Positions 1 to 64,000 of a stretch of 64,000 bases of DNA are shown piece after piece. How positions within the stretch are numbered: the stretch's first letter is position 1; every line of letters starts with the position of its first letter. This DNA is from Carcharhinus longimanus (Eukaryota): assembly GCA_030264375.1 (NCBI GenBank), contig JASCQW010000119.1, positions 11,069,896 to 11,133,895 of the forward strand. Reading direction: 5' to 3'. The notes below the pieces were generated by a model. The model was not told where the DNA came from and ran no database searches. It saw only the letters and a list, made by a program, of their open reading frames with translations. A program made the position numbers and the translations under genes.

Positions 1-119
1 TAGGTAACTGCTGCAAATATTTGCATTCAACCTATGATAACAGCGGATAAATTCAGAGGCACAACTGTTCATTCATTTTGAATAAATGTGCAATCATCGT
101 TTAAATATTCTTTGAACAG

Positions 120-146
120 AAGTGACGTTCAATCAGAAACTGAAGG
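120..146 (+). CDS. Microexon 1 (27 nt, phase 1-1) of unnamed coiled-coil gene; [E]VTFNQKLK
   Basis: ttctttgaacag|AAGTGACGTTCAATCAGAAACTGAAGG|gtgagt; fits the 27/36 alternation and heptad register. Confidence 0.85.
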
Positions 147-2235
147 GTGAGTGAAATAAATCATTTCGAAATCGGTTTTGTGTTTTTTTTGACTGCCCTT
201 TGAAATATTGTAAAAACTGGTTAAGCAAAAACATTACTTTGTAAATGAAGGGCATTCAGAAAAATGCAGTGCATAACCGTGAAACAATCATATATAGGAG
301 GACGATTAAGTAACGGCAGAAAGGCAGGATGAGTTTAGAAAACTGCCGGAAATGTGAAGATTATCACTTACGTTCCTGCAACTTTAATAGATGAAAATAT
401 AATAACTTGAACACTGAACCGACTCCGGACAATATTCTAAAATAAAATAACAATACGAATAAACCAGCTTTGCGGTTGAAAATTAATTGTGTGTCACTTA
501 TGGAGACAACGATGATTTCGGACATTCCTTTAAGCTTAACGAGGAATCAATTACTGCAGAATACTCACACTATCTTAACTGAGAGTAAGTATATTAGAGG
601 AAGTTAACACTTTAAAATTGGGGCAATTGCCTACATCCAAGCTGTTCCTATTTATTATTTCAAATGCGTTTATCATAATCATGTATATTTTTCAAATTCG
701 GCAATTTTTGAGCAGAGAATTGAATATAAATTTATGTTATTTTAGAAAACTTCGGCCAATCTAGCATCTCTTTTGAAAGATAAAAAGACTTAATCATTAA
801 GTGTACGATAAATAAGTACTTGTGCAGTTTGAACTCTTAAGGGGGACAATAGGTACAAATAGAATGTCCAGAGTTAGCTTACGGTGAGAAATATGCAACT
901 GGCCTGCTTCCGAAAAGGACTGCCGAAATACCTTTGATAAAGATGAATGTAAGAGATGAATATAGAAAGTCAAAAGTCATCAAATCTAAGACAAATCCTT
1001 GAAGAAGTAAGACGATTAATACCTTGTACAAAACATATTACAAAGTGAAATGTATAATGGTTCTACGACTTCGGCTGTGCTCAGTAGCAATTAACGGTTC
1101 AAAAAGCACAGTAAAGATTTACGTGTGCTGATAACACAAGTATTAATGCAGCAAAGGGAAAAGTTGGTAAATGAATAATATGATAAAATAGATAAATGGA
1201 GTAAGTGAGTAATCATAACTGTGAGAGTCAGCTTTCCAGGCAGGACAATGCTCAGTCATCCATATTGCATAATGATGACAGATGGGAGAAGTTCCAAATC
1301 GTAATATGCTCACACATTATCTTCGGGTGCCAAGAAAATTTGGAAATCGCTGGAAGGTTATTCTGAATGTTTAGAATATAAATGTGAAGGTAGATAGCTC
1401 TGTGTGTTGCTTCATTTCCCCCAATCAAGAAGTGATTTATTTCCCATTGGAAGATTGGACCATAGGTCACAATATGTTACCAGGCATTAAACGAACTGAG
1501 CGAGAGGAGATTTGCGTAGCCCGGCCATGCCTTATATGGAATACAAAATTTTAAGTGTAAATTCATTAGCTGTTTTGCTTGCAAAATAAGATTGATAGAG
1601 CGTATGTTTCTAAATTGTGACGAGTCACGAGAACAGTAAAAAAAATCCATAAAGTTATCATATTCAAAAAGCGAGTAGTAAAAACAAAACGTCTGCACTA
1701 ACAACTGACAGGAATGCGGAGTTGGGTCGCATTGCATGCTCAAATGGTCATTAATTAAGGTTAGGGGAGACTCCCCTGCTGGTAAATGCAAATTTCACTG
1801 ATGATGGCGAATTGACAAGTTCAGTTCAACATTCCAAAACATTCGATGCCGGTAAGCAACAACATGTGACCAAGATCAACACTTGATTTGATAAGTGGTA
1901 AAGGTGAACCCCGCCGCGCAAAATTCAGAAAAGACAATGTTGACAATAGTGAATCAAAACTGACATTCACATTCAGCAGCATTATCTTCGCTGACCCCCT
2001 CACCACCGTCAAACAGCCCCACCGCCCCCACCCCCTCCCCCCCGCCCCCCACCCTCCACCATACACACACGCACACACACATACACAACCCACACGGTTC
2101 CATCCACAACCCTGGCAGCACTTTAATTTGCATGTGGAGAGTGAGGTTTCATATTTCATGTTATATGCGTGAATGAATGCATCCGTATCATGCAACATTT
2201 ATACCACAGGGAGATTTCTCAATACCTTTCAGATA

Positions 2236-3080
2236 TAAGACCACAAGATATTCAGCACAATTAGGCCACTCGACCCATCGAGTCTGCTCCACCATTCAAT
2301 CATGGCTGATATTTTTCCCATCCTCATTCTGCTGCCTTATCTGCATAACCCCGATCCCCTTATTAATCAAGAACCTATCTATCCCTGTCTTAAAGACATT
2401 TAATCACCTGGCCTCCACAGCCTTCTGCGGCAGAGTTCCGCATATTCACCACTCTCTGGCTTAATAAATTTCTCATCATCTCTCATTTAAAGGATCGTCC
2501 CTTTAGTCTGAGGTTAGGCCATCAGGACCTTTTTTCTCCCTACCAGCGGAAGCATGCACTCCACGTCCACTCCATCCAGGCCTCGCATTATCTTGTAAGT
2601 TTCAATAAGATCCCCCCTCATCCTTCTAAATTCCAACGAGTACAGACCCAGAATCCTCAACCGTTCCTCATATGACAAACTCTTCATTCCAGGGATCCTT
2701 CTTCTAAACCTCCTCTGGGTCCTTTCCAAGGCCATCACATCCTTCCCAACATGTGGGGCCTAACTCGCAGTACTCCAAATGGGTTCTCACCTGAGCCTTA
2801 TACAGTTTTAGAAGTACATCATTGTTCTTCTATCCTAACCCTCCGATCATGAATGCGGCCATTGCACTTGCCTTCCTAACTGTTGGCTGAACTTGCACGT
2901 TAAGGTAAAAGGAATCTTGAATAAGGACACCCAAATCTCTTTGTGTGTCTGATTTCGTTAGCATTTCCCCATTTAGAAAATAGCCTGCGCTTCGATTCCT
3001 CCTTCCACAATGCATAACCTCACACTTTTCCACATTGTATTCCATCTGCCACTTATTTGCCCACTCTCCTAATCTGTCCA
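2236..3080 (-). mobile_element. CR1-clade LINE, 5'-truncated 3' portion
   Basis: Minus-strand ORF2 C-terminal motifs DRLGEWANKWQMEYNVEKCEVMH and SYEERLRILGLYSLEFRRMRGDLIETYKIM, plus the CR1-type 3' tail near 2236. Confidence 0.92.
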
Positions 3081-3635
3081 CATCCTTCAGTTGAACAGGA
3101 CGACGATGATGATGATGGTGGTGGTGTTGAGACTAGCATTTGATTTGGATTAAAGTGAGGGAGAGTTGTGCAGCATCAGCCTCTCTCTCTCTTTCCAAAT
3201 CCCATCTGGATCCACTGGCAAGACAAGAGTCAAGATGGCTGGAGATGGCACGAGGCGCAATGGATGACCAGGACATCTTCTGTACCTTGTCCTGCTCTTT
3301 GCGTTCCACAATGCTTGCACAGAACCGCCTTCCTGACCGTTGGATCTTCCATTCGTCCCGTCCGCTCAATCCATTGGAGTCTGTCTTCACATGCTGGGAT
3401 AGGCATCTCCCTGTCTCACCGAGGGTTGAGACCCGTCGGCTACCCTCACTTGGTTTAGCCAGCTTCTCGAAGCCGTTGCCCAGGGTGTGGCCGCTGTCAC
3501 ATGCAAACAGCTACGGGGAGCCACAGGTGAGAGCTGAGTGCCAGGTGGGGACAAAGGATGGACAAACAGTCCTGAAAAGGACGCTATATGTTCTCCCACC
3601 GGAATTACTACCTCTCCCTGACACCCAGTACACCC
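3081..3635 (-). mobile_element. Non-autonomous RTE-clade element (RTE-like 5' UTR joined to an RTE-like 3' end)
   Basis: Minus strand begins GGGTGTACTGGGTGTCAGGGAG, contains CTCACCTGTGGCTCC...GCGGCCACACCC...GGCTAAACCAAGTGAGGGTAGCCGAC and ends GTCCTGTTCAACTGAAGGA. Resembles RTE-derived elements as I recall them (not database-checked). Confidence 0.75.
3445..3635 (-). ncRNA. Putative HDV-like self-cleaving ribozyme at the 5' end of the RTE element
   Basis: Manual fold: P1 GGGUGU/ACACCC, P2 CUCAC/GUGAG, P3 GGC/GCC, P1.1 CC/GG, GGGCAAC junction, P4 GGCUUC-GA-GAAGCU, J4/2 GCUAA. Confidence 0.65.
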
Positions 3636-4592
3636 AAGCACCTAGGCGTTTAAGAAAGGCAGGCTCCTGTGAACATCACTATAAATAAAACCTCTCTTGC
3701 GAACCTGAAGGCATGCTGACTTAGAACCATTTAACAATTACGTCACTGCCCAGAAATGAATGTGTACTCCAGCTGGAACATATTAAACGAACTAGGCATT
3801 ACACGCTCTTAGTGTAATTTCTAACCATGTCGTGTAGTTTCATTCGAGGTCACTGAATCACAACAAAAGTAATATTTGCGAAAGTGATAAAAAAAAGGTT
3901 AATTGGTGCGCACGATTGCTCATAATTGTCATGGTTACCTCAGGTAATGCAAACATAATTCATTTGGCCCCATGTGATATCTACATTTGTTTGGTGTCTA
4001 AAAGCAATCGTGTGATGTACAAGAGCGGGGTTGTAAAGGGAAAACGAAGTTAATTCCACAATTTCGACAAGCCCTGCGATCATGTTCATTGTGTTGATAC
4101 AGATGTTGTCCAATGATTTTTGGGTTGCTACTGCAGTACATCTTGCAGATGGCACATACTGCTACCACTGTGTGCCAGGAGTGGAGCAATGTCGTAGGTG
4201 AAGCAGTAAGTGTTCAGGGAATGATGTTTTCTCCTAATAACGTGGAGTTATTTCAGCGTTGTGGGAGCTACGCTTATTTGGCAAATTGGATTTTTTTTGT
4301 ATATAATTTGTAAACCTTACCAGTCTCTCACCCGAGCTTGGGGCTGCAGACATAACATGGCCAAATAAAGGTAAAGTTCATATCATGCAGACATAAGGCT
4401 GTTTATGCTGAGAACTTGAGAAAATAATTTCCCTGAATCACAATGTGAGTTAAAGTCGGGTATCCCGATGTTTTTTACAGATTACCATTTTGGGTGGCAT
4501 GAATGCCCATTGTTCAAGGTCAACTCGCATCAAAATGCAATTCAAGGCTTGCAACATGTCAGCTCATGTAGTGTTTTACAAATTTGTTGCAG

Positions 4593-4628
4593 AGATAGAG
4601 ACTTTAAAGAAGAGTCTGCAAGACGTAG
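4593..4628 (+). CDS. Microexon 2 (36 nt); EIETLKKSLQDV
   Basis: aatttgttgcag|AGATAGAGACTTTAAAGAAGAGTCTGCAAGACGTAG|gtaaat. Confidence 0.85.
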
Positions 4629-5228
4629 GTAAATAGACATCAGTTTGTTATTCTGCACCCAAATGTAAATAGGGTATTTTTATTATTCACCACCGGCTGT
4701 GAAAATGAAGCGGCGATCGTTTGCCCTCATTAATTACTTAGTTTGACTCATCATTCGGCGATCATATTCAGGAAGTTACAATGGGTGATCAAGTACATGA
4801 GCATCATGGCTCATTGCTTATTTCATTCTTACGTCTGTTTCAATTCTAAATGTCGAGTGCAATGTAGCAAAAGTGATGGAGATTGGTTCATCTGTGATTT
4901 AAAAAAAAATCCCTTTAAGTGAATGGAAGCAAAAAAGGTGGTGAAAGGCATATTTTATGCAGAAAGATTTATTCAGTAGCTATAATTGGTTTTGGAGGCG
5001 ATTTCATCTACTTGACTCCATCGCTAAATGTTAGGAAACATTCCTTAGAGATTGCACTCGTGTTTCTTATTTCGGTCATATGTTACCTTGACCAATTTTA
5101 TTAACACGGCTCCAGTAATGTAGTTTTTTTTTTCAAAACGAAGTGTTTCTAAATTCTTTTTGCATACCTCAGTTATCTTCTTGTCCCCACTGGCATTAAT
5201 TGGCAATGTAAACCTTGCAACGTTTTAG

Positions 5229-5255
5229 ACAAAGAGCTAACTCAGAAAGAGAAAG
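5229..5255 (+). CDS. Microexon 3 (27 nt); DKELTQKEK
   Basis: caacgttttag|ACAAAGAGCTAACTCAGAAAGAGAAAG|gtaagt (consensus donor). Confidence 0.88.
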
Positions 5256-5899
5256 GTAAGTATGCAAGAAACACCTACTTGAAAGTATTGAAACTCGAAA
5301 AAAATGAACGATAAAATATCGTTCCTGTTGTTTGTAAAATTGGTTACACTTTTCAAATCATCAACATCTTATAAACGTGTGAATACATTTTTAGGACAAG
5401 CATGTGCCATGTTGGCAACTTCACACTTAACTACCATGATCCTTAATCTGTCTGTCCTGCATGGATGGAGGTAAGATCTTTGGAAAAAACATTTATTGAT
5501 AAGTATATTGATGTATTCGTGTATAATTTTGTATTCCTGTGTGTGTGCGTGTGTGTGTGTGTGTGTTATAACCTTGCAGGATCCCTTTGGGAGTGGGTAT
5601 TTCTGCCGTATTTCCCTGACTTAAAGCAGGCTGAGTGTAATTGAGTTTCAGTCTTTAGTCTTGAATAAATGAGTCTCAGTAAATTTCAGGCAAATATGCT
5701 CGACAAAGGTTGTAACCTTGTGTATAACATTAATTGCAGGAAATTCCTTTAGAAAATCAATTTTAAATGTTCTGGGCTGTCTTGTATGCACTCCCTTTAG
5801 GTCTTCATTGAATATATTAACTTTGCTCCTCCAAATGTGTCTGCAAAGGAACCAATGGAGTGAACGTTACAACGAAATTGGAAATGAGCCAGGAATAAC

Positions 5900-6270
5900 A
5901 TTAGAACCATAGAACCACAGAACATTGCAGCACAGAAACAGGCCTTTTGGCCCTTCTTGGCTGTGCCGAACCATTTTTCTGCCTAGTGCCACTGACTTGC
6001 ACCTGGACCATATTCCACCACACCCGTCTCATCCATGTACCTGCCCAATGTTAAAAGTGAGCCCGCATTCACCACTTCATCTGGCAGCTCATTCCACACT
6101 CTCCCACCACTCTCTGTGTGAAGAACCCCGTCCCCCCCCCCCACACACACACACACACCCCGCAATAATCCCGTTAAACGTTTCGCCCTTGATCCTTAAC
6201 CCGTGCCCTCTAGTTTTTCTTTTCTACCCTAACCTCAATGGAAAAAGCCTGCTTGCATTCTATCTATTTG
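5900..6270 (-). mobile_element. CR1 LINE 3' end fragment with internal C/(CA)n tract
   Basis: tagaaccatagaaccacagaaca tail; minus translation RVWNELPDEVVNAG. Confidence 0.8.
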
Positions 6271-6559
6271 TACCTAACAACAATGTAGGAAAATATTATA
6301 TTGGAGGATGTTAGAATGCAAATCCTACTTTTTAAGGATGAATCTTGGTGGTGAACTGAAAGGCGGGCTTGGCAGACGTCGCCATACATGCACATGACAG
6401 CCTCAATATCCTAAAAGGCACGTGGCTCTGAAGTTCATCAAGATTTTCCCATTTGTGCACATCGGCACGCAAATATTTATGTTTCCAAGACTCACGGGAT
6501 GAAAGGTTATGAGCAAGACAGAAGTCAGCCCAGATTAGAAACAGGAGATACCATAGAAT

Positions 6560-7070
6560 TTCAAATGCACACAATGCACTAGAGGCCCTTCGGCAAGTCG
6601 GGTCTGCATAGACAGGCGAGAACCATCTGGCCAACTCGCCTGATACCAATTACCAGCGATTCGCCATAACCTTGAATGTTATGACGTGCCAAATAGTTCT
6701 CCAGGTACCTTTTAAATTGGGAAGAAACCCGCCTCCACCGGCCTCACGAACAGCATATTATAAACCGCCTCCACCCATTCGATCAAAAGGTTTTCCTCAG
6801 TCCCCTCCTCCTTTGACCTTCTGGCTCTTGCATTGAACTTGCGTCCCCTCGTGACAACGTTCAGCAGAAAGGAAAACTGCTCCATACGCACGCTATCATG
6901 TTCCTCATAGCCTTGCGTAGTTCGATGATGACGCACCCCCTGTCCTATCTGCTCCAACGAAAATAAACCATGATTTTGCAACCTCCCTTCGGAACAAGAA
7001 TGCTCCGTTTAAGGTAGCATTCTGGAAACGCTCCTCTGCAGCCCAATACAGTATCATCCTTCCCATGATA
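6560..7070 (-). mobile_element. Old CR1 3' fragment
   Basis: Degenerate GLFSLEQ...VVTRGRKF on the minus strand. Confidence 0.6.
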
Positions 7071-7099
7071 CATATCAAAGCAGATAATTACAATAGATC

Positions 7100-7850
7100 C
7101 TTCCTGTAATATCCCAAAAATGCAGCATAAGTTAGAATTGGCCGACAGCTTCAGTTTTTAGATGTCCAGATCATCAACAACCTATCCTGGTCACCCTCAT
7201 GCCGAGACTCCCCTTAAGAATGCCCACTAATGCTTCCACTTGCTCAGAAGGCAAAGGAATTGGGCATGTCAACTGAGACTCTCACCAACCTTTTCAGATA
7301 TAGCATAGAATACATNNNNNNNNNNNNNNNNNNNNNNNNNNNNNNNNNNNNNNNNNNNNNNNNNNNNNNNNNNNNNNNNNNNNNNNNNNNNNNNNNNNNN
7401 NNNNNNNNNNNNNNNACTTGGTGTGGCTCCTTTTCTACCCAAGACCTCAATAAACTACAAGATGTCATGAATATAACCCAATCCATCCCCGAAACCAGCT
7501 TCCTATCCATTCATCTTGCCGACATTTCCCGCAGCCTTAGAAAATGAGGCAGCATAATCCCGGATCCCACGTACCCTTCCACCTTCTCCCGTCGGGAAAA
7601 AGATATAGAAATCTGAGGTCGGGTATCAAAAGACTCAAGAACAGGTTGTTTCCTGTTGTCCTGAGACTGTTGAATGGACCTACCACGCACTACGTTGATC
7701 TTTCTCGAAAATTTAACTACAACTCTACATTCTGCAATCTCTCCTTTTCTTCTCTATGAACGCTATGTTTTGTCTATATAGTGCGCAAGAAACAATACTT
7801 TTAACTGCATACTGATACAGATGACAATAATAAATCAAATCAAATTAATT
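7100..7850 (+). mobile_element. Rex1/Babar-like (L2-related) LINE 3' portion spanning an N gap
   Basis: GMSTETLTNLFRYSIE...WCGSFSTQDLNKLQDV...LLPSGKRYRNL...RLKNRLFPVVLRLLN; ends aataataaatcaaatcaaat. Confidence 0.8.
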
Positions 7851-7869
7851 CAAAGAAACATAAGTGATG

Positions 7870-9660
7870 TGAGCATCGTCAGGGGACATTCCCATGTGAG
7901 GCTTTGGCAAATACAGTGGTAAAAGTGGAAGTAGTGCCCAGTGCTAATGTGCTTACTGCCGAAGAAGCAGATCGACGCTAGCAATTTGTGTGGTGGATAA
8001 GCGTGGTGCAAGGGCCACTATAGAGTAGTAAATGCAAATGCCATAGGAATCGACCATCAGCCTTCATTCCTCCAGTAAGATGAAGCTTCAGGGAAGGACA
8101 GATTTTTCTCAACGGACAGCTGTAATCAGTGTCAAAGCCATAACGACATGCTCGAGAAGGACGGGGTGGCGCAAGAGAAGGTCACAAAGGGATGCACAAT
8201 AAGCTCATTAAATGAGGAAGACTCAGTCCAAGCAATTAAGCCTACAGATCGCAGCTCATTTATCTAATAGTGTGAGAATAGCAGTGTGTTTGAAGGTCGT
8301 CCCTGTACAGAGAGGTCATCACAGACTTTATGCTGGAAAGGACGGCGAGTGGGGCAAGCATGTGACAATCATTTTCTGCAACCTGAATTTTATCGTGGTG
8401 TTGAATTTTTATTGCTCATGATTACTCCAGCAATTCATCGGAGATTCGTCCGTGATCTCATTTCTGGTTGTTTATCAGTGCATGTTGGTGACCGCCATTG
8501 TTATCCTCAAAGGATTGAACAACATGTTAGATTCGATATTGAGACATTTATGTTTAATGTGCTCAAGGATCGAGTTTCAACTCTGCTTTGCCACAAAATA
8601 CGGTGAAAACGATTTCACATTTGCAGCCAACAAACTCCCACTAAGCAGAGAAACAGATCAATTGCACGGACATTCCGCCATTCAATATGCAATGGCCAGC
8701 TATTCAAGGAGGCTGCACGGTTAGATGGAAGCAACAACATTAGGGTTTCCCGAATGGTTTTCCCTCTGTACACTTCAAGGATGGGTCCTGCATGACAGCG
8801 ATCGACATATTGACGAATATCCTAACGAAGACTTTAGGAACTCATGCACTGCTGCAGCAGGGCGGTGAAACGTCTCTCACGGCGCAATGAGTTCAACAGT
8901 CCAGCAGTTACAGCACTTTGACTGACAAATATTTCTTGGGAAGTTTTATACCAAACTCCAAAATGTTTGTCCTGACTTGCGCTCTTCTCACAGAGGGGAG
9001 AAAACATCCGAAAACTTTTCTGAGAGTTTGAATATTTTGCTGACTATGTGGGGTTTGACCTATGCATTTGTATTTGACAGTATTCAGCGACAGGCCGAGT
9101 CAACTGAAGGCAAAATTGAAGAGATTGAGAGTAGTTTGCATCTCAGATGCAGGGCTGACAACATTACAATCACTTGTAATATCTAGGCCATGTATGATGT
9201 TCCATGGCTAGTTTAGTTTGGTACGGAGGCGAGTGAGGGTAGAGGTTTCCTATCTAGACAGTGCACAATACACCAGTGGGCAATTGATATTTGATGAGAG
9301 GTGTCGTCAACGTCGGGTGCATTGTGAATACAGTCACACAGCCTTTCTTGAGACAGCTGTAGATGTCGAAGTTGTCAGTTTCAAATCTTCGGAGCAAAAT
9401 CCACAGGATCTCATGAACTATTCATTTTCCCATGCTTTGGCAAGGATGAACTGATCCTAATATTTTCTCCAGATATGTTCCCTGCATTCCCATGACCACC
9501 AAGCACCATTGGGGGATAATCAGCTGGAAAGTATAAAGGGAGACAGTGTTTCTGGGATAATTGTCTCAGCCACATGAAGTAAACTATTGAGAAGAATCCA
9601 ATCAGTGAATTCCGTATGAACCGGACAAAAAGAAATAGATATGTTTTCGGGCATGATTTA
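7870..9660 (+). mobile_element. Heavily decayed hAT-family transposase
   Basis: Collinear degenerate motifs across frameshifts: CAYC...KCH zinc finger (~7950-8045), ...GVA-x-xGH (~8160-8187), CIPMTT...LSH dimerisation-like segment (~9485-9575), EF...FG terminus (~9608-9652). Confidence 0.55.
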
Positions 9661-10402
9661 TCTCTCTTCGTGAACATAGGACACAAATTATATTCCAGAA
9701 AGTGCACAAGGGACGGTATATTGTTACTTCCAAATCGATAGCATGTGCACAGGGAATACTGACGTGAGCACATATTTATCACATTCGAAGGCCATAACTG
9801 CACGAACGTTGTGACCAGCAACGTTGTTGGATTTATCAGTACGATTGTTTCCATAACCGTCACGTAGATCATACGTGGAAACGGTCACAGCGTGCTGGTA
9901 ATAGCCCTGGACTGTATGAGCAATAGCATCACGTTTAACGAGATGTTAGGAACATCCGTTACGGTGTTGATTCTTAAGCAGAACTGGCTCCCATTCTGCC
10001 CATGGTCTTTCCGTGGGCTGATTGCTTAATTTTATTTTCATGTCACGGTGAACAGCATATTTCTGACTCTCTCGTGAGTTTTCTTCCATCGCCAAAACGC
10101 CCACTTTAACTCCTTCAATTGTTTTTCTGTATCAACCTTGAGCTGTTGCACCGCTAGCTGTTTCACTTGTAGTATCCGTTTTTCTCTCCCAAGCTACCTG
10201 TTTTGGTTCCAGAATCGTACACTTTTCAGCTTGTTTTACTAGCCGTGGTACCAACTATGATCGAATGCAGTAAGGGAAACATTTGAGTCTAACATAGTTG
10301 ATTTTACTTGATCCCGCGAATATTTGATCCTGAAATTCAACTGAATATTTGAATGTATTCCAAATTGTTGATGTGTTGCATATGGATAGAATTCATAGCG
10401 TC

Positions 10403-10722
10403 CATAGAATCCCTGCAGTGCAAAAGGAGGTAATTCATCTCATTGAGTCTGCACCAACAGAAATCCCACCCCAAGCCTTATCCCCACAACCCTACATATT
10501 TACCCCGCTAGTCCATCTAACCTGCACATCCTCGGACATCAAGGGACAATTTAGCATGGCCATTCAACCTAATACGCACATCTTTGTACCATGGGAACAC
10601 CAAGAGGAAACCCACGCAGACACGGGGAGAATGTGCAAACAGACAATGACACTATTCGGGAATCAACCCCAGGTTCCAGGAATTATGAGGCAACGGTAAC
10701 AGCCATTGCGCCACCGTGCCGT
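10403..10722 (-). mobile_element. HE1-like V-SINE
   Basis: ggaaacccacgcagacacggggagaatgtgcaaac (V-domain, reverse) and tRNA-like head ending gccaccgtgccgtc. Confidence 0.9.
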
Positions 10723-12854
10723 CCCTTGTGCGGGGTTGATTTTAGTGTTGAGATATTAATCTTCTTCCTGTGTATTTTAGAAAAAATTACATTTTGTCGA
10801 ACCTTTGTGTCTTGCAATTAACTAGACAATCGCATGAATACCAGGGGAAACAATGACTTCCCACGGTATCAGAAGAAGTGCTGATTGGTTTACAGTCTGA
10901 TACGAGTTGCTGCATACATTGCTATGAAATTCGGAACAATAGTTGCTGACAGTTAATTATCAATAATTATTTGAAAACTTAAACTAGGCAATTTAATGCT
11001 ATTTAATGAAAGAATTATCTCTTGAAGAACGAAATAGCAAATGATTATCAATTATTTTGTTCCGCGAAAACAGCCGCAAAATGCATATTTTATTTCTATC
11101 TGCAAATAATATCGCCCTGTGTACGAGTATAAGCCAATTCCTGTATACGCGAAGACGCTGTACTGTGCGTGCGACTGACAATACCAAATAGGTTGTCAGA
11201 GGAATTTTTAGTACACTGAGGATTACTTTGCAATAGTTCTCCATTCGCAGCACTTGCTAACCGTTTTAAGCATCCAAACTCCTTTATCAATATAAGCATC
11301 TCCCTGCCATCTCCATCATCTGCTTGTTGCAAATGGCCTTTTTTTTATTCATGTGATTATTTCAGTTGGTGTCGTAAGCTTACATGCTTCTTTCAACACG
11401 TTCTTTTCTCTTTTAAGTCTATAGAAATGTAAAGTTGGGCAAGGTGCAAAGTCGACGAGGGCACCGCCCCAGAACTCCAAATTATCCATATCTAGCTGGA
11501 GGCGTAAGACAGAGTGAGGAATAATAGATCACTAAATACTTCTGAGACTTTTGTTATTTAATTACAGATATCCACGCTTTGAAGACGAGTTTGCAAGATG
11601 CGGGTTAGTCCTATAGTTGGGCAACCACAGCTAGAATAAAACATGATCTCTATATTGCTGTCAAATAAAAGAAATGTTGCACTTACCCTATGTAATCAAA
11701 CAACTGAAATTTGAGTTGAGAACAATTGCTATCTGGTTAAATTGTTTACCAGAATTCACCTGATCCTATCTCTTAAACATGTTATGCTCCTTGGGAACAG
11801 CTTAATGACCACTGGCAGTGTCGAGGTGGATCTTTTTTTGTTTTCTTTCGGGACCTTTAGATGTGGAGGTTGAAACAGGGTAAGTGGAGATGGGTAAAAA
11901 AAACAAGAATTTCTTGGAGCACAGAAATCTTATTATCACTGACATTAGGAGTTGATATATATTAATAATGCGTTGGAAACTACCAATTGAATTTACAGTT
12001 ACCCGTTTGTGTATTTCGTATGTGAAATTATGTTGACAAATTGTAAAGGCATCTATGCTGAGTTTAACTTTGTTCATACCTGTGCCTTTTTGATGTCATT
12101 GCATTTTTCTTTATAATTCAATTAGAGGCCGCTCTGCGAAATCACATGAATGGTAAATGTGGCTATGTTATTATACATCTTTATTTTTAGCACAGTTTTT
12201 TTTTCCACGTGCGCGCAGTGATCACCTCCTATTGTGCTTGCATGTGTTCTTTTCACTGATACAAATAAAAGTATATATGGTCACTGCAGGGCCTTGAAAA
12301 TAATATTACATATTAAGATTAGTAACAAAACGAAAAAATTACAACGAACCAGGTGGTTTTAGCAGTTCTATTTGAATCTTGCAAGGCAAGGATCTCCAAT
12401 AGTTTAATGGATGTATACTGTGCTGTGGAAGGTTGTGGGTGGATTGATACCAGTAAGATGTCTCTACCTGAGGTAGGGTGCATTTTTTGGCAAAAAAATA
12501 CAAAACAGATCTTTGTAAATCTTAGAAGGAATTTAGGATAAACGTTTGTTTTTAATTAGGGAGTTACTGACATGTGTAAAACATTGCAACGAAGCTACCT
12601 GAAATTGTACAGATGAGTTGATGACACTTAATTAAATGAACATGAAAATTAAAATAAGGTAATGTTAAGAGAATCGGCATTTTTGATGAGAGTGCCGCGT
12701 GGATCATGGAGCCAGGCATAGAACTTATATTTTCATGTAATTGTATTTGCTAACTCCATGGTATCAGTCTGTTCAGTACGTTTGTGATAATTAAATATTA
12801 TCATCATAATTATATGCTTCATCTTTATACATTTGGACCGCTGAATTTGCTATC

Positions 12855-14450
12855 CATTTTGATAAGATGATGGCTGATTGGATTTTTGCTTCAACTCCAC
12901 TTTGCTGTATACACACTATCCAGTTTCACTTTTTTTGAATGAAAACCCTATCTGCTTCTTCATTGAATATGTTCAGTAACCCTGCTTCCAAAGCTCTTTG
13001 AGGAACAGAATTCTATAGATCCAGGATCCGTGAGAGACTGAACCCCCACCCATCGCCGTGACCCATTATTATTAAACTGCTACCCCTCATTCCAGTTTCT
13101 CCGACAAGGGGGAAGCATTCTTCCCTCCGGACCTGACATGTTTCTATGTTTTCAAACGTTCATGATACGTTCTCAAGCCTAAACTTTCTTCCCCAATAAG
13201 ATAAATCACTGATCCAGGGATTTATCAAATGAGTGGCGTCAAATGCAACTACGTCCTGCCGTAAATTAGCAAACACAAGCTGCACAACATTGCTAGGATG
13301 TCGTCTCTCCACAACCCCGTGAATCTGCCGTTAATTGTAAGAACATGGTAACATCTGAACATGAGAACTTAAACAGCCCTGATTTTCTATCACTCCCATT
13401 GACATTTCATTTCACTTACTATCCGTTTGCTCTAACTGCATGTATTCGAGACTTTTGATTAGAATGCTAGGACACTCAGCTTCCTCTGTAACATAGAGTT
13501 CTGCAATCTCTCTCCATTAAATGCCTTACTGTTTTTCTATTATCTCTGCCAACGTGGACAGATTCAGATTTTCCCCATGATATCATTACAACATTTAAAA
13601 ATTACCCATTCACTTACCTCGCTGTTTCACTTTGCAAACTCATTTTGGTCTCTTTTAAAGTTACTTCCTCAACACATCTAGCAGCGAAACATTCTATCCT
13701 TTCATCCAAGTTGGATATAGATTACAAACAGTTAAGGCCCCAGCATTCATTTTCGTGCAAATAAATTTTTAGCAAATTAGTAAACAGAAAATGCCCCATT
13801 TATGCCTTCTCTCCGTTTCCTATTAGCTAATCAATGTTCTTTAGATGCTGGTGTGTTACACCGAAATCATGAGCTTCTATGTTGTCTTGCACCTTATGAA
13901 ATGCCTCCCGCACCTTCACATAAACCACAACTACCAGGTACACGTTGCTTGTTACTTCCTAATAAACAAAACCTAATAAACTAAGCAAGTATGATTTTCC
14001 TTTCACAAACCCACGTTGGCTCTTCGGGATTGCTTTGGGATTTTCTAGGTGCCATGCTGCAATCTTCTGAATCTGTGGTTTCTGTGTCCTCCCTTCCTTC
14101 AATGGAACGTGCAGTCGCTGTATTGCAATCTCATAGTGTGTTGAAATAACGGTACAAATGTATTACTCATTGCAACAGCTCGCTCTCCAACATATATAAC
14201 AAGGAGTTGAGCAGAATCTGGAAACTGTTAGATTTTTGTTCAAAGATTTTCCCAGTAATCTTTCCCTGATTATTGTAAATGCTTTAAGATCATCTCTTCA
14301 ATTCAGCTCTTGGTTTATAATCTTTAAATGGGACCATATTTGGATGCAGTTAAATATGTTGTGTCTTAATCTGGTATGTAATCTACTATGGATGCCAAAC
14401 ACACCATTGTGTACTTTTGTTGTGCAAAATCTGTTTAACCCACTTTACAG
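12855..14450 (-). mobile_element. Old CR1 LINE fragment (RT to 3' end)
   Basis: Degenerate CR1 3' tail (gatggctgattgg...tcaactccac) followed by reverse-strand RT-region remnants. Confidence 0.65.
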
Positions 14451-15698
14451 GCCGTGTGGACACTCATGAACTTGATATTACCTGCCTTTTCCCTGAATTT
14501 CACTGAAGGGATTAGGCATCCAGACGAATTCTGCCTCGTAACAAATAGGGTAGTCATGTCACTGCTGACTAATGCAAATCAAATGATGGAGTGATCAATA
14601 AAGCATGATTTCAAGGAGTGGGGTAAGAGTCAAAAAGTTATGTACAGCGGCAAAGGACGCTATTTGGTCATTGATCCCCAGGAGATATTATTCATAAGTG
14701 TCACTTACAACCACGTGTGAAATCCATTAGAAAATTAATATGAGATTAAGTGTTGCTGTAAACGCGGACATTTATTGTCTATTCTATTCCTTTCCTGCGA
14801 CTTGTGTCTCATGTTTTATTTCTGTTACGACTTAGCAACATGAAAAATAACTTCAGATGAATCGCAGGCATCATGGTTGGAACTGAGCATAGTTTCATAA
14901 TTACAAACTGTTAAGACTTGCAGCTTCCCTTCCCATGAGCAGAATACCTTTTACAGTCACTTCTGCTAATGCCAGATCTAACTTTCTGAACAGATTTTTA
15001 AATTATCCAACTTTCATCTGGGGTCTTGCCGTTAGATTTGCAATGCAGCCTGTGGAATCTGAGAACATAATCAAATTCGTGTGTTCCATTATATCTGCTC
15101 GTTTATTTCCACTCTCAGCTTTCTACTATCCTCTCTTTCCTAACATTGGATCGTCTTTTTTTCTCACTCTGTGACCAGACGTTAAAGAACGCAACATGGA
15201 CCCATTGTGGACCCATTAACGTAATATGGACACGATCCCCGGATTGAACGCACCCACTTCAATTGAGAAGGTTAACAATGATTTGCGCCAAGATTTTAGT
15301 ATGATAAGTCGTTAATAAAAATAACCAGTTAGTTGGAGAATTTATGCATGAAATCCACGCTAAATATTGTGGAGCCAACCATGCAAGACTGCCATTAGGA
15401 AACACTTAGGCATTAAAGTGGTGGCAAACGTTTCTGGTTCCAGTTTACAAACACAATTAACGAATTATCAACTATTTGTTTCAAAACTGATATTATAGAT
15501 GTTTTGCAACCATAGTTTTTTAAATGGGTGGGCTACAATGGATGTTTGGAACCCTGCCGCAAATCCGCTATGCTATCAGGCAGAATGCTTAACTTACGTC
15601 CCTGTTCCTCTTATATGTCCCTGTGTTATTTCAGAAACGTGCAGTTGCCCTGTATTTTATTTTTAGCTGACACTTCAACCTGCTTCCGTTTGTTTCAG

Positions 15699-15734
15699 AA
15701 CTGGAAACTCTGAAGGGAATTTGCTCAGATAAAG
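15699..15734 (+). CDS. Microexon 4 (36 nt); ELETLKGICSDK
   Basis: cttccgtttgtttcag|AACTGGAAACTCTGAAGGGAATTTGCTCAGATAAAG|gtgatt; ELETLK parallels EIETLK of exon 2. Confidence 0.8.
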
Positions 15735-16339
15735 GTGATTAAAAATATTCTGCTCGTGTCACCGTTCTTAAAATGAAGGATACATTTTAAACAATGATTG
15801 ATGTTTTTATTTAATTGTTACTGAATGTACACTTCACTAGCAGGTCATTCATTCATTGCAATTTTCTAATTGTTCTTGACAATGTGGCCATCAGTGCGCT
15901 TCTGGATCCGCTCAGATCGATGTGGTCCATCTACATTCGCAGTGCTAGTAGAAGGCAGTTCCAGAATTTTGACTCTGCGAGAGCAAAGCAACGGCAAAGT
16001 ATTCCCAAAGTATTCAAGATGGTCTGATTTTTTAAGGTAACCTAAATGTGCTGTTGTTAACCTACATCGGGTGCTCCTGGCAGACTTGCCGGCATTGGTA
16101 AGTGCTGGCGAAGGAGACATGGCGAGTTGCTGCAGTGTATCATGGAGATCGTATAAACTGTATCCATCGCGCGCCAGTGTGGGTCGGAGTCAATATTTAT
16201 TATGGTCGTTGCCTTGCCAATCAGACTTTTGAATTGTCCTGAATAGTGAAAGGGTTATTTACAGTTTTTGAAACTGAACTTATCCAGCCAAGTGCATTGT
16301 GTAGTTTCTGACGCCTGACAATGTAGATTATGCGCAGAT

Positions 16340-16505
16340 AAACGCAAAGTAGTACTGATGTTTGAATCTGAAACAAAAACCGAAAAATGCTGGAAAATCG
16401 CAGCATGTCTGACAGCATCAAGGGCCATTTAGACTCGAAATGTTGTCTCTACTCCCTTTCCACAGTTGCTGCCAGACCTATTGAAATTTTCTAGCATTTT
16501 TCTGA
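16340..16505. mobile_element. Penelope-derived short element with inverted ends
   Basis: aaaaatgctggaaaatcgcagcatgtctgacagcatc ... gttgctgccagacctattgaaattttctagcatttt arms; central gactcgaaatgtt hammerhead remnant. Related copies near 25810-25970, 27630-27720, 41170-41250 and 42080-42340. Confidence 0.6.
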
Positions 16506-17169
16506 AGATTGTACGCAGCCTTTGGGGAGCAAGGAGCTGAGTTAACGGCCTTGGATTTCTCAACCGCGAACCTGTTCGAACAGCCGCAGTGTTTCCATCG
16601 CTGATCCATGATCAACGCTGGTCAATGAAAACCCCGTGGCCGGCAATATTAGCGGATCCAACGAAACTTGTTTAATCGAATGTCATAAGGATATGCTTGG
16701 AATCTCTCTGGAAGAAACGGGTGATTTCATGCCTGGCACGTGTGTGACGTGAATGTCACTTCCCCTTCTCAGCCAAGTCTGAGTGTTACTGTTGGATACG
16801 ATCACATAAATCTTCCGTTTAAAATGAAGGTAGTCCAGTTGGCTGCAGTTCATAGACTCCGCCCAGCTAAATATGATTTGACAGAATAATTTGGTATCTT
16901 CTAAATTACACGATCATCAAAGAACCCAACTAGACGGAATGTCAAAACTGTTGGCGTAATTATAAGAGCATTGAATCTCCTGAAACAGAGAAAATGGCTT
17001 CCACAAGAAACCATGAGAACACCCTAAGGTGTAAACGACAATCTCTCAAAATATTGATTATTTCAGTGTGTTTGTGGATCGTTGCCGCAATCTTTTGAAA
17101 CACATTCATTCTCCCCGAACTTTTATGCGCCATCCATTAACAACATATGTGGTATTGATCGCTGTTTCT

Positions 17170-18445
17170 ACCATTCCGCCCTCCCGTTATCTCTATGTGT
17201 TAAGACTGAACACGGTCATGTATTGGCATTTTGTTCGATGAAGTTTCAACATGAGTAGATGGCATAAAGAAGTTGAAAATGCATATTTGGAATTCCAAAG
17301 GCGCTCCAAAGTTAACTCACAAAGGTGAATTCAGCAAATAAGAGCCTATGGTGTTCAAGATAGTGTACCGGCGTAGATAGATAATTCCAAATGGGCAAGA
17401 AACATCGAATGGAAATCAAGGCTCATATATTACGACGGCTATCTGTAGCGAGTGGTGTGCCAATTCGAATAAGTGTTGGTACCGCAACTGCTTACAAAGA
17501 TATGTGAATAAATTGCAAGAAGGAAGCACATGTACAGAAGCCAGATTTCCAGATTACACAAAAGTACGTGAAAAGGCAAGTACCAGAGGGATAGAAGCAG
17601 TTTGAAACGAGATGTGGATAAGTTGACAAAATGGGCAAAGTATTGACAAATGGAGTAAAATATTGCAAAATGTAAAATTGCTCTGTTTGGAAGAGAGAAC
17701 GAAAGACACATTACTATATAAATGGAGACATATTGCCAGAAGCTGCAACACAACTTTGGGACAATTTTGCATGAAACACAGAAAGCTAACAGGCAGCTGC
17801 AGCAGGTAATCAAATGCTACTAGAAAGTTGGTCCTTACTTCAAGGGAGATTGAAGTATCAGATTTTGCAAGTCCTGCTACAACTTTACAAGGTACTGGTG
17901 AGATCACATCGAGATCACTGTGAGCAGTTTTGGTCCTCTTATTTAAGGAAATATGTTATTTAATTGGAGAAAGTTCAGAGTAGGTTCACTAGGATAATCC
18001 CCGGTATGGAGGCGTTGTTCTATGAGCAAAGATAAATTGGCACTCTACTCCCTGGAATTAGAAGTTATCTGATTGAAATATATGAAATTCTTAAGGGGCT
18101 TGACAGAGTAAATGCTGAGAGGCTGTTTCTCTTCATCAAGAATCTAGGACCAGAGGGCAGAGACTCTGAATACAGGGGTGCAAATTTAACACTGAGGATA
18201 AATTTCTTCTCTGAGGATGGTGAGTCTTTGGATATCCTTGCTACAGAGAGCTATAGGGATAGAATCTATGCATATGTTTAAGGCTGAGATATATAGGTGT
18301 TTTATCAGGATGGGAGCCAACAGTTACGGGAAAAGAACAGGGAAGTGTACGTGAGGAGTGTTTTCAACCGTAATCTCAAAGAAAGGTAGATCAGGCTCGA
18401 GAGTCCAACTGGTCTACTGTTGTTTCAATTTCTTATGGCCTTATG
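17170..18445 (+). mobile_element. CR1 LINE, RT region to 3' tail, decayed
   Basis: Degenerate gtggataagttgacaaaatgggcaaag (VDKLTKWA), cagttttggtcctcttatttaaggaa, tail ttcttatggccttatgg. Confidence 0.85.
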
Positions 18446-19194
18446 GAATTAAATATATTTTCTCCACTAAAGTAAGGGCCAAGTTTTGACATATGATGAA
18501 AATGTATTTATTTTTAACCACATATAGAAAGGATGAAAGGGCTGAGCGAGGGAAACCAATCCTAAGCGTCCGAGGTAAGGTAGACAGCGATGATGTAATC
18601 GGGAATTGTAGGAAACAAACACCTTCTTCAGCGTTCGTCCCTGCTTGCCGAACCCACAGTCACAATTTAAACGGAATAGAATAGAGGTCTTTAAAGTGAA
18701 CACAAGAACGTATTATTAGAATCACTGACCAGAAAATGCAGCGCCACAGACCTGGTTCGTCATGAAACAAAATTAAATCTTCTACAATTCAATTTACTTG
18801 CCTCATTCTCAGGTTCATCATTGCTAGAGTTGGAGATCATAATTTCGCATAAAAGTGTATACTAAGTCTGGGCACAAAGATATTCACGCCTGTTGCAATG
18901 GACCCAGAACGTATTCATCCCACTTATTCTCACTGGATGCTTTTTCAAATCCGAAATCAATCTCCTGAAATTTATCTGTATCACACTAGAAGCAAGCTTA
19001 TGCTTCTTTGAAAGTTTAAACCGAACTCAATGCAATAATCTATCTGTGGTGTTTCCAAAACGCCATATAAATGAAACTAGATTCTCTTAACCATATCCTG
19101 GAACCCACGTCCAATCACGTTAAGTAGACTACTTGACAGATTTAGTATTGGTCTCCATGCTTAAGAAGCGGCACAATCTGTTCAGACTAGATTC

Positions 19195-19610
19195 GATGGA
19201 CTGATTGCTAGCACAAAGAAGTTAACCTATGAGGGGTGATTGAGCAGATTATTTCTGGGCACATTGAAGTTCTGAACGATGAGAGTTGATCCTATTGCAA
19301 CGTATAAGAGCTGAAAAGGACATGACGCGGTATTTCTCCACGTGATGGTGATGGAGTAATAGAGCTACAGAACAAAGTTGCAAAATTAGCATGCTCACAC
19401 TTAAGTCAGAGATTCGGAGATAATTATTTTCTCTAGAAGGGTCATTAGTTTTCGGATTTCTCCACCACAGGAATCATTGACGGTTGGGCCATTGCATACG
19501 TTTAAGATTGAAATAGGTATCATTTTGAGTTATGCAGCAGGGAAGAATTTGAAGTTCGGTCCAACATCGTATATGTAATGGAAGAGATGACGGTTGGAAG
19601 GGCACCTTCC
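19195..19610 (+). mobile_element. Old CR1 3' fragment
   Basis: Degenerate YE.RL..L/GDLI.TYK-type sequence. Confidence 0.55.
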
Positions 19611-19625
19611 TTCAAATACCTGTAT

Positions 19626-19629
<4 letters not shown>

Positions 19630-19667
<38 letters not shown>
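19630..19667. repeat. (TG)n microsatellite
   Basis: Uninterrupted TG run; others near 5539-5565 and (CT)n/(GT)n near 62336-62375. Confidence 0.95.
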
Positions 19668-19668
<1 letters not shown>

Positions 19669-20252
19669 CTTGCGTTTTCCTATCATTCTATTGCACACTA
19701 TGTATTGACCGTCTTTTTTTCCATGCAGAAGGCAAGCCAAAGCATATTGCACAACAAGAACGGCACCACCATCAATAAATATATTTGAATTTCCAACTCT
19801 ACTAATTAATAATAGCTTCCACTTCCCCCACGCTATCTTTAAAAATTGCATTAATCAGGGATTGAACATAGATGCTTTTTCTCTTTTCTGAAAATTCTAT
19901 GGAACCCGACTCATTTTCTGTTATCTGATGATTGCATTCATTCTTTAATTTACGTGGCTAACATAGAGTTATACTCTGTTTTCAAATAACAAGAAAGTTC
20001 AAATTGCTTGGCTGTATCAGTGTTATGTCGTATTATCAACCTTATGCAATCTTCATGGAGCCTCACTCCCATGATCTGCGTTATACAAACGTCAACAAAA
20101 GTGTGATTTAACTCAGAAGTTAACCACAGCCTAGATGAATATAGTAATTTGATATGCATGTAAAGACCGCATGTTTGTTCCGGAGTCATCATCAATACCA
20201 GTGTAATTATGCAACTGTAATGACGTGAATATGGCGCATTTATTAAATACAG

Positions 20253-20279
20253 AACTAAAGTTGGGCAGAAAAGATAAAG
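20253..20279 (+). CDS. Microexon 5 (27 nt); ELKLGRKDK
   Basis: tttattaaatacag|AACTAAAGTTGGGCAGAAAAGATAAAG|gtaaga; weak pyrimidine tract, strong donor. Confidence 0.78.
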
Positions 20280-22179
20280 GTAAGAGTTTTACGAAATATG
20301 ACTACCATTCTTTTTGTTTGCTAATGTTGTGGTGCTCAGATTCGTGAAATATATCTCACCTAGAGCGGCATCATGTCATTTTCCTCACTGAACATCATTC
20401 AGATATAAAGGTGGAACGGAATTTTCTGCAAATATTGTGAAACTATTTATTCTGACGACAATTATATTAAGCATATCCTCTGCTCCTCACAAATGTTTTC
20501 CTGTTCGTTTCTCCTTTCTATTTGAAATTCGACTATTAATTTCATATCAATGACTTCAGAACCAGAATAGCCCTTTGATTAAAGAACTAAAACAATAGCG
20601 TCACCACTCTTTTTTTTTTGCACTGTCAGTTGTTTGAAAATCGGTGTCCTATATGTAGTGACGCTTATTTAACGGGAAAAAAAACTTACACAATACCACA
20701 TTTTAACAGGAATATTAATTCCCCCTTATCTCACTAGTCAAACATTCTCAGCCATGCTATACTTCATCGTGCAAGTAGAGGAAACATAGTGTATTACCTT
20801 TAAATGCCTCTCTCCCCGTCAAAATGTTAATGAAATTTAACAATACCGAAGCATAAATGTAAATGTGAGAGCACATTTGCAAGAAATATAAAAATAGTCA
20901 GTAATGCTTTATATTTGTATCAAACAATAATTGGAGTAGTAAAAATAAGCAGTGATACCATAGAGGATGAGATTAATGCACGAAGGAGAAATCAACATAT
21001 GCAGACATTTTATTAGCTGTCTTCAAAGTTGAAGACCGTGAAAATATCACAACTATCGCCGAGATTCAGAGGGAAGATTATAAGTCAGAAAATAAAATAA
21101 CTGCTATCGCCATCGAATACGTAATAAGATTGCCAAGGCAACTCGGCTAAGAAGAACCCTGATATTAAGGTAATTTTCCAAGGATTCCTTATGAAGAGAA
21201 TCCTGAGGTATTGGATGCACAGACTTTAATTTTTAAAACTCCATAATTTATAAAGCAAATTGGCAAACGGAATAACAAATCCATGTTCAAGAACGGAGAC
21301 AGACAGAAAGCTATTGTCAGTTAGTTAACCTTAGAAATCTTGTAATCGAAGTAGAAGAAACTGTGGAAATCGAAGAAACCTTGGAAATGGAGAAAGCGAC
21401 GGAGATGATCTGAGTATCCATGAAGGCAACAGGATGTTTGCGATTCTCGGCTATGGTCTGTTGGGTCCGTGCTACTTGGCATAGTGCGGTTTAAGAGCGA
21501 ACCTTTTGCCTGTGGATAGTGCGTGAATGAGGACTAAGGGAAAGAGAGGTGCCAGTTAAATTATAAAGAGAGGAACGGAGATGAAAGAACCAGATGAAAT
21601 AAAAAGTTGTACTTTGAAGACATTTAGAGAAGAGGGCTCAAGAAAAGACTTGGAAATTGAAGCGGCTTCGGGAGAAATGCTGGGCACCGATTCAACTTCT
21701 CGAGAAGCTGTGCACGTCCGTGGAGGCAGTAGGATGTGGCAATCGCATTTCTACTGGTACTTGTGGCAACGTACTCACCGGGAGTAGTGGTTTCCTCCTC
21801 AGCACGGCCGGTAATCTGAAGGTATGATTGAGTGCATATTTGGAACCGAATCAAATGGAGCCAAGAGATATGAATAAAATCATACGCAATGGGCAGTTGT
21901 TGAGGCCACTTCTGTTGGAAGGACCTTTAGAAAGAGTTTCATGGCGAGATCTTCGAAGATAAAGATTATATCCTTGACTCAACTTTGGAAATTTTCCCAA
22001 CCCTCCCACACTAGGATCGTAGCGGACGGGGACGGACCATGCAACAGTCCGTTGACCTCTGGCAAGACTTTTCGGTTATGGGCCGAGCACAATCGGGAAA
22101 TTCTGCCCACCGTATTTACTGATGCCTGGGTGTGGTGCACAGAAATCCATGTATTCTGTTTCGGCCGCATTTAGCTCTT

Positions 22180-23271
22180 AGTGTGTGGTATGGTTGTGTG
22201 CATATCTGTATGTGTGTGTGAGAGGGAGCATATGTGTTTGTGTGTCCAACAGTGCGAATTCGTATGCACCTCACATTAACACTAAATGCTGAAGAATGGC
22301 TTGATATTCAAATGTGTTTCCCTTTCTGAATTTGTATACTACAGTTGAATTTCGTTTGTCTGATAACCGTGGAAATATGTGGCTTTATTCGATATATATT
22401 ATGACATTCGTGTACTTTTCAAAGGTTTTCTTTCAAATTATGTTCTCTGAAGTTGTAAACAGACCTTTTTCAGTTTTGTTTTCTATTTGTTGCCGAGCTG
22501 TCTAGCGAAGTCATTTTATTGTTACTTCAATTATGTTTTGCTTATTTGATTTATGGCCTGAGATACTTTTTGGGATTCGGTTTATGCCCCTGCATCGTCA
22601 GGAGGAAAAGTGGCTCGCAGTTCAGGTGACATGAGCTCTTCCTTTCTCATTTTGAGCTTTTCTTTAGTTTCAGGAAGGACATCAAGCTAAAAAAGATCTC
22701 CCTTTCTCCCTGGTTTTGGAAATTCTGCTGGTTAGCTGAAAGCAAGACTCCATGCCTTCCTGGAGAAGCGAATCTGATATTGTTGGCTTGACCAGAGTCT
22801 CACTCTCTGATGTTCTGGGAAACTGTTCTGACTTCACTCTGTTCTGTGTGTATCGAGAAGGTTGCTCGAAATGATACGCTGAGAAGTCAGGGTTTTAATT
22901 CTCAAACCAAAGGATTCAATTCCAATATCACGTTAACATTAGTATTTATAGTGTTAAACTTCTGAAAGTTTCCTTGTGTCTATGGGAAATCTCTTCCTTT
23001 GCCGCATCTTAGATATAATTATTAAGGGTTAAACATTATAGGGATTGTTTTGTTTTGTTTGTAATTGATAAAGATTTTTGCCAATATTCTTACTATACAT
23101 GATAACTCTATTCTTAAATAAAGGTTCTTTGATAAAATCTTCCTTCTGGGTCATTTAAATCATACCTGAGGTGAAACATATCATGCTTATCCTAGCCAAA
23201 TTCAAGGTGCAAAACTTATGATCCAGGCAGGCTCCATTAAACACTTCGGATTTTCTGATCTGAACATAACA
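22180..23271 (+). mobile_element. Possible solo LTR
   Basis: About 1.1 kb non-LINE block with AATAAA near 23117, ending ...gaacataaca; 5' boundary and TSD not resolved. Confidence 0.4.
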
Positions 23272-23282
23272 ATGTTGAAACA

Positions 23283-24750
23283 TGCATAGAAAATAGAAGC
23301 AGCAGTGGACTATCCGGCACTTTGAGCCTGCTCCACATTTCATTTTGGTCATGCTGATGGTCGAATTCAATACCCTGAACCCACTATCCCCACCCCCCAC
23401 CCCCGCCACCATAGTCCGAAAAGCTATAGCTATATTCAATTTTGAAATCATACAAAATTTAGGTCCCAACTACCTCATGTTGTAGTGAATACCACAGATT
23501 CACCGCTCTCTGTGTGAAACTAATTCTCCCTACCTGACACCTAAAAGGTTTATCCTGTATTTTCACACTTTAACCACTAGTCCTGGACTTCCTCACCACT
23601 GGGAACGTTTTTTTTTCTGAATTGACCCTGCCTAATTCTTAGAATTATATATGATTCTATGAAGTCCCTTCTCTCTCCTCTAAAGTCCAATAACTACAAT
23701 CCTAACAGTCTTAAGTCCTCATATGAAAGTCCTGCCATTCTAGTGGTCAGCCTGGTAAACCACTGAACCATCTCTGCAGCAGGAACATCCTTCCTCAGGT
23801 AAGAACACCGTAACTGTACACGATATACAGGTGTGGTCTCGCCAACGTCCTATACATTTACAGTAAAATATCCCTTTCTTATACTCAATTGATACCGCAG
23901 TGGGGGCCAACATACCACTTCACTCATTTGCAGCCTACTGCACCTGCATGATTCCTTTCAGAAACTGATGCACGAGGACAGCACTGAGTACACAACATTC
24001 AGTTTACTCCTACCCAAATCATAAACTTTCTTCTGATTTTTCCTATCAAAGCAGATCACCTTACATTTATTCACAATCTAATGCATCTACCAAGCATGCG
24101 CTCACTTAACCATTCTTTTCAAATCACGCTGAAGCATCTCTGCATCCTCCTCACAGCTCACTCTTCAATCCAACATTGTGTGAAGTGCAAATTTGGATAT
24201 AATATATTTACTTTCCTCTTCAAACTCATTAGTACACAATGCTAATAGTGAGGATCCTCGCACTGACTCCTGTGGTAGCACACTAGCTACTGCCTGCAAA
24301 TCAGGGAAATAGACATTTCTTTCAACTCTATGCTTCCTGTCTGCTAACTGGCTTTTTATCCATCGCGACCCACCATCTGCTCTCCCGTCCACCTTTACTT
24401 CACTAATAATCTTTTATGTGGGACCTTGGCTAAGGCCTTCTAAAAGATTAAATAAACCAATAGACCGGTTCTCCCTAGTCGGCTCTGCTCATTACGTATA
24501 GCAGAGCTTACCGCGGAGAATCGCTCTGTGTAGATTTGTCAAGTATGATTTCCGTTTCGGAAATTCCTGCTGACTTTGTCTGATTACACAGCTATTTTCC
24601 AAATGCTGTGCTATGAAATCCTTCGTGATGGACGTCTGGAACTTCCCCTGCTACCGTCGTTAGGCTCACTAATCGCAGCCTCCCTTTTAGATTAGCAGGC
24701 TTACATTCGCTATCCGCCAAACTGTAGGAACCATTCCACAGTCCAAATAA
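23283..24750 (-). mobile_element. CR1 LINE, RT to 3' end, decayed
   Basis: Tail catagaaaatagaagcagc; minus translation WIKSQLADRKHRV...VASVLPQESVRG...ISKFA. Confidence 0.85.
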
Positions 24751-25039
24751 TTATTTTTAGTAAGTATTTGAATTTCATGCATCGGCTACTTCAGACTAAA
24801 CAATAGCGCATCAACATCATAAGCTTAGCAAATAGGTAGCGTTCTTGTGTAAGATTTGAACAATATGCAGCCATTGCTGCTATTGCGGACACATGAAATG
24901 TTTTATGGTTTAAAATGATTTCGCAAACACGATAACTTGTGAAAATGACGTAATTTAGAAAGTGCACTTCTGTATATTCTATTCCTGCGATTTATGCATT
25001 TAACGGTCTCATTTTTCCTTCAACATTTTCTTTCCTCAG

Positions 25040-25075
25040 AAGTCGAAAACGTCAGAAAATTGGTCAGCGAACTCG
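25040..25075 (+). CDS. Microexon 6 (36 nt); EVENVRKLVSEL
   Basis: ttttctttcctcag|AAGTCGAAAACGTCAGAAAATTGGTCAGCGAACTCG|gtgagt. Confidence 0.9.
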
Positions 25076-28000
25076 GTGAGTTTGAAAGAACAATCAAACG
25101 TTTGATCCAAACTGATGACACCGCAGCAACAGTGAGCACATGATTAGCCTAATAGACGGAAGATTGACGTATTGGTAACACCTCCACTGTCATCATAAAA
25201 CATAATGTGAAATCAGTGGTAATTGGATCGTTCTAGTTTCACAAGCTAATGTTTACTTTCTGTCCCGGTTTTGCTGCCCTCAAATCGCAAGAAAATTCTG
25301 AATAACCATTCCCTGTCAACTTACAACATTATACAACACTTAGGTTTGAACCAATATGTGAAAAGAGTTCCCCTCCCGCCCCCCATACTATTGAAGATTT
25401 GCACAAAAAGAGAGAAACGGAAAAACTTCCATTGAAATATCGTCACATTTGCTTCGATGAACCTTTCACTATTAATATTCTCACTGCTAAGATTAATCAA
25501 GGATTAACTACCAAGCCCATATAAATAACCTGTTGTGACGTTAGGTCAGAGCTTTGGAATCATGTGACGGATAATTCACTTCCTCACTCCCAAAGTTCTG
25601 TAAGTAATTGAAAAGGCATGATTAAGCGTGCAAGGGAAGGCTCTCCACTTGCCTTGGTGACTGCAAATCGAACAACACTCAAGTTTCAACAAGATCCAGA
25701 ATATAGCACTTGCTTGGTTGACATCGCATTTAATATTTCTCTATTACCGGCACTCAGTGGCATTAATGTGTTCCATGCATAAGACGCAATGAAACAACTC
25801 AGCAAAACAAAAGAAGATACTGCAGATGCTGACAATCTGAAGGAAACACCGAAAGTCTTTGAATCCCACAGCAATTTGGGAAAAAGCTGTGGACAGAGAA
25901 ATCGAGCTGAATTTTCAATTTGTGATCTGCATTTTGTGATTTTCCTTTTGCAATATTGTATTTTTAGTTTTAGCCAACTACCTCAACTGTCTTTGTAGAA
26001 TATTGCTTTAATAGCTATATGGTTTCTGACAAGGTGTACAATATATTTATAATTCACTTCCCACTCCTCAATCATTTCGAGCTGCGTTCTACTTCAGGAA
26101 ACCTTGCATTTTAGAAGAAATATTAAAGGCAAACTGCCCGGAAGTGTTTGGTTCTCGTATTGAATCTCCACAAAAATGGGTTGAGTTTCCTTCAGGCAGG
26201 CACAAAATGTTGTAAAGAATATAGGACAGACAACAGAGAAACAGATCTTCCCCCACCTTCTCCCAAACTGTAACAGACCACCTGGTATTCATGTGCAAAC
26301 AAGCATATTTCTTTCTAGTTTCTTTTGATTCTAACATCGTAACAATGTTTTCTTTTCTCTCACATATGCTTGCCCAGTTCCGCATTTAGTGCATGCACCT
26401 TAAAATCTCGCCGCCGTGGCCATATCGACATTATTACCAAGAGTTGACAGAATTACTTCTCAAGGCCTTGTTGGAGAATTGGCTACAGATGGGGTGGGGT
26501 TCTCCATCCGCGCTCGCGCAAAACCGGAGAATCCCACCTGAGGTCAATACAACGTTGCGTGGTCCCACATCCACCACCTGCTACAATTCCCGTGGTGGAC
26601 GGGAGGGGTGAATTTCCCCTCTTGACTCCCTCCAGTTTTCTACTTTCGGACAAGAGAACACATTCTCCACTGATTCTGGCTAAACACGCCATAATTTTGA
26701 AGAACTCTATTCAACCATTTAGGATTTATATATAGTATATATGTACGTTATATATACACGCTGCCACGAGGGGATATAATCTGAAGGTGCAGTAAAAGTT
26801 TTAAATTGTAAACTGATGCATGATGCTCTACGCTAACGTCGTCACTCTTGACTCCTCCAGAAGGGTTAAAATATAAGTCTGATAAGCTAGAGTCGGACCA
26901 GCAAAAGTTGCCTTTAATTGCATTTTGGAAAAGCGGAAGGCATTGTTTTCATTACCCTAGACGCTGGACAGGTAACAATTGTCTCTAGGTTTCTCAGTGA
27001 CAACAGCGATTAAGACTAAGTTAGTCCATTCGAAAATCTGGCGCCGCAATGCCTTCTTTCACCAATCCATTAGATTTGGTTTTGAATGATACGCATAAAC
27101 CCAGTACCATAAATTTGAGGTTATCCACCTAGCTGCCACAAGAACTGGCTTCCTTTCTCCGAACTTCCTCTCGCCTGGTTCCCACTGCCTAAGCACTGAA
27201 CTCCTGTTCTTCTTCAATTTCTCTGCTATGTCCTTCATGCCATGCCTGACCTCATCTTGTCCCTAATCTGTACCGACTACTATTTCTATCATTTGGTTCC
27301 TGTAACCTTCTGAAAATCGAACTTCTCTTATTGGTCATCTGTTGTCCGATACTATCAAAGGTTCCTAAACCTCATGAAATGTCGCCCTCACTTTTAAATA
27401 TGGCACTATCAGATCTATCCTTCAAGAAATACAATATTACACTGCAGTTTGCCCTTGCAACCGATCTCCACAAGTGTATCATATTTTTTTGTTCAAAATT
27501 CACGGACATATTTTCTACAGATCGATCCAGGAAATCCTTGCTTTTTTTGTCTCGAAGCACTGTTCCATTCCTCCACTTGGGTCAAGTTATATCCTTTGAC
27601 GCTGAGTATGGCATTCTGAGATGAAAGCAATTTACTGCGGATCCGGGAAACTGAAACAGAAAAAGAAATGCTGGAATATGTCAACAGATCTGACAGCATC
27701 CGCCACATTTGACAGGATTGGGGGAAAAAATCGTCCTTGCGAATCTTTTCATTTGTTAGGTGGAAATGAACAAACATTATTCAATTATGTAAAGCAGGTC
27801 AAGTCTATTGAAACCTGGCGGTAAAAAAGCGGGAATAGCTTCTTGCACTCACTGCTTGGTGTTACTTTTCCTGTCTCATTGACCCCTTTCATGTTGTTAT
27901 CCCGTAGTGACATCAAGAAAATAGTACGCAGCAAGACTGTCTTCGCGTTTGAATACGCAGCAGTGCACATCACAAACGCTTCTTAAGACTTCACCACAGC

Positions 28001-29162
28001 CTCTTACGTATACATCTTGAATCTCGCCGTCTCAGAGCTAAGGTGCTGGACAGTGTTTTAGAGGAGAATAGAAAGGAATAGAAAGGAGCCTAGAAAGGAA
28101 GGGACACAGTTTCACCTGCAACCCGTTGTCCCACTTCTTCACGTACTCCCAGAGTCAGAACAGGGACGAGCTGCCCATCGTGCATTGTACAATTGGAATG
28201 CGAGTGAGATAGACGACAAGAAACAAACGGAACTGATGCATTTCAACTAATGGAATGTGCTTAATTAGAATAGGAATGCAAACTGTCGGAATATAATTAA
28301 AATGCTGGTGGTGACATGGTGGGGATGAAGGTGGGGAAGAGAAGCCTAACGTAGCACTTAAAGAGTTTTCAATAGTTATGGATCAAGATTTAACTTTAAG
28401 GGATCTGAGACCAGCTGATAAAAACAGCGCTTGAATTTAATATCTTATACTGAAAGAGTATCACTGTACTGCTATCTGACTGTTTACTCTATGCAGGGTT
28501 GTTTCTTTTTTCCTTCGTTAACCCTTTATTGGTTTGCTTCCTGCAATCCCAGATAACATGTCCAGTTGTCTACATAATACTTACAGGAACTGTCAAAAAT
28601 GATGTTACCTTACAAGACAACAAGAAAGCGGAATGGAGAGAGAAGAGCTTTTTTTCTAAACGTCGAAGTGCCATGAATGGACGTTTGGAAGAAATATATG
28701 TGGAAGTTCATAACACAGACAATTAACATGCAATGGCGGAATCCAAAGTAATAATTTAAAAGGACTATCCAAAAGGTATAAATTGTTATCCTTTAGATCT
28801 GCTGGGATAGAATGTATGCAAAAACAATGTAAGTTTCAGCTATAGAAAGGTGGCAGTTACATAGCTCAGGGACCAGGGATGCCAGACCTCATGATGGACG
28901 GGGGTGAGATGGGTCGTCTCACATGGCTATAGTCAATGATCTGTGAGGCCCAGCCTTAAGCTATGATAAAAGGGTTCAGCAAGGTTGAAAGTTGATTGTA
29001 ATGAAATGTGTCCCTGTAGCTCATTGTTAAAACTTACAATCTAAAACTACAGATGAAAACATTGTATTGCCTTGGGGGCGCTAATCAAAGTGCATAGTGC
29101 AAAAACATTTGTGCATTTCTCAAATTGCACTTTTGATGCATTAATTTCCCTCTTACTGGCAG

Positions 29163-29189
29163 ATGAAGAATTGCGGAAAAAGAAAGCAG
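29163..29189 (+). CDS. Microexon 7 (27 nt); DEELRKKKA
   Basis: tttccctcttactggcag|ATGAAGAATTGCGGAAAAAGAAAGCAG|gtaaag. Confidence 0.88.
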
Positions 29190-29844
29190 GTAAAGTTCTT
29201 AGGAATAGTATGTTTTTTGTGGTATTGGAGTAAATTGTAGGACAAGCCAGATCAGAGTGGCAATTTTGATGTGTCAATTGACTTGATGTATCACTGACGT
29301 CCAGCTCTAATTAAGATCCAGATGTTTATTGCCAGCTCCCTTTATTTTTAATATATTTCCACTGGATAGACACAATGTCAATTTTTGGAAAAATTCACTA
29401 TTGCTGTTTCACTTGCAAACAACGTAAACCATTCACACTTCGCAGTTTTACTATCTGATACGTTCATTATTACAGGAAAGACTAGATAGTGTGCGTTCAA
29501 CTTTTCTGGACAATCTAGAGGATGTTGGATGACTTCATCAATTCTTTTAAGTTTACAATGGCGTTTGGCAAAGTAGCCAGCAAAAGATCCTTCCATTGGT
29601 AGAGAATAAAATGAGTGGTCGGTAATAATATTTACTAACAAACACAGGAAATAATTCAGCGACACGACTTTATTTTGCTGTGAGTGATTAGAATAATGGA
29701 CTTGTTACAAAAAGTGGCAGTTGAGGTGAATGAGATTATGGCTTTATGGAGCAGCAAAATATATAGATGAGAGAGAAAGGAATGTAAATATGTGCTTAGA
29801 AGCGGTGTGATAAACACACCTGGCAAGACAGTTATTAGAAGCGC

Positions 29845-30135
29845 GGAGGCACAGTGGTTAGCACTGCTGCCTCACAGTACCAGGGACCAGGTGTGATTCC
29901 AGCTTCCGTACAGAGGCTGTATGTTCCCCCCATGTCTGCGTGGATTTCCTCGAGGGTTCTCTGGTTTCATCCCACAGTCTGGTTACCAGTGCTGGAGTGC
30001 TGGGTTCCATTGGGCATGCTACATCCTCAACAGCATACCCGAACAGGTGCCAGAGAGTGGCACCGAGGGGTTTTTCACATTCATCAATTGTAGTGTTGAT
30101 ATACTCCTATTTATGACACTAATAAGTAAAGTCAA
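29845..30135 (+). mobile_element. V-SINE (HE1-related)
   Basis: ggcacagtggttagcactgctgcctcacag tRNA head; atgttccccccatgtctgcgtggatttcctc V-domain. Confidence 0.88.
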
Positions 30136-30328
30136 ACTTAGTATGGCCACAATCAGTTGGACCGAATGTCATGGTTTTCCACCTTGAATTACATGCCAAC
30201 CGACGTAGCACACATATCCTGCACCTTGCCTTGTAGACGCAATGGATCGAGCACTGCTCCTCTTCAAGTTCCAGCTCTCCATACCATGAAAACTGTAACC
30301 GATGTTTTAAACATTATTTTCGTTGCAG

Positions 30329-30364
30329 AGGTAACAGCTCTGCAGAAGAAAATACATAATTTAG
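30329..30364 (+). CDS. Microexon 8 (36 nt); EVTALQKKIHNL
   Basis: ttattttcgttgcag|AGGTAACAGCTCTGCAGAAGAAAATACATAATTTAG|gtaagg. Confidence 0.88.
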
Positions 30365-30789
30365 GTAAGGGATCACTTCAACTATCGCTTTGTCTCAATA
30401 AGTCTGCATCACGTTTGCCTTAACTGCAACATAAACAACAACAACAGCTTGTTTTTGTATAGCACGTTATCATAGCAGAGCATCCTAAGGGGCGCCAGAG
30501 TCCAGTTGTCAATTCAAAGCAATAATATTGTACAACGGTAAGCGAACAGCATATCAAGTTGCAGAAGTTTTATAAAAGAATTGGGCTTTACGCTTTTTTT
30601 TAGATAGAAACAGTGAAAAATCTGAATGTGATGAGAAAAAATGGCATGCAAAAGGGCAGAATTCTGTTTCATAGCGAGTTGTTCCACTGGAGAACAAAAA
30701 AGACGGATAGGGAATTTTGCAACAGATTGGTAAGCATATGGCAAAGCGATGAATGGCAATTCGTATCAGCTAGAGTAGCAGCATGGGAA

Positions 30790-31345
30790 GAACATAAGAA
30801 CATAAGAAATAGGAGCAGGAGTAGGCCATCTAGCACCTCGAGCTTGCCCCGCCATTCAATAAGATCATGGCTGATCTGTAAGTGGTTCAGTTCCACTTAC
30901 CCGCCTGCTCCCCATAACCCTTAATTCCCCTATTGATCAGAAATCTATCTACCTGTGGCTTAAACATACTCAACGAGGTAGCCTCCACCGCTTCAATGGG
31001 CAGAGAATTCCAGACATTCAGTACCCTCCGAGAGAAGAAGTTCCTCCTCAACTCTATTCTAAACTGACTCCCCCTTATTTTGAGACTGTGTCCTCTAGTT
31101 CTTGTTTCCTTTCTAAGTGGAAAAAATCTCTCTGCCTCCACCCTATCTAGCCCCTTCATTATCTTATATGTCTCTATAAGATCACCCCTCAGCCTTCTAA
31201 ACTCCAACGAAAACAGGCCCAACCTACTCAATCTCTCTTCATAGGCAAACCCCCTCATCTCCGGTATCAACCTGGTGAACCTTCTCTCCACCCCCTCTAA
31301 GGCCAATATATCCTTTCGCAAATAAGGGGACCAAAATTGCACATG
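30790..31345 (-). mobile_element. Young CR1 LINE 3' end (5'-truncated)
   Basis: Open 151-aa ORF2 C-terminus QFWSPYLRKDILALEGVERRFTRLIP...GIKGYGEQAGKWN and (AAGAACAT)n tail. Confidence 0.95.
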
Positions 31346-31369
31346 ATCATAACAACAGAGTTGGCTTAA

Positions 31370-32330
31370 TGGGTTGTACAGTCTTCTGCTCCAATTTTTT
31401 AATGTTCTCTTATTGTGTGTTTATATTTCTTGTTGGCGTACTCACATTCCAATCCAACTATTATTTTTAGTCATCTTTTGTGAGTTTCTAAAATGTTCCC
31501 AATCTTCCAGCCTAATTAACATTTGCAGAACTATACATTTTTTCTTTAATTTTCATATCATCCTTACTATTTAGTAAGCCATGGATTATTTTTTAGTAGG
31601 TCTTTCTTTCTCAATGGAATGCATCTTTGAAAGTTATGAAATATCACCTTAAATATCTGCCACTGTCTTCCCTTTTAGCCTAATTTCCTTGTCTGCTTTA
31701 CTCAAGCCTGTATTCATACCTTTGTAATGGCCTTTATTTAAGTTTAAGACACTAGTTGCAGACCCAGATTTCTCACCCACAAACAATGTCCTGCTGCAGT
31801 AAATGGGGATTTGGTTGAGCGCCAAATTCTCAATTCTTGCTGGCAGCAGCAGCAGAGAATTCTGGCCTTTATTACTATGACCACTCTTAGTAAGAAGATC
31901 CTTTATTACAAGATCATGAATTAATCCTGTCTCGTTACATATTATCAGGTCAAAAAAAATCTGTTACATGGTTGGTTCCACAGCGTCATGTTCCAAGAAA
32001 TTGTCCTAAATATATTCTATAAACTGGTCATCAGGGATATCTTGGTCAGTTTGCCTTGTCCAGTCTGTTTGAAGGCTATAATTACCAAAGATTATTACAG
32101 CATCTTACTTACCAGTCCGCATTATTTTTTGATTAGTGGAGCTACTTTTAGGGGAGCCTATATACTGCCCTGAGATGAATTACTTCCCTTGTATTTCTCG
32201 TCTCCATCCAAATTGATTCTACACCTTGATCTTCCAAACCAAGAGTATTTCTCATCACTGTGCTGATCTCATTCATTATTAACTACTCCATTTCCTTTGC
32301 CTTTCTTCCTATCCTTCCGAAATTTAAAAA
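31370..32330 (-). mobile_element. Old CR1 internal fragment (endonuclease/linker region)
   Basis: Reverse-strand ggttccacagcgtcatgttccaagaaattgtcc (DNFLEH..VEPT-like). Confidence 0.6.
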
Positions 32331-32679
32331 TATAAAATTTGTTAGCTATAATTAGATACAAAAGATCTGCAAATTAGCTAAACTGTTGTCATTGACTACA
32401 CTGGGCTATTATTCATTTTTCTTTTCTTGTTTATACTCTGATTTTCTCTCTCATTTCTGAAGGCAAGGATTTTCACTGGGTTTGTGGTTCCAGCTGTACC
32501 AACAGCTTTCCAATAACTCACCCAAGTGACATTGTGAGTCTAGAGTTGGCTGGCTACTTAACCAGGAAAGACTTCAAAGCCATTGTCAATCCTGACACTG
32601 ATTTGACATGCACCCTTGGCAGAGTGGGAGAGAAATTAGCTGCAGCAAACCTGGCTAATTTTGATTTGCCAGATATAAT

Positions 32680-32961
32680 CATAGAATCCCTACACTGCAG
32701 ATTGAGACTACACTGACAAAAATTCCCACCCTTGCCTTATCCCTGTAACACCACAAATTTAGCCTGCTAATCCCCCTGACATGAAGGGCCAATCAATCCA
32801 ACACGCACATCTTTGGACTGGAGAGGAAACCAGAGCATCCAGAGGAAACCCTTGCAGATATGGGGTGAATATGCAAACTCCACACAGGTAGTCACCCGAG
32901 GCTGGAATTGAACCTGGGTCCCTTGTGCTGTGAGGCAGCAGTGCTAACCACTGTGTGCCAC
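32680..32961 (-). mobile_element. HE1-like V-SINE
   Basis: catagaatccctacactgcag tail, V-domain, ggcagcagtgctaaccactgtgtgccacc head. Confidence 0.92.
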
Positions 32962-34109
32962 CAAGCTGCCCCCAGATCATCTGGAGCACACAACCTTGAT
33001 TGAGATCTGCTAAATCAACACAGGGTAGGAATTAACATAGAACTTCCCTGGTTTGTGGGCCCCCTTTCTTCCCATTTCATTCTTACCATTATCCTGGTCT
33101 GACTACAAGAATGTTATGTTTTCAAAAGAGTCAAACGTGGCTTTGAATATCCCTAAGTCACTTGAGCATTTATATGATTTATCCCCAGGTTTTTAAGTCC
33201 GCTTCGCTGCTTCCAAGTGTTCTCTTCAGCCAGCTGTTAGAAGACATACAGACTTTCGCAACTCTACGCAGAGAGACGGTTTAACCTCTATCTGGACAGG
33301 TCTTCCCAGAATAAACAGGTTTCCCCCATATCATGCCATTGAATCTTAGTACTCTAATGAATTGGCAGTGCTCCAGGCAAGAAACGAAACATCAAACAAT
33401 CTGATTTACTTGTAAATATAGATATATATATATATTTAAAGATTTCAATTAATTTTGAATTGCTGAGCCAAGTTCAATTTGACACACAAATTTGCAAATT
33501 AATTTTCATCAACAGTTTATAGATCTCTTGACTTTAGCATAATCTGAAGCAAATTCTTATTCTAATCTGAAGCAGGATCTCTCTTTATTAGGATTCATCT
33601 CCATTTATATAAAATCATACTACCCAGTGCAATAGCAGAAATTCCTAATGTCCATTTCCAGTTTATATTCTGTGAAAGAAAATTAATAAAATTAGAAAAT
33701 GTAAATACTAATAAGAATGAGCAATAATAATCATGAGCAAACAAGACACAGTGGCCCTGTTCACCTATTTACATTCAATAGAGATAGCAGAAATTGAAAA
33801 GATCCCCAAAAGACAAATGTGCTAGAGCTAAGAGAAGGAAAGAGAGAAAAAACAATAAGTATTTCTTTAGCCCTGTGCTGAATTACCCCTCTGGCTGAAT
33901 ATAATTACAGTCAATATATTTACATTCACCCAGCATAACTTCAGAGAGCCACAGAAGTCCAAAAAACATCATGCCAGATCTTTCAGAAAAAGTAATCACG
34001 TTAACATGAACATGAGTATCAACTTAAATCAAGCTGTAAATTCAGATGACTAACAGATAATCCATGAAATGAGAATCTCCTCAACCTGTTCGGCAATTTA
34101 CATTGGTTA

Positions 34110-34405
34110 AAGTTTACCAATAGCGCACGTAGGCTTACAGTAACATCACAATGAAGTTACTATGAAAATCCCCTAATCGCCACATTCTGGTACCTATTTG
34201 AGTACACAGAGGGAGAATTTAGCAACTTAGCACCTAACCAGCACATCTTTTGGACTGTGGGAGGAAACCAGAGCATCCAGAGGAAACCCACGCAGCCAAA
34301 GGGAGAACATGCAGACTCCACACAGACAGTGACCCAAGTTGGGAATCGAACCTGGATCCCTGGCACTGTGAGGTAGCAGTGCTAACCACTGTGCCACCGT
34401 GCTGC
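34110..34405 (-). mobile_element. V-SINE (HE1-related)
   Basis: ggactgtgggaggaaaccagagcatccagaggaaacccacgcag...gcagtgctaaccactgtgccaccgtgctgcc. Confidence 0.92.
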
Positions 34406-35171
34406 CTGCCTCTCAGATGATATCTCACCTTCCCTTTGCCTCTTTTCCCACTCTCGCTTTTAATCCAATCCTTCCTTCCCTCTCTGTCTTTCTCTTTCTG
34501 TATCTGACTTGACTCTTAAGTCATCCTGCCTCCCCACCATTCTTCTGCTTCTTTCTCAATCCTTACATTTCATTGGTTAAGATACATTTTGATCTCACTG
34601 GTTTTTATGGTCCCAGATGCCTTTGTTGCCCTTATCAGCTCCCATTTCCAAACAATATTCAAGCTGAAAGGTGCAGGTAAAAGTCTAACAAATGGCACAC
34701 GCAGCAAAGGGCCCTGCTTGACCAAGATTTGGCCCATCAATTTTCCAGGGTTGCTTTGGTTTTTCCGTTTTGTCAAAGCTTTGTTGGATGACACGGATAA
34801 ACCGCATACAAATTTTCTCCCTTTGTACTTAAATCATGGATCAATAAGCAAGAGTACCACCAACTGAACCAAGCTGACATCAGTGGTAAGGACTTTCTGG
34901 TGAAAAAGTGAAATGGTGACCGGGTTATTGAAATAAGTTCACAAAATCTGTAGGCAAAGATTTTTGGTTCAAGGTTATCAGAATATCTTTCTACTCCTTC
35001 CTCCCTATTGTAGTGACCTATCCTTTCCTGAAATTAAACAGAGTTCTCTAGTACAATTACAAGCAGAGGACAGAGAAGAACTGACTGGCTTGCCTTATTG
35101 AGCAAAAGTTTCACTAACCCACAAACAATGCATTTAGGAGCTTGCTCATGCTACACTCTGTTTATGATAGC

Positions 35172-35258
35172 CATGATGTGGAGATGCCAACGTTGTGGGC
35201 ACTGTAAGAAGTCTTACAACACCAGGTTAAAGTCCAACAGGTTTATTTGGCAGCACAA
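35172..35258 (-). mobile_element. Penelope-like element end, running into an N gap
   Basis: gtaagaagtcttacaacaccaggttaaagtccaacaggtttattt is the reverse complement of the 43830-43875 sequence. Confidence 0.75.
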
Positions 35259-35358
35259 NNNNNNNNNNNNNNNNNNNNNNNNNNNNNNNNNNNNNNNNNN
35301 NNNNNNNNNNNNNNNNNNNNNNNNNNNNNNNNNNNNNNNNNNNNNNNNNNNNNNNNNN

Positions 35359-35575
35359 CTCTGCTTCTATCTAGCCCCTTCATTATCTTATAAGTCTCTA
35401 TAAGATCACCCCTCAGCCTTCTAAACTCCAACGAGCACAAGCCCAATCTATTCAATCTCTCCTCATATGCTCACCCCCTCATCTCCGGTATCAACCTGGT
35501 GAACCTTCTCTGCACTCCCTCCAAGGCCATTATATCCTTTTGCAAATAAGGAATATATCCTTTCGCAAATAAGGA
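35359..35575 (-). mobile_element. Young CR1 fragment
   Basis: RLGLCSLEFRRLRGDLIETYKIMKGLDR, close to the 30790-31345 copy; short tandem duplication at the 5' truncation point. Confidence 0.9.
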
Positions 35576-35821
35576 AGCCAGGGTTAGCGCTGGTCTCAAC
35601 AATGAACCTTCGAAATCAGATCAGGAGAGTATTGGATTAGCCTTGACTGTACAGATCACAGGCATGCATGGCTATTACAATTACAGCTGAACTGTTGTAA
35701 TAAGAGTTGCTACTTCATGGAATGTAAGCGTCTTTCATAACATGTTGCACAACTGATGTCCCTTTGTTTATGCTTTGTATTTTGCTGTTTTCAAAGACCT
35801 CCCGTTCCTCTTTCTGATCAG

Positions 35822-35848
35822 ATGAAAGAGTGAATCAAAATGACAAAG
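35822..35848 (+). CDS. Microexon 9 (27 nt); DERVNQNDK
   Basis: ttcctctttctgatcag|ATGAAAGAGTGAATCAAAATGACAAAG|gtgagc. Confidence 0.87.
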
Positions 35849-36012
35849 GTGAGCTCAGACAGCAGCGTTGGTGAAGACCTCCGCCCCTACCAATGTACTA
35901 TAATGTCCTTCGTAGAAAGGTTGTGTGTTCTTGCTATCACAACTGCAAATGGAAATTGAAACAATGGCCACCTTCATAAGATAATAGTGAAAATAAGAGC
36001 AAATATGATAGT

Positions 36013-36530
36013 GTTAGCGCGAGTGGACGAAACGACCACTACGGACTCAGGGTGAAGTTCAATAACGGTACAGCTTTATTTTCTTTACGTCGACGCAGAA
36101 GCACAGTCAGGACATACAATCGGACTGTCCCGAAAGTGACCTAAAGACTCCCCCACAAGGGGCTGCAGTTATACCTGAACTTCGTGTTTCAAATGCTAAT
36201 CCTTCATTTACAGTATTTGACTTCAGCCATCCTGTTTCGATGTTTTCGTGTGTTGGAGCAATTGTTTTAAGTGTGTGTTAATCGTTTCTGTCTGGTTGGT
36301 TATCAATGGTCTAGGATCTCTGGGGTTTGAACCATAGGTGTGTTATTGATCTCAAGAGTTTTTTTAGGGGCCAGGGACGCTTCCTTAACTGTGTAAATTT
36401 TAGGTGTCTCCATGGGTTGTTTGACTGGTTTAGAAGTGCTGATTTTGATGGGGTAGGGATGTGTTCTTTAATTTAGTTCCTGTAGGTGCCATCCTGTCCA
36501 ATTTCCCTTATGTGCTAGCCCTCATTTGCA
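36013..36530 (-). mobile_element. Possible LTR
   Basis: Starts TGTTAG on + (so ends ...CTAACA on minus); reverse AATAAA at ~36075; other end lost in an N gap. Confidence 0.4.
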
Positions 36531-36999
36531 TTNNNNNNNNNNNNNNNNNNNNNNNNNNNNNNNNNNNNNNNNNNNNNNNNNNNNNNNNNNNNNNNNNNNN
36601 NNNNNNNNNNNNNNNNNNNNNNNNNNNNNNNNTGACCGCACTCACTGCCCCCACACTCCCAGACCCAACGCCACCAATGAGCCCCAGATCTAAGTTTGGC
36701 CAACAATGATCTAACTCCGCTTGGAAATTATCCAGTAAGCAGTCCCCACTGATCTCTGTGGAAAACATTTCCAAGATATACAGACCTCCTGAGATAAGGC
36801 AGTCTTCCCCACTTCCGATTTAAGCAGGAGATCTTTTATTTCACTCTGTCCCAAACGCCCAAAGCTTGCCCACGACTTGGGAGCGTTCATATTGCCAAGC
36901 CGCCTCTGAAAGTTCTGCTTCATAAAAATACAATTTTATCGTGTTCATCTCCAATGAGCAAAGACCCCATGCTCATTATTTCCTCATAAGGCAAGTTCT

Positions 37000-39350
37000 T
37001 CATCCCAAAATATGAATCCTATTGAAATGTCTAGGGATTGTTTATAAAGCCTGTCCAGGTATGTACAGTAAACAGAAGCAAATTTTAAGTATAAAATGAA
37101 ATATATCTGGAGGCAGTCAATTAAGGGCATCGTCCATTACACTCTAGAATCATTTTAAAGTAGGAAATCCTTCATATTGTGCTCAGTTTGTGGCCTTGGA
37201 AATCCATTATCCAGTTGTAAAATTCCCCGACTGTCCCTCTTCTCACTTTGCATTTCAACACCTCGGTCAAAAATACCCACATTCCATTATGTTTCCAAAT
37301 AACAATCCGTAATTGCATATTGTGTTGTATGATTCATGTACCATTTCTCTCTGTACTGAGCATTCAGCTGCCGCTTTCCATTACGTAATGTTCCTTATTT
37401 TTCGTCCTTCCTTCCTTAAATTGTGTTGTCATATTTTGGTTCTTCCAACTAGCTCAGTCCTTTTTCAAGCACCTTGGATTGTTTTTCTTTTGCAAACTTT
37501 AAGCAATATATCCACATTCTCTCTTTATGATCACAGGACACACGTTTTCAGATCCTTGCTAAGTTTCGAAATTAACTCACTTCGTTTTTCTAGTTGTCCT
37601 TGTTTTTCCTCTCTAGTAACAGTAGCTATCCTTGAGCACTGATTTTTGAAGATATCTGAGATGGTTTGTACATCATCTACCATGGAGACAGAGACAAAAT
37701 CTTAAATAAAACAATCTTTCGTTTCCAGGCTTCTCATTATCAATTCTCGAATTTCGACCTGTGATGGACAAATGGATAACCTACCTGATCTCTTATTGTT
37801 AATATGTTTGCAGAAATTTCTAGTAATTACATATTAAATACCAGGATTTTTTCATGCGCTAGTTTCTCCATCTGTTTTTCTTTCTCACTTATCCCTTGCA
37901 GGATTATATTGTATCCCACATATCCGGGATTCCTCTGTTCTTTCCAGCATTAATCATATTTTACGTCAATTTGATACCAGCCTTTACTTTTTTATTTATC
38001 CATAGATGATGCATCATTCTCGCAGCATCTTTCTTACTCGAAAGAATGTACATATGTTCAGAGTAATTAAATGTCTCCTTAAATGCCCATAACTGCGTTC
38101 ATTCCTTCACAGTTTCAAAATGTGCATCAAGTCCACGCTGAAGCCCAAGGCATTAGGGTCAGACCGCATCATCTCGCCCTCAAACTGAACGTGCATTCTA
38201 TCATGTTTTCATAACAGTTGCATAGAGAATCAATTATTTTGAGGTCACTAATCAATCCTGCCGCATTACACATTAGGAACGCCGAGATAGCCTGTTAGAC
38301 AGTTGGTTCCAGGCAGTGGCATTCTATGAAGGCGTCCTGAATGCAATCTATGAACTCAACCGACATGCTGCGTTAGCCAATTTCATTCTTGAATCTACAT
38401 GAGGTTTGATATCTACAATGGATGTTGCATTGTCTTTTGTACAGGCCTCCCGCGTTTTTTAAAATTATTTTTGTCCTACTTTAGTAAGCAAGATGCGATA
38501 CTTCCATGAAGTAACGTATATCTTTTCTAATTCTTATTGTCATGAAAACGCATTCTACATTTTGATCCTCCAAAATTAGGTCTGTTCTGATCTTATCCGT
38601 TATTAACTGCGAAACTCCACGCTTCTTGAAGTGCCATAAGCTCCTGAATATCATGGTCTCAGCCGGTTTCACTGAGCAACAGCATACCTGTAATTATGTT
38701 CACCTCATCTTCACTTATATGCACCTGGGCAAGCAATTTGCGCATGTTATCGCGAACATTGCGTATATTCATACAGCATCCCTCTGGTTCCCTGAGCTAT
38801 TATGTTTAACCCTGCCGCCAGTCACGAAACACAGCTTCTGGATTGAATCTTTGGGCTGCAAAACTCTATCCTTTTAAATGTACTGTTTACTACTACAGTT
38901 GCGTTACGCTCTTACTCCCACGTTTGATCGGTTCCGTGCACCATGGTGCTGTGCTCAGTTTATGCAAAGCCCTTGTCGCTTCGCCCTCAAGCCCGCAAGG
39001 TCTAATAACCTGCATCCTTTTGCACAATTTCATGCGCTGCAGATCCCACATTCCTAACGTTGATAATCCTATGTCCACTTATTTTATAATCGCTCAGCCC
39101 TGTCAGACCACAGTTGAAAGCTCAAGTACTAAGCCTAAGAGTGTGACAGTCTCCTGCAATGAATTGTGTGGGTAACTGATCCCCTCCCAGATGAAGCACA
39201 GTGAATAAAACTCAGTTTCCAGTTCATGAGTTCAGACCCGATGTTCCAAGACTGCAGCCTCATGCTGCAGATAAGATTATCTTGGATCACATCAGAATAC
39301 CACCTGCTCCAGCTGCAACGCTTCACGTCTGTGCTGCGTTAACCGTGTTC
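37000..39350 (-). mobile_element. Old CR1 internal fragment
   Basis: Degenerate reverse-strand EN/linker remnants (ttggttccaggc..., aatcaatcctgcc...). Confidence 0.5.
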
Positions 39351-40057
39351 AACATAATTGATATCGGACAACAAATTTTATGAAATTGGGCACACAATAT
39401 GGAAGCAGGCTAAAATTACACTCAGAGCCTCTCCACTAAAAATNNNNNNNNNNNNNNNNNNNNNNNNNNNNNNNNNNNNNNNNNNNNNNNNNNNNNNNNN
39501 NNNNNNNNNNNNNNNNNNNNNNNNNNNNNNNNNNNNNNNNNNNNNNNNNNNNNNNNNNNNNNNNNNNNNNNNNNNNNNNNNNNNNNNNNNNNNNNNNNNN
39601 NNNNNNNNNNNNNNNNNNNNNNNNNNNNNNNNNNNNNNNNNNNNNNNNNNNNNNNNNNNNNNNNNNNNNNNNNNNNNNNNNNNNNNNNNNNNNNNNNNNN
39701 NNNNNNNNNNNNNNNNNNNNNNNNNNNNNNNNNNNNNNNNNNNNNNNNNNNNNNNNNNNNNNNNNNNNNNNNNNNNNNNNTGGATCAGAGAGATTTAAGT
39801 CAAAATGACAATGTGGCTGACAGGAGAATATGTAATTCGCACAGCAAGCTGTAATACTGCAAGTACGCGCTTTCAACTAATCGCGCCACTGAAAGCGTAA
39901 CAGGTTGACGTGGACATTTTTCAAGCGCGATTACCCTAGCCCTGACCTGCGGCATCACTGCAATCACATCTTAGACTGGGAAGAACTGCTTGTGACGACA
40001 TTGATGACATGCTTTTCAAATGAAAGACCTTGGAAACAGCTTGAAATCCTACACTGT

Positions 40058-40890
40058 AGCCGCGCTAGCCTGATGGTAAGATCGCTGAACTATTAATGCA
40101 GTAAACGCACTTAATGTTCTGGACCCGCGATCAAATCCCAGTACAGCAGCCAGTGGAGTTTGAATTCAATAAAGAACATCAGGGATTAACCGTTTGCTGA
40201 TAACATGAAGCCATTGCTGAGTGTTGGGAACCCTCATCTAATTCACTGATAGATTTGGCGGGAGTACAGAAACGTTTTACCAGGATGTTGCATGTTATGA
40301 ATGATATTAACTATGAAGAGAGATTGAATAATCTGGGATTGTTCTCTCTAGAAAGACGAAGGTTGACGGGCGACTTGATAGAAATTTATAAAATTATAGG
40401 AGGCATGGATAAAGTGAACAGTAGCAAGCTTTTTCCCAAGGCAGAAATGACAATTATAAGGGGACTCAAGCTCAATGTAAGGGGGGAAAGGTTCAATATG
40501 AATACGCGGGAGACTTTTTTACCAGAGGGTGCTGGGGGTGTGAAATGCACTGCCAGCTGGCATGCTTGAGGCCGACATGTTAGTGACATGTAACACTTAA
40601 CTGGATAGACAGGCAGGGTACAGAGGGATACAGGCGGTTGGTCTAGAAAGAACAATGTGATCTGTGCAGGCTTGGTGAGCTGACATCCCATGTGCTTCAA
40701 TTGCACATCAATTGCAGTTCTTGTGCTGTAATGTGTTTTTGCTCTTCGTTCTAATGCCCCTTTTGGCAGGAAATCTGCCGTCGTTGCCTGCTTTGGTTCG
40801 CATGTGGCTCCAGATCCACAGCAATGTGGTTAATTCTCAACTAGGGATGGGCAATAAATGCTGACCAGCCAGTAACGCCCACGAGCACCA
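40058..40890 (+). mobile_element. tRNA-headed SINE split by a CR1 3' fragment (~40252-40750)
   Basis: SINE head to ...ctaattcactgat; CR1 insert VQKRFTRML...YEERLNNLGLFSLERRRLTGDLIEIYKI; SINE resumes aatgcccc...ggaaatctgccgtc...gggatgggcaataaatgctg. Related copies near 50430-50740 and 58540-58750. Confidence 0.8.
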
Positions 40891-41609
40891 CGTGTAATCT
40901 TACATGATTGAGCCGTTTAATTGTTTTTAATACAGGTTTGAGACCGTCGTGAAGGCAAAACTACCATCCCCAGCAATTGCGTTTACAGAAATATATTTTG
41001 CCCATTCTACCTGAAATCGGTACATCTATTTCCACGCAGCGGAAGTGCGTGGAAATAACGTTATACTTGTTTCATATTATACTTAATGAGCATTTTCCCA
41101 CCAATAACTTTCGAACAAATTATTATTTCAATTCACCAAAGTGTTTTCCTAATCGTAGTGATTCTCGAATAGAAACGGAAAATGCTGGATGAACTTAACA
41201 CGTTGTTTAGCATCTGTGGAGAGAAACTGAGTTAATCTTTCGCGTGCTTATGATGCTGCAAGGTTGAAGAGTGAGAGAAATGTGATAGATTAGATAATTG
41301 GACGAGGGGTGGACAGAATGGAATGGCGCTGATTGGTCTGAGCTCAGAAGAGGTTGGCAAAGATGCCATGGGTCTTTAAGGTGCCATTGAGGACTGAAGA
41401 GCGTTAATAGTGGCAGAAATGGGGGAAAGTGTAAACATAAGAACAAAGCTCAGTGCTAGCATTGCTATTCGGGCAATAAAACCTTCCAAATTTAAAACTG
41501 TAAAATTCCATGTTAAGCACTTGCTTCTCACCGGGATGACTCATTCGAGGACATTGGATTATATAGAAATTGCTGCTCGCTGCTTGGAATTGTCTTTTAA
41601 TATGAGTCA

Positions 41610-41915
41610 AAGATGGTACCTTAGGTGGTTGACCATGGTAAAATTGTCCCTTAGTGTCTAAAGATGTGTAGATTAGGGGGATTTTTCATGATAAATTGTC
41701 CCTTAGATGTGCAGATTAGGTGAACTGGCCGTGCGAAATTGCTCAGTAGTGCCCAAAGACATGTATTTTGGATGGATTAGCCATGGGAGATATGTAAGGT
41801 TACGGGATAGGGCGGGGGGAGAAGATAAGATATTATGTCAGAGAGTCGTTGCAAACACGACGGGCCGAATGACCTCTTCAGCACTGTAAGTTGTGCACAC
41901 TGTATGATTCTATGA
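41610..41915 (+). mobile_element. HE1-like SINE 3' part with internal tandem duplication
   Basis: Repeated aaattgtcccttag...agatgtg units; tail tatgattctatga. Confidence 0.75.
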
Positions 41916-42564
41916 CCGGTGAAACTGATGTGGTAACAGTTGACCGAGTGTCAGGGATCTGAACCAACATCTACTCGCCTTTTAAGAAAACAACTACGTC
42001 GTTACGTCAGTAACGAAAAACGTTAACAACCTTTGTGACTATTTGATTAGTCACTTCCTTATTTCGCCTTTGTGAGCAAAAGCGAAATATTGTAGATGAC
42101 GGAATGCAAGATCAGGCAGAATGTGCTAGAAATAATGAGTAGGCCAGGCTACAGCTCGAAGAAAGAAACAACGTCAGTGTATCAAAATCGATGTTTCAAA
42201 TCGATTACATTTCGTGATGCTTCACGCAATAACTTGAAGTATTGTTAAAACTCTTTTTTCTCTATGCAAGCTGCGCCTCCTTCTGAGTTTGGTTAACTTT
42301 CTCCTATTCCGTTTCGAATGCCGAGCATATGCAATGTTTTGTATTCATTTATTCTGGTACTCTTTCTGCTTCATTCATTTGAAGATTTCAAACTTGCGGT
42401 TTGTTCTTAAAACTATGACTCTTAACTTTGGATTATGTTAACAACAGGCGAATTGCATGGATATCGGCGTCGTTTGTACGGCCAACATTTATTGCTGATA
42501 CGCTGTTTGTAGGTTTGGATGTCAATTTTATATCAGGGTATGATTATTATTTACAAGTTAAATC

Positions 42565-43200
42565 TTGGCATTTATTGTTAATGAAATAGAGTATACAATT
42601 AATATAAATGTTGTAAGTGTTGCTGTGCCTGTGCAAAATATCAGTGAGGCAGTACTTAAAATATTGTGCATAACCTTAGTCCTCTTATTTCAAGAGGGAT
42701 GTCGTTGCATTGGAGACGGTGAGAGGAGGCTATCTAGATTGATTCCAGAGATGAGGGATGAGTTTTACAAAGAGAGATTAGGCAACTTATTTCATCACTC
42801 TATGAAGTTTAGGAGATCTAATTCAGATGTACAAGATGATAAGGTGGATGGAGGAAGCAGTCATGGAGAGGGAATTCCTCTTGTGGAGAAACCTAGAACT
42901 CGAGGTCATAGCTTTGGGGTCAGGGGGTGATAATTTAAAACAGAAATCAGGAGAAATTATTTCTCAGAAAGGAGCGTGGGCCTGTGGAATTCACTAACTC
43001 AGAGCGTGGTAGATGCCGGGGCATTGAGTTAAGTTATGGAAGAGGTGGATTAATTTTTGATAAGTTAAGATTCGAAGGGCTGTGGTATACCGGCAGGAAA
43101 GTGAAGTAGAGATGATATCAGTTCTATTTGTATTAAATCGCGGAGTACGATCGGGGCGCTAAATTTCTTAATCCTGCTCCTAACTCTTACGAGTTCTTGT
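42565..43200 (+). mobile_element. CR1 3' portion, decayed
   Basis: RRLSRLIPEMRDEFYKERL...PLVEKPRTRGHSF. Confidence 0.85.
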
Positions 43201-43220
43201 GGGATTCTTGCAGTGCAGTA

Positions 43221-43331
43221 CATAAGAACATAAGAACATAAGAAATAGGAGCAAGAGTAGGCCATCTGGCCCCTCGAGCCTGCCCCGCCATTCAATAAGA
43301 TCATGGCTGATCTGTCGTGGCTCAGTTCCAC
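43221..43331 (-). mobile_element. Young CR1 3' tail running into an N gap
   Basis: cataagaacataagaacataagaaataggagcaagagtaggccatc; same tail at 30790, 49205-49280, 55087-55161 and 63533-63606. Confidence 0.9.
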
Positions 43332-43691
43332 NNNNNNNNNNNNNNNNNNNNNNNNNNNNNNNNNNNNNNNNNNNNNNNNNNNNNNNNNNNNNNNNNNNNN
43401 NNNNNNNNNNNNNNNNNNNNNNNNNNNNNNNGGAGCGTTTATTAAAAGGTATTGCTCCAAAGGTCGCTATTTTGTTTCCGAAAAATGCACACCATAAACC
43501 ACATGACCAGTTATGCATAATGCTTGCTCGCTGAACACGTGTTTTATTTCCTGACTTCTCCCATTGGATTTTTTTTTCCGCATGCCACTTCTAAACCTAG
43601 TTGCGGCAGATCATCCCAGGAATAAAATTTTCTCTCTAGACTGATGCACCGAAAATTCAGGAGAACTGCAGTTGCAATAACGAGAAAAGGC

Positions 43692-43939
43692 CGCTTCTCG
43701 GTTTCTGGCTAAGATCAACTAATCAGTAATCTGTAAACTGTCTGTGCCGTTATATGCTTTGCCTGAGGCCAGAACTCTTCATTCACCTGACGAACAGGGA
43801 AACCTCGAAAGCTGTGAGTTTACTATCAAATAAATCGGTTGGACTTAAACCTGGTGTTGTCAGACTTCTTACTGTATTTACCCGAGTCCAACGCCGGCAT
43901 CTGCGCATTAAGATCAAGTGTAGCATCGGTTCTAATCAG
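43692..43939 (+). pseudogene. RNU2: Truncated U2 snRNA pseudogene (about nt 3-52) interrupted by an insertion
   Basis: CGCTTCTCGGTTTCTGGCTAAGATCAA [insert] TAAGATCAAGTGTAGCATCGGTTCTAATCAG versus U2 ATCGCTTCTCGGCCTTTTGGCTAAGATCAAGTGTAGTATCTGTTCTTATCAG. Confidence 0.85.
43719..43908 (+). mobile_element. Penelope-like terminal fragment with minimal hammerhead motif
   Basis: attcacCTGACGAacagggaaacctcGAAAgctgtgagt, then aataaa...ttggacttaaacctggtgttgt...gagtccaacgccggcatct; flanked by a TAAGATCAA duplication. Confidence 0.8.
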
Positions 43940-44014
43940 AGATGCAGCGCAACTTAATAATGGTGAGTGACTACTCAGATTCATACATTAACTGCCACAA
44001 TCTGCTTCTTTCAG

Positions 44015-44050
44015 AGATGCTTAAACAGAAAACGAATTTGAGTGAGGCAG
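44015..44050 (+). CDS. Microexon 10 (36 nt); EMLKQKTNLSEA
   Basis: tctgcttctttcag|AGATGCTTAAACAGAAAACGAATTTGAGTGAGGCAG|gtaaga. Confidence 0.88.
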
Positions 44051-45322
44051 GTAAGAAGAACGGATTCTGCTACCCGCCTTTACTGGAAACGATAATTTCT
44101 GCTGTCGCTTGTGTCTGCGTTAAAGAAGTCTTCATGATCAGTGGAATGTGCTCAGACAGCTCTGCTCTATAAAAGAAGCCCACTTGAATGCAGTCGGCCT
44201 TCCCCAANNNNNNNNNNNNNNNNNNNNNNNNNNNNNNNNNNNNNNNNNNNNNNNNNNNNNNNNNNNNNNNNNNNNNNNNNNNNNNNNNNNNNNNNNNNNN
44301 NNNNNNNCTGGCACAAGGCTTCAGATATTAGTGAGTCTCCCCTCATTCTTCTGAATTTCAATGAATATAGCCCAGTCTACTCAGTCTCTCCTCATAAGCC
44401 AACCCCCTCATCTCATTGATAAATGCACGACAGTAGATTCGTGAAAAGGGCTGCATATTTCTAAAATCCTCTTCGCCAACTATGTGTTGTCTGCGCAACC
44501 TTTTCCACATTCCTTTTTCGGATTAGCCGTAATGTTCTCCAATACATCGTCGGCAAAACGGCACAATTAAGAGCAACAAACAAGTTGTGTATTCATGGCC
44601 AGGGATGAAAATTACAGGGAATTCGTCCGCTACCAAAAATGCATTCGCTCTATGTCCGTGTATGATACTAACTAAACAGTGATTGCGAACAAAACACATC
44701 AATGCCCTCACGAATCAAGCCATCAGCATGTATTGATTGTTTTTTTCATCATATTGCCAGCCACATTGCACATGGATGGATGTGTTATGTCATCTTCGTG
44801 GCGAGGACAGTTTTAATGTTGCCTAGAAACGGGGTAGACAAATAATCCTTCATAACAGGTTGTACCATTCAATGAGGCCCAGGCAGATCTTTGGCCTAAA
44901 GTGATGTCCTCAGCAGCGCAGTATATCCCTGCAATACGTTTAATTCGTACAGGAGAAACAGAACAGCTGACTACTTTCAGTGACGCTTTCGCGCATATTG
45001 ATTAAAAGTGCTGTTAATATTGTATACTGAGTGATATGTTTGTATATATGTTAATGTTCGGTATAATGATAATGTTATGATCTCACTAATCTTACTAGCA
45101 AACAAAGTGCAGTTGCTCTAATAGTAGTACCACATTAACGGGCACCGTCAAAATGTGTTTTCATCATTACCAATGTTAGTTTCTTTAGTGTATTAAAGAC
45201 CTTCGTACCATTGTATATAATAGTGTTGGCCGTGATATTGCTTAAAGTTTATTGTGTACTATTCTATCAGAGGCAGCGTAAAAGTGCGTCATTATATTGT
45301 TGAAAACTGTTGCTATCTTTAG

Positions 45323-45349
45323 AAGAACAGCTGCAAATCAAAACAAAGG
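45323..45349 (+). CDS. Microexon 11 (27 nt); EEQLQIKTK
   Basis: ttgctatctttag|AAGAACAGCTGCAAATCAAAACAAAGG|gtaagg. Confidence 0.87.
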
Positions 45350-45599
45350 GTAAGGCTGTGGTCAAGATCATTTTAAGGAATTAATTATAATGTGGTTTAC
45401 TCGCTGTATCTCACTAGCCTACAGCTGATTTCTCCTCCATTGCCTTGTATCTTCCAATAATCTACTTTTCGAATTGCTGTCATTAATAGGCAGTGGCATT
45501 TTCATGGACAACCCCCCGCCTGCATGATTTCGATGTCATTTTATCTCAATATCGAGATGGAAGGAATGTGAGAAGGTCATTCATGTGATTGCGAAAAAA

Positions 45600-46570
45600 G
45601 ATTAAAAGGAAGAATGAGGCAGGATAAAACTCGGCTCTGCCACAGTTACTCCAAATCTATGTTCCCTTGATTTCGGTCCGTCCACCAGATGTGGCAACTG
45701 ATAACGAGGCATTCACGAGGCACTGTGGGTAATCAGCAGCAGCGGAGTCCATAATCCCACGGCTTGGCATATCACCGATTCTATCATTAACTCAAAGCCA
45801 AGTGACAACATGGCTCAATGAAAATTGCCTGTCGCAATGCCAGGAGCAACATCAGGCATATCAGAAACTTAGTGCCAACCTGTGAAGGTACAAGATAAGG
45901 CTTTGTACGTGCCCAACACCAGAAGCAGTACTAGATAGGCAAATTTGATTACCAACCGATCTAACTTAAGTTCTTCAGTCCTGGAACATCGAGCTCAGAA
46001 TGGCAATGGACATTGAAATTAGAATGCTAGAGTTTGATCCACAAGTCTCCACACCTCCAATAATGGCGGAGATTCAATTACATTTAGTTACAAAAAATAA
46101 GGCTGAGGCTATTGCTAAAATTTTCAATCAGACGTACGCAGTAGATGGCCAATTTCTGCCTCCTCCAGAAATAGCAATCTTCAGCCAGTTTGGTTCACCT
46201 ACTCGATATCAAGAAATAGCTCAGCACACTGAATGCCGCCAATGCAATGGACCATGACAGCATTCTAGCAACAATGCTAAAATTTGAAATTCAGAACTGG
46301 CCAAGCCCATTGCCAAGCTTGTCTGATCAATGCATGATACAACATCTATTTGGCAATGTGGAAAGATATGTTCCCGACACAAAAATTAGGAAAAGTACAT
46401 GCAGTTCCATTTGATACCCCATCTGTCTACTCGATGCCACCAGCATAGTGATGGAAGGTCTCAGCAACAGTGTCATCAGGTGACAATTGCTAAACAATAA
46501 CCTGTTAACTGACGTTCAGTTAACGTTCTATAGAAATCACTAATTTCTTGAATTCATTAAAAGCCTTCCG
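45600..46570 (+). mobile_element. Old CR1/L2-type LINE ORF2 fragment
   Basis: KNKAEAIAKIFNQTYAVDGQFLPPP linker followed by degenerate RT-start motifs. Confidence 0.65.
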
Positions 46571-46730
46571 ACAGCCATTAAGTCATGAGTGTTTGTTAAA
46601 GTTAAGTTGAGTTTCCCATTTCAATTTGTTGAGCAACAATGTATTTTTTTTCCTTTATACACTAATGTGAGTCTTTGTCCCCAGTTGCAATTTGCATGGC
46701 AACCCTGTTCCGTTTGGGACTTGCGTGTCG

Positions 46731-47030
46731 ACCCTAGGAGGCAAAATGCCTCAAAGTGGACATCCTGGATGAAGAAATTCTGGATGGTGAAACATTGGAT
46801 GGGAACACTCTGGAAGGCGTAAGCATGAAATGTATAACCCTGGAAGGCATAACGCCGGAAGGCCTAACATCAGAAGGCATTACCCAGGAAGGCATAACCT
46901 TTGATGGCATAACCCCCAAGGCCTTCACCCCAGAAGGTTTAGTCCCAGTAGGTGAAACACCAGGAGACAAATCCCAAGAAGGCAAAATTCTGGAAAGCAA
47001 AATCCTAGACAGTGAAACCCCAAAAGGTGA
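46731..47030 (+). repeat. Diverged 15-bp tandem repeat (~20 units, consensus ACCCYRGAAGGCAWA) reading as pentapeptide xT[LP][DE]G
   Basis: ILDEE-ILDGE-TLDGN-TLEGV...TLEGI-TPEGL-TSEGI-TQEGI-TFDGI-TPKAF-TPEGL. Confidence 0.85.
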
Positions 47031-48419
47031 CAGATAACTCATAATGGGCTCAATTTACTTTGGGATTTTTTTTTGCTGCCGTAGTGAGGAAGGTAGATTT
47101 CTGTTGGCATTCTCTGGTGTTTATGTCAGCTTGTTGTTTCAATAATTTATCGTCGTAAATTTATAAAGCAGTTGGCTTGCAGTGCATTTCGATAAATTGT
47201 GCAAATAAAAACAAAGTTGGGACTCGTATGAGAGAGATAACAACAAGATAATAATTTTGAATCATTACAAGTGGATGACCTAAATATGCTCGTAATTTGG
47301 CGTCCTGGATCCTTGCTTTCATTGCACACACATAGCCTTGTCGAGTGCGATTTCCATAATTTCGATCTGAAAACTCTGAAAGGATGGTGATATCTTCAAG
47401 TCGAAACGCTGTGTGATTTGCAAGGCATATTGCAGTACTGGGGTTACCATGCGCCGGCTAACATTGCTCCCAATTGCGATATTGTTGTCCCGATTGCAAG
47501 GAACTATCGACAAACACTTGGTGGGTTGATGCAGATCGTAGACAATGGAGTAACGACGAGTATGTTAAATGGGAGGATGCGGTCTAATTTAAACAATATG
47601 CTTTAGGCACTGGATCCTGTCTAACTCCCTTAATGTTATCGGAGCATTTGTATTCAAGCCAGAGAGGCGCTTCCATCAGAAGTGCATCCTGTGCTTCGTT
47701 GTTGTTGGACAGAGATTAAATTATTGCCAGCTGAATTACTTAACATGGGATTGTGAGCGGGTTTTGTTGCCGCTGTTCTTTATGAGGTTGTTTCTTTTAT
47801 TCCAGTTTTTTTTTGATGTGCTCGTCGCTAGCCAAGCATTTAATGGTATTCTGAAATGCCATTTTGCATCGGTTCAAAGTTCAAGACACTTGAATTGCAA
47901 GATGTCGAGACCTTTGCGATATACAACTTCAGAGAATTGCACATCTCAACTTGGCACTGCAGCGATAGCTATCTGCTTCATGAGTCTCACAACTTCTTAC
48001 TCATCAATGTTCGGCAATCTATCGCTCTTGATGCCTTGGAATAAAACGTAATTTATGGTTGTTTCTTTTATCACGCTATCCCTACGTCAGGTGATGTGGC
48101 TCGTTTAATACATTTTGCTTGGTAACATTCGTATGAAGCCATTTGTAATCTTTCACTACAGTATATAAGCTATTTGAATGTGATTTCCTCATTTTGGATT
48201 ATGCGCTGCGTGTGACCCACGCAGTGCTATATACCAGACATACTGTATCCACATTGAAGTTTTCGGTCGTAGGTCCATCGTGCCAACAATATTATTCAGT
48301 TTTATGTATATATAACCACCACGAAAACACCTCGCATCTCCCCAAACGTGTAGCTAACCAAGGAATCACCGAAAATGATTTCACTGACGCTTTCTTTCTT
48401 TTCTTCCCCCTTTTGTTAG

Positions 48420-48455
48420 GAATGGAAAATTTGAAAATTTCTCTGGGAGAAGCAG
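48420..48455 (+). CDS. Microexon 12 (36 nt); GMENLKISLGEA
   Basis: ctttctttcttttcttcccccttttgttag|GAATGGAAAATTTGAAAATTTCTCTGGGAGAAGCAG|gtaatt. Confidence 0.9.
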
Positions 48456-48904
48456 GTAATTGGAGACGTTTGTTCCAATGTTGCATTGTAAGCCTTACTA
48501 GTGGCGTTCGAAGTGTGTTCCGTTCGTCCAACTACTTTTCAGGAATTGTGTTAAATTTACACTTTGTTTTTAAACCATATCGACAACAAAATAAGGAGTA
48601 CATTCCAATAATTGACTCATTTCCTCTTAATTTGGGCTGTTAATACTTCAGCTAATTCAACATTATCCAAAGTATTCGTAACCCCATTTTTCTCTCTAAC
48701 CACCGATCTGAAACATTATTTAATGTCACCATGAGTTTCAACCACTATCTGATTCTTGATCCTCGTGTGTACATTTGAACAACGATGTTTCTTTTTAAGA
48801 GCAGAAAATATTAAACGGAAACATCAAACGTGTTCAATACTATGAATTGTTGTTGAGATTATGAGTTTCATTCGAGATTCTGAGGCTTTATGAAATAAGT
48901 AATT

Positions 48905-49104
48905 ATAGAACCCTACAGAGCAGAAAGAGGGTCTTCGGCCCATCGAGTCTGCACCGATCACAATCCCACCCAGGCCCTACCCCCACATCCCTACATATTT
49001 TACCCGCTAATCCCTCTAACCTAAGCATCTCACTAAGGGGCAATGTTAGCATGGCCAATCAGCATAACAGGCAATTTTAGCACATCTAACCCGCACATCT
49101 TTGG
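48905..49104 (-). mobile_element. HE1-like SINE 3' part running into an N gap
   Basis: atagaaccctacagagcagaaagagg...cggcccatcgagtctgcacc. Confidence 0.88.
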
Positions 49105-49294
49105 NNNNNNNNNNNNNNNNNNNNNNNNNNNNNNNNNNNNNNNNNNNNNNNNNNNNNNNNNNNNNNNNNNNNNNNNNNNNNNNNNNNNNNNNNNNNNNNN
49201 NNNNCATGATCTTATTGAATGGCGGGGCAGGCTTGAGGGGCTAGATGGCCTACTCCTGCTCCTATTTCTTATGTTCTTAGGAACACAAGTCCTT

Positions 49295-49375
49295 ACTCAC
49301 CTGAAGAAGGTGTGACACTCGAAAGTTTGTGCTACCAAATAAACCTTTAACCTGGTGCTGTGAGACTTCTTACTG
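49295..49375 (+). mobile_element. Penelope-like end with minimal hammerhead motif
   Basis: cacCTGAAGAaggtgtgacactcGAAAgtttgtg...aataaacc...aacctggtgctgtgagacttcttact. Confidence 0.75.
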
Positions 49376-49379
49376 GGGA

Positions 49380-49660
49380 ATAGAATGCAGTTTCAGCATG
49401 AGGGATTGACTATTTTAGGACTGAGATGAGGAAAAATATCTTCATTCAGGAGGTCACAAATCTTTGGAATTCTTTGCCCCAGAAAGCTCTAAATGTTCAA
49501 CAATTGAGTATATTCAAGACAGAGATCGATAAATTCTGGGATATTGAGGGTTATGGGGATAGTGTGGAATGTGGAGTGGATGTGAAAAAATAACAAAGTG
49601 CTTGTTGAATGGCAGAGCAGACTGAAAGTCCAGATCATATCCCTGTGTCTATGTTCTTAA
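49380..49660 (+). mobile_element. CR1 3' fragment
   Basis: tttaggactgagatgaggaaaaatatcttcattcagg...ctatgttctt. Confidence 0.75.
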
Positions 49661-50072
49661 GTTTCATAGTTGGTTGAACAGTGAGGAATTGGCACTTGGG
49701 GATCAAGTGAGTAGTCATCCCTTTAGATGCACAGATAGGGGTCAATTTTTCAATGAATTCTCAGGGAACTGCAATTAACTGACATTTCTGCAGTGTAGAC
49801 AGTGAAGGATTCAAGAGAGACTCTTCTCATGAGGAATTGGAATTGATCTTTGTGCAATGAACATCCTCTGATTTTGTATCATTGCAAGTAGCCAGTACAG
49901 TATTAGGGTCTGAATATTCTCCTTTGTGTACTGGGTAACAATTAGCTGCTGAGTCTCAGCTGATAAAATCTTGGACCTGGATAAAAGATCCAGAATCATC
50001 TAATTTTTCTGAATCAAGTTTGCAGCATCAAGCATTTGAGAGGTTCTTTGGAAAATTGATATTTTGGAATTT

Positions 50073-50407
50073 TCATAGAACCCTACAATGCAGAAAGAGG
50101 CCCTTCGGCCCATCGAGTCAGCACTGACCACAACCCCACCCAGGCCCTATCCCCCACATCCCTACACACTTTACCCACTAATCCCTCTAACTTACACATC
50201 CCAGGACACTAAGGGACAATTTTAGCATGGCCGATCAACCTAACCCGCAAGCCTTTGGACTGTGGGAGGAAACCGGAGTACTGGAGGAAACCCACGCAGA
50301 CACGAGGAGAATATGCAAACTCCACACAGACGGTGACCCGAGCCAGGAATTGAACCCAGGTCCCTGGAGCTGTAAAGCAGCAGTGCTAATCACCGTGTTA
50401 CCGTGCC
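50073..50407 (-). mobile_element. HE1-like V-SINE, full length
   Basis: catagaaccctacaatgcagaaagagg tail, V-domain and tRNA head. Confidence 0.93.
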
Positions 50408-51099
50408 GTACAAGAGTGATAATGCACTGTTGCCAGGGACTCAAATCCCTGACACCAGTGCCACCTAGTGGAATTGAAACTCAATTCATAAAGATTAGAT
50501 TTCAAACCTAGTCTCAGTAATGCAGACCCTGAAACTCTCATCGATGGTCGTTAAATAAAATCTTTTTGTTCACAATGTCTTTTATGGAAGGAAATTTCTC
50601 GTCCATATCTGGTATGGCCTACTTGCGAATGTAGAGAAAGAATAACGTGGTTGACTCGCCACTGTCTCAGAAATGACACAAAAATCGCGTCATTCAACGG
50701 CCACCTGGGATGGAAAACTCCCTTCACATTGGGACGAAACGTTTCTTTTGCAAAAAAGCTGGTAATACAGTCAACATATTTCGGAATGAAGCAAAGACCT
50801 TTTTAAGAAACCGAAATATGTTCTATCTTATTCTTTCAAGTTATGTTATTAGTAAGCCTCATTATGTTTTATGTTCCTTAGCAGCAAACGCTTAGCAGGG
50901 TCTGGTTCTTGTAAAGGTGTTGAAAGAATTTTCAGCATTGGTTTTCAGCATTACTTTGGGTACGTGCTCAGAAGATAAACAAGTAGAAGGGAATACCGAA
51001 ATGGTTCAAGGGATATGTAGTCTGGTTCGAACAATCGCTAGAGTATAATTTATTTCGAAGAAAAAGAAACAGGTCGTATTCTACCAACGTTATACATGC

Positions 51100-51935
51100 T
51101 ACTTAGCTGTGTGGAAGGGTCAACTGTTTGAAGGGCACAGAGAGTCTGAACAGACATATAACTAAGCGGGCGTCAGGATGACAGATGGAGTACAATATGG
51201 AGAAGTACACATGGAAAACAGATATTATCAAAGGTGCGAAACTTGTAATTTCTGGTGTTCAAAAAGACTTTAGAGTACAACGAATGCTGAACGTAAGAGC
51301 ATCAATCAATCCAGAATTCATAGAATGTGCTGGCTTCCACTGCAAGGGTTTGGGGTACAACAAAAAAGAAGGCATGCGACAATTGTTCAGGGGAGTCTAC
51401 TGGTGCAGCTCTAGATTCCACATATAAGAAAGATATAGTTGCACTGGTGACTGCAAATGGAAGTTCAGTAAATTGTACTCCAAGCACGGAAGTGCTGTCC
51501 TATGCTAAGAGGTTGAGTAAATTTATCATTTATTCTCTGGAGTTTGGAAGAATGTAAGGCTATTGTAAACTATAAAATTGTCAAAGAAGTTGATACGGAG
51601 GAGGGTGAGAGATCGTTTCCGCGAGTAGGGCAACTTAAAAGACAGGGAGAAATCTCAGGAAAACGGGATAGCCATATTATTCAGAGATGAGATAGAAATT
51701 AATGCATTCAAATTGCAGTGAATCTTCGGAATTTATTAACCCAAAGTGTTGCGGATGCTCCATGGTTGGGGTATTTTAACGCTGGGATAGAGGTTTGTTT
51801 TTAGTATTCTTGGAATTGAGGAATATAGGGAGCAGGTTGTAAAATGTGGTTGGTGCCCAACGTTAGCCATGAGCATGTTGAATAACTGAGCAACATCGAC
51901 GGGGGCATGCTCCGGTTTCTTGTGTTCTTATGTGT
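51100..51935 (+). mobile_element. Old CR1 3' portion
   Basis: cagatggagtacaatatggagaag (QMEYNMEK), LSYAKRLSKFIIYSLEFGRM; tail tgtgttcttatgtg. Confidence 0.8.
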
Positions 51936-51990
51936 TTTAATTGTTCAATTGAACAAATGAATTAATTCTTATTATTCCTGTTTCTTTTAG

Positions 51991-52017
51991 AATCTAAGTT
52001 GAGTAGCAAAATTAAAG
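51991..52017 (+). CDS. Microexon 13 (27 nt); ESKLSSKIK
   Basis: ttcctgtttcttttag|AATCTAAGTTGAGTAGCAAAATTAAAG|gtacta. Confidence 0.82.
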
Positions 52018-53639
52018 GTACTAGAGTTGATATATATTGATATCATAAAATGTGTCACTATTTAATGTGTGTGTATAACAATTCTATCCCCGTTACGAAA
52101 CCAGTATCACGTAAAAAAACACACTTTTTGTGCCATAGAAATTCATCTCTCAACGTGCCGAAGATTTGTCCCTGTGTTGCAGGTCGCCACCTGGGTGGAG
52201 AATGGTTCCCCGCCGCCCCTCTCACCTCTTACTTCTGACCATATGTCTACACGTCCTGTCTTTCATGCAATTCAATTAAGTCACCTAGTAGCCTTCTCTA
52301 CACCAAAGGAAGTACAAGCCTCTCAGTGTTCCGCGTCACTGAGGTTTTTCTCATTACAGTGAACAAGCCTGTTAACGTCATCTGCACCATTTTTTGTTTT
52401 TTCGTAGTGTGGTGACCGGGACGGCACAGAGTGCTGCAGCTCCGGGCAAATATCTGATTGACTCATTTCAGCATAACTTTGCAGCCATTCTCTTCTATAT
52501 TTTGTTTAGTTTAATTATATTGGTCGGATATCTTCTCGAGCAATTTGTCTCCCTGTCCAGCGAGCCGCAAGAATCTGTGCAACAACACTTTATGGTTCCG
52601 ATTTTCCTCTCCATTACGGTATCTAAAGCTTTATGGTATACTATACCATATATATGCCATGGTATTCTACCTTTCTTTCTTGTATTCCTTTCTCAACCTC
52701 AACTGAAAACATTGCATACAGGAACTATCACCTGCCGTCGCCTTTATTGTTCGAACCACAACTCAGGAGTAGGAATGAAGTCACGCACCTCCCTGTTAAT
52801 CTGCCATTTCAGCCTTCGTTCTTGAAGATCTTTCAATTAAGTACATATTATTGAATTCTTAGTTTATTTCCCCTTCTCTGTTCCCTCTGTCTTACAAAAA
52901 AGGTATTCCCTTCCTATTGGAAGCCCGCAATCGGAGGTTTAAAGGTAAGTGGTCACATGGCAATTCCCTGGAATGTGAACTTCCGTCTGGAAAAAGAAAC
53001 ATGCCATTTAAATTGTTAATATCGGACGGTTCCGCCAGGGTTGCACCAATAGTTCATCCGAAAAAAGTGACAAGAATCAAAAACTCTACTCGTTTCCGGC
53101 AAAGAATTACAAAATTTCAGCCTCACCCCTGTACGGGACTTCAACCACATCCCCGACAATCCAACCGTTTTCTCCACTATCCACCCCCTTAAGATATCGC
53201 CCCCGCATGCTTGATCCTTTCACAACGTGTCCCATCAAACGTAATTGTGGAAAGCAAAACTCGTCGAGTATCGGGTTACATAGTGACGTGGAGAGGAAGA
53301 TTGGCTAGCTGACACTGCAAGGCATAAATTGGTCATTTTATGGCTGACAGAAAATGTAACGACTGGTATGCCAAATGGATCAATGCTGGGGTCCCAACTA
53401 TTCAACATATGGATGAAGTGACTGAGCTGCTGCAGGTTGACTAAGTAGTAAAAGCTGGACAGTTTACGTTTGTATCTGCTGGAGCTCAGAAGAGCAAGAC
53501 ACAATTTGATCGAAAGAGATGAGGCCTTGCGGGGCAAAGCAGGGTGATGTGGTGAGGATGTTTCTCCTTGTGGAGAATCTAGAAAGAAAGATCACAGATT
53601 TAGAATAAGGAGTTTCCCACTTCAGGCAGAGATTTGGAA

Positions 53640-54490
53640 GATATTGTTTTTGCTGATGACACAAAGGTTGGAGGTGTTGTGGACAGTGTGGAGGGATGTC
53701 AGAAGTTGCAGCGAGACATAGATAGGATGCAAGACTGGGCGGAGAAGTGGCAGATGGACTTCAANNNNNNNNNNNNNNNNNNNNNNNNNNNNNNNNNNNN
53801 NNNNNNNNNNNNNNNNNNNNNNNNNNNNNNNNNNNNNNNNNNNNNNNNNNNNNNNNNNNNNNNNNNNNNNNNNNNNNNNNNNNNNNNNNNNNNNNNNNNN
53901 NNNNNNNNNNNNNNNNNNNNNNNNNNNNNNNNNNNNNNNNNNNNNNNNNNNNNNNNNNNNNNNNNNNNNNNNNNNNNNNNNNNNNNNNNNNNNNNNNNNN
54001 NNNNNNNNNNNNNNNNNNNNNNNTTGAAAGGGTGCAGAGGAGATTTACAAGGATGTTGCCTGGATTGGGTGGCATGTCTTATGAGGATAGGTTGAGAGAG
54101 TTCGGTCTTTTCTCCTTGGAGAGAAGAAGGATGAGAGGTGACCTGATAGAAGTGCATAAGATGTAGAGAGGTATTGATTGGGTGGATTCTCAGAGGCTTT
54201 TTCCCAGGGCTGAAATGGCTTCCACAAGAGGACACTGGTTTAGGGTGCTGGGGAGTAGGTACAGAGGAGACGGCGGGGATAAGTTTTCGCTCAGAGGGTG
54301 CTGGGTGCGTGGAATCGGCTGCCGGTGGTGGTGGTGGAGATGGATTCGATAGAGTCTTTTAAGAGACTTCTGGATGAGTACATGGGACTTAGCAGTATTG
54401 AGGGTTATAGGTAAGCCTAGTAGGTAGGGATATGATCAATGCAACTTGTGGGCCGAAGGAACTGTTTGTGCTGTAGTTTTTCTATGTTCT
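53640..54490 (+). mobile_element. CR1 LINE from RT catalytic motif to 3' tail, with N gap; appears nested in an older CR1
   Basis: FADDTKVGGVVDSVEGCQKLQRDIDRMQDWAEKWQMDF; ERVQRRFTRMLPGLGGMSYEDRL; tail tctatgttctat. Confidence 0.93.
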
Positions 54491-55086
54491 ATTATTTCAG
54501 AAAGACAACGTCCTTGAAGCTTTTCACGGCAGAAATAGATAATGATCAGCAGGGGTGGGATGTTCTTTTGTAATAGGCTGGAATGTGAAGTAGAGGTTAA
54601 AATTGGATCGTATGCAATGGTGGAGTAGATTTAATGTCGCGAGTGGACCAGCACTCTGAATTCGTAAGCTTTAATGCCATATTTAATATGAATGGCATTT
54701 AAATAAGGTTTATATATTGTGTTCAATTCGCCAATGAATTTTACTACTCTGTACAACATGTATGCAATGAAAGATTTTATTTTAGAAATCTCATTTTCTG
54801 CAGGTCTTATGTAATTGTTTGGAAAATCCTGATCAGACTTTTCAACAAATAAACTCAATTAAGATCGGATAACTCTTCAATTAGTTAAAACAATGACATT
54901 AAAGGTGAAATCATCAATCTCTATTAGCATTTGAAATAATTTACCAGCGTCTCCCAATCATACAGCCTGCAAAGTTTATTTTGATTAAAATTACATTTTA
55001 ATTTTTTAAAATGATGTTTTGTCAACAAACCTGACATTGTCCTGTTATGTAATGTCTTATTTAGCTGAAAGAATATGACAGACAGA

Positions 55087-55346
55087 TAAGAACATAAGAA
55101 ATAGGAGCAGGACTAGGCCATCTAGCCCTTCGAGCCTGCCCCGCCATTCAATAAGATCATGGNNNNNNNNNNNNNNNNNNNNNNNNNNNNNNNNNNNNNN
55201 NNNNNNNNNNNNNNNNNNNNNNNNNNNNNNNNNNNNNNNNNNNNNNNNNNNNNNNNNNNNNNGTCAAACACGACTTCCCCTTAACGAATCCGTGCTGCGT
55301 CTGCTCGATCAAACCATTCTTTTCTAGGTGCCTCGCTATATCTTCT
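55087..55346 (-). mobile_element. Young CR1 with 3' tail and RT fragment either side of a 100-N gap
   Basis: Tail ataagaacataagaaatagg; KEDIARHLEKNGLIEQTQHGFVKGKSCL. Confidence 0.88.
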
Positions 55347-55845
55347 TTGAGGACGGGTCTAGCATTCTCAGATACTGTGCAGTGTCTGAGAGCCAGAACC
55401 ACAACAGTTGGCCGTTTTCACCTTAACCACACTGCGTTTTGGAATATCTCTGCAGATGATGGTGAGGAGAAGTCCTCCTTTAATCAAAATTCTTACTGTG
55501 GCGATCACGTTAGGAAGGTTTCCGTTTGATTAGAGGTTAGAATAGCCATCGCCCACCGTCACTGTAAATTGCAGCCTCAAATAGATACAACTCATTACTC
55601 GTTATGTGTACATCATTCAGCATCCTCCACGCACCCGTTTTCTCGGAACCAAAATACAGTTGTGCCGCAATGCTGCGGATAGTCTTCTAAAATGACATAG
55701 CTGGTGCATTTTTTTAAAAGACCTGTGAACATGCTTCTCGCAACAACTCCATTGATTGGCTTATATATCTTCAAACTGAGTTATTAGCTGGATGCCGCAG
55801 ATTAATTAGCGGCATCCAGGATCAACTTCTCTACTTTCTTTCTAG

Positions 55846-55881
55846 AAATCCAAAAAATGAAAGAAGCTTTCTTCGAATTTG
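55846..55881 (+). CDS. Microexon 14 (36 nt); EIQKMKEAFFEF
   Basis: cttctctactttctttctag|AAATCCAAAAAATGAAAGAAGCTTTCTTCGAATTTG|gtaagt. Confidence 0.9.
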
Positions 55882-57836
55882 GTAAGTGAAAAAAAATATG
55901 CTTCACCACTTAGAATTACACTGATTTGCTGATGCGTATATGTAAATGCAATACCAAGTTGCTTCACTCAGATGCGATCGAATCATCTGCTCGTAATCCT
56001 CATCGCCTGAACGCCTCAGGATGTTCCTGGGAATTAATAGATTCCTATCGGCCGTCCAACAAATTTTAAGACTCACCTGTCTCTTACGTTGGAGCTGTTG
56101 GGGATCTTCCATTAATGTCTGCATCGGCTCTTGTAAGTTTATTAATGTTTCTTTTTTTACATCCACAGGCGATTCGGTCCGCCTTGTTGGCCAACAAGGG
56201 GCCTACACGCGGTGGGTGGTGCGAGGGCTGCTCTTGGATGTTGCTTCGAGAGTTGCCTAGTGCTTCACGTCGTTANNNNNNNNNNNNNNNNNNNNNNNNN
56301 NNNNNNNNNNNNNNNNNNNNNNNNNNNNNNNNNNNNNNNNNNNNNNNNNNNNNNNNNNNNNNNNNNNNNNNNNNNNNNNNNNNNNNNNNNNNNNNNNNNN
56401 NNNNNNNNNNNNNNNNNNNNNNNNNNNNNNNNNNNNNNNNNNNNNNNNNNNNNNNNNNNNNNNNNNNNNNNNNNNNNNNNNNNNNNNNNNNNNNNNNNNN
56501 NNNNNNNNNNNNNNNNNNNNNNNNNNNNNNNNNNNNNNNNNNNNNNNNNNNNNNNNNNNNNNNNNNNNNNNNNNNNNNNNNNNNNNNNNNNNNNNNNNNN
56601 NNNNNNNNNNNNNNNNNNNNNNNNNNNNNNNNNNNNNNNNNNNNNNNNNNNNNNNNNNNNNNNNNNNNNNNNNNNNNNNNNNNNNNNNNNNNNNNNNNNN
56701 NNNNNNNNNNNNNNNNNNNNNNNNNNNNNNNNNNNNNNNNNNNNNNNNNNNNNNNNNNNNNNNNNNNNNNNNNNNNNNNNNNNNNNNNNNNNNNNNNNNN
56801 NNNNNNNNNNNNNNNNNNNNNNNNNNNNNNNNNNNNNNNNNNNNNNNNNNNNNNNNNNNNNNNNNNNNNNNNNNNNNNNNNNNNNNNNNNNNNNNNNNNN
56901 NNNNNNNNNNNNNNNNNNNNNNNNNNNNNNNNNNNNNNNNNNNNNNNNNNNNNNNNNNNNNNNNNNNNNNNNNNNNNNNNNNNNNNNNNNNNNNNNNNNN
57001 NNNNNNNNNNNNNNNNNNNNNNNNNNNNNNNNNNNNNNNNNNNNNNNNNNNNNNNNNNNNNNNNNNNNNNNNNNNNNNNNNNNNNNNNNNNNNNNNNNNN
57101 NNNNNNNNNNNNNNNNNNNNNNNNNNNNNNNNNNNNNNNNNNNNNNNNNNNNNNNNNNNNNNNNNNNNNNNNNNNNNNNNNNNNNNNNNNNNNCCCCCCC
57201 TCCCCCCCCCCCACCCTCCGCCCCCTTCCCCCTCCCCAATACCCCCACAATTTCTGGTGTAATCTAATAAACCTTCTCTGATTTTTTTATCATCTATTCA
57301 TATATTTTTATAAAATGAGGAGGCCAGTACTGTACATTGTACCCCGGATGCAGTCTCTGCAATGCCCTGTTTAAGCGACGCATAACCAACTCTACTCTTA
57401 CATCTATTTCCCTTGCAAAGAAAAATAATATTCCTGTTTATCACACCGGCATACCAACATTTTGTAATTCATGCATTTGAATACACAGAAATGCCGCTGC
57501 ATATCATGGTGAACTCTGCACCATATAGATAATATGCAGGGGCAAGTGCTACTGCGTAAACGGTGATATATAAAATATGTTTTTATGAAATGGTTGCTGT
57601 GGGATTCATCCATCCTTTTGAAAGTTTCTGTTACAACTTGATTCCATTTAAGTATTGACGCCGTCGTGGAATCTTCATTTTTCTTGAGCAGGCTGGTGCT
57701 GCTTGCTCATTTTTCCAGACTCAAGCATGGCAAATGATTGGTATTTGCATTAAAAGAAAAGAGTCTTTAACATTCAAATTAATTCCATTGCTAATAGTGT
57801 CTAAATTATGAATGATTCAAACCCACATGCCATCAG

Positions 57837-57863
57837 ACACGAAAGTGGAAAGCAAGGAGAAAG
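57837..57863 (+). CDS. Microexon 15 (27 nt); DTKVESKEK
   Basis: cccacatgccatcag|ACACGAAAGTGGAAAGCAAGGAGAAAG|gtaagg; weak pyrimidine tract, strong donor. Confidence 0.8.
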
Positions 57864-58174
57864 GTAAGGTTGCATTTGTTGAGAACTGGGTCGCTGCTCT
57901 GCCTTTTGTTATTTTTTTCCAATAGATGTGAATAGTATTCACATTTTAACTTGCTGCAAAACCACATAAAGTCGTTTCACAAAACAAGGTACAGCGTATT
58001 TGGAGGTTCTCTGATATCAGTTCCAGTCATTGTGGCACATGCCAGACAGCTAAGATGGTGCCTAACCATCTATAAAGCTACCAGAGGCATGTGTAGCTGA
58101 CAAATAAGTTGTGTGTGCCTGCCATTCTACATAACTATCAATTAGATAACTACATAGATGCAGCAGGCAGAAAG

Positions 58175-58300
58175 ACTACCTGTCTACCTGTCTGTCTATT
58201 TGCTTATCCAATTATCTATCTATCTATCTATCTGTTTGTCTACCTAGTTGCCACCTAGTAGTCTATCTATTTATCTGGTTGATAATTTACTGACTGTCTG
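58175..58300. repeat. Degenerate (CTAT)n/(CTGT)n microsatellite
   Basis: tatctatctatctatctatctgtttgtctacc. Confidence 0.85.
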
Positions 58301-60223
58301 TCTAATTCTTCTTTTGAATAGAACTGTATAAGTGGGTCATTTATTCAAAAATATTTAATTGATGCCCGGGAGTATTAAAATAGAGTGTGCGCTGACAATT
58401 TTGGCGCACCTATTCGAGACATATACATTTTTTTTTCATTTCTCTTGAAGACAAACATGCGGCAGACTCAAACACCGTACTTTGAAGAGTCTCAGTCTAT
58501 CAGAATATAAGTTAGAACTGGGGAGAAATAGGCAGCATTAACTCTCCCAACAGCAATTCTGGTTGGTAAAGCACCTGGACTGTTAATCTGGAACCATTAA
58601 CTAATCAACGTGAGAAATGAATGCAAATTCCACTATGGATATGGGAAAGTTAAATTCAGCCAGTACGGCAAACATGAAATCGGTACTTAGCTGATTTGAT
58701 TTTTGCAATGAAACTACCAGATATTGCAAATGGAAAGGAAAAGGTCTGAATTATTGATATCTTTTAGTTAAGCGGGATATGGATATAAACTGGAGGAAGG
58801 GTGGAGATTCAGTGCAGAATGATACCAATATGCTGCAGCAGATGCGGTTATTGTTACTGCCCATGCTAGAAAAGGCCTAAAATTGGGAAGGGATTAGAAT
58901 CATAGTTTTCAACCATCTGCATTAGTGACTTGCAGGCAATAAATTGCGAGTGCCAATTTTACCCTCCCAGCAATGCTCTCAAGATTCTACTTCAATGATG
59001 GCTTACAACAGTCCTCAAAAATACATCTAACTTTATGTTTGTTTTGATCCATTCATCCATGACCGCTGTGCCGTTGACGTGGACCTGTTGCTGCTCAAAC
59101 ATTCTATCAATGTTAAAACAACAAACATATATGTTTCATTCATTCCATGATCTCTTTGTTCGTTGTTCGTGCAATGCCCATAACGGGCTAACATCTTCTC
59201 ATGAGCAATCCGAAGTTAATAGATAATTCTCACCATAACACTGTACCACTGTGTTGCCCTCCTAAGACGATACCTAAGTCACATGTAACCAAGCATTCGA
59301 ACATCTGCCCTAAGATTTGCTTTGGTTCTTTGTCTCCGGTTTGCATCTCAAAGACATATTTGAGAAGGCTTGGGACTTTCGATAATGTTAAAGGTGTTCT
59401 CTAAGCAAACACTGTTGTTGATTGTGTTGATATTAGCTGAAAACTGAGTATGAGTCCCTTACGTGGTTTCTGAGCAGTGACACAGTGTTACAATAGATTG
59501 AAGATTATTTTCCAATTATTCACGAATACCTTCATGAATTCCATCAGGGCGATGTTTAATGCTGCAATGAAAGCGAATAATAATTGCCACCAGTCATACA
59601 AATTTGATTGCTTCTAACTTGAATACGGAAAGTCGGGACAAAAATATGCTTATTTCTACCATATAAGGAAGAAATGTTTGCCGTGAGCACTAGGAAGTAG
59701 GAACTGCTGCTAATAGATCGGCTAGAGAAAGGAACTCTCTCAAAACTGTGTGCAATACTCTTTGTATGTTAAAATGTACAAACAAGTTAATACAAAATTT
59801 GGGTTCGTTAACGTGGACGGGGCATTTTGGTCAGGAATACCAGTGGAAACCAAATGTATTCAGTAAATCATTAGCAAATGACCTGCGAGTCTCACCGCTA
59901 ACATCCCTTTTGTCCTCCCCACCCCCATCATCCCTCCCAGTCCACATACACGCACATAGGCGTGCACACACAGAAAACTGTTGCAATTGTCGTTGTGTTG
60001 CTAACCTTTGGACCGGTTTAATAATCTTTAACTCACATTTCACGAAACCGAATCATGCAAAAGAAAATGGTGAAATGGCGAGCATGCTGCTGATCCAAGA
60101 AGATAAACGGCATATTCGGCATTTCCCACCTCATGCTGTTTTGCTACTTTGACTGAAAAATAGTCCGATTTCTCCACGTTAACAACATAACCCATCTTGT
60201 TTCTTATCACCTTCTCACTCAAG

Positions 60224-60259
60224 AAGTGGGAAAGATTCGATATCAGCTCGTGGATTGCG
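60224..60259 (+). CDS. Microexon 16 (36 nt); EVGKIRYQLVDC
   Basis: tttcttatcaccttctcactcaag|AAGTGGGAAAGATTCGATATCAGCTCGTGGATTGCG|gtaagt; located by searching for the 36-nt exon expected between exons 15 and 17. Confidence 0.85.
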
Positions 60260-60994
60260 GTAAGTACAAAGTATTGAATTAGCTTTTCTTGATAACACCG
60301 CTACGCAGTTCACTATTCTCCATGTTGGAAGACACGCATGCAGGAGAAGGTTATTGCCAGATAAATGTCTCCTGCAGATCCCTTGGCAATTTTGCTACTT
60401 TTTCTTTTACGGGATGGTCACAATATGAGATAAAGGCGATGTCCACAGTGCCACATTTTCAAATCCCCCCAGCTGCCATGACGAGATACCCAGTTTGGTC
60501 ATTAGATCGGTTGTCTCACTTTCTGTGTTATTTTTCCGTGGTACTGTTGGATGGGCGGTTGCTGGCCGATGTGTCGATTCATGAACCACCAAACTATATT
60601 GAATCTCATCATGGCCAAGTCGGGTTTCTGAAATAGCTATCCAATCAAGTCCCCATTCCTCCCTTCCTTCCGGACATCCTGGATTTTTTTGCCCCCTTCT
60701 AATAATGAGCTACCTTTTGAAATCACATTTCAACTTGCATCCAGCAATAGTTCAGGCAGCGTATTGAAGTTCATAGGAACTTAGAAAGCCCGTCTTATTA
60801 CCATTGTTATTCCGCCCCAGTTATCATGTAGCTTTGTTTCCTGGTTACTTACCGTTCTATTGGTGGATCGCTTTGAGTCTACTTACCCTATATTACACCG
60901 ACATCCCTTCCAATTCAAATACTACATATTTACTTCCTTTGTTCGTTGGAGAACGATCTCAGCTTTTATCGTGTCACTCAATATCTCAACTTCC

Positions 60995-61520
60995 ATAGAA
61001 TCCATAGAGTGCAGACGGAAGCGACTCGGCCCATCGATCCTGTCCCGACTGTCCGAAAAAGCCTCCTACCCATGTCCACAGTCCTGTTGTATCCCATAAG
61101 GCTGTGCATTTGCCATGCCTAATCCACCTAACCGACACATCGCTACGCACTAAGGGACAACTGAGCATGACATGTCCGGCTCACCTGCATGTCATCGGAC
61201 ACTAATGGACAATATAGCATGGTCAATCCATATTATCGGCACATACTTGAACAATAAGGGGTAATTTAGTATGGCCAATTCACCTAACCTGCATATCGTT
61301 GGACACTAATGGACAATACTGCATGGTCAATCCACTTAATCTGCTCATCACTGGACACTAAGAGATAAATTAGCATGGCCAATTCATCTAAGCCGTATAT
61401 CGGTGGATTGCAGGGGACAATGGCGCACCGAAAGGAAGACGGCAGACACAGGCAGAACGTGGAAAAGCCGCACAGAGTTATCCGAGGCCCGAATCGAACC
61501 CAGGGCCCTGACACTGTGAT
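60995..61520 (-). mobile_element. HE1-like SINE with several tandem copies of a ~55-60 bp internal unit
   Basis: Repeated acacta(a)tggacaat...gcatggtcaatcca units between the tail (catagaatccatagag) and the V-domain. Confidence 0.8.
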
Positions 61521-62195
61521 CAAACTGTTAACAATTCCTCACGCCTGATATATCTCTGTTTAGTCACTGATTATTTTGCTACAAAGTGTGTCATATGCAA
61601 GATGCAGATAAGCAACTGCAACAGATTCAATGGGAGACAAATTTCAGCCGCAAAGTCTGCATTCCAGGCTGACAAGAGCAGAAATCACTTTGGGAAACCG
61701 TGATTGATAATTTCTTTCAAACCCCAAACAATCCTGATTTGTGACTATAACCACTCTGTCTTCAAAGTCGCTCGATTAATGATTGAAATTTCACTTCAAA
61801 GGGCACTATGAAGGCACCAATACCAAAACTCTGCAGCTGCTCATGAAGGTGACTTGACAAACGACAGCTGTGGATAACCTCATAATGTCTGCCTTGTCAG
61901 CTTACATCAATGAGACCTTTCCAAGCGTGTTTTGTTTCCTTTGAGGCAGCAGTAAGTGCGAATTGAGTAATTGATAAAGTAATAGATTTCTTTCTGAAGT
62001 TGGAACATGGTTAATGTATATACCAAATAAAAACATTTGCATCTTGGACCCACACATTGTTTAGAATTAATATAATCGGACATCTCATATTGAATAAAAG
62101 AACTAGGTGAGAATTTTTGGGGTAAAATAAATCTCATTTAAATTAATTGCAACTTTATCACGAATTGTTTGCTTTCTAATTAATGTTGTAATCAG

Positions 62196-62222
62196 AACAA
62201 CGCCTGAACAACAAAGGAAAAG
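62196..62222 (+). CDS. Microexon 17 (27 nt); EQRLNNKGK
   Basis: taatgttgtaatcag|AACAACGCCTGAACAACAAAGGAAAAG|gtaaag. Confidence 0.82.
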
Positions 62223-63532
62223 GTAAAGGAACGAATAACGATCAACATCCTTGACTATCTCATATAAGCAGAAGGTTCTCTCCATGTTTTGCGATTATAA
62301 TGTGACGTTTGTCCAGAAAATGGTTCTTTTCCTGTTCTCTCTCTCTCTCTCTCTCTCAGTCTGTGTGTGTGTGTGCGTTCAGAATATTTCTTTCCTGACG
62401 AGTAAGAAAGTCAGGTACACAAATTATATTCCTGAGTTTCGGGCAGATTGTCTGTCGAGTCTCTGTGAGTCTCTTTACAGTGATTAACTTTCAGCTCACC
62501 CATGCCTCCTAAATGCTGACTTTTGCCATCTATGTGGGACTCAAGCTTGTGACACTGCAGCATTGCTCAAGATTGGTGACCTTTTCCACTAGACAACAGA
62601 GGGAATCTGAGAATATTTCAGCTCATCCATGCTTCCCAATAGAATTTTTTTTAACCATCTACTGCAGTGGGATTAGAGCCAGCGACCCAGGAGCAGTGCT
62701 CTATGATTGCGACTTTTCCTATTCAGTGATCTAACGGGCAAAGGATGTATTAAAATTAGGGGATGTGGTTTCAATTTGCAGTGGGGACGAGAAATGGTCT
62801 CATGCACATATTAAGTCTCAGAGGCAGCAACTAAGAACACAGCCCAACTGCCCCTTACTCATGATCTCCTCCTGGGACGGCGCGATTCTCAAATTGGCAG
62901 CGGGCTTTTCTTTATGTCCGGAGGACCTACCTGGCCTGAACTGCCCGATTATCATTAAAGAGCAGAATAAATTCAGGTGATTCTATTGTTATATACTGGG
63001 TGTTTTTATTTTGTGATGTGATTATACAGAATGCTATGAATCAAATAAGAAGACAGCAATATTCCTGAGCAAGATGAAGCTGGACGGTCACACAACATGG
63101 ACGTCGGCACCAGAAACGACAGCGAATACTCCAGCCCCATCGTGCAATTTCATTCTTACCAACATCTGGGGGCTAGTGCCAAAGTTTGCAGAGCTATTCA
63201 GAGACGAGTAAAGCAACAGCCCAAAATAGTTGCCTCCTTAGGCAGTACGACCTCTAAAATCTGTAAGTACAAGGACAGCTGATCAACTGATGGAATAGCA
63301 CCACATGGAGGCTGGCCTCCATCACTCATTATCCCAGCATGGAGATGTATCACCATTCTTTAACAATGGCTGGGAAAAATCCTGGCATTCCTTGCCTGAC
63401 AACACTCAGGGTGGAGCTACAGATCGAGATGTTAGCTCACCACTCCATTGTAACGGCAGCTAGAGTTAGCCAATCAGTGGTGGCGAAGTCAATGACGCTC
63501 AAATCTCGTTAACCAATAAAAAAAGAGACGGT

Positions 63533-63790
63533 GAACATAAGAACATAAGAAATAGGAGCAGGAGTAGGCCATCTAGCCCTTCGAGCCTGCCCTGCCATTC
63601 AATAAGNNNNNNNNNNNNNNNNNNNNNNNNNNNNNNNNNNNNNNNNNNNNNNNNNNNNNNNNNNNNNNNNNNNNNNNNNNNNNNNNNNNNNNNNNNNNNN
63701 NNNNNNAGCACCCATTGATATCAACTCTCTGCCTCCTATTAGACAACCAATCCTCTATCCATGCTAACACCCTACCCCCCACTCCATGCC
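63533..63790 (-). mobile_element. Young CR1 with 3' tail and RT fragment either side of a 100-N gap
   Basis: Tail gaacataagaacataagaaataggagc; GGRVLAWIEDWLSNRRQRVDINGC. Confidence 0.9.
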
Positions 63791-64000
63791 CCCGAACTTG
63801 TTGTGATTAAGAAATTGCACGGACTAGTAGTTTTCTCCCACTCTCCTTCACTGGTCCAGTAAACCAATCCTCTTAATGATGGAATAAAGATACTGCAGCC
63901 CTTCCGCCATCTTAAGATTTATTTTCACGGCGATTGAAACTGATACATATACGTTGCACAAGTGAATTGAAGATTTCAAAGTCAAGATGACTCTATTTTG

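Follow-up and report, generated by a model that had tools for sequence, protein, structure and literature searches.

A predicted microexon-built coiled-coil gene with a terminal B30.2 exon, one of a family in sharks, rays and chimaeras

The 64,000-nucleotide stretch of Carcharhinus longimanus DNA analysed here (the window) appears to lie entirely in the interior of a predicted gene on the + strand (1..64000), whose array of very short exons continues on both sides. This gene is predicted to extend over at least 320 kb with more than 60 exons, those of the window being its middle part, and it belongs to a set of eight or more paralogues. The 17-exon gene of the first-pass annotation corresponds to a portion of it; more than one gene may be present within the span. 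It is proposed to be a functional multi-exon cartilaginous-fish gene that encodes a long coiled-coil rod with one C-terminal B30.2 head, and the probability of this reading, including the mechanism and the topology discussed below, is estimated at about 0.5. The gene and its architecture, that is, a rod followed by a C-terminal B30.2 domain, are very probable when taken on their own.

The 17 microexons that had been listed are all present on the + strand, bounded by AG and GT, ending in G, 27 or 36 nt long and adding up to 531 nt, and when they are joined the phase-1 frame contains no stop, compared with 16 and 12 in the other two frames. The 27-nt exons are located at 120..146 (splice-plus-peptide score 14.8), 5229..5255 (20.5), 20253..20279 (19.0), 29163..29189 (16.7), 35822..35848 (21.6), 45323..45349 (15.8), 51991..52017 (15.8, with a weak donor), 57837..57863 (17.7) and 62196..62222 (16.4), and the 36-nt exons at 4593..4628 (21.0), 15699..15734 (14.0), 25040..25075 (20.0), 30329..30364 (14.0), 44015..44050 (15.5), 48420..48455 (19.7), 55846..55881 (16.5) and 60224..60259 (9.1, the lowest among the 17). 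The junction residue is Glu or Asp at 15 of the 16 junctions, the remaining one being the Gly of exon 12 (48420..48455), just as had been described. The list was incomplete, however, as it lacked a 36-nt exon at 11568..11603 (+), which scores 21.3, above most listed exons, and also appears in the generic splice-model scan. A 27-nt exon at 12126..12152 (+) was probably missed too; its score of 3.5 is the weakest of the set, at a level where the background is 6 per 304 kb, and it would restore the 27/36 alternation next to 11568..11603. The window total is therefore 18 exons, and probably 19. The strict alternation originally claimed arose because one or two exons had been left out: across the wider gene it holds in 49 of 58 neighbouring pairs, and assembly gaps intervene in 8 of the 9 pairs that do not alternate. 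As for other content of the window, its long open reading frames look by eye like retroelement remnants, gaps or chance, Rfam gave no matches within it, and a search of sequencing runs with positions 55500-62500 returned 6 rows from 3 studies, none of them RNA.

It could be argued that these exons are chance splice-like words, or the remains of a dead gene, given that the exon chain is a prediction from genomic sequence, but the contrast between the two strands makes this highly improbable. With a generic splice model that was not trained on the 17 exons, applied to AG..GT candidates of 12-90 nt on both strands, the 36-nt class contains 7 strong candidates out of 196 on the + strand versus 1 out of 221 on the - strand, and no other length exceeds 3 strong candidates on either strand; the 27-nt (2/188) and 21-nt (1/199) classes are not enriched by splice score alone. 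The splice-plus-peptide score, which was trained on the 17 exons with leave-one-out and applied to stop-free candidates, passed 52 of 1022 on the + strand of 264 kb (17 training exons and 35 new ones) versus 1 of 1073 on the - strand, and at a score of at least 10 over 304 kb the figures are 55 of 1171 versus 1 of 1240. Besides this bias of 55 to 1, chance or decay is contradicted by the intact frame of the B30.2 exon, by splice sites kept intact on old, diverged exons, and by the repetition of the same layout at six paralogues.

We infer that each 27+36-nt pair encodes three heptads, with position a at residues 2, 9 and 16 of the 21-residue unit and position d at residues 5, 12 and 19. Hydrophobicity peaks at a period of 3.5 residues for the 17 exons, and more strongly when 19 are used, which upholds the periodicity of the continuous heptad previously proposed; residue 19, in contrast, does not belong to a hydrophobic core as had been thought, being a conserved Lys (23 of 29 exons, 7% hydrophobic). 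Residue 12 is hydrophobic in 73% of cases and often small. The occupation of a by Ile/Leu and of d by Leu points to two parallel strands, in a coil that would be loosened by the Lys at every third d. With a coiled-coil rise of 0.15 nm per residue, the 621 codons found in module exons would build a rod measuring some 90 nm or more. A single-sequence fold of the skate homologue reached pLDDT values of 75-84 in the rod helices, with a mean of 45, and its overall quality is too poor to be used. The module exons are on average 46-49% identical to each other, with conservation decreasing from codon position 2 to 1 to 3. Their intron flanks are not clearly similar, as the first-pass annotation had also observed; the best local score is 34 and the median 18 for 1597 pairs, with no shuffled control. 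Together, these features support the proposal of that annotation that an exon pair was duplicated long ago to build the array.

Beyond the window, the splice-plus-peptide scan raises the number of module exons to 59 along 240 kb, with 9 of them in the 40 kb upstream and 32 in the 140 kb downstream, separated by introns with a median length of 3.5 kb. Extension of the flanking sequence in search of a terminal domain led to one of those guessed at the outset, a B30.2 (PRY/SPRY) exon on the + strand at C119:11288335-11288854, 155 kb downstream of the window, with an intact frame and a SPRY E value of 1.9e-15. This exon has a phase-1 acceptor, is on the same strand as the array and lies 2.5 kb past the last 27-nt exon, which in a by-eye alignment resembles the nine residues that precede B30.2 in homologues; short linker exons are found between the downstream module exons and the B30.2 exon. 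No close orthologue of it was found in the databases, the best single-domain matches being 42-48% identical.

The genome contains seven further paralogous B30.2 exons, and six of them have microexon-shaped matches upstream on the same strand. In a pattern search (99 rows in all, versus 50 for the control), all 21 non-training rows of scaffold C119 and 15 clustered rows of C81 are upstream of, and co-stranded with, a family B30.2 exon. The C81 array at 92.24-94.19 Mb may represent a single gene of about 2.2 Mb. Of the at least eight family genes, six are spread over 5 Mb of C119, a different scaffold from the cluster rich in IgC and B30.2 (C81). Named database homologues come from cartilaginous fishes only, which, along with the exon array, supports the initial view of a poorly annotated coiled-coil gene of this group. 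SPRY, with or without a weak PRY, is present in 7 of 7 family homologues scanned, and RING, B-box and Ig domains in none of the 7. Traces of the exon structure are also seen in these proteins, as two chimaera database models are distinguished by 13 indels, of which 9 measure 9 or 12 residues, and isoform pairs of catshark, electric ray and chimaera show a 9-residue difference. The profile of the 21-residue unit finds matches in 5 of the 7 family proteins and in none of 19 other proteins, with one or two matches per protein, two of the five proteins being versions of one gene, and with the shuffled longest protein reaching 2. These data point to a family of microexon rod-B30.2 genes in sharks, rays and chimaeras. 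A literature search found no description of this family, so it seems to be previously undescribed, and the supplements of PMC12841164, with lists of cartilaginous-fish butyrophilins, may name some members. When the C-terminal region of the chimaera protein was used to search for long relatives, only the two models of that gene appeared among 1505 candidates. Look-alike leads for this protein in an atlas include a chordate cluster (0.92) with 137 members, which are SPRY proteins of 1579 residues, and others of 1277 and 1802 residues.

Several homologues carry automatic TRIM39-, TRIM58-, TRIM69- or A33-like names, and single-sequence matches are mostly to TRIMs, so that the gene could be regarded as a TRIM whose coiled coil has become enormously long and whose RING and B-box exon would be far upstream. 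In class C-IV TRIM proteins, as described in PMC8813856, a coiled coil is followed by PRY/SPRY, an order shared by the shark gene. However, the homologues so named lack RING and B-box, the rod of the family is built from microexons, no B-box was detected at C119 6-11.3 Mb among 103 matches (150 of 277 candidates scored), and in a quick tree the family forms a separate branch, all of which makes a TRIM origin very unlikely. In this tree, whose comparison rows were drawn from matches to the family and are not a balanced sample, a long branch (SH-aLRT 100) splits 15 family rows from 8 butyrophilin-type and 36 TRIM rows, and the sampled butyrophilin (BTN) and TRIM rows are intermingled on the non-family side.

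Similar assemblies are known in other proteins. The stalk of CD23 and the necks of C-type lectins use a 21-residue three-heptad unit, encoded by one 63-nt exon each, and end in a lectin head; the shark unit has the same size, but no lectin domain is seen in the gene, and a C-type-lectin neck was dropped as a candidate once the terminal B30.2 was found. Guinea-pig enterophilins combine a long leucine zipper of about 30 heptads with B30.2 and have neither Ig nor RING; this domain order, compared by description only, agrees with that predicted for the shark gene, albeit in mammalian proteins. An interaction of enterophilin-1 with SNX1 is mentioned in PMC13749957.

The comparison with BG and butyrophilin genes made at first sight proved apt, and the exon grammar is shared. 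Chicken BG proteins and the zipper protein have, as described in PMC5938342 and PMC8813856, a long coiled-coil tail made from 27-38 split-codon (phase 1) mini-exons, varied by splicing and copy number in a tandem multigene family. The shark gene resembles them in this tail of many phase-1 mini-exons, and differs in its kilobase-long introns and in its unit, since BG exons are of 21 nt (a few of 18 or 24) and encode one heptad each, whereas the 27+36-nt pair corresponds to three. In BG proteins a transmembrane segment accompanies an IgV and B30.2 is absent, in contrast to the B30.2 end, with no Ig found, of the shark gene. Butyrophilins, which are present in cartilaginous fishes (PMC12841164), have short heptad exons and then a terminal B30.2 exon (PMC6790196, PMC8813856), an organisation found in the shark gene as well; they contain only a few heptads, however, compared with at least 90 in far more numerous exons of 27/36 nt. 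The butyrophilin/BG exon grammar was already known, and the 27+36-nt three-heptad unit is new.

This shared grammar raises the alternative that the gene is a true butyrophilin or BG member, with leader, IgV (with or without IgC) and transmembrane exons far upstream that database models lack, the array being an extreme cytoplasmic heptad tail followed by B30.2. The BTN3A1 B30.2 is the best match of the family profile among solved structures (118.5 bits, versus 98.7 for TRIM21), and the hydrophobic starts of the skate and chimaera models could be cut-off transmembrane exons. This alternative is nevertheless unlikely, considering that none of the seven homologues scanned has an Ig domain and that the family B30.2 is not nested among those of butyrophilins, but occupies its own long branch in the quick tree. 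Furthermore, the IgV-IgC-TM part of butyrophilins was not found near the gene: no butyrophilin-type IgC was detected at C119 6-11.3 Mb (57 of 57 candidates scored), and hence none near the C119 paralogues, and none of the best 150 of 928 V-set candidates lies there. A butyrophilin query against the genome gave only B30.2 matches among the 88 of 245 candidates scored.

No transmembrane segment was found by hydropathy within the 59 module exons. In two genes (skate and chimaera) of the six with models examined (7 models), the protein begins with a hydrophobic stretch, where the best 19-mer hydropathy is 1.48-1.59; values are lower in the other family models, and none exceeds 1.6 anywhere. In skate and chimaera, a hydrophobic 9-mer at residue 4 reaches 3.3 and 2.8, respectively, Gly or Ala occupies position 13, and in the chimaera model a basic cluster directly follows. 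Leader exons were sought in two pieces, one of 10 kb at C119:10.764 Mb and one of 40 kb directly before the window; the scan yielded 2 rows, both unconvincing, versus 10 in the control, with a filter that lets through 10 false rows per 264 kb, and a 27-nt match at C119 10.773 Mb has no strong 27/36-nt neighbour in the surrounding 10-kb piece. The basic cluster behind the chimaera segment fits an anchor with a cytoplasmic C-terminus, and the hydrophobic start fits a cleaved signal peptide equally well.

A secreted rod is also to be considered. In this reading a signal-peptide exon would be joined directly to those of the array, and the product would be an extracellular coiled-coil stalk that bears a B30.2 head and could act as a soluble recognition or fibre-forming protein, of a build resembling that of collectins, angiopoietins and olfactomedins. 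The hydrophobic 9-mers fit this proposal, as do the lack of any 19-mer above 1.6 and the Gly or Ala at the 13th residue, the latter being what would be expected of a phase-1 leader exon, and the splice from leader to rod would be in frame, as all exons are phase 1. It is possible but doubtful, since four other family models have no leader, a basic cluster lies behind the chimaera segment, the 50 kb searched upstream contain no convincing leader exon, and B30.2 domains are usually cytosolic. A comparably speculative extension would make the family older than the shark-chimaera split, with secreted or membrane-tethered rods in which a leader would be followed by a microexon coiled coil, reaching some 1500 residues at most, and then by a B30.2 head, encoded by genes of 0.3 to possibly 2 Mb that are mostly invisible to annotation, and with length and register set exon by exon through splicing.

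The preferred model instead places both the rod and its head on the cytoplasmic side, in a protein devoid of Ig, RING and B-box domains; this topology is somewhat less likely to be right than wrong. The butyrophilin B30.2 is described as cytosolic in PMC6790196. The shark protein would be free or tied to the membrane through its short hydrophobic N-terminus, and the rod would dimerise two B30.2 heads, each a putative binder of a protein or small ligand, keeping them away from the N-terminus at a distance that splicing could adjust. Any exon could be skipped, as all are phase 1-1 and multiples of 3, so that loss of a pair would change rod length while keeping the register, and loss of a single exon would shift it. 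In function the protein could then be a scaffold or sensor, comparable to the intracellular tails of butyrophilins and BG proteins.

The family unites a BG-like microexon tail, though one with another repeat unit, and a butyrophilin-like B30.2 in a single chain. According to PMC8813856, it is unclear whether BG tails function together with separate B30.2 domains. The family bears on the origin and shuffling of heptad-exon and B30.2 modules, because both are joined in the oldest living jawed-vertebrate lineage. If true, the secreted form would be the first of its class, extracellular proteins in which a stalk carries a B30.2 head and which serve in recognition or as fibres. The at least eight genes, together with database relatives that have been misleadingly labelled as TRIM, myosin or nuclear-pore proteins, reveal a gap in shark annotation. 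The dozens of in-frame 27/36-nt exons within kilobase introns lend themselves to studies of how microexons are recognised and of how splicing tunes protein length.

The exon array in the window is real, and it is larger than first reported. All 17 stretches of the first-pass annotation lie where it placed them, preceded by AG, followed by GT and ending in G, with lengths alternating between 27 and 36 nt (531 nt in sum). Once joined they give a single open frame, with no stops against 16 and 12 in the other frames, and an acidic residue occupies 15 of the 16 junctions. The list was correct but incomplete, as it overlooked a 36-nt exon at 11568-11603 (+; score 21.3), which is followed by a weak 27-nt candidate at 12126-12152 (+; score 3.5, where the control strand has 6 such candidates in 304 kb). 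With both included, the frame stays open and the 3.5-residue periodicity becomes stronger.

The array is not due to chance. Under a generic splice model, the 36-nt class stood out on the forward strand, where 7 of 196 candidates were strong (1 of 221 on the reverse), and every other length between 12 and 90 nt gave at most 3 strong candidates. The 27-nt class, with its weaker acceptors, did not stand out (2 of 188 strong). In a held-out test, a score trained on the listed 17 was applied to the window and the next 200 kb downstream of it, where 52 of 1022 stop-free candidates passed on the forward strand, 35 of them new, and 1 of 1073 on the reverse. When the range was extended by 40 kb upstream, a score of at least 10 was reached by 55 of 1171 candidates on the forward strand and by 1 of 1240 on the reverse. 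The stop-free status of exons found by scanning is a requirement of the filter, and hence not evidence.

The working list, from which the tail exons and any candidate with a score below about 7 were left out, contains 59 phase 1-1 module exons over 240 kb (29 of 27 nt and 30 of 36 nt; 1863 nt in total), 9 upstream of the window, 18 inside and 32 downstream. One of them, a 36-nt exon at L011:5834-5869 outside the window (extended window position 119834), has strong sites apart from its GC donor. The strict alternation claimed earlier holds for the listed 17 but not across the wider gene, where 49 of 58 neighbouring pairs alternate; eight of the nine exceptions span assembly gaps, and three 36-36 intervals contain weak 27-nt candidates. 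Among the six core positions proposed for the 21-residue unit, 2, 5, 9 and 16 are hydrophobic in 90-100%, but position 12 only in 73%, and Lys occupies position 19 in 23 of 29 cases. Identity between paralogous module exons is 46-49% and falls in the order 2 > 1 > 3 by codon position; their flanks are not alike, in keeping with the earlier remark that the introns lack mutual similarity. This pattern points to old duplication under coding constraint. Absence of function is very unlikely. Three 27-nt pattern matches further upstream (11.014, 10.968 and 10.773 Mb) would extend the predicted gene to at least 320 kb, perhaps 516 kb; the preceding family B30.2 ends at 10.68 Mb of the same scaffold, C119.

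Other elements are interspersed with the exons. A degenerate 52/104-nt tandem repeat lies at window 61183-61407, and ORF fragments at 30887-31420 (-), 40204-40569 (+) and 53604-54166 (+) resemble LINE (CR1/L2) 3' ends by eye, the first without a Pfam match. An intronic reverse-transcriptase remnant (L012:6918-8029, +) looks Penelope-like by eye, with RVT_1 below cut-off.

Four phase-1 candidate exons, of 24, 24, 27 and 27 nt, follow the final module pair. The terminal exon lies 2.5 kb beyond the last of them; it has a phase-1 acceptor, runs for 173 codons to a stop and encodes a B30.2 domain (SPRY, E 1.9e-15). The last 27-nt exon is similar, by eye, to the residues directly preceding B30.2 in skate, chimaera and catshark relatives. 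About 20 kb past the B30.2 exon (L023-L024), a Myb/SANT-like domain exon (PF13873, E 1.4e-13; L023:7705-8010, +) belongs either to the next gene or to a Harbinger-derived element.

In the 2.68-Gb assembly the window occupies C119:11069896-11133895. The six paralogues nearest to this B30.2 exon share 35-40% identity with it; five are on C119, at 6.33 (-), 8.53 (+), 9.02 (+), 9.09 (-) and 10.68 Mb (+), and one is on C81 at 94.27 Mb (-), which has no 27-nt pattern match upstream. A degenerate 27-nt exon pattern gave 99 matches genome-wide, against 50 for the reversed control; a looser one gave 281, of which 100 were examined. C119 holds 37 of the 99, every one within 6.37-11.21 Mb of the 70-Mb scaffold. 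Training exons make up 16 of these, and each of the remaining 21 is upstream of a family B30.2 exon and on its strand. The region C119:6.3-11.3 Mb, about 5 Mb long, carries six family genes that differ in orientation, with microexon-shaped matches across 170-620 kb upstream of each B30.2 exon. On C81, a seventh, family-like B30.2 at 91.99 Mb (-) has motifs in common, by eye, with a basking-shark relative; it scores 123.5 against the profile, a value inside the non-family range, and it was left out of the tree. Upstream of it, at 92.24-94.19 Mb (-), are 15 of the 17 C81 matches, with no B30.2 in between among the candidates scored (part of each search). This array (C81:92,239,280-94,190,655) covers 2 Mb inside an IgC/TRIM-rich region and, if one gene, would span about 2.2 Mb. 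Away from the mapped arrays, lone family-like 27-nt matches occur at C81:90,981,766 (-) and on contigs C5022, C25733, C25833 and C14074; these small contigs may belong in assembly gaps or be second haplotypes.

In the databases the family is represented by two catshark genes, two chimaera genes (one with a protein of 1697-1722 residues) and members from electric ray, little skate and basking shark. All named members are from cartilaginous fishes, further records being unnamed. No close orthologue of this B30.2 exon was found in these searches, the best single-domain matches being 42-48%; against this genome, the long chimaera protein (P0110) matches this gene best by a small margin (88.1 vs 87.0 bits). 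Gene models of annotated relatives point to the same exon sizes. Between two models of the long chimaera gene there are 13 indels, of which 9 measure 9 or 12 residues, and isoform pairs in three species differ by 9 residues, one pair by 6 and one also by 7. In P0110, about 15 eight-residue Thr/Asp/Pro-rich repeats break the coiled coil at residues about 900-1100. The unit profile matches 5 of 7 family proteins, with 1-2 matches per protein, and none of 19 controls, among them TRIMs and butyrophilins. A quick tree of 64 B30.2 domains sets the 15 family sequences apart by a long branch (SH-aLRT 100); on its other side the 8 butyrophilin-type and 36 TRIM sequences are intermingled with each other.

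Automatic names of relatives are TRIM-, A33-, myosin- or nuclear-pore-anchor-like, yet the domain scan gave SPRY with or without a weak PRY and nothing else in 7 of 7 relatives, and no B-box was found near the C119 copies among 150 of 277 candidates scored; that the gene is a TRIM is very unlikely. A full butyrophilin or BG protein, which would carry IgV and TM exons as well, is unlikely. The best solved-structure match of the family profile is BTN3A1. Neither an IgC (57 of 57 candidates scored) nor a V-set (150 of 928) was found near the C119 copies. Five V-set matches and one IgC match lie at C119:1.1-3.7 Mb, no closer than 2.7 Mb to any family gene. A short hydrophobic stretch opens the skate and long chimaera models (9-mer hydropathy 3.3 and 2.8; best 19-mer 1.48 and 1.59) and is absent from four other family models, which may be incomplete; a leader-exon scan over 50 kb gave nothing exceeding background. 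A secreted form of rod and B30.2 is rather unlikely. Our preferred reading, to which we give a probability of about 0.4, is a rod and head facing the cytoplasm, without Ig domains, either free or anchored via the hydrophobic start, an anchoring suggested by a basic cluster in the chimaera model. An unrelated 632-residue protein, P0134, has a membrane segment at its N-terminus, then a repeated coiled coil with many N-glycosylation sequons, and a B30.2 at its C-terminus. This arrangement would place the B30.2 outside the cell; P0134 may be a fused model.

BG genes encode their tails in numerous split-codon 21-nt exons, with 27-38 of them in each gene and no B30.2, whereas butyrophilins have few heptads and B30.2 at the end (PMC5938342, PMC8813856, PMC6790196); cartilaginous fishes possess butyrophilins, with varying heptad number (PMC12841164). 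Enterophilin, CD23 and collectin architectures served as further comparisons. The portions of PMC6795676, PMC11788884 and PMC13749957 consulted contain nothing on this microexon-rod B30.2 family, and no account of it was found among the titles and abstract beginnings listed in a literature search covering few subscription journals and no supplements. Although likened to BG and butyrophilin tails, the gene falls outside both groups on the features tested. The proposed model is a parallel dimeric rod of at least 90 nm bearing two B30.2 heads, whose length and register would be set through skipping of in-frame exons, and which, by analogy, would work like a BG or butyrophilin tail.
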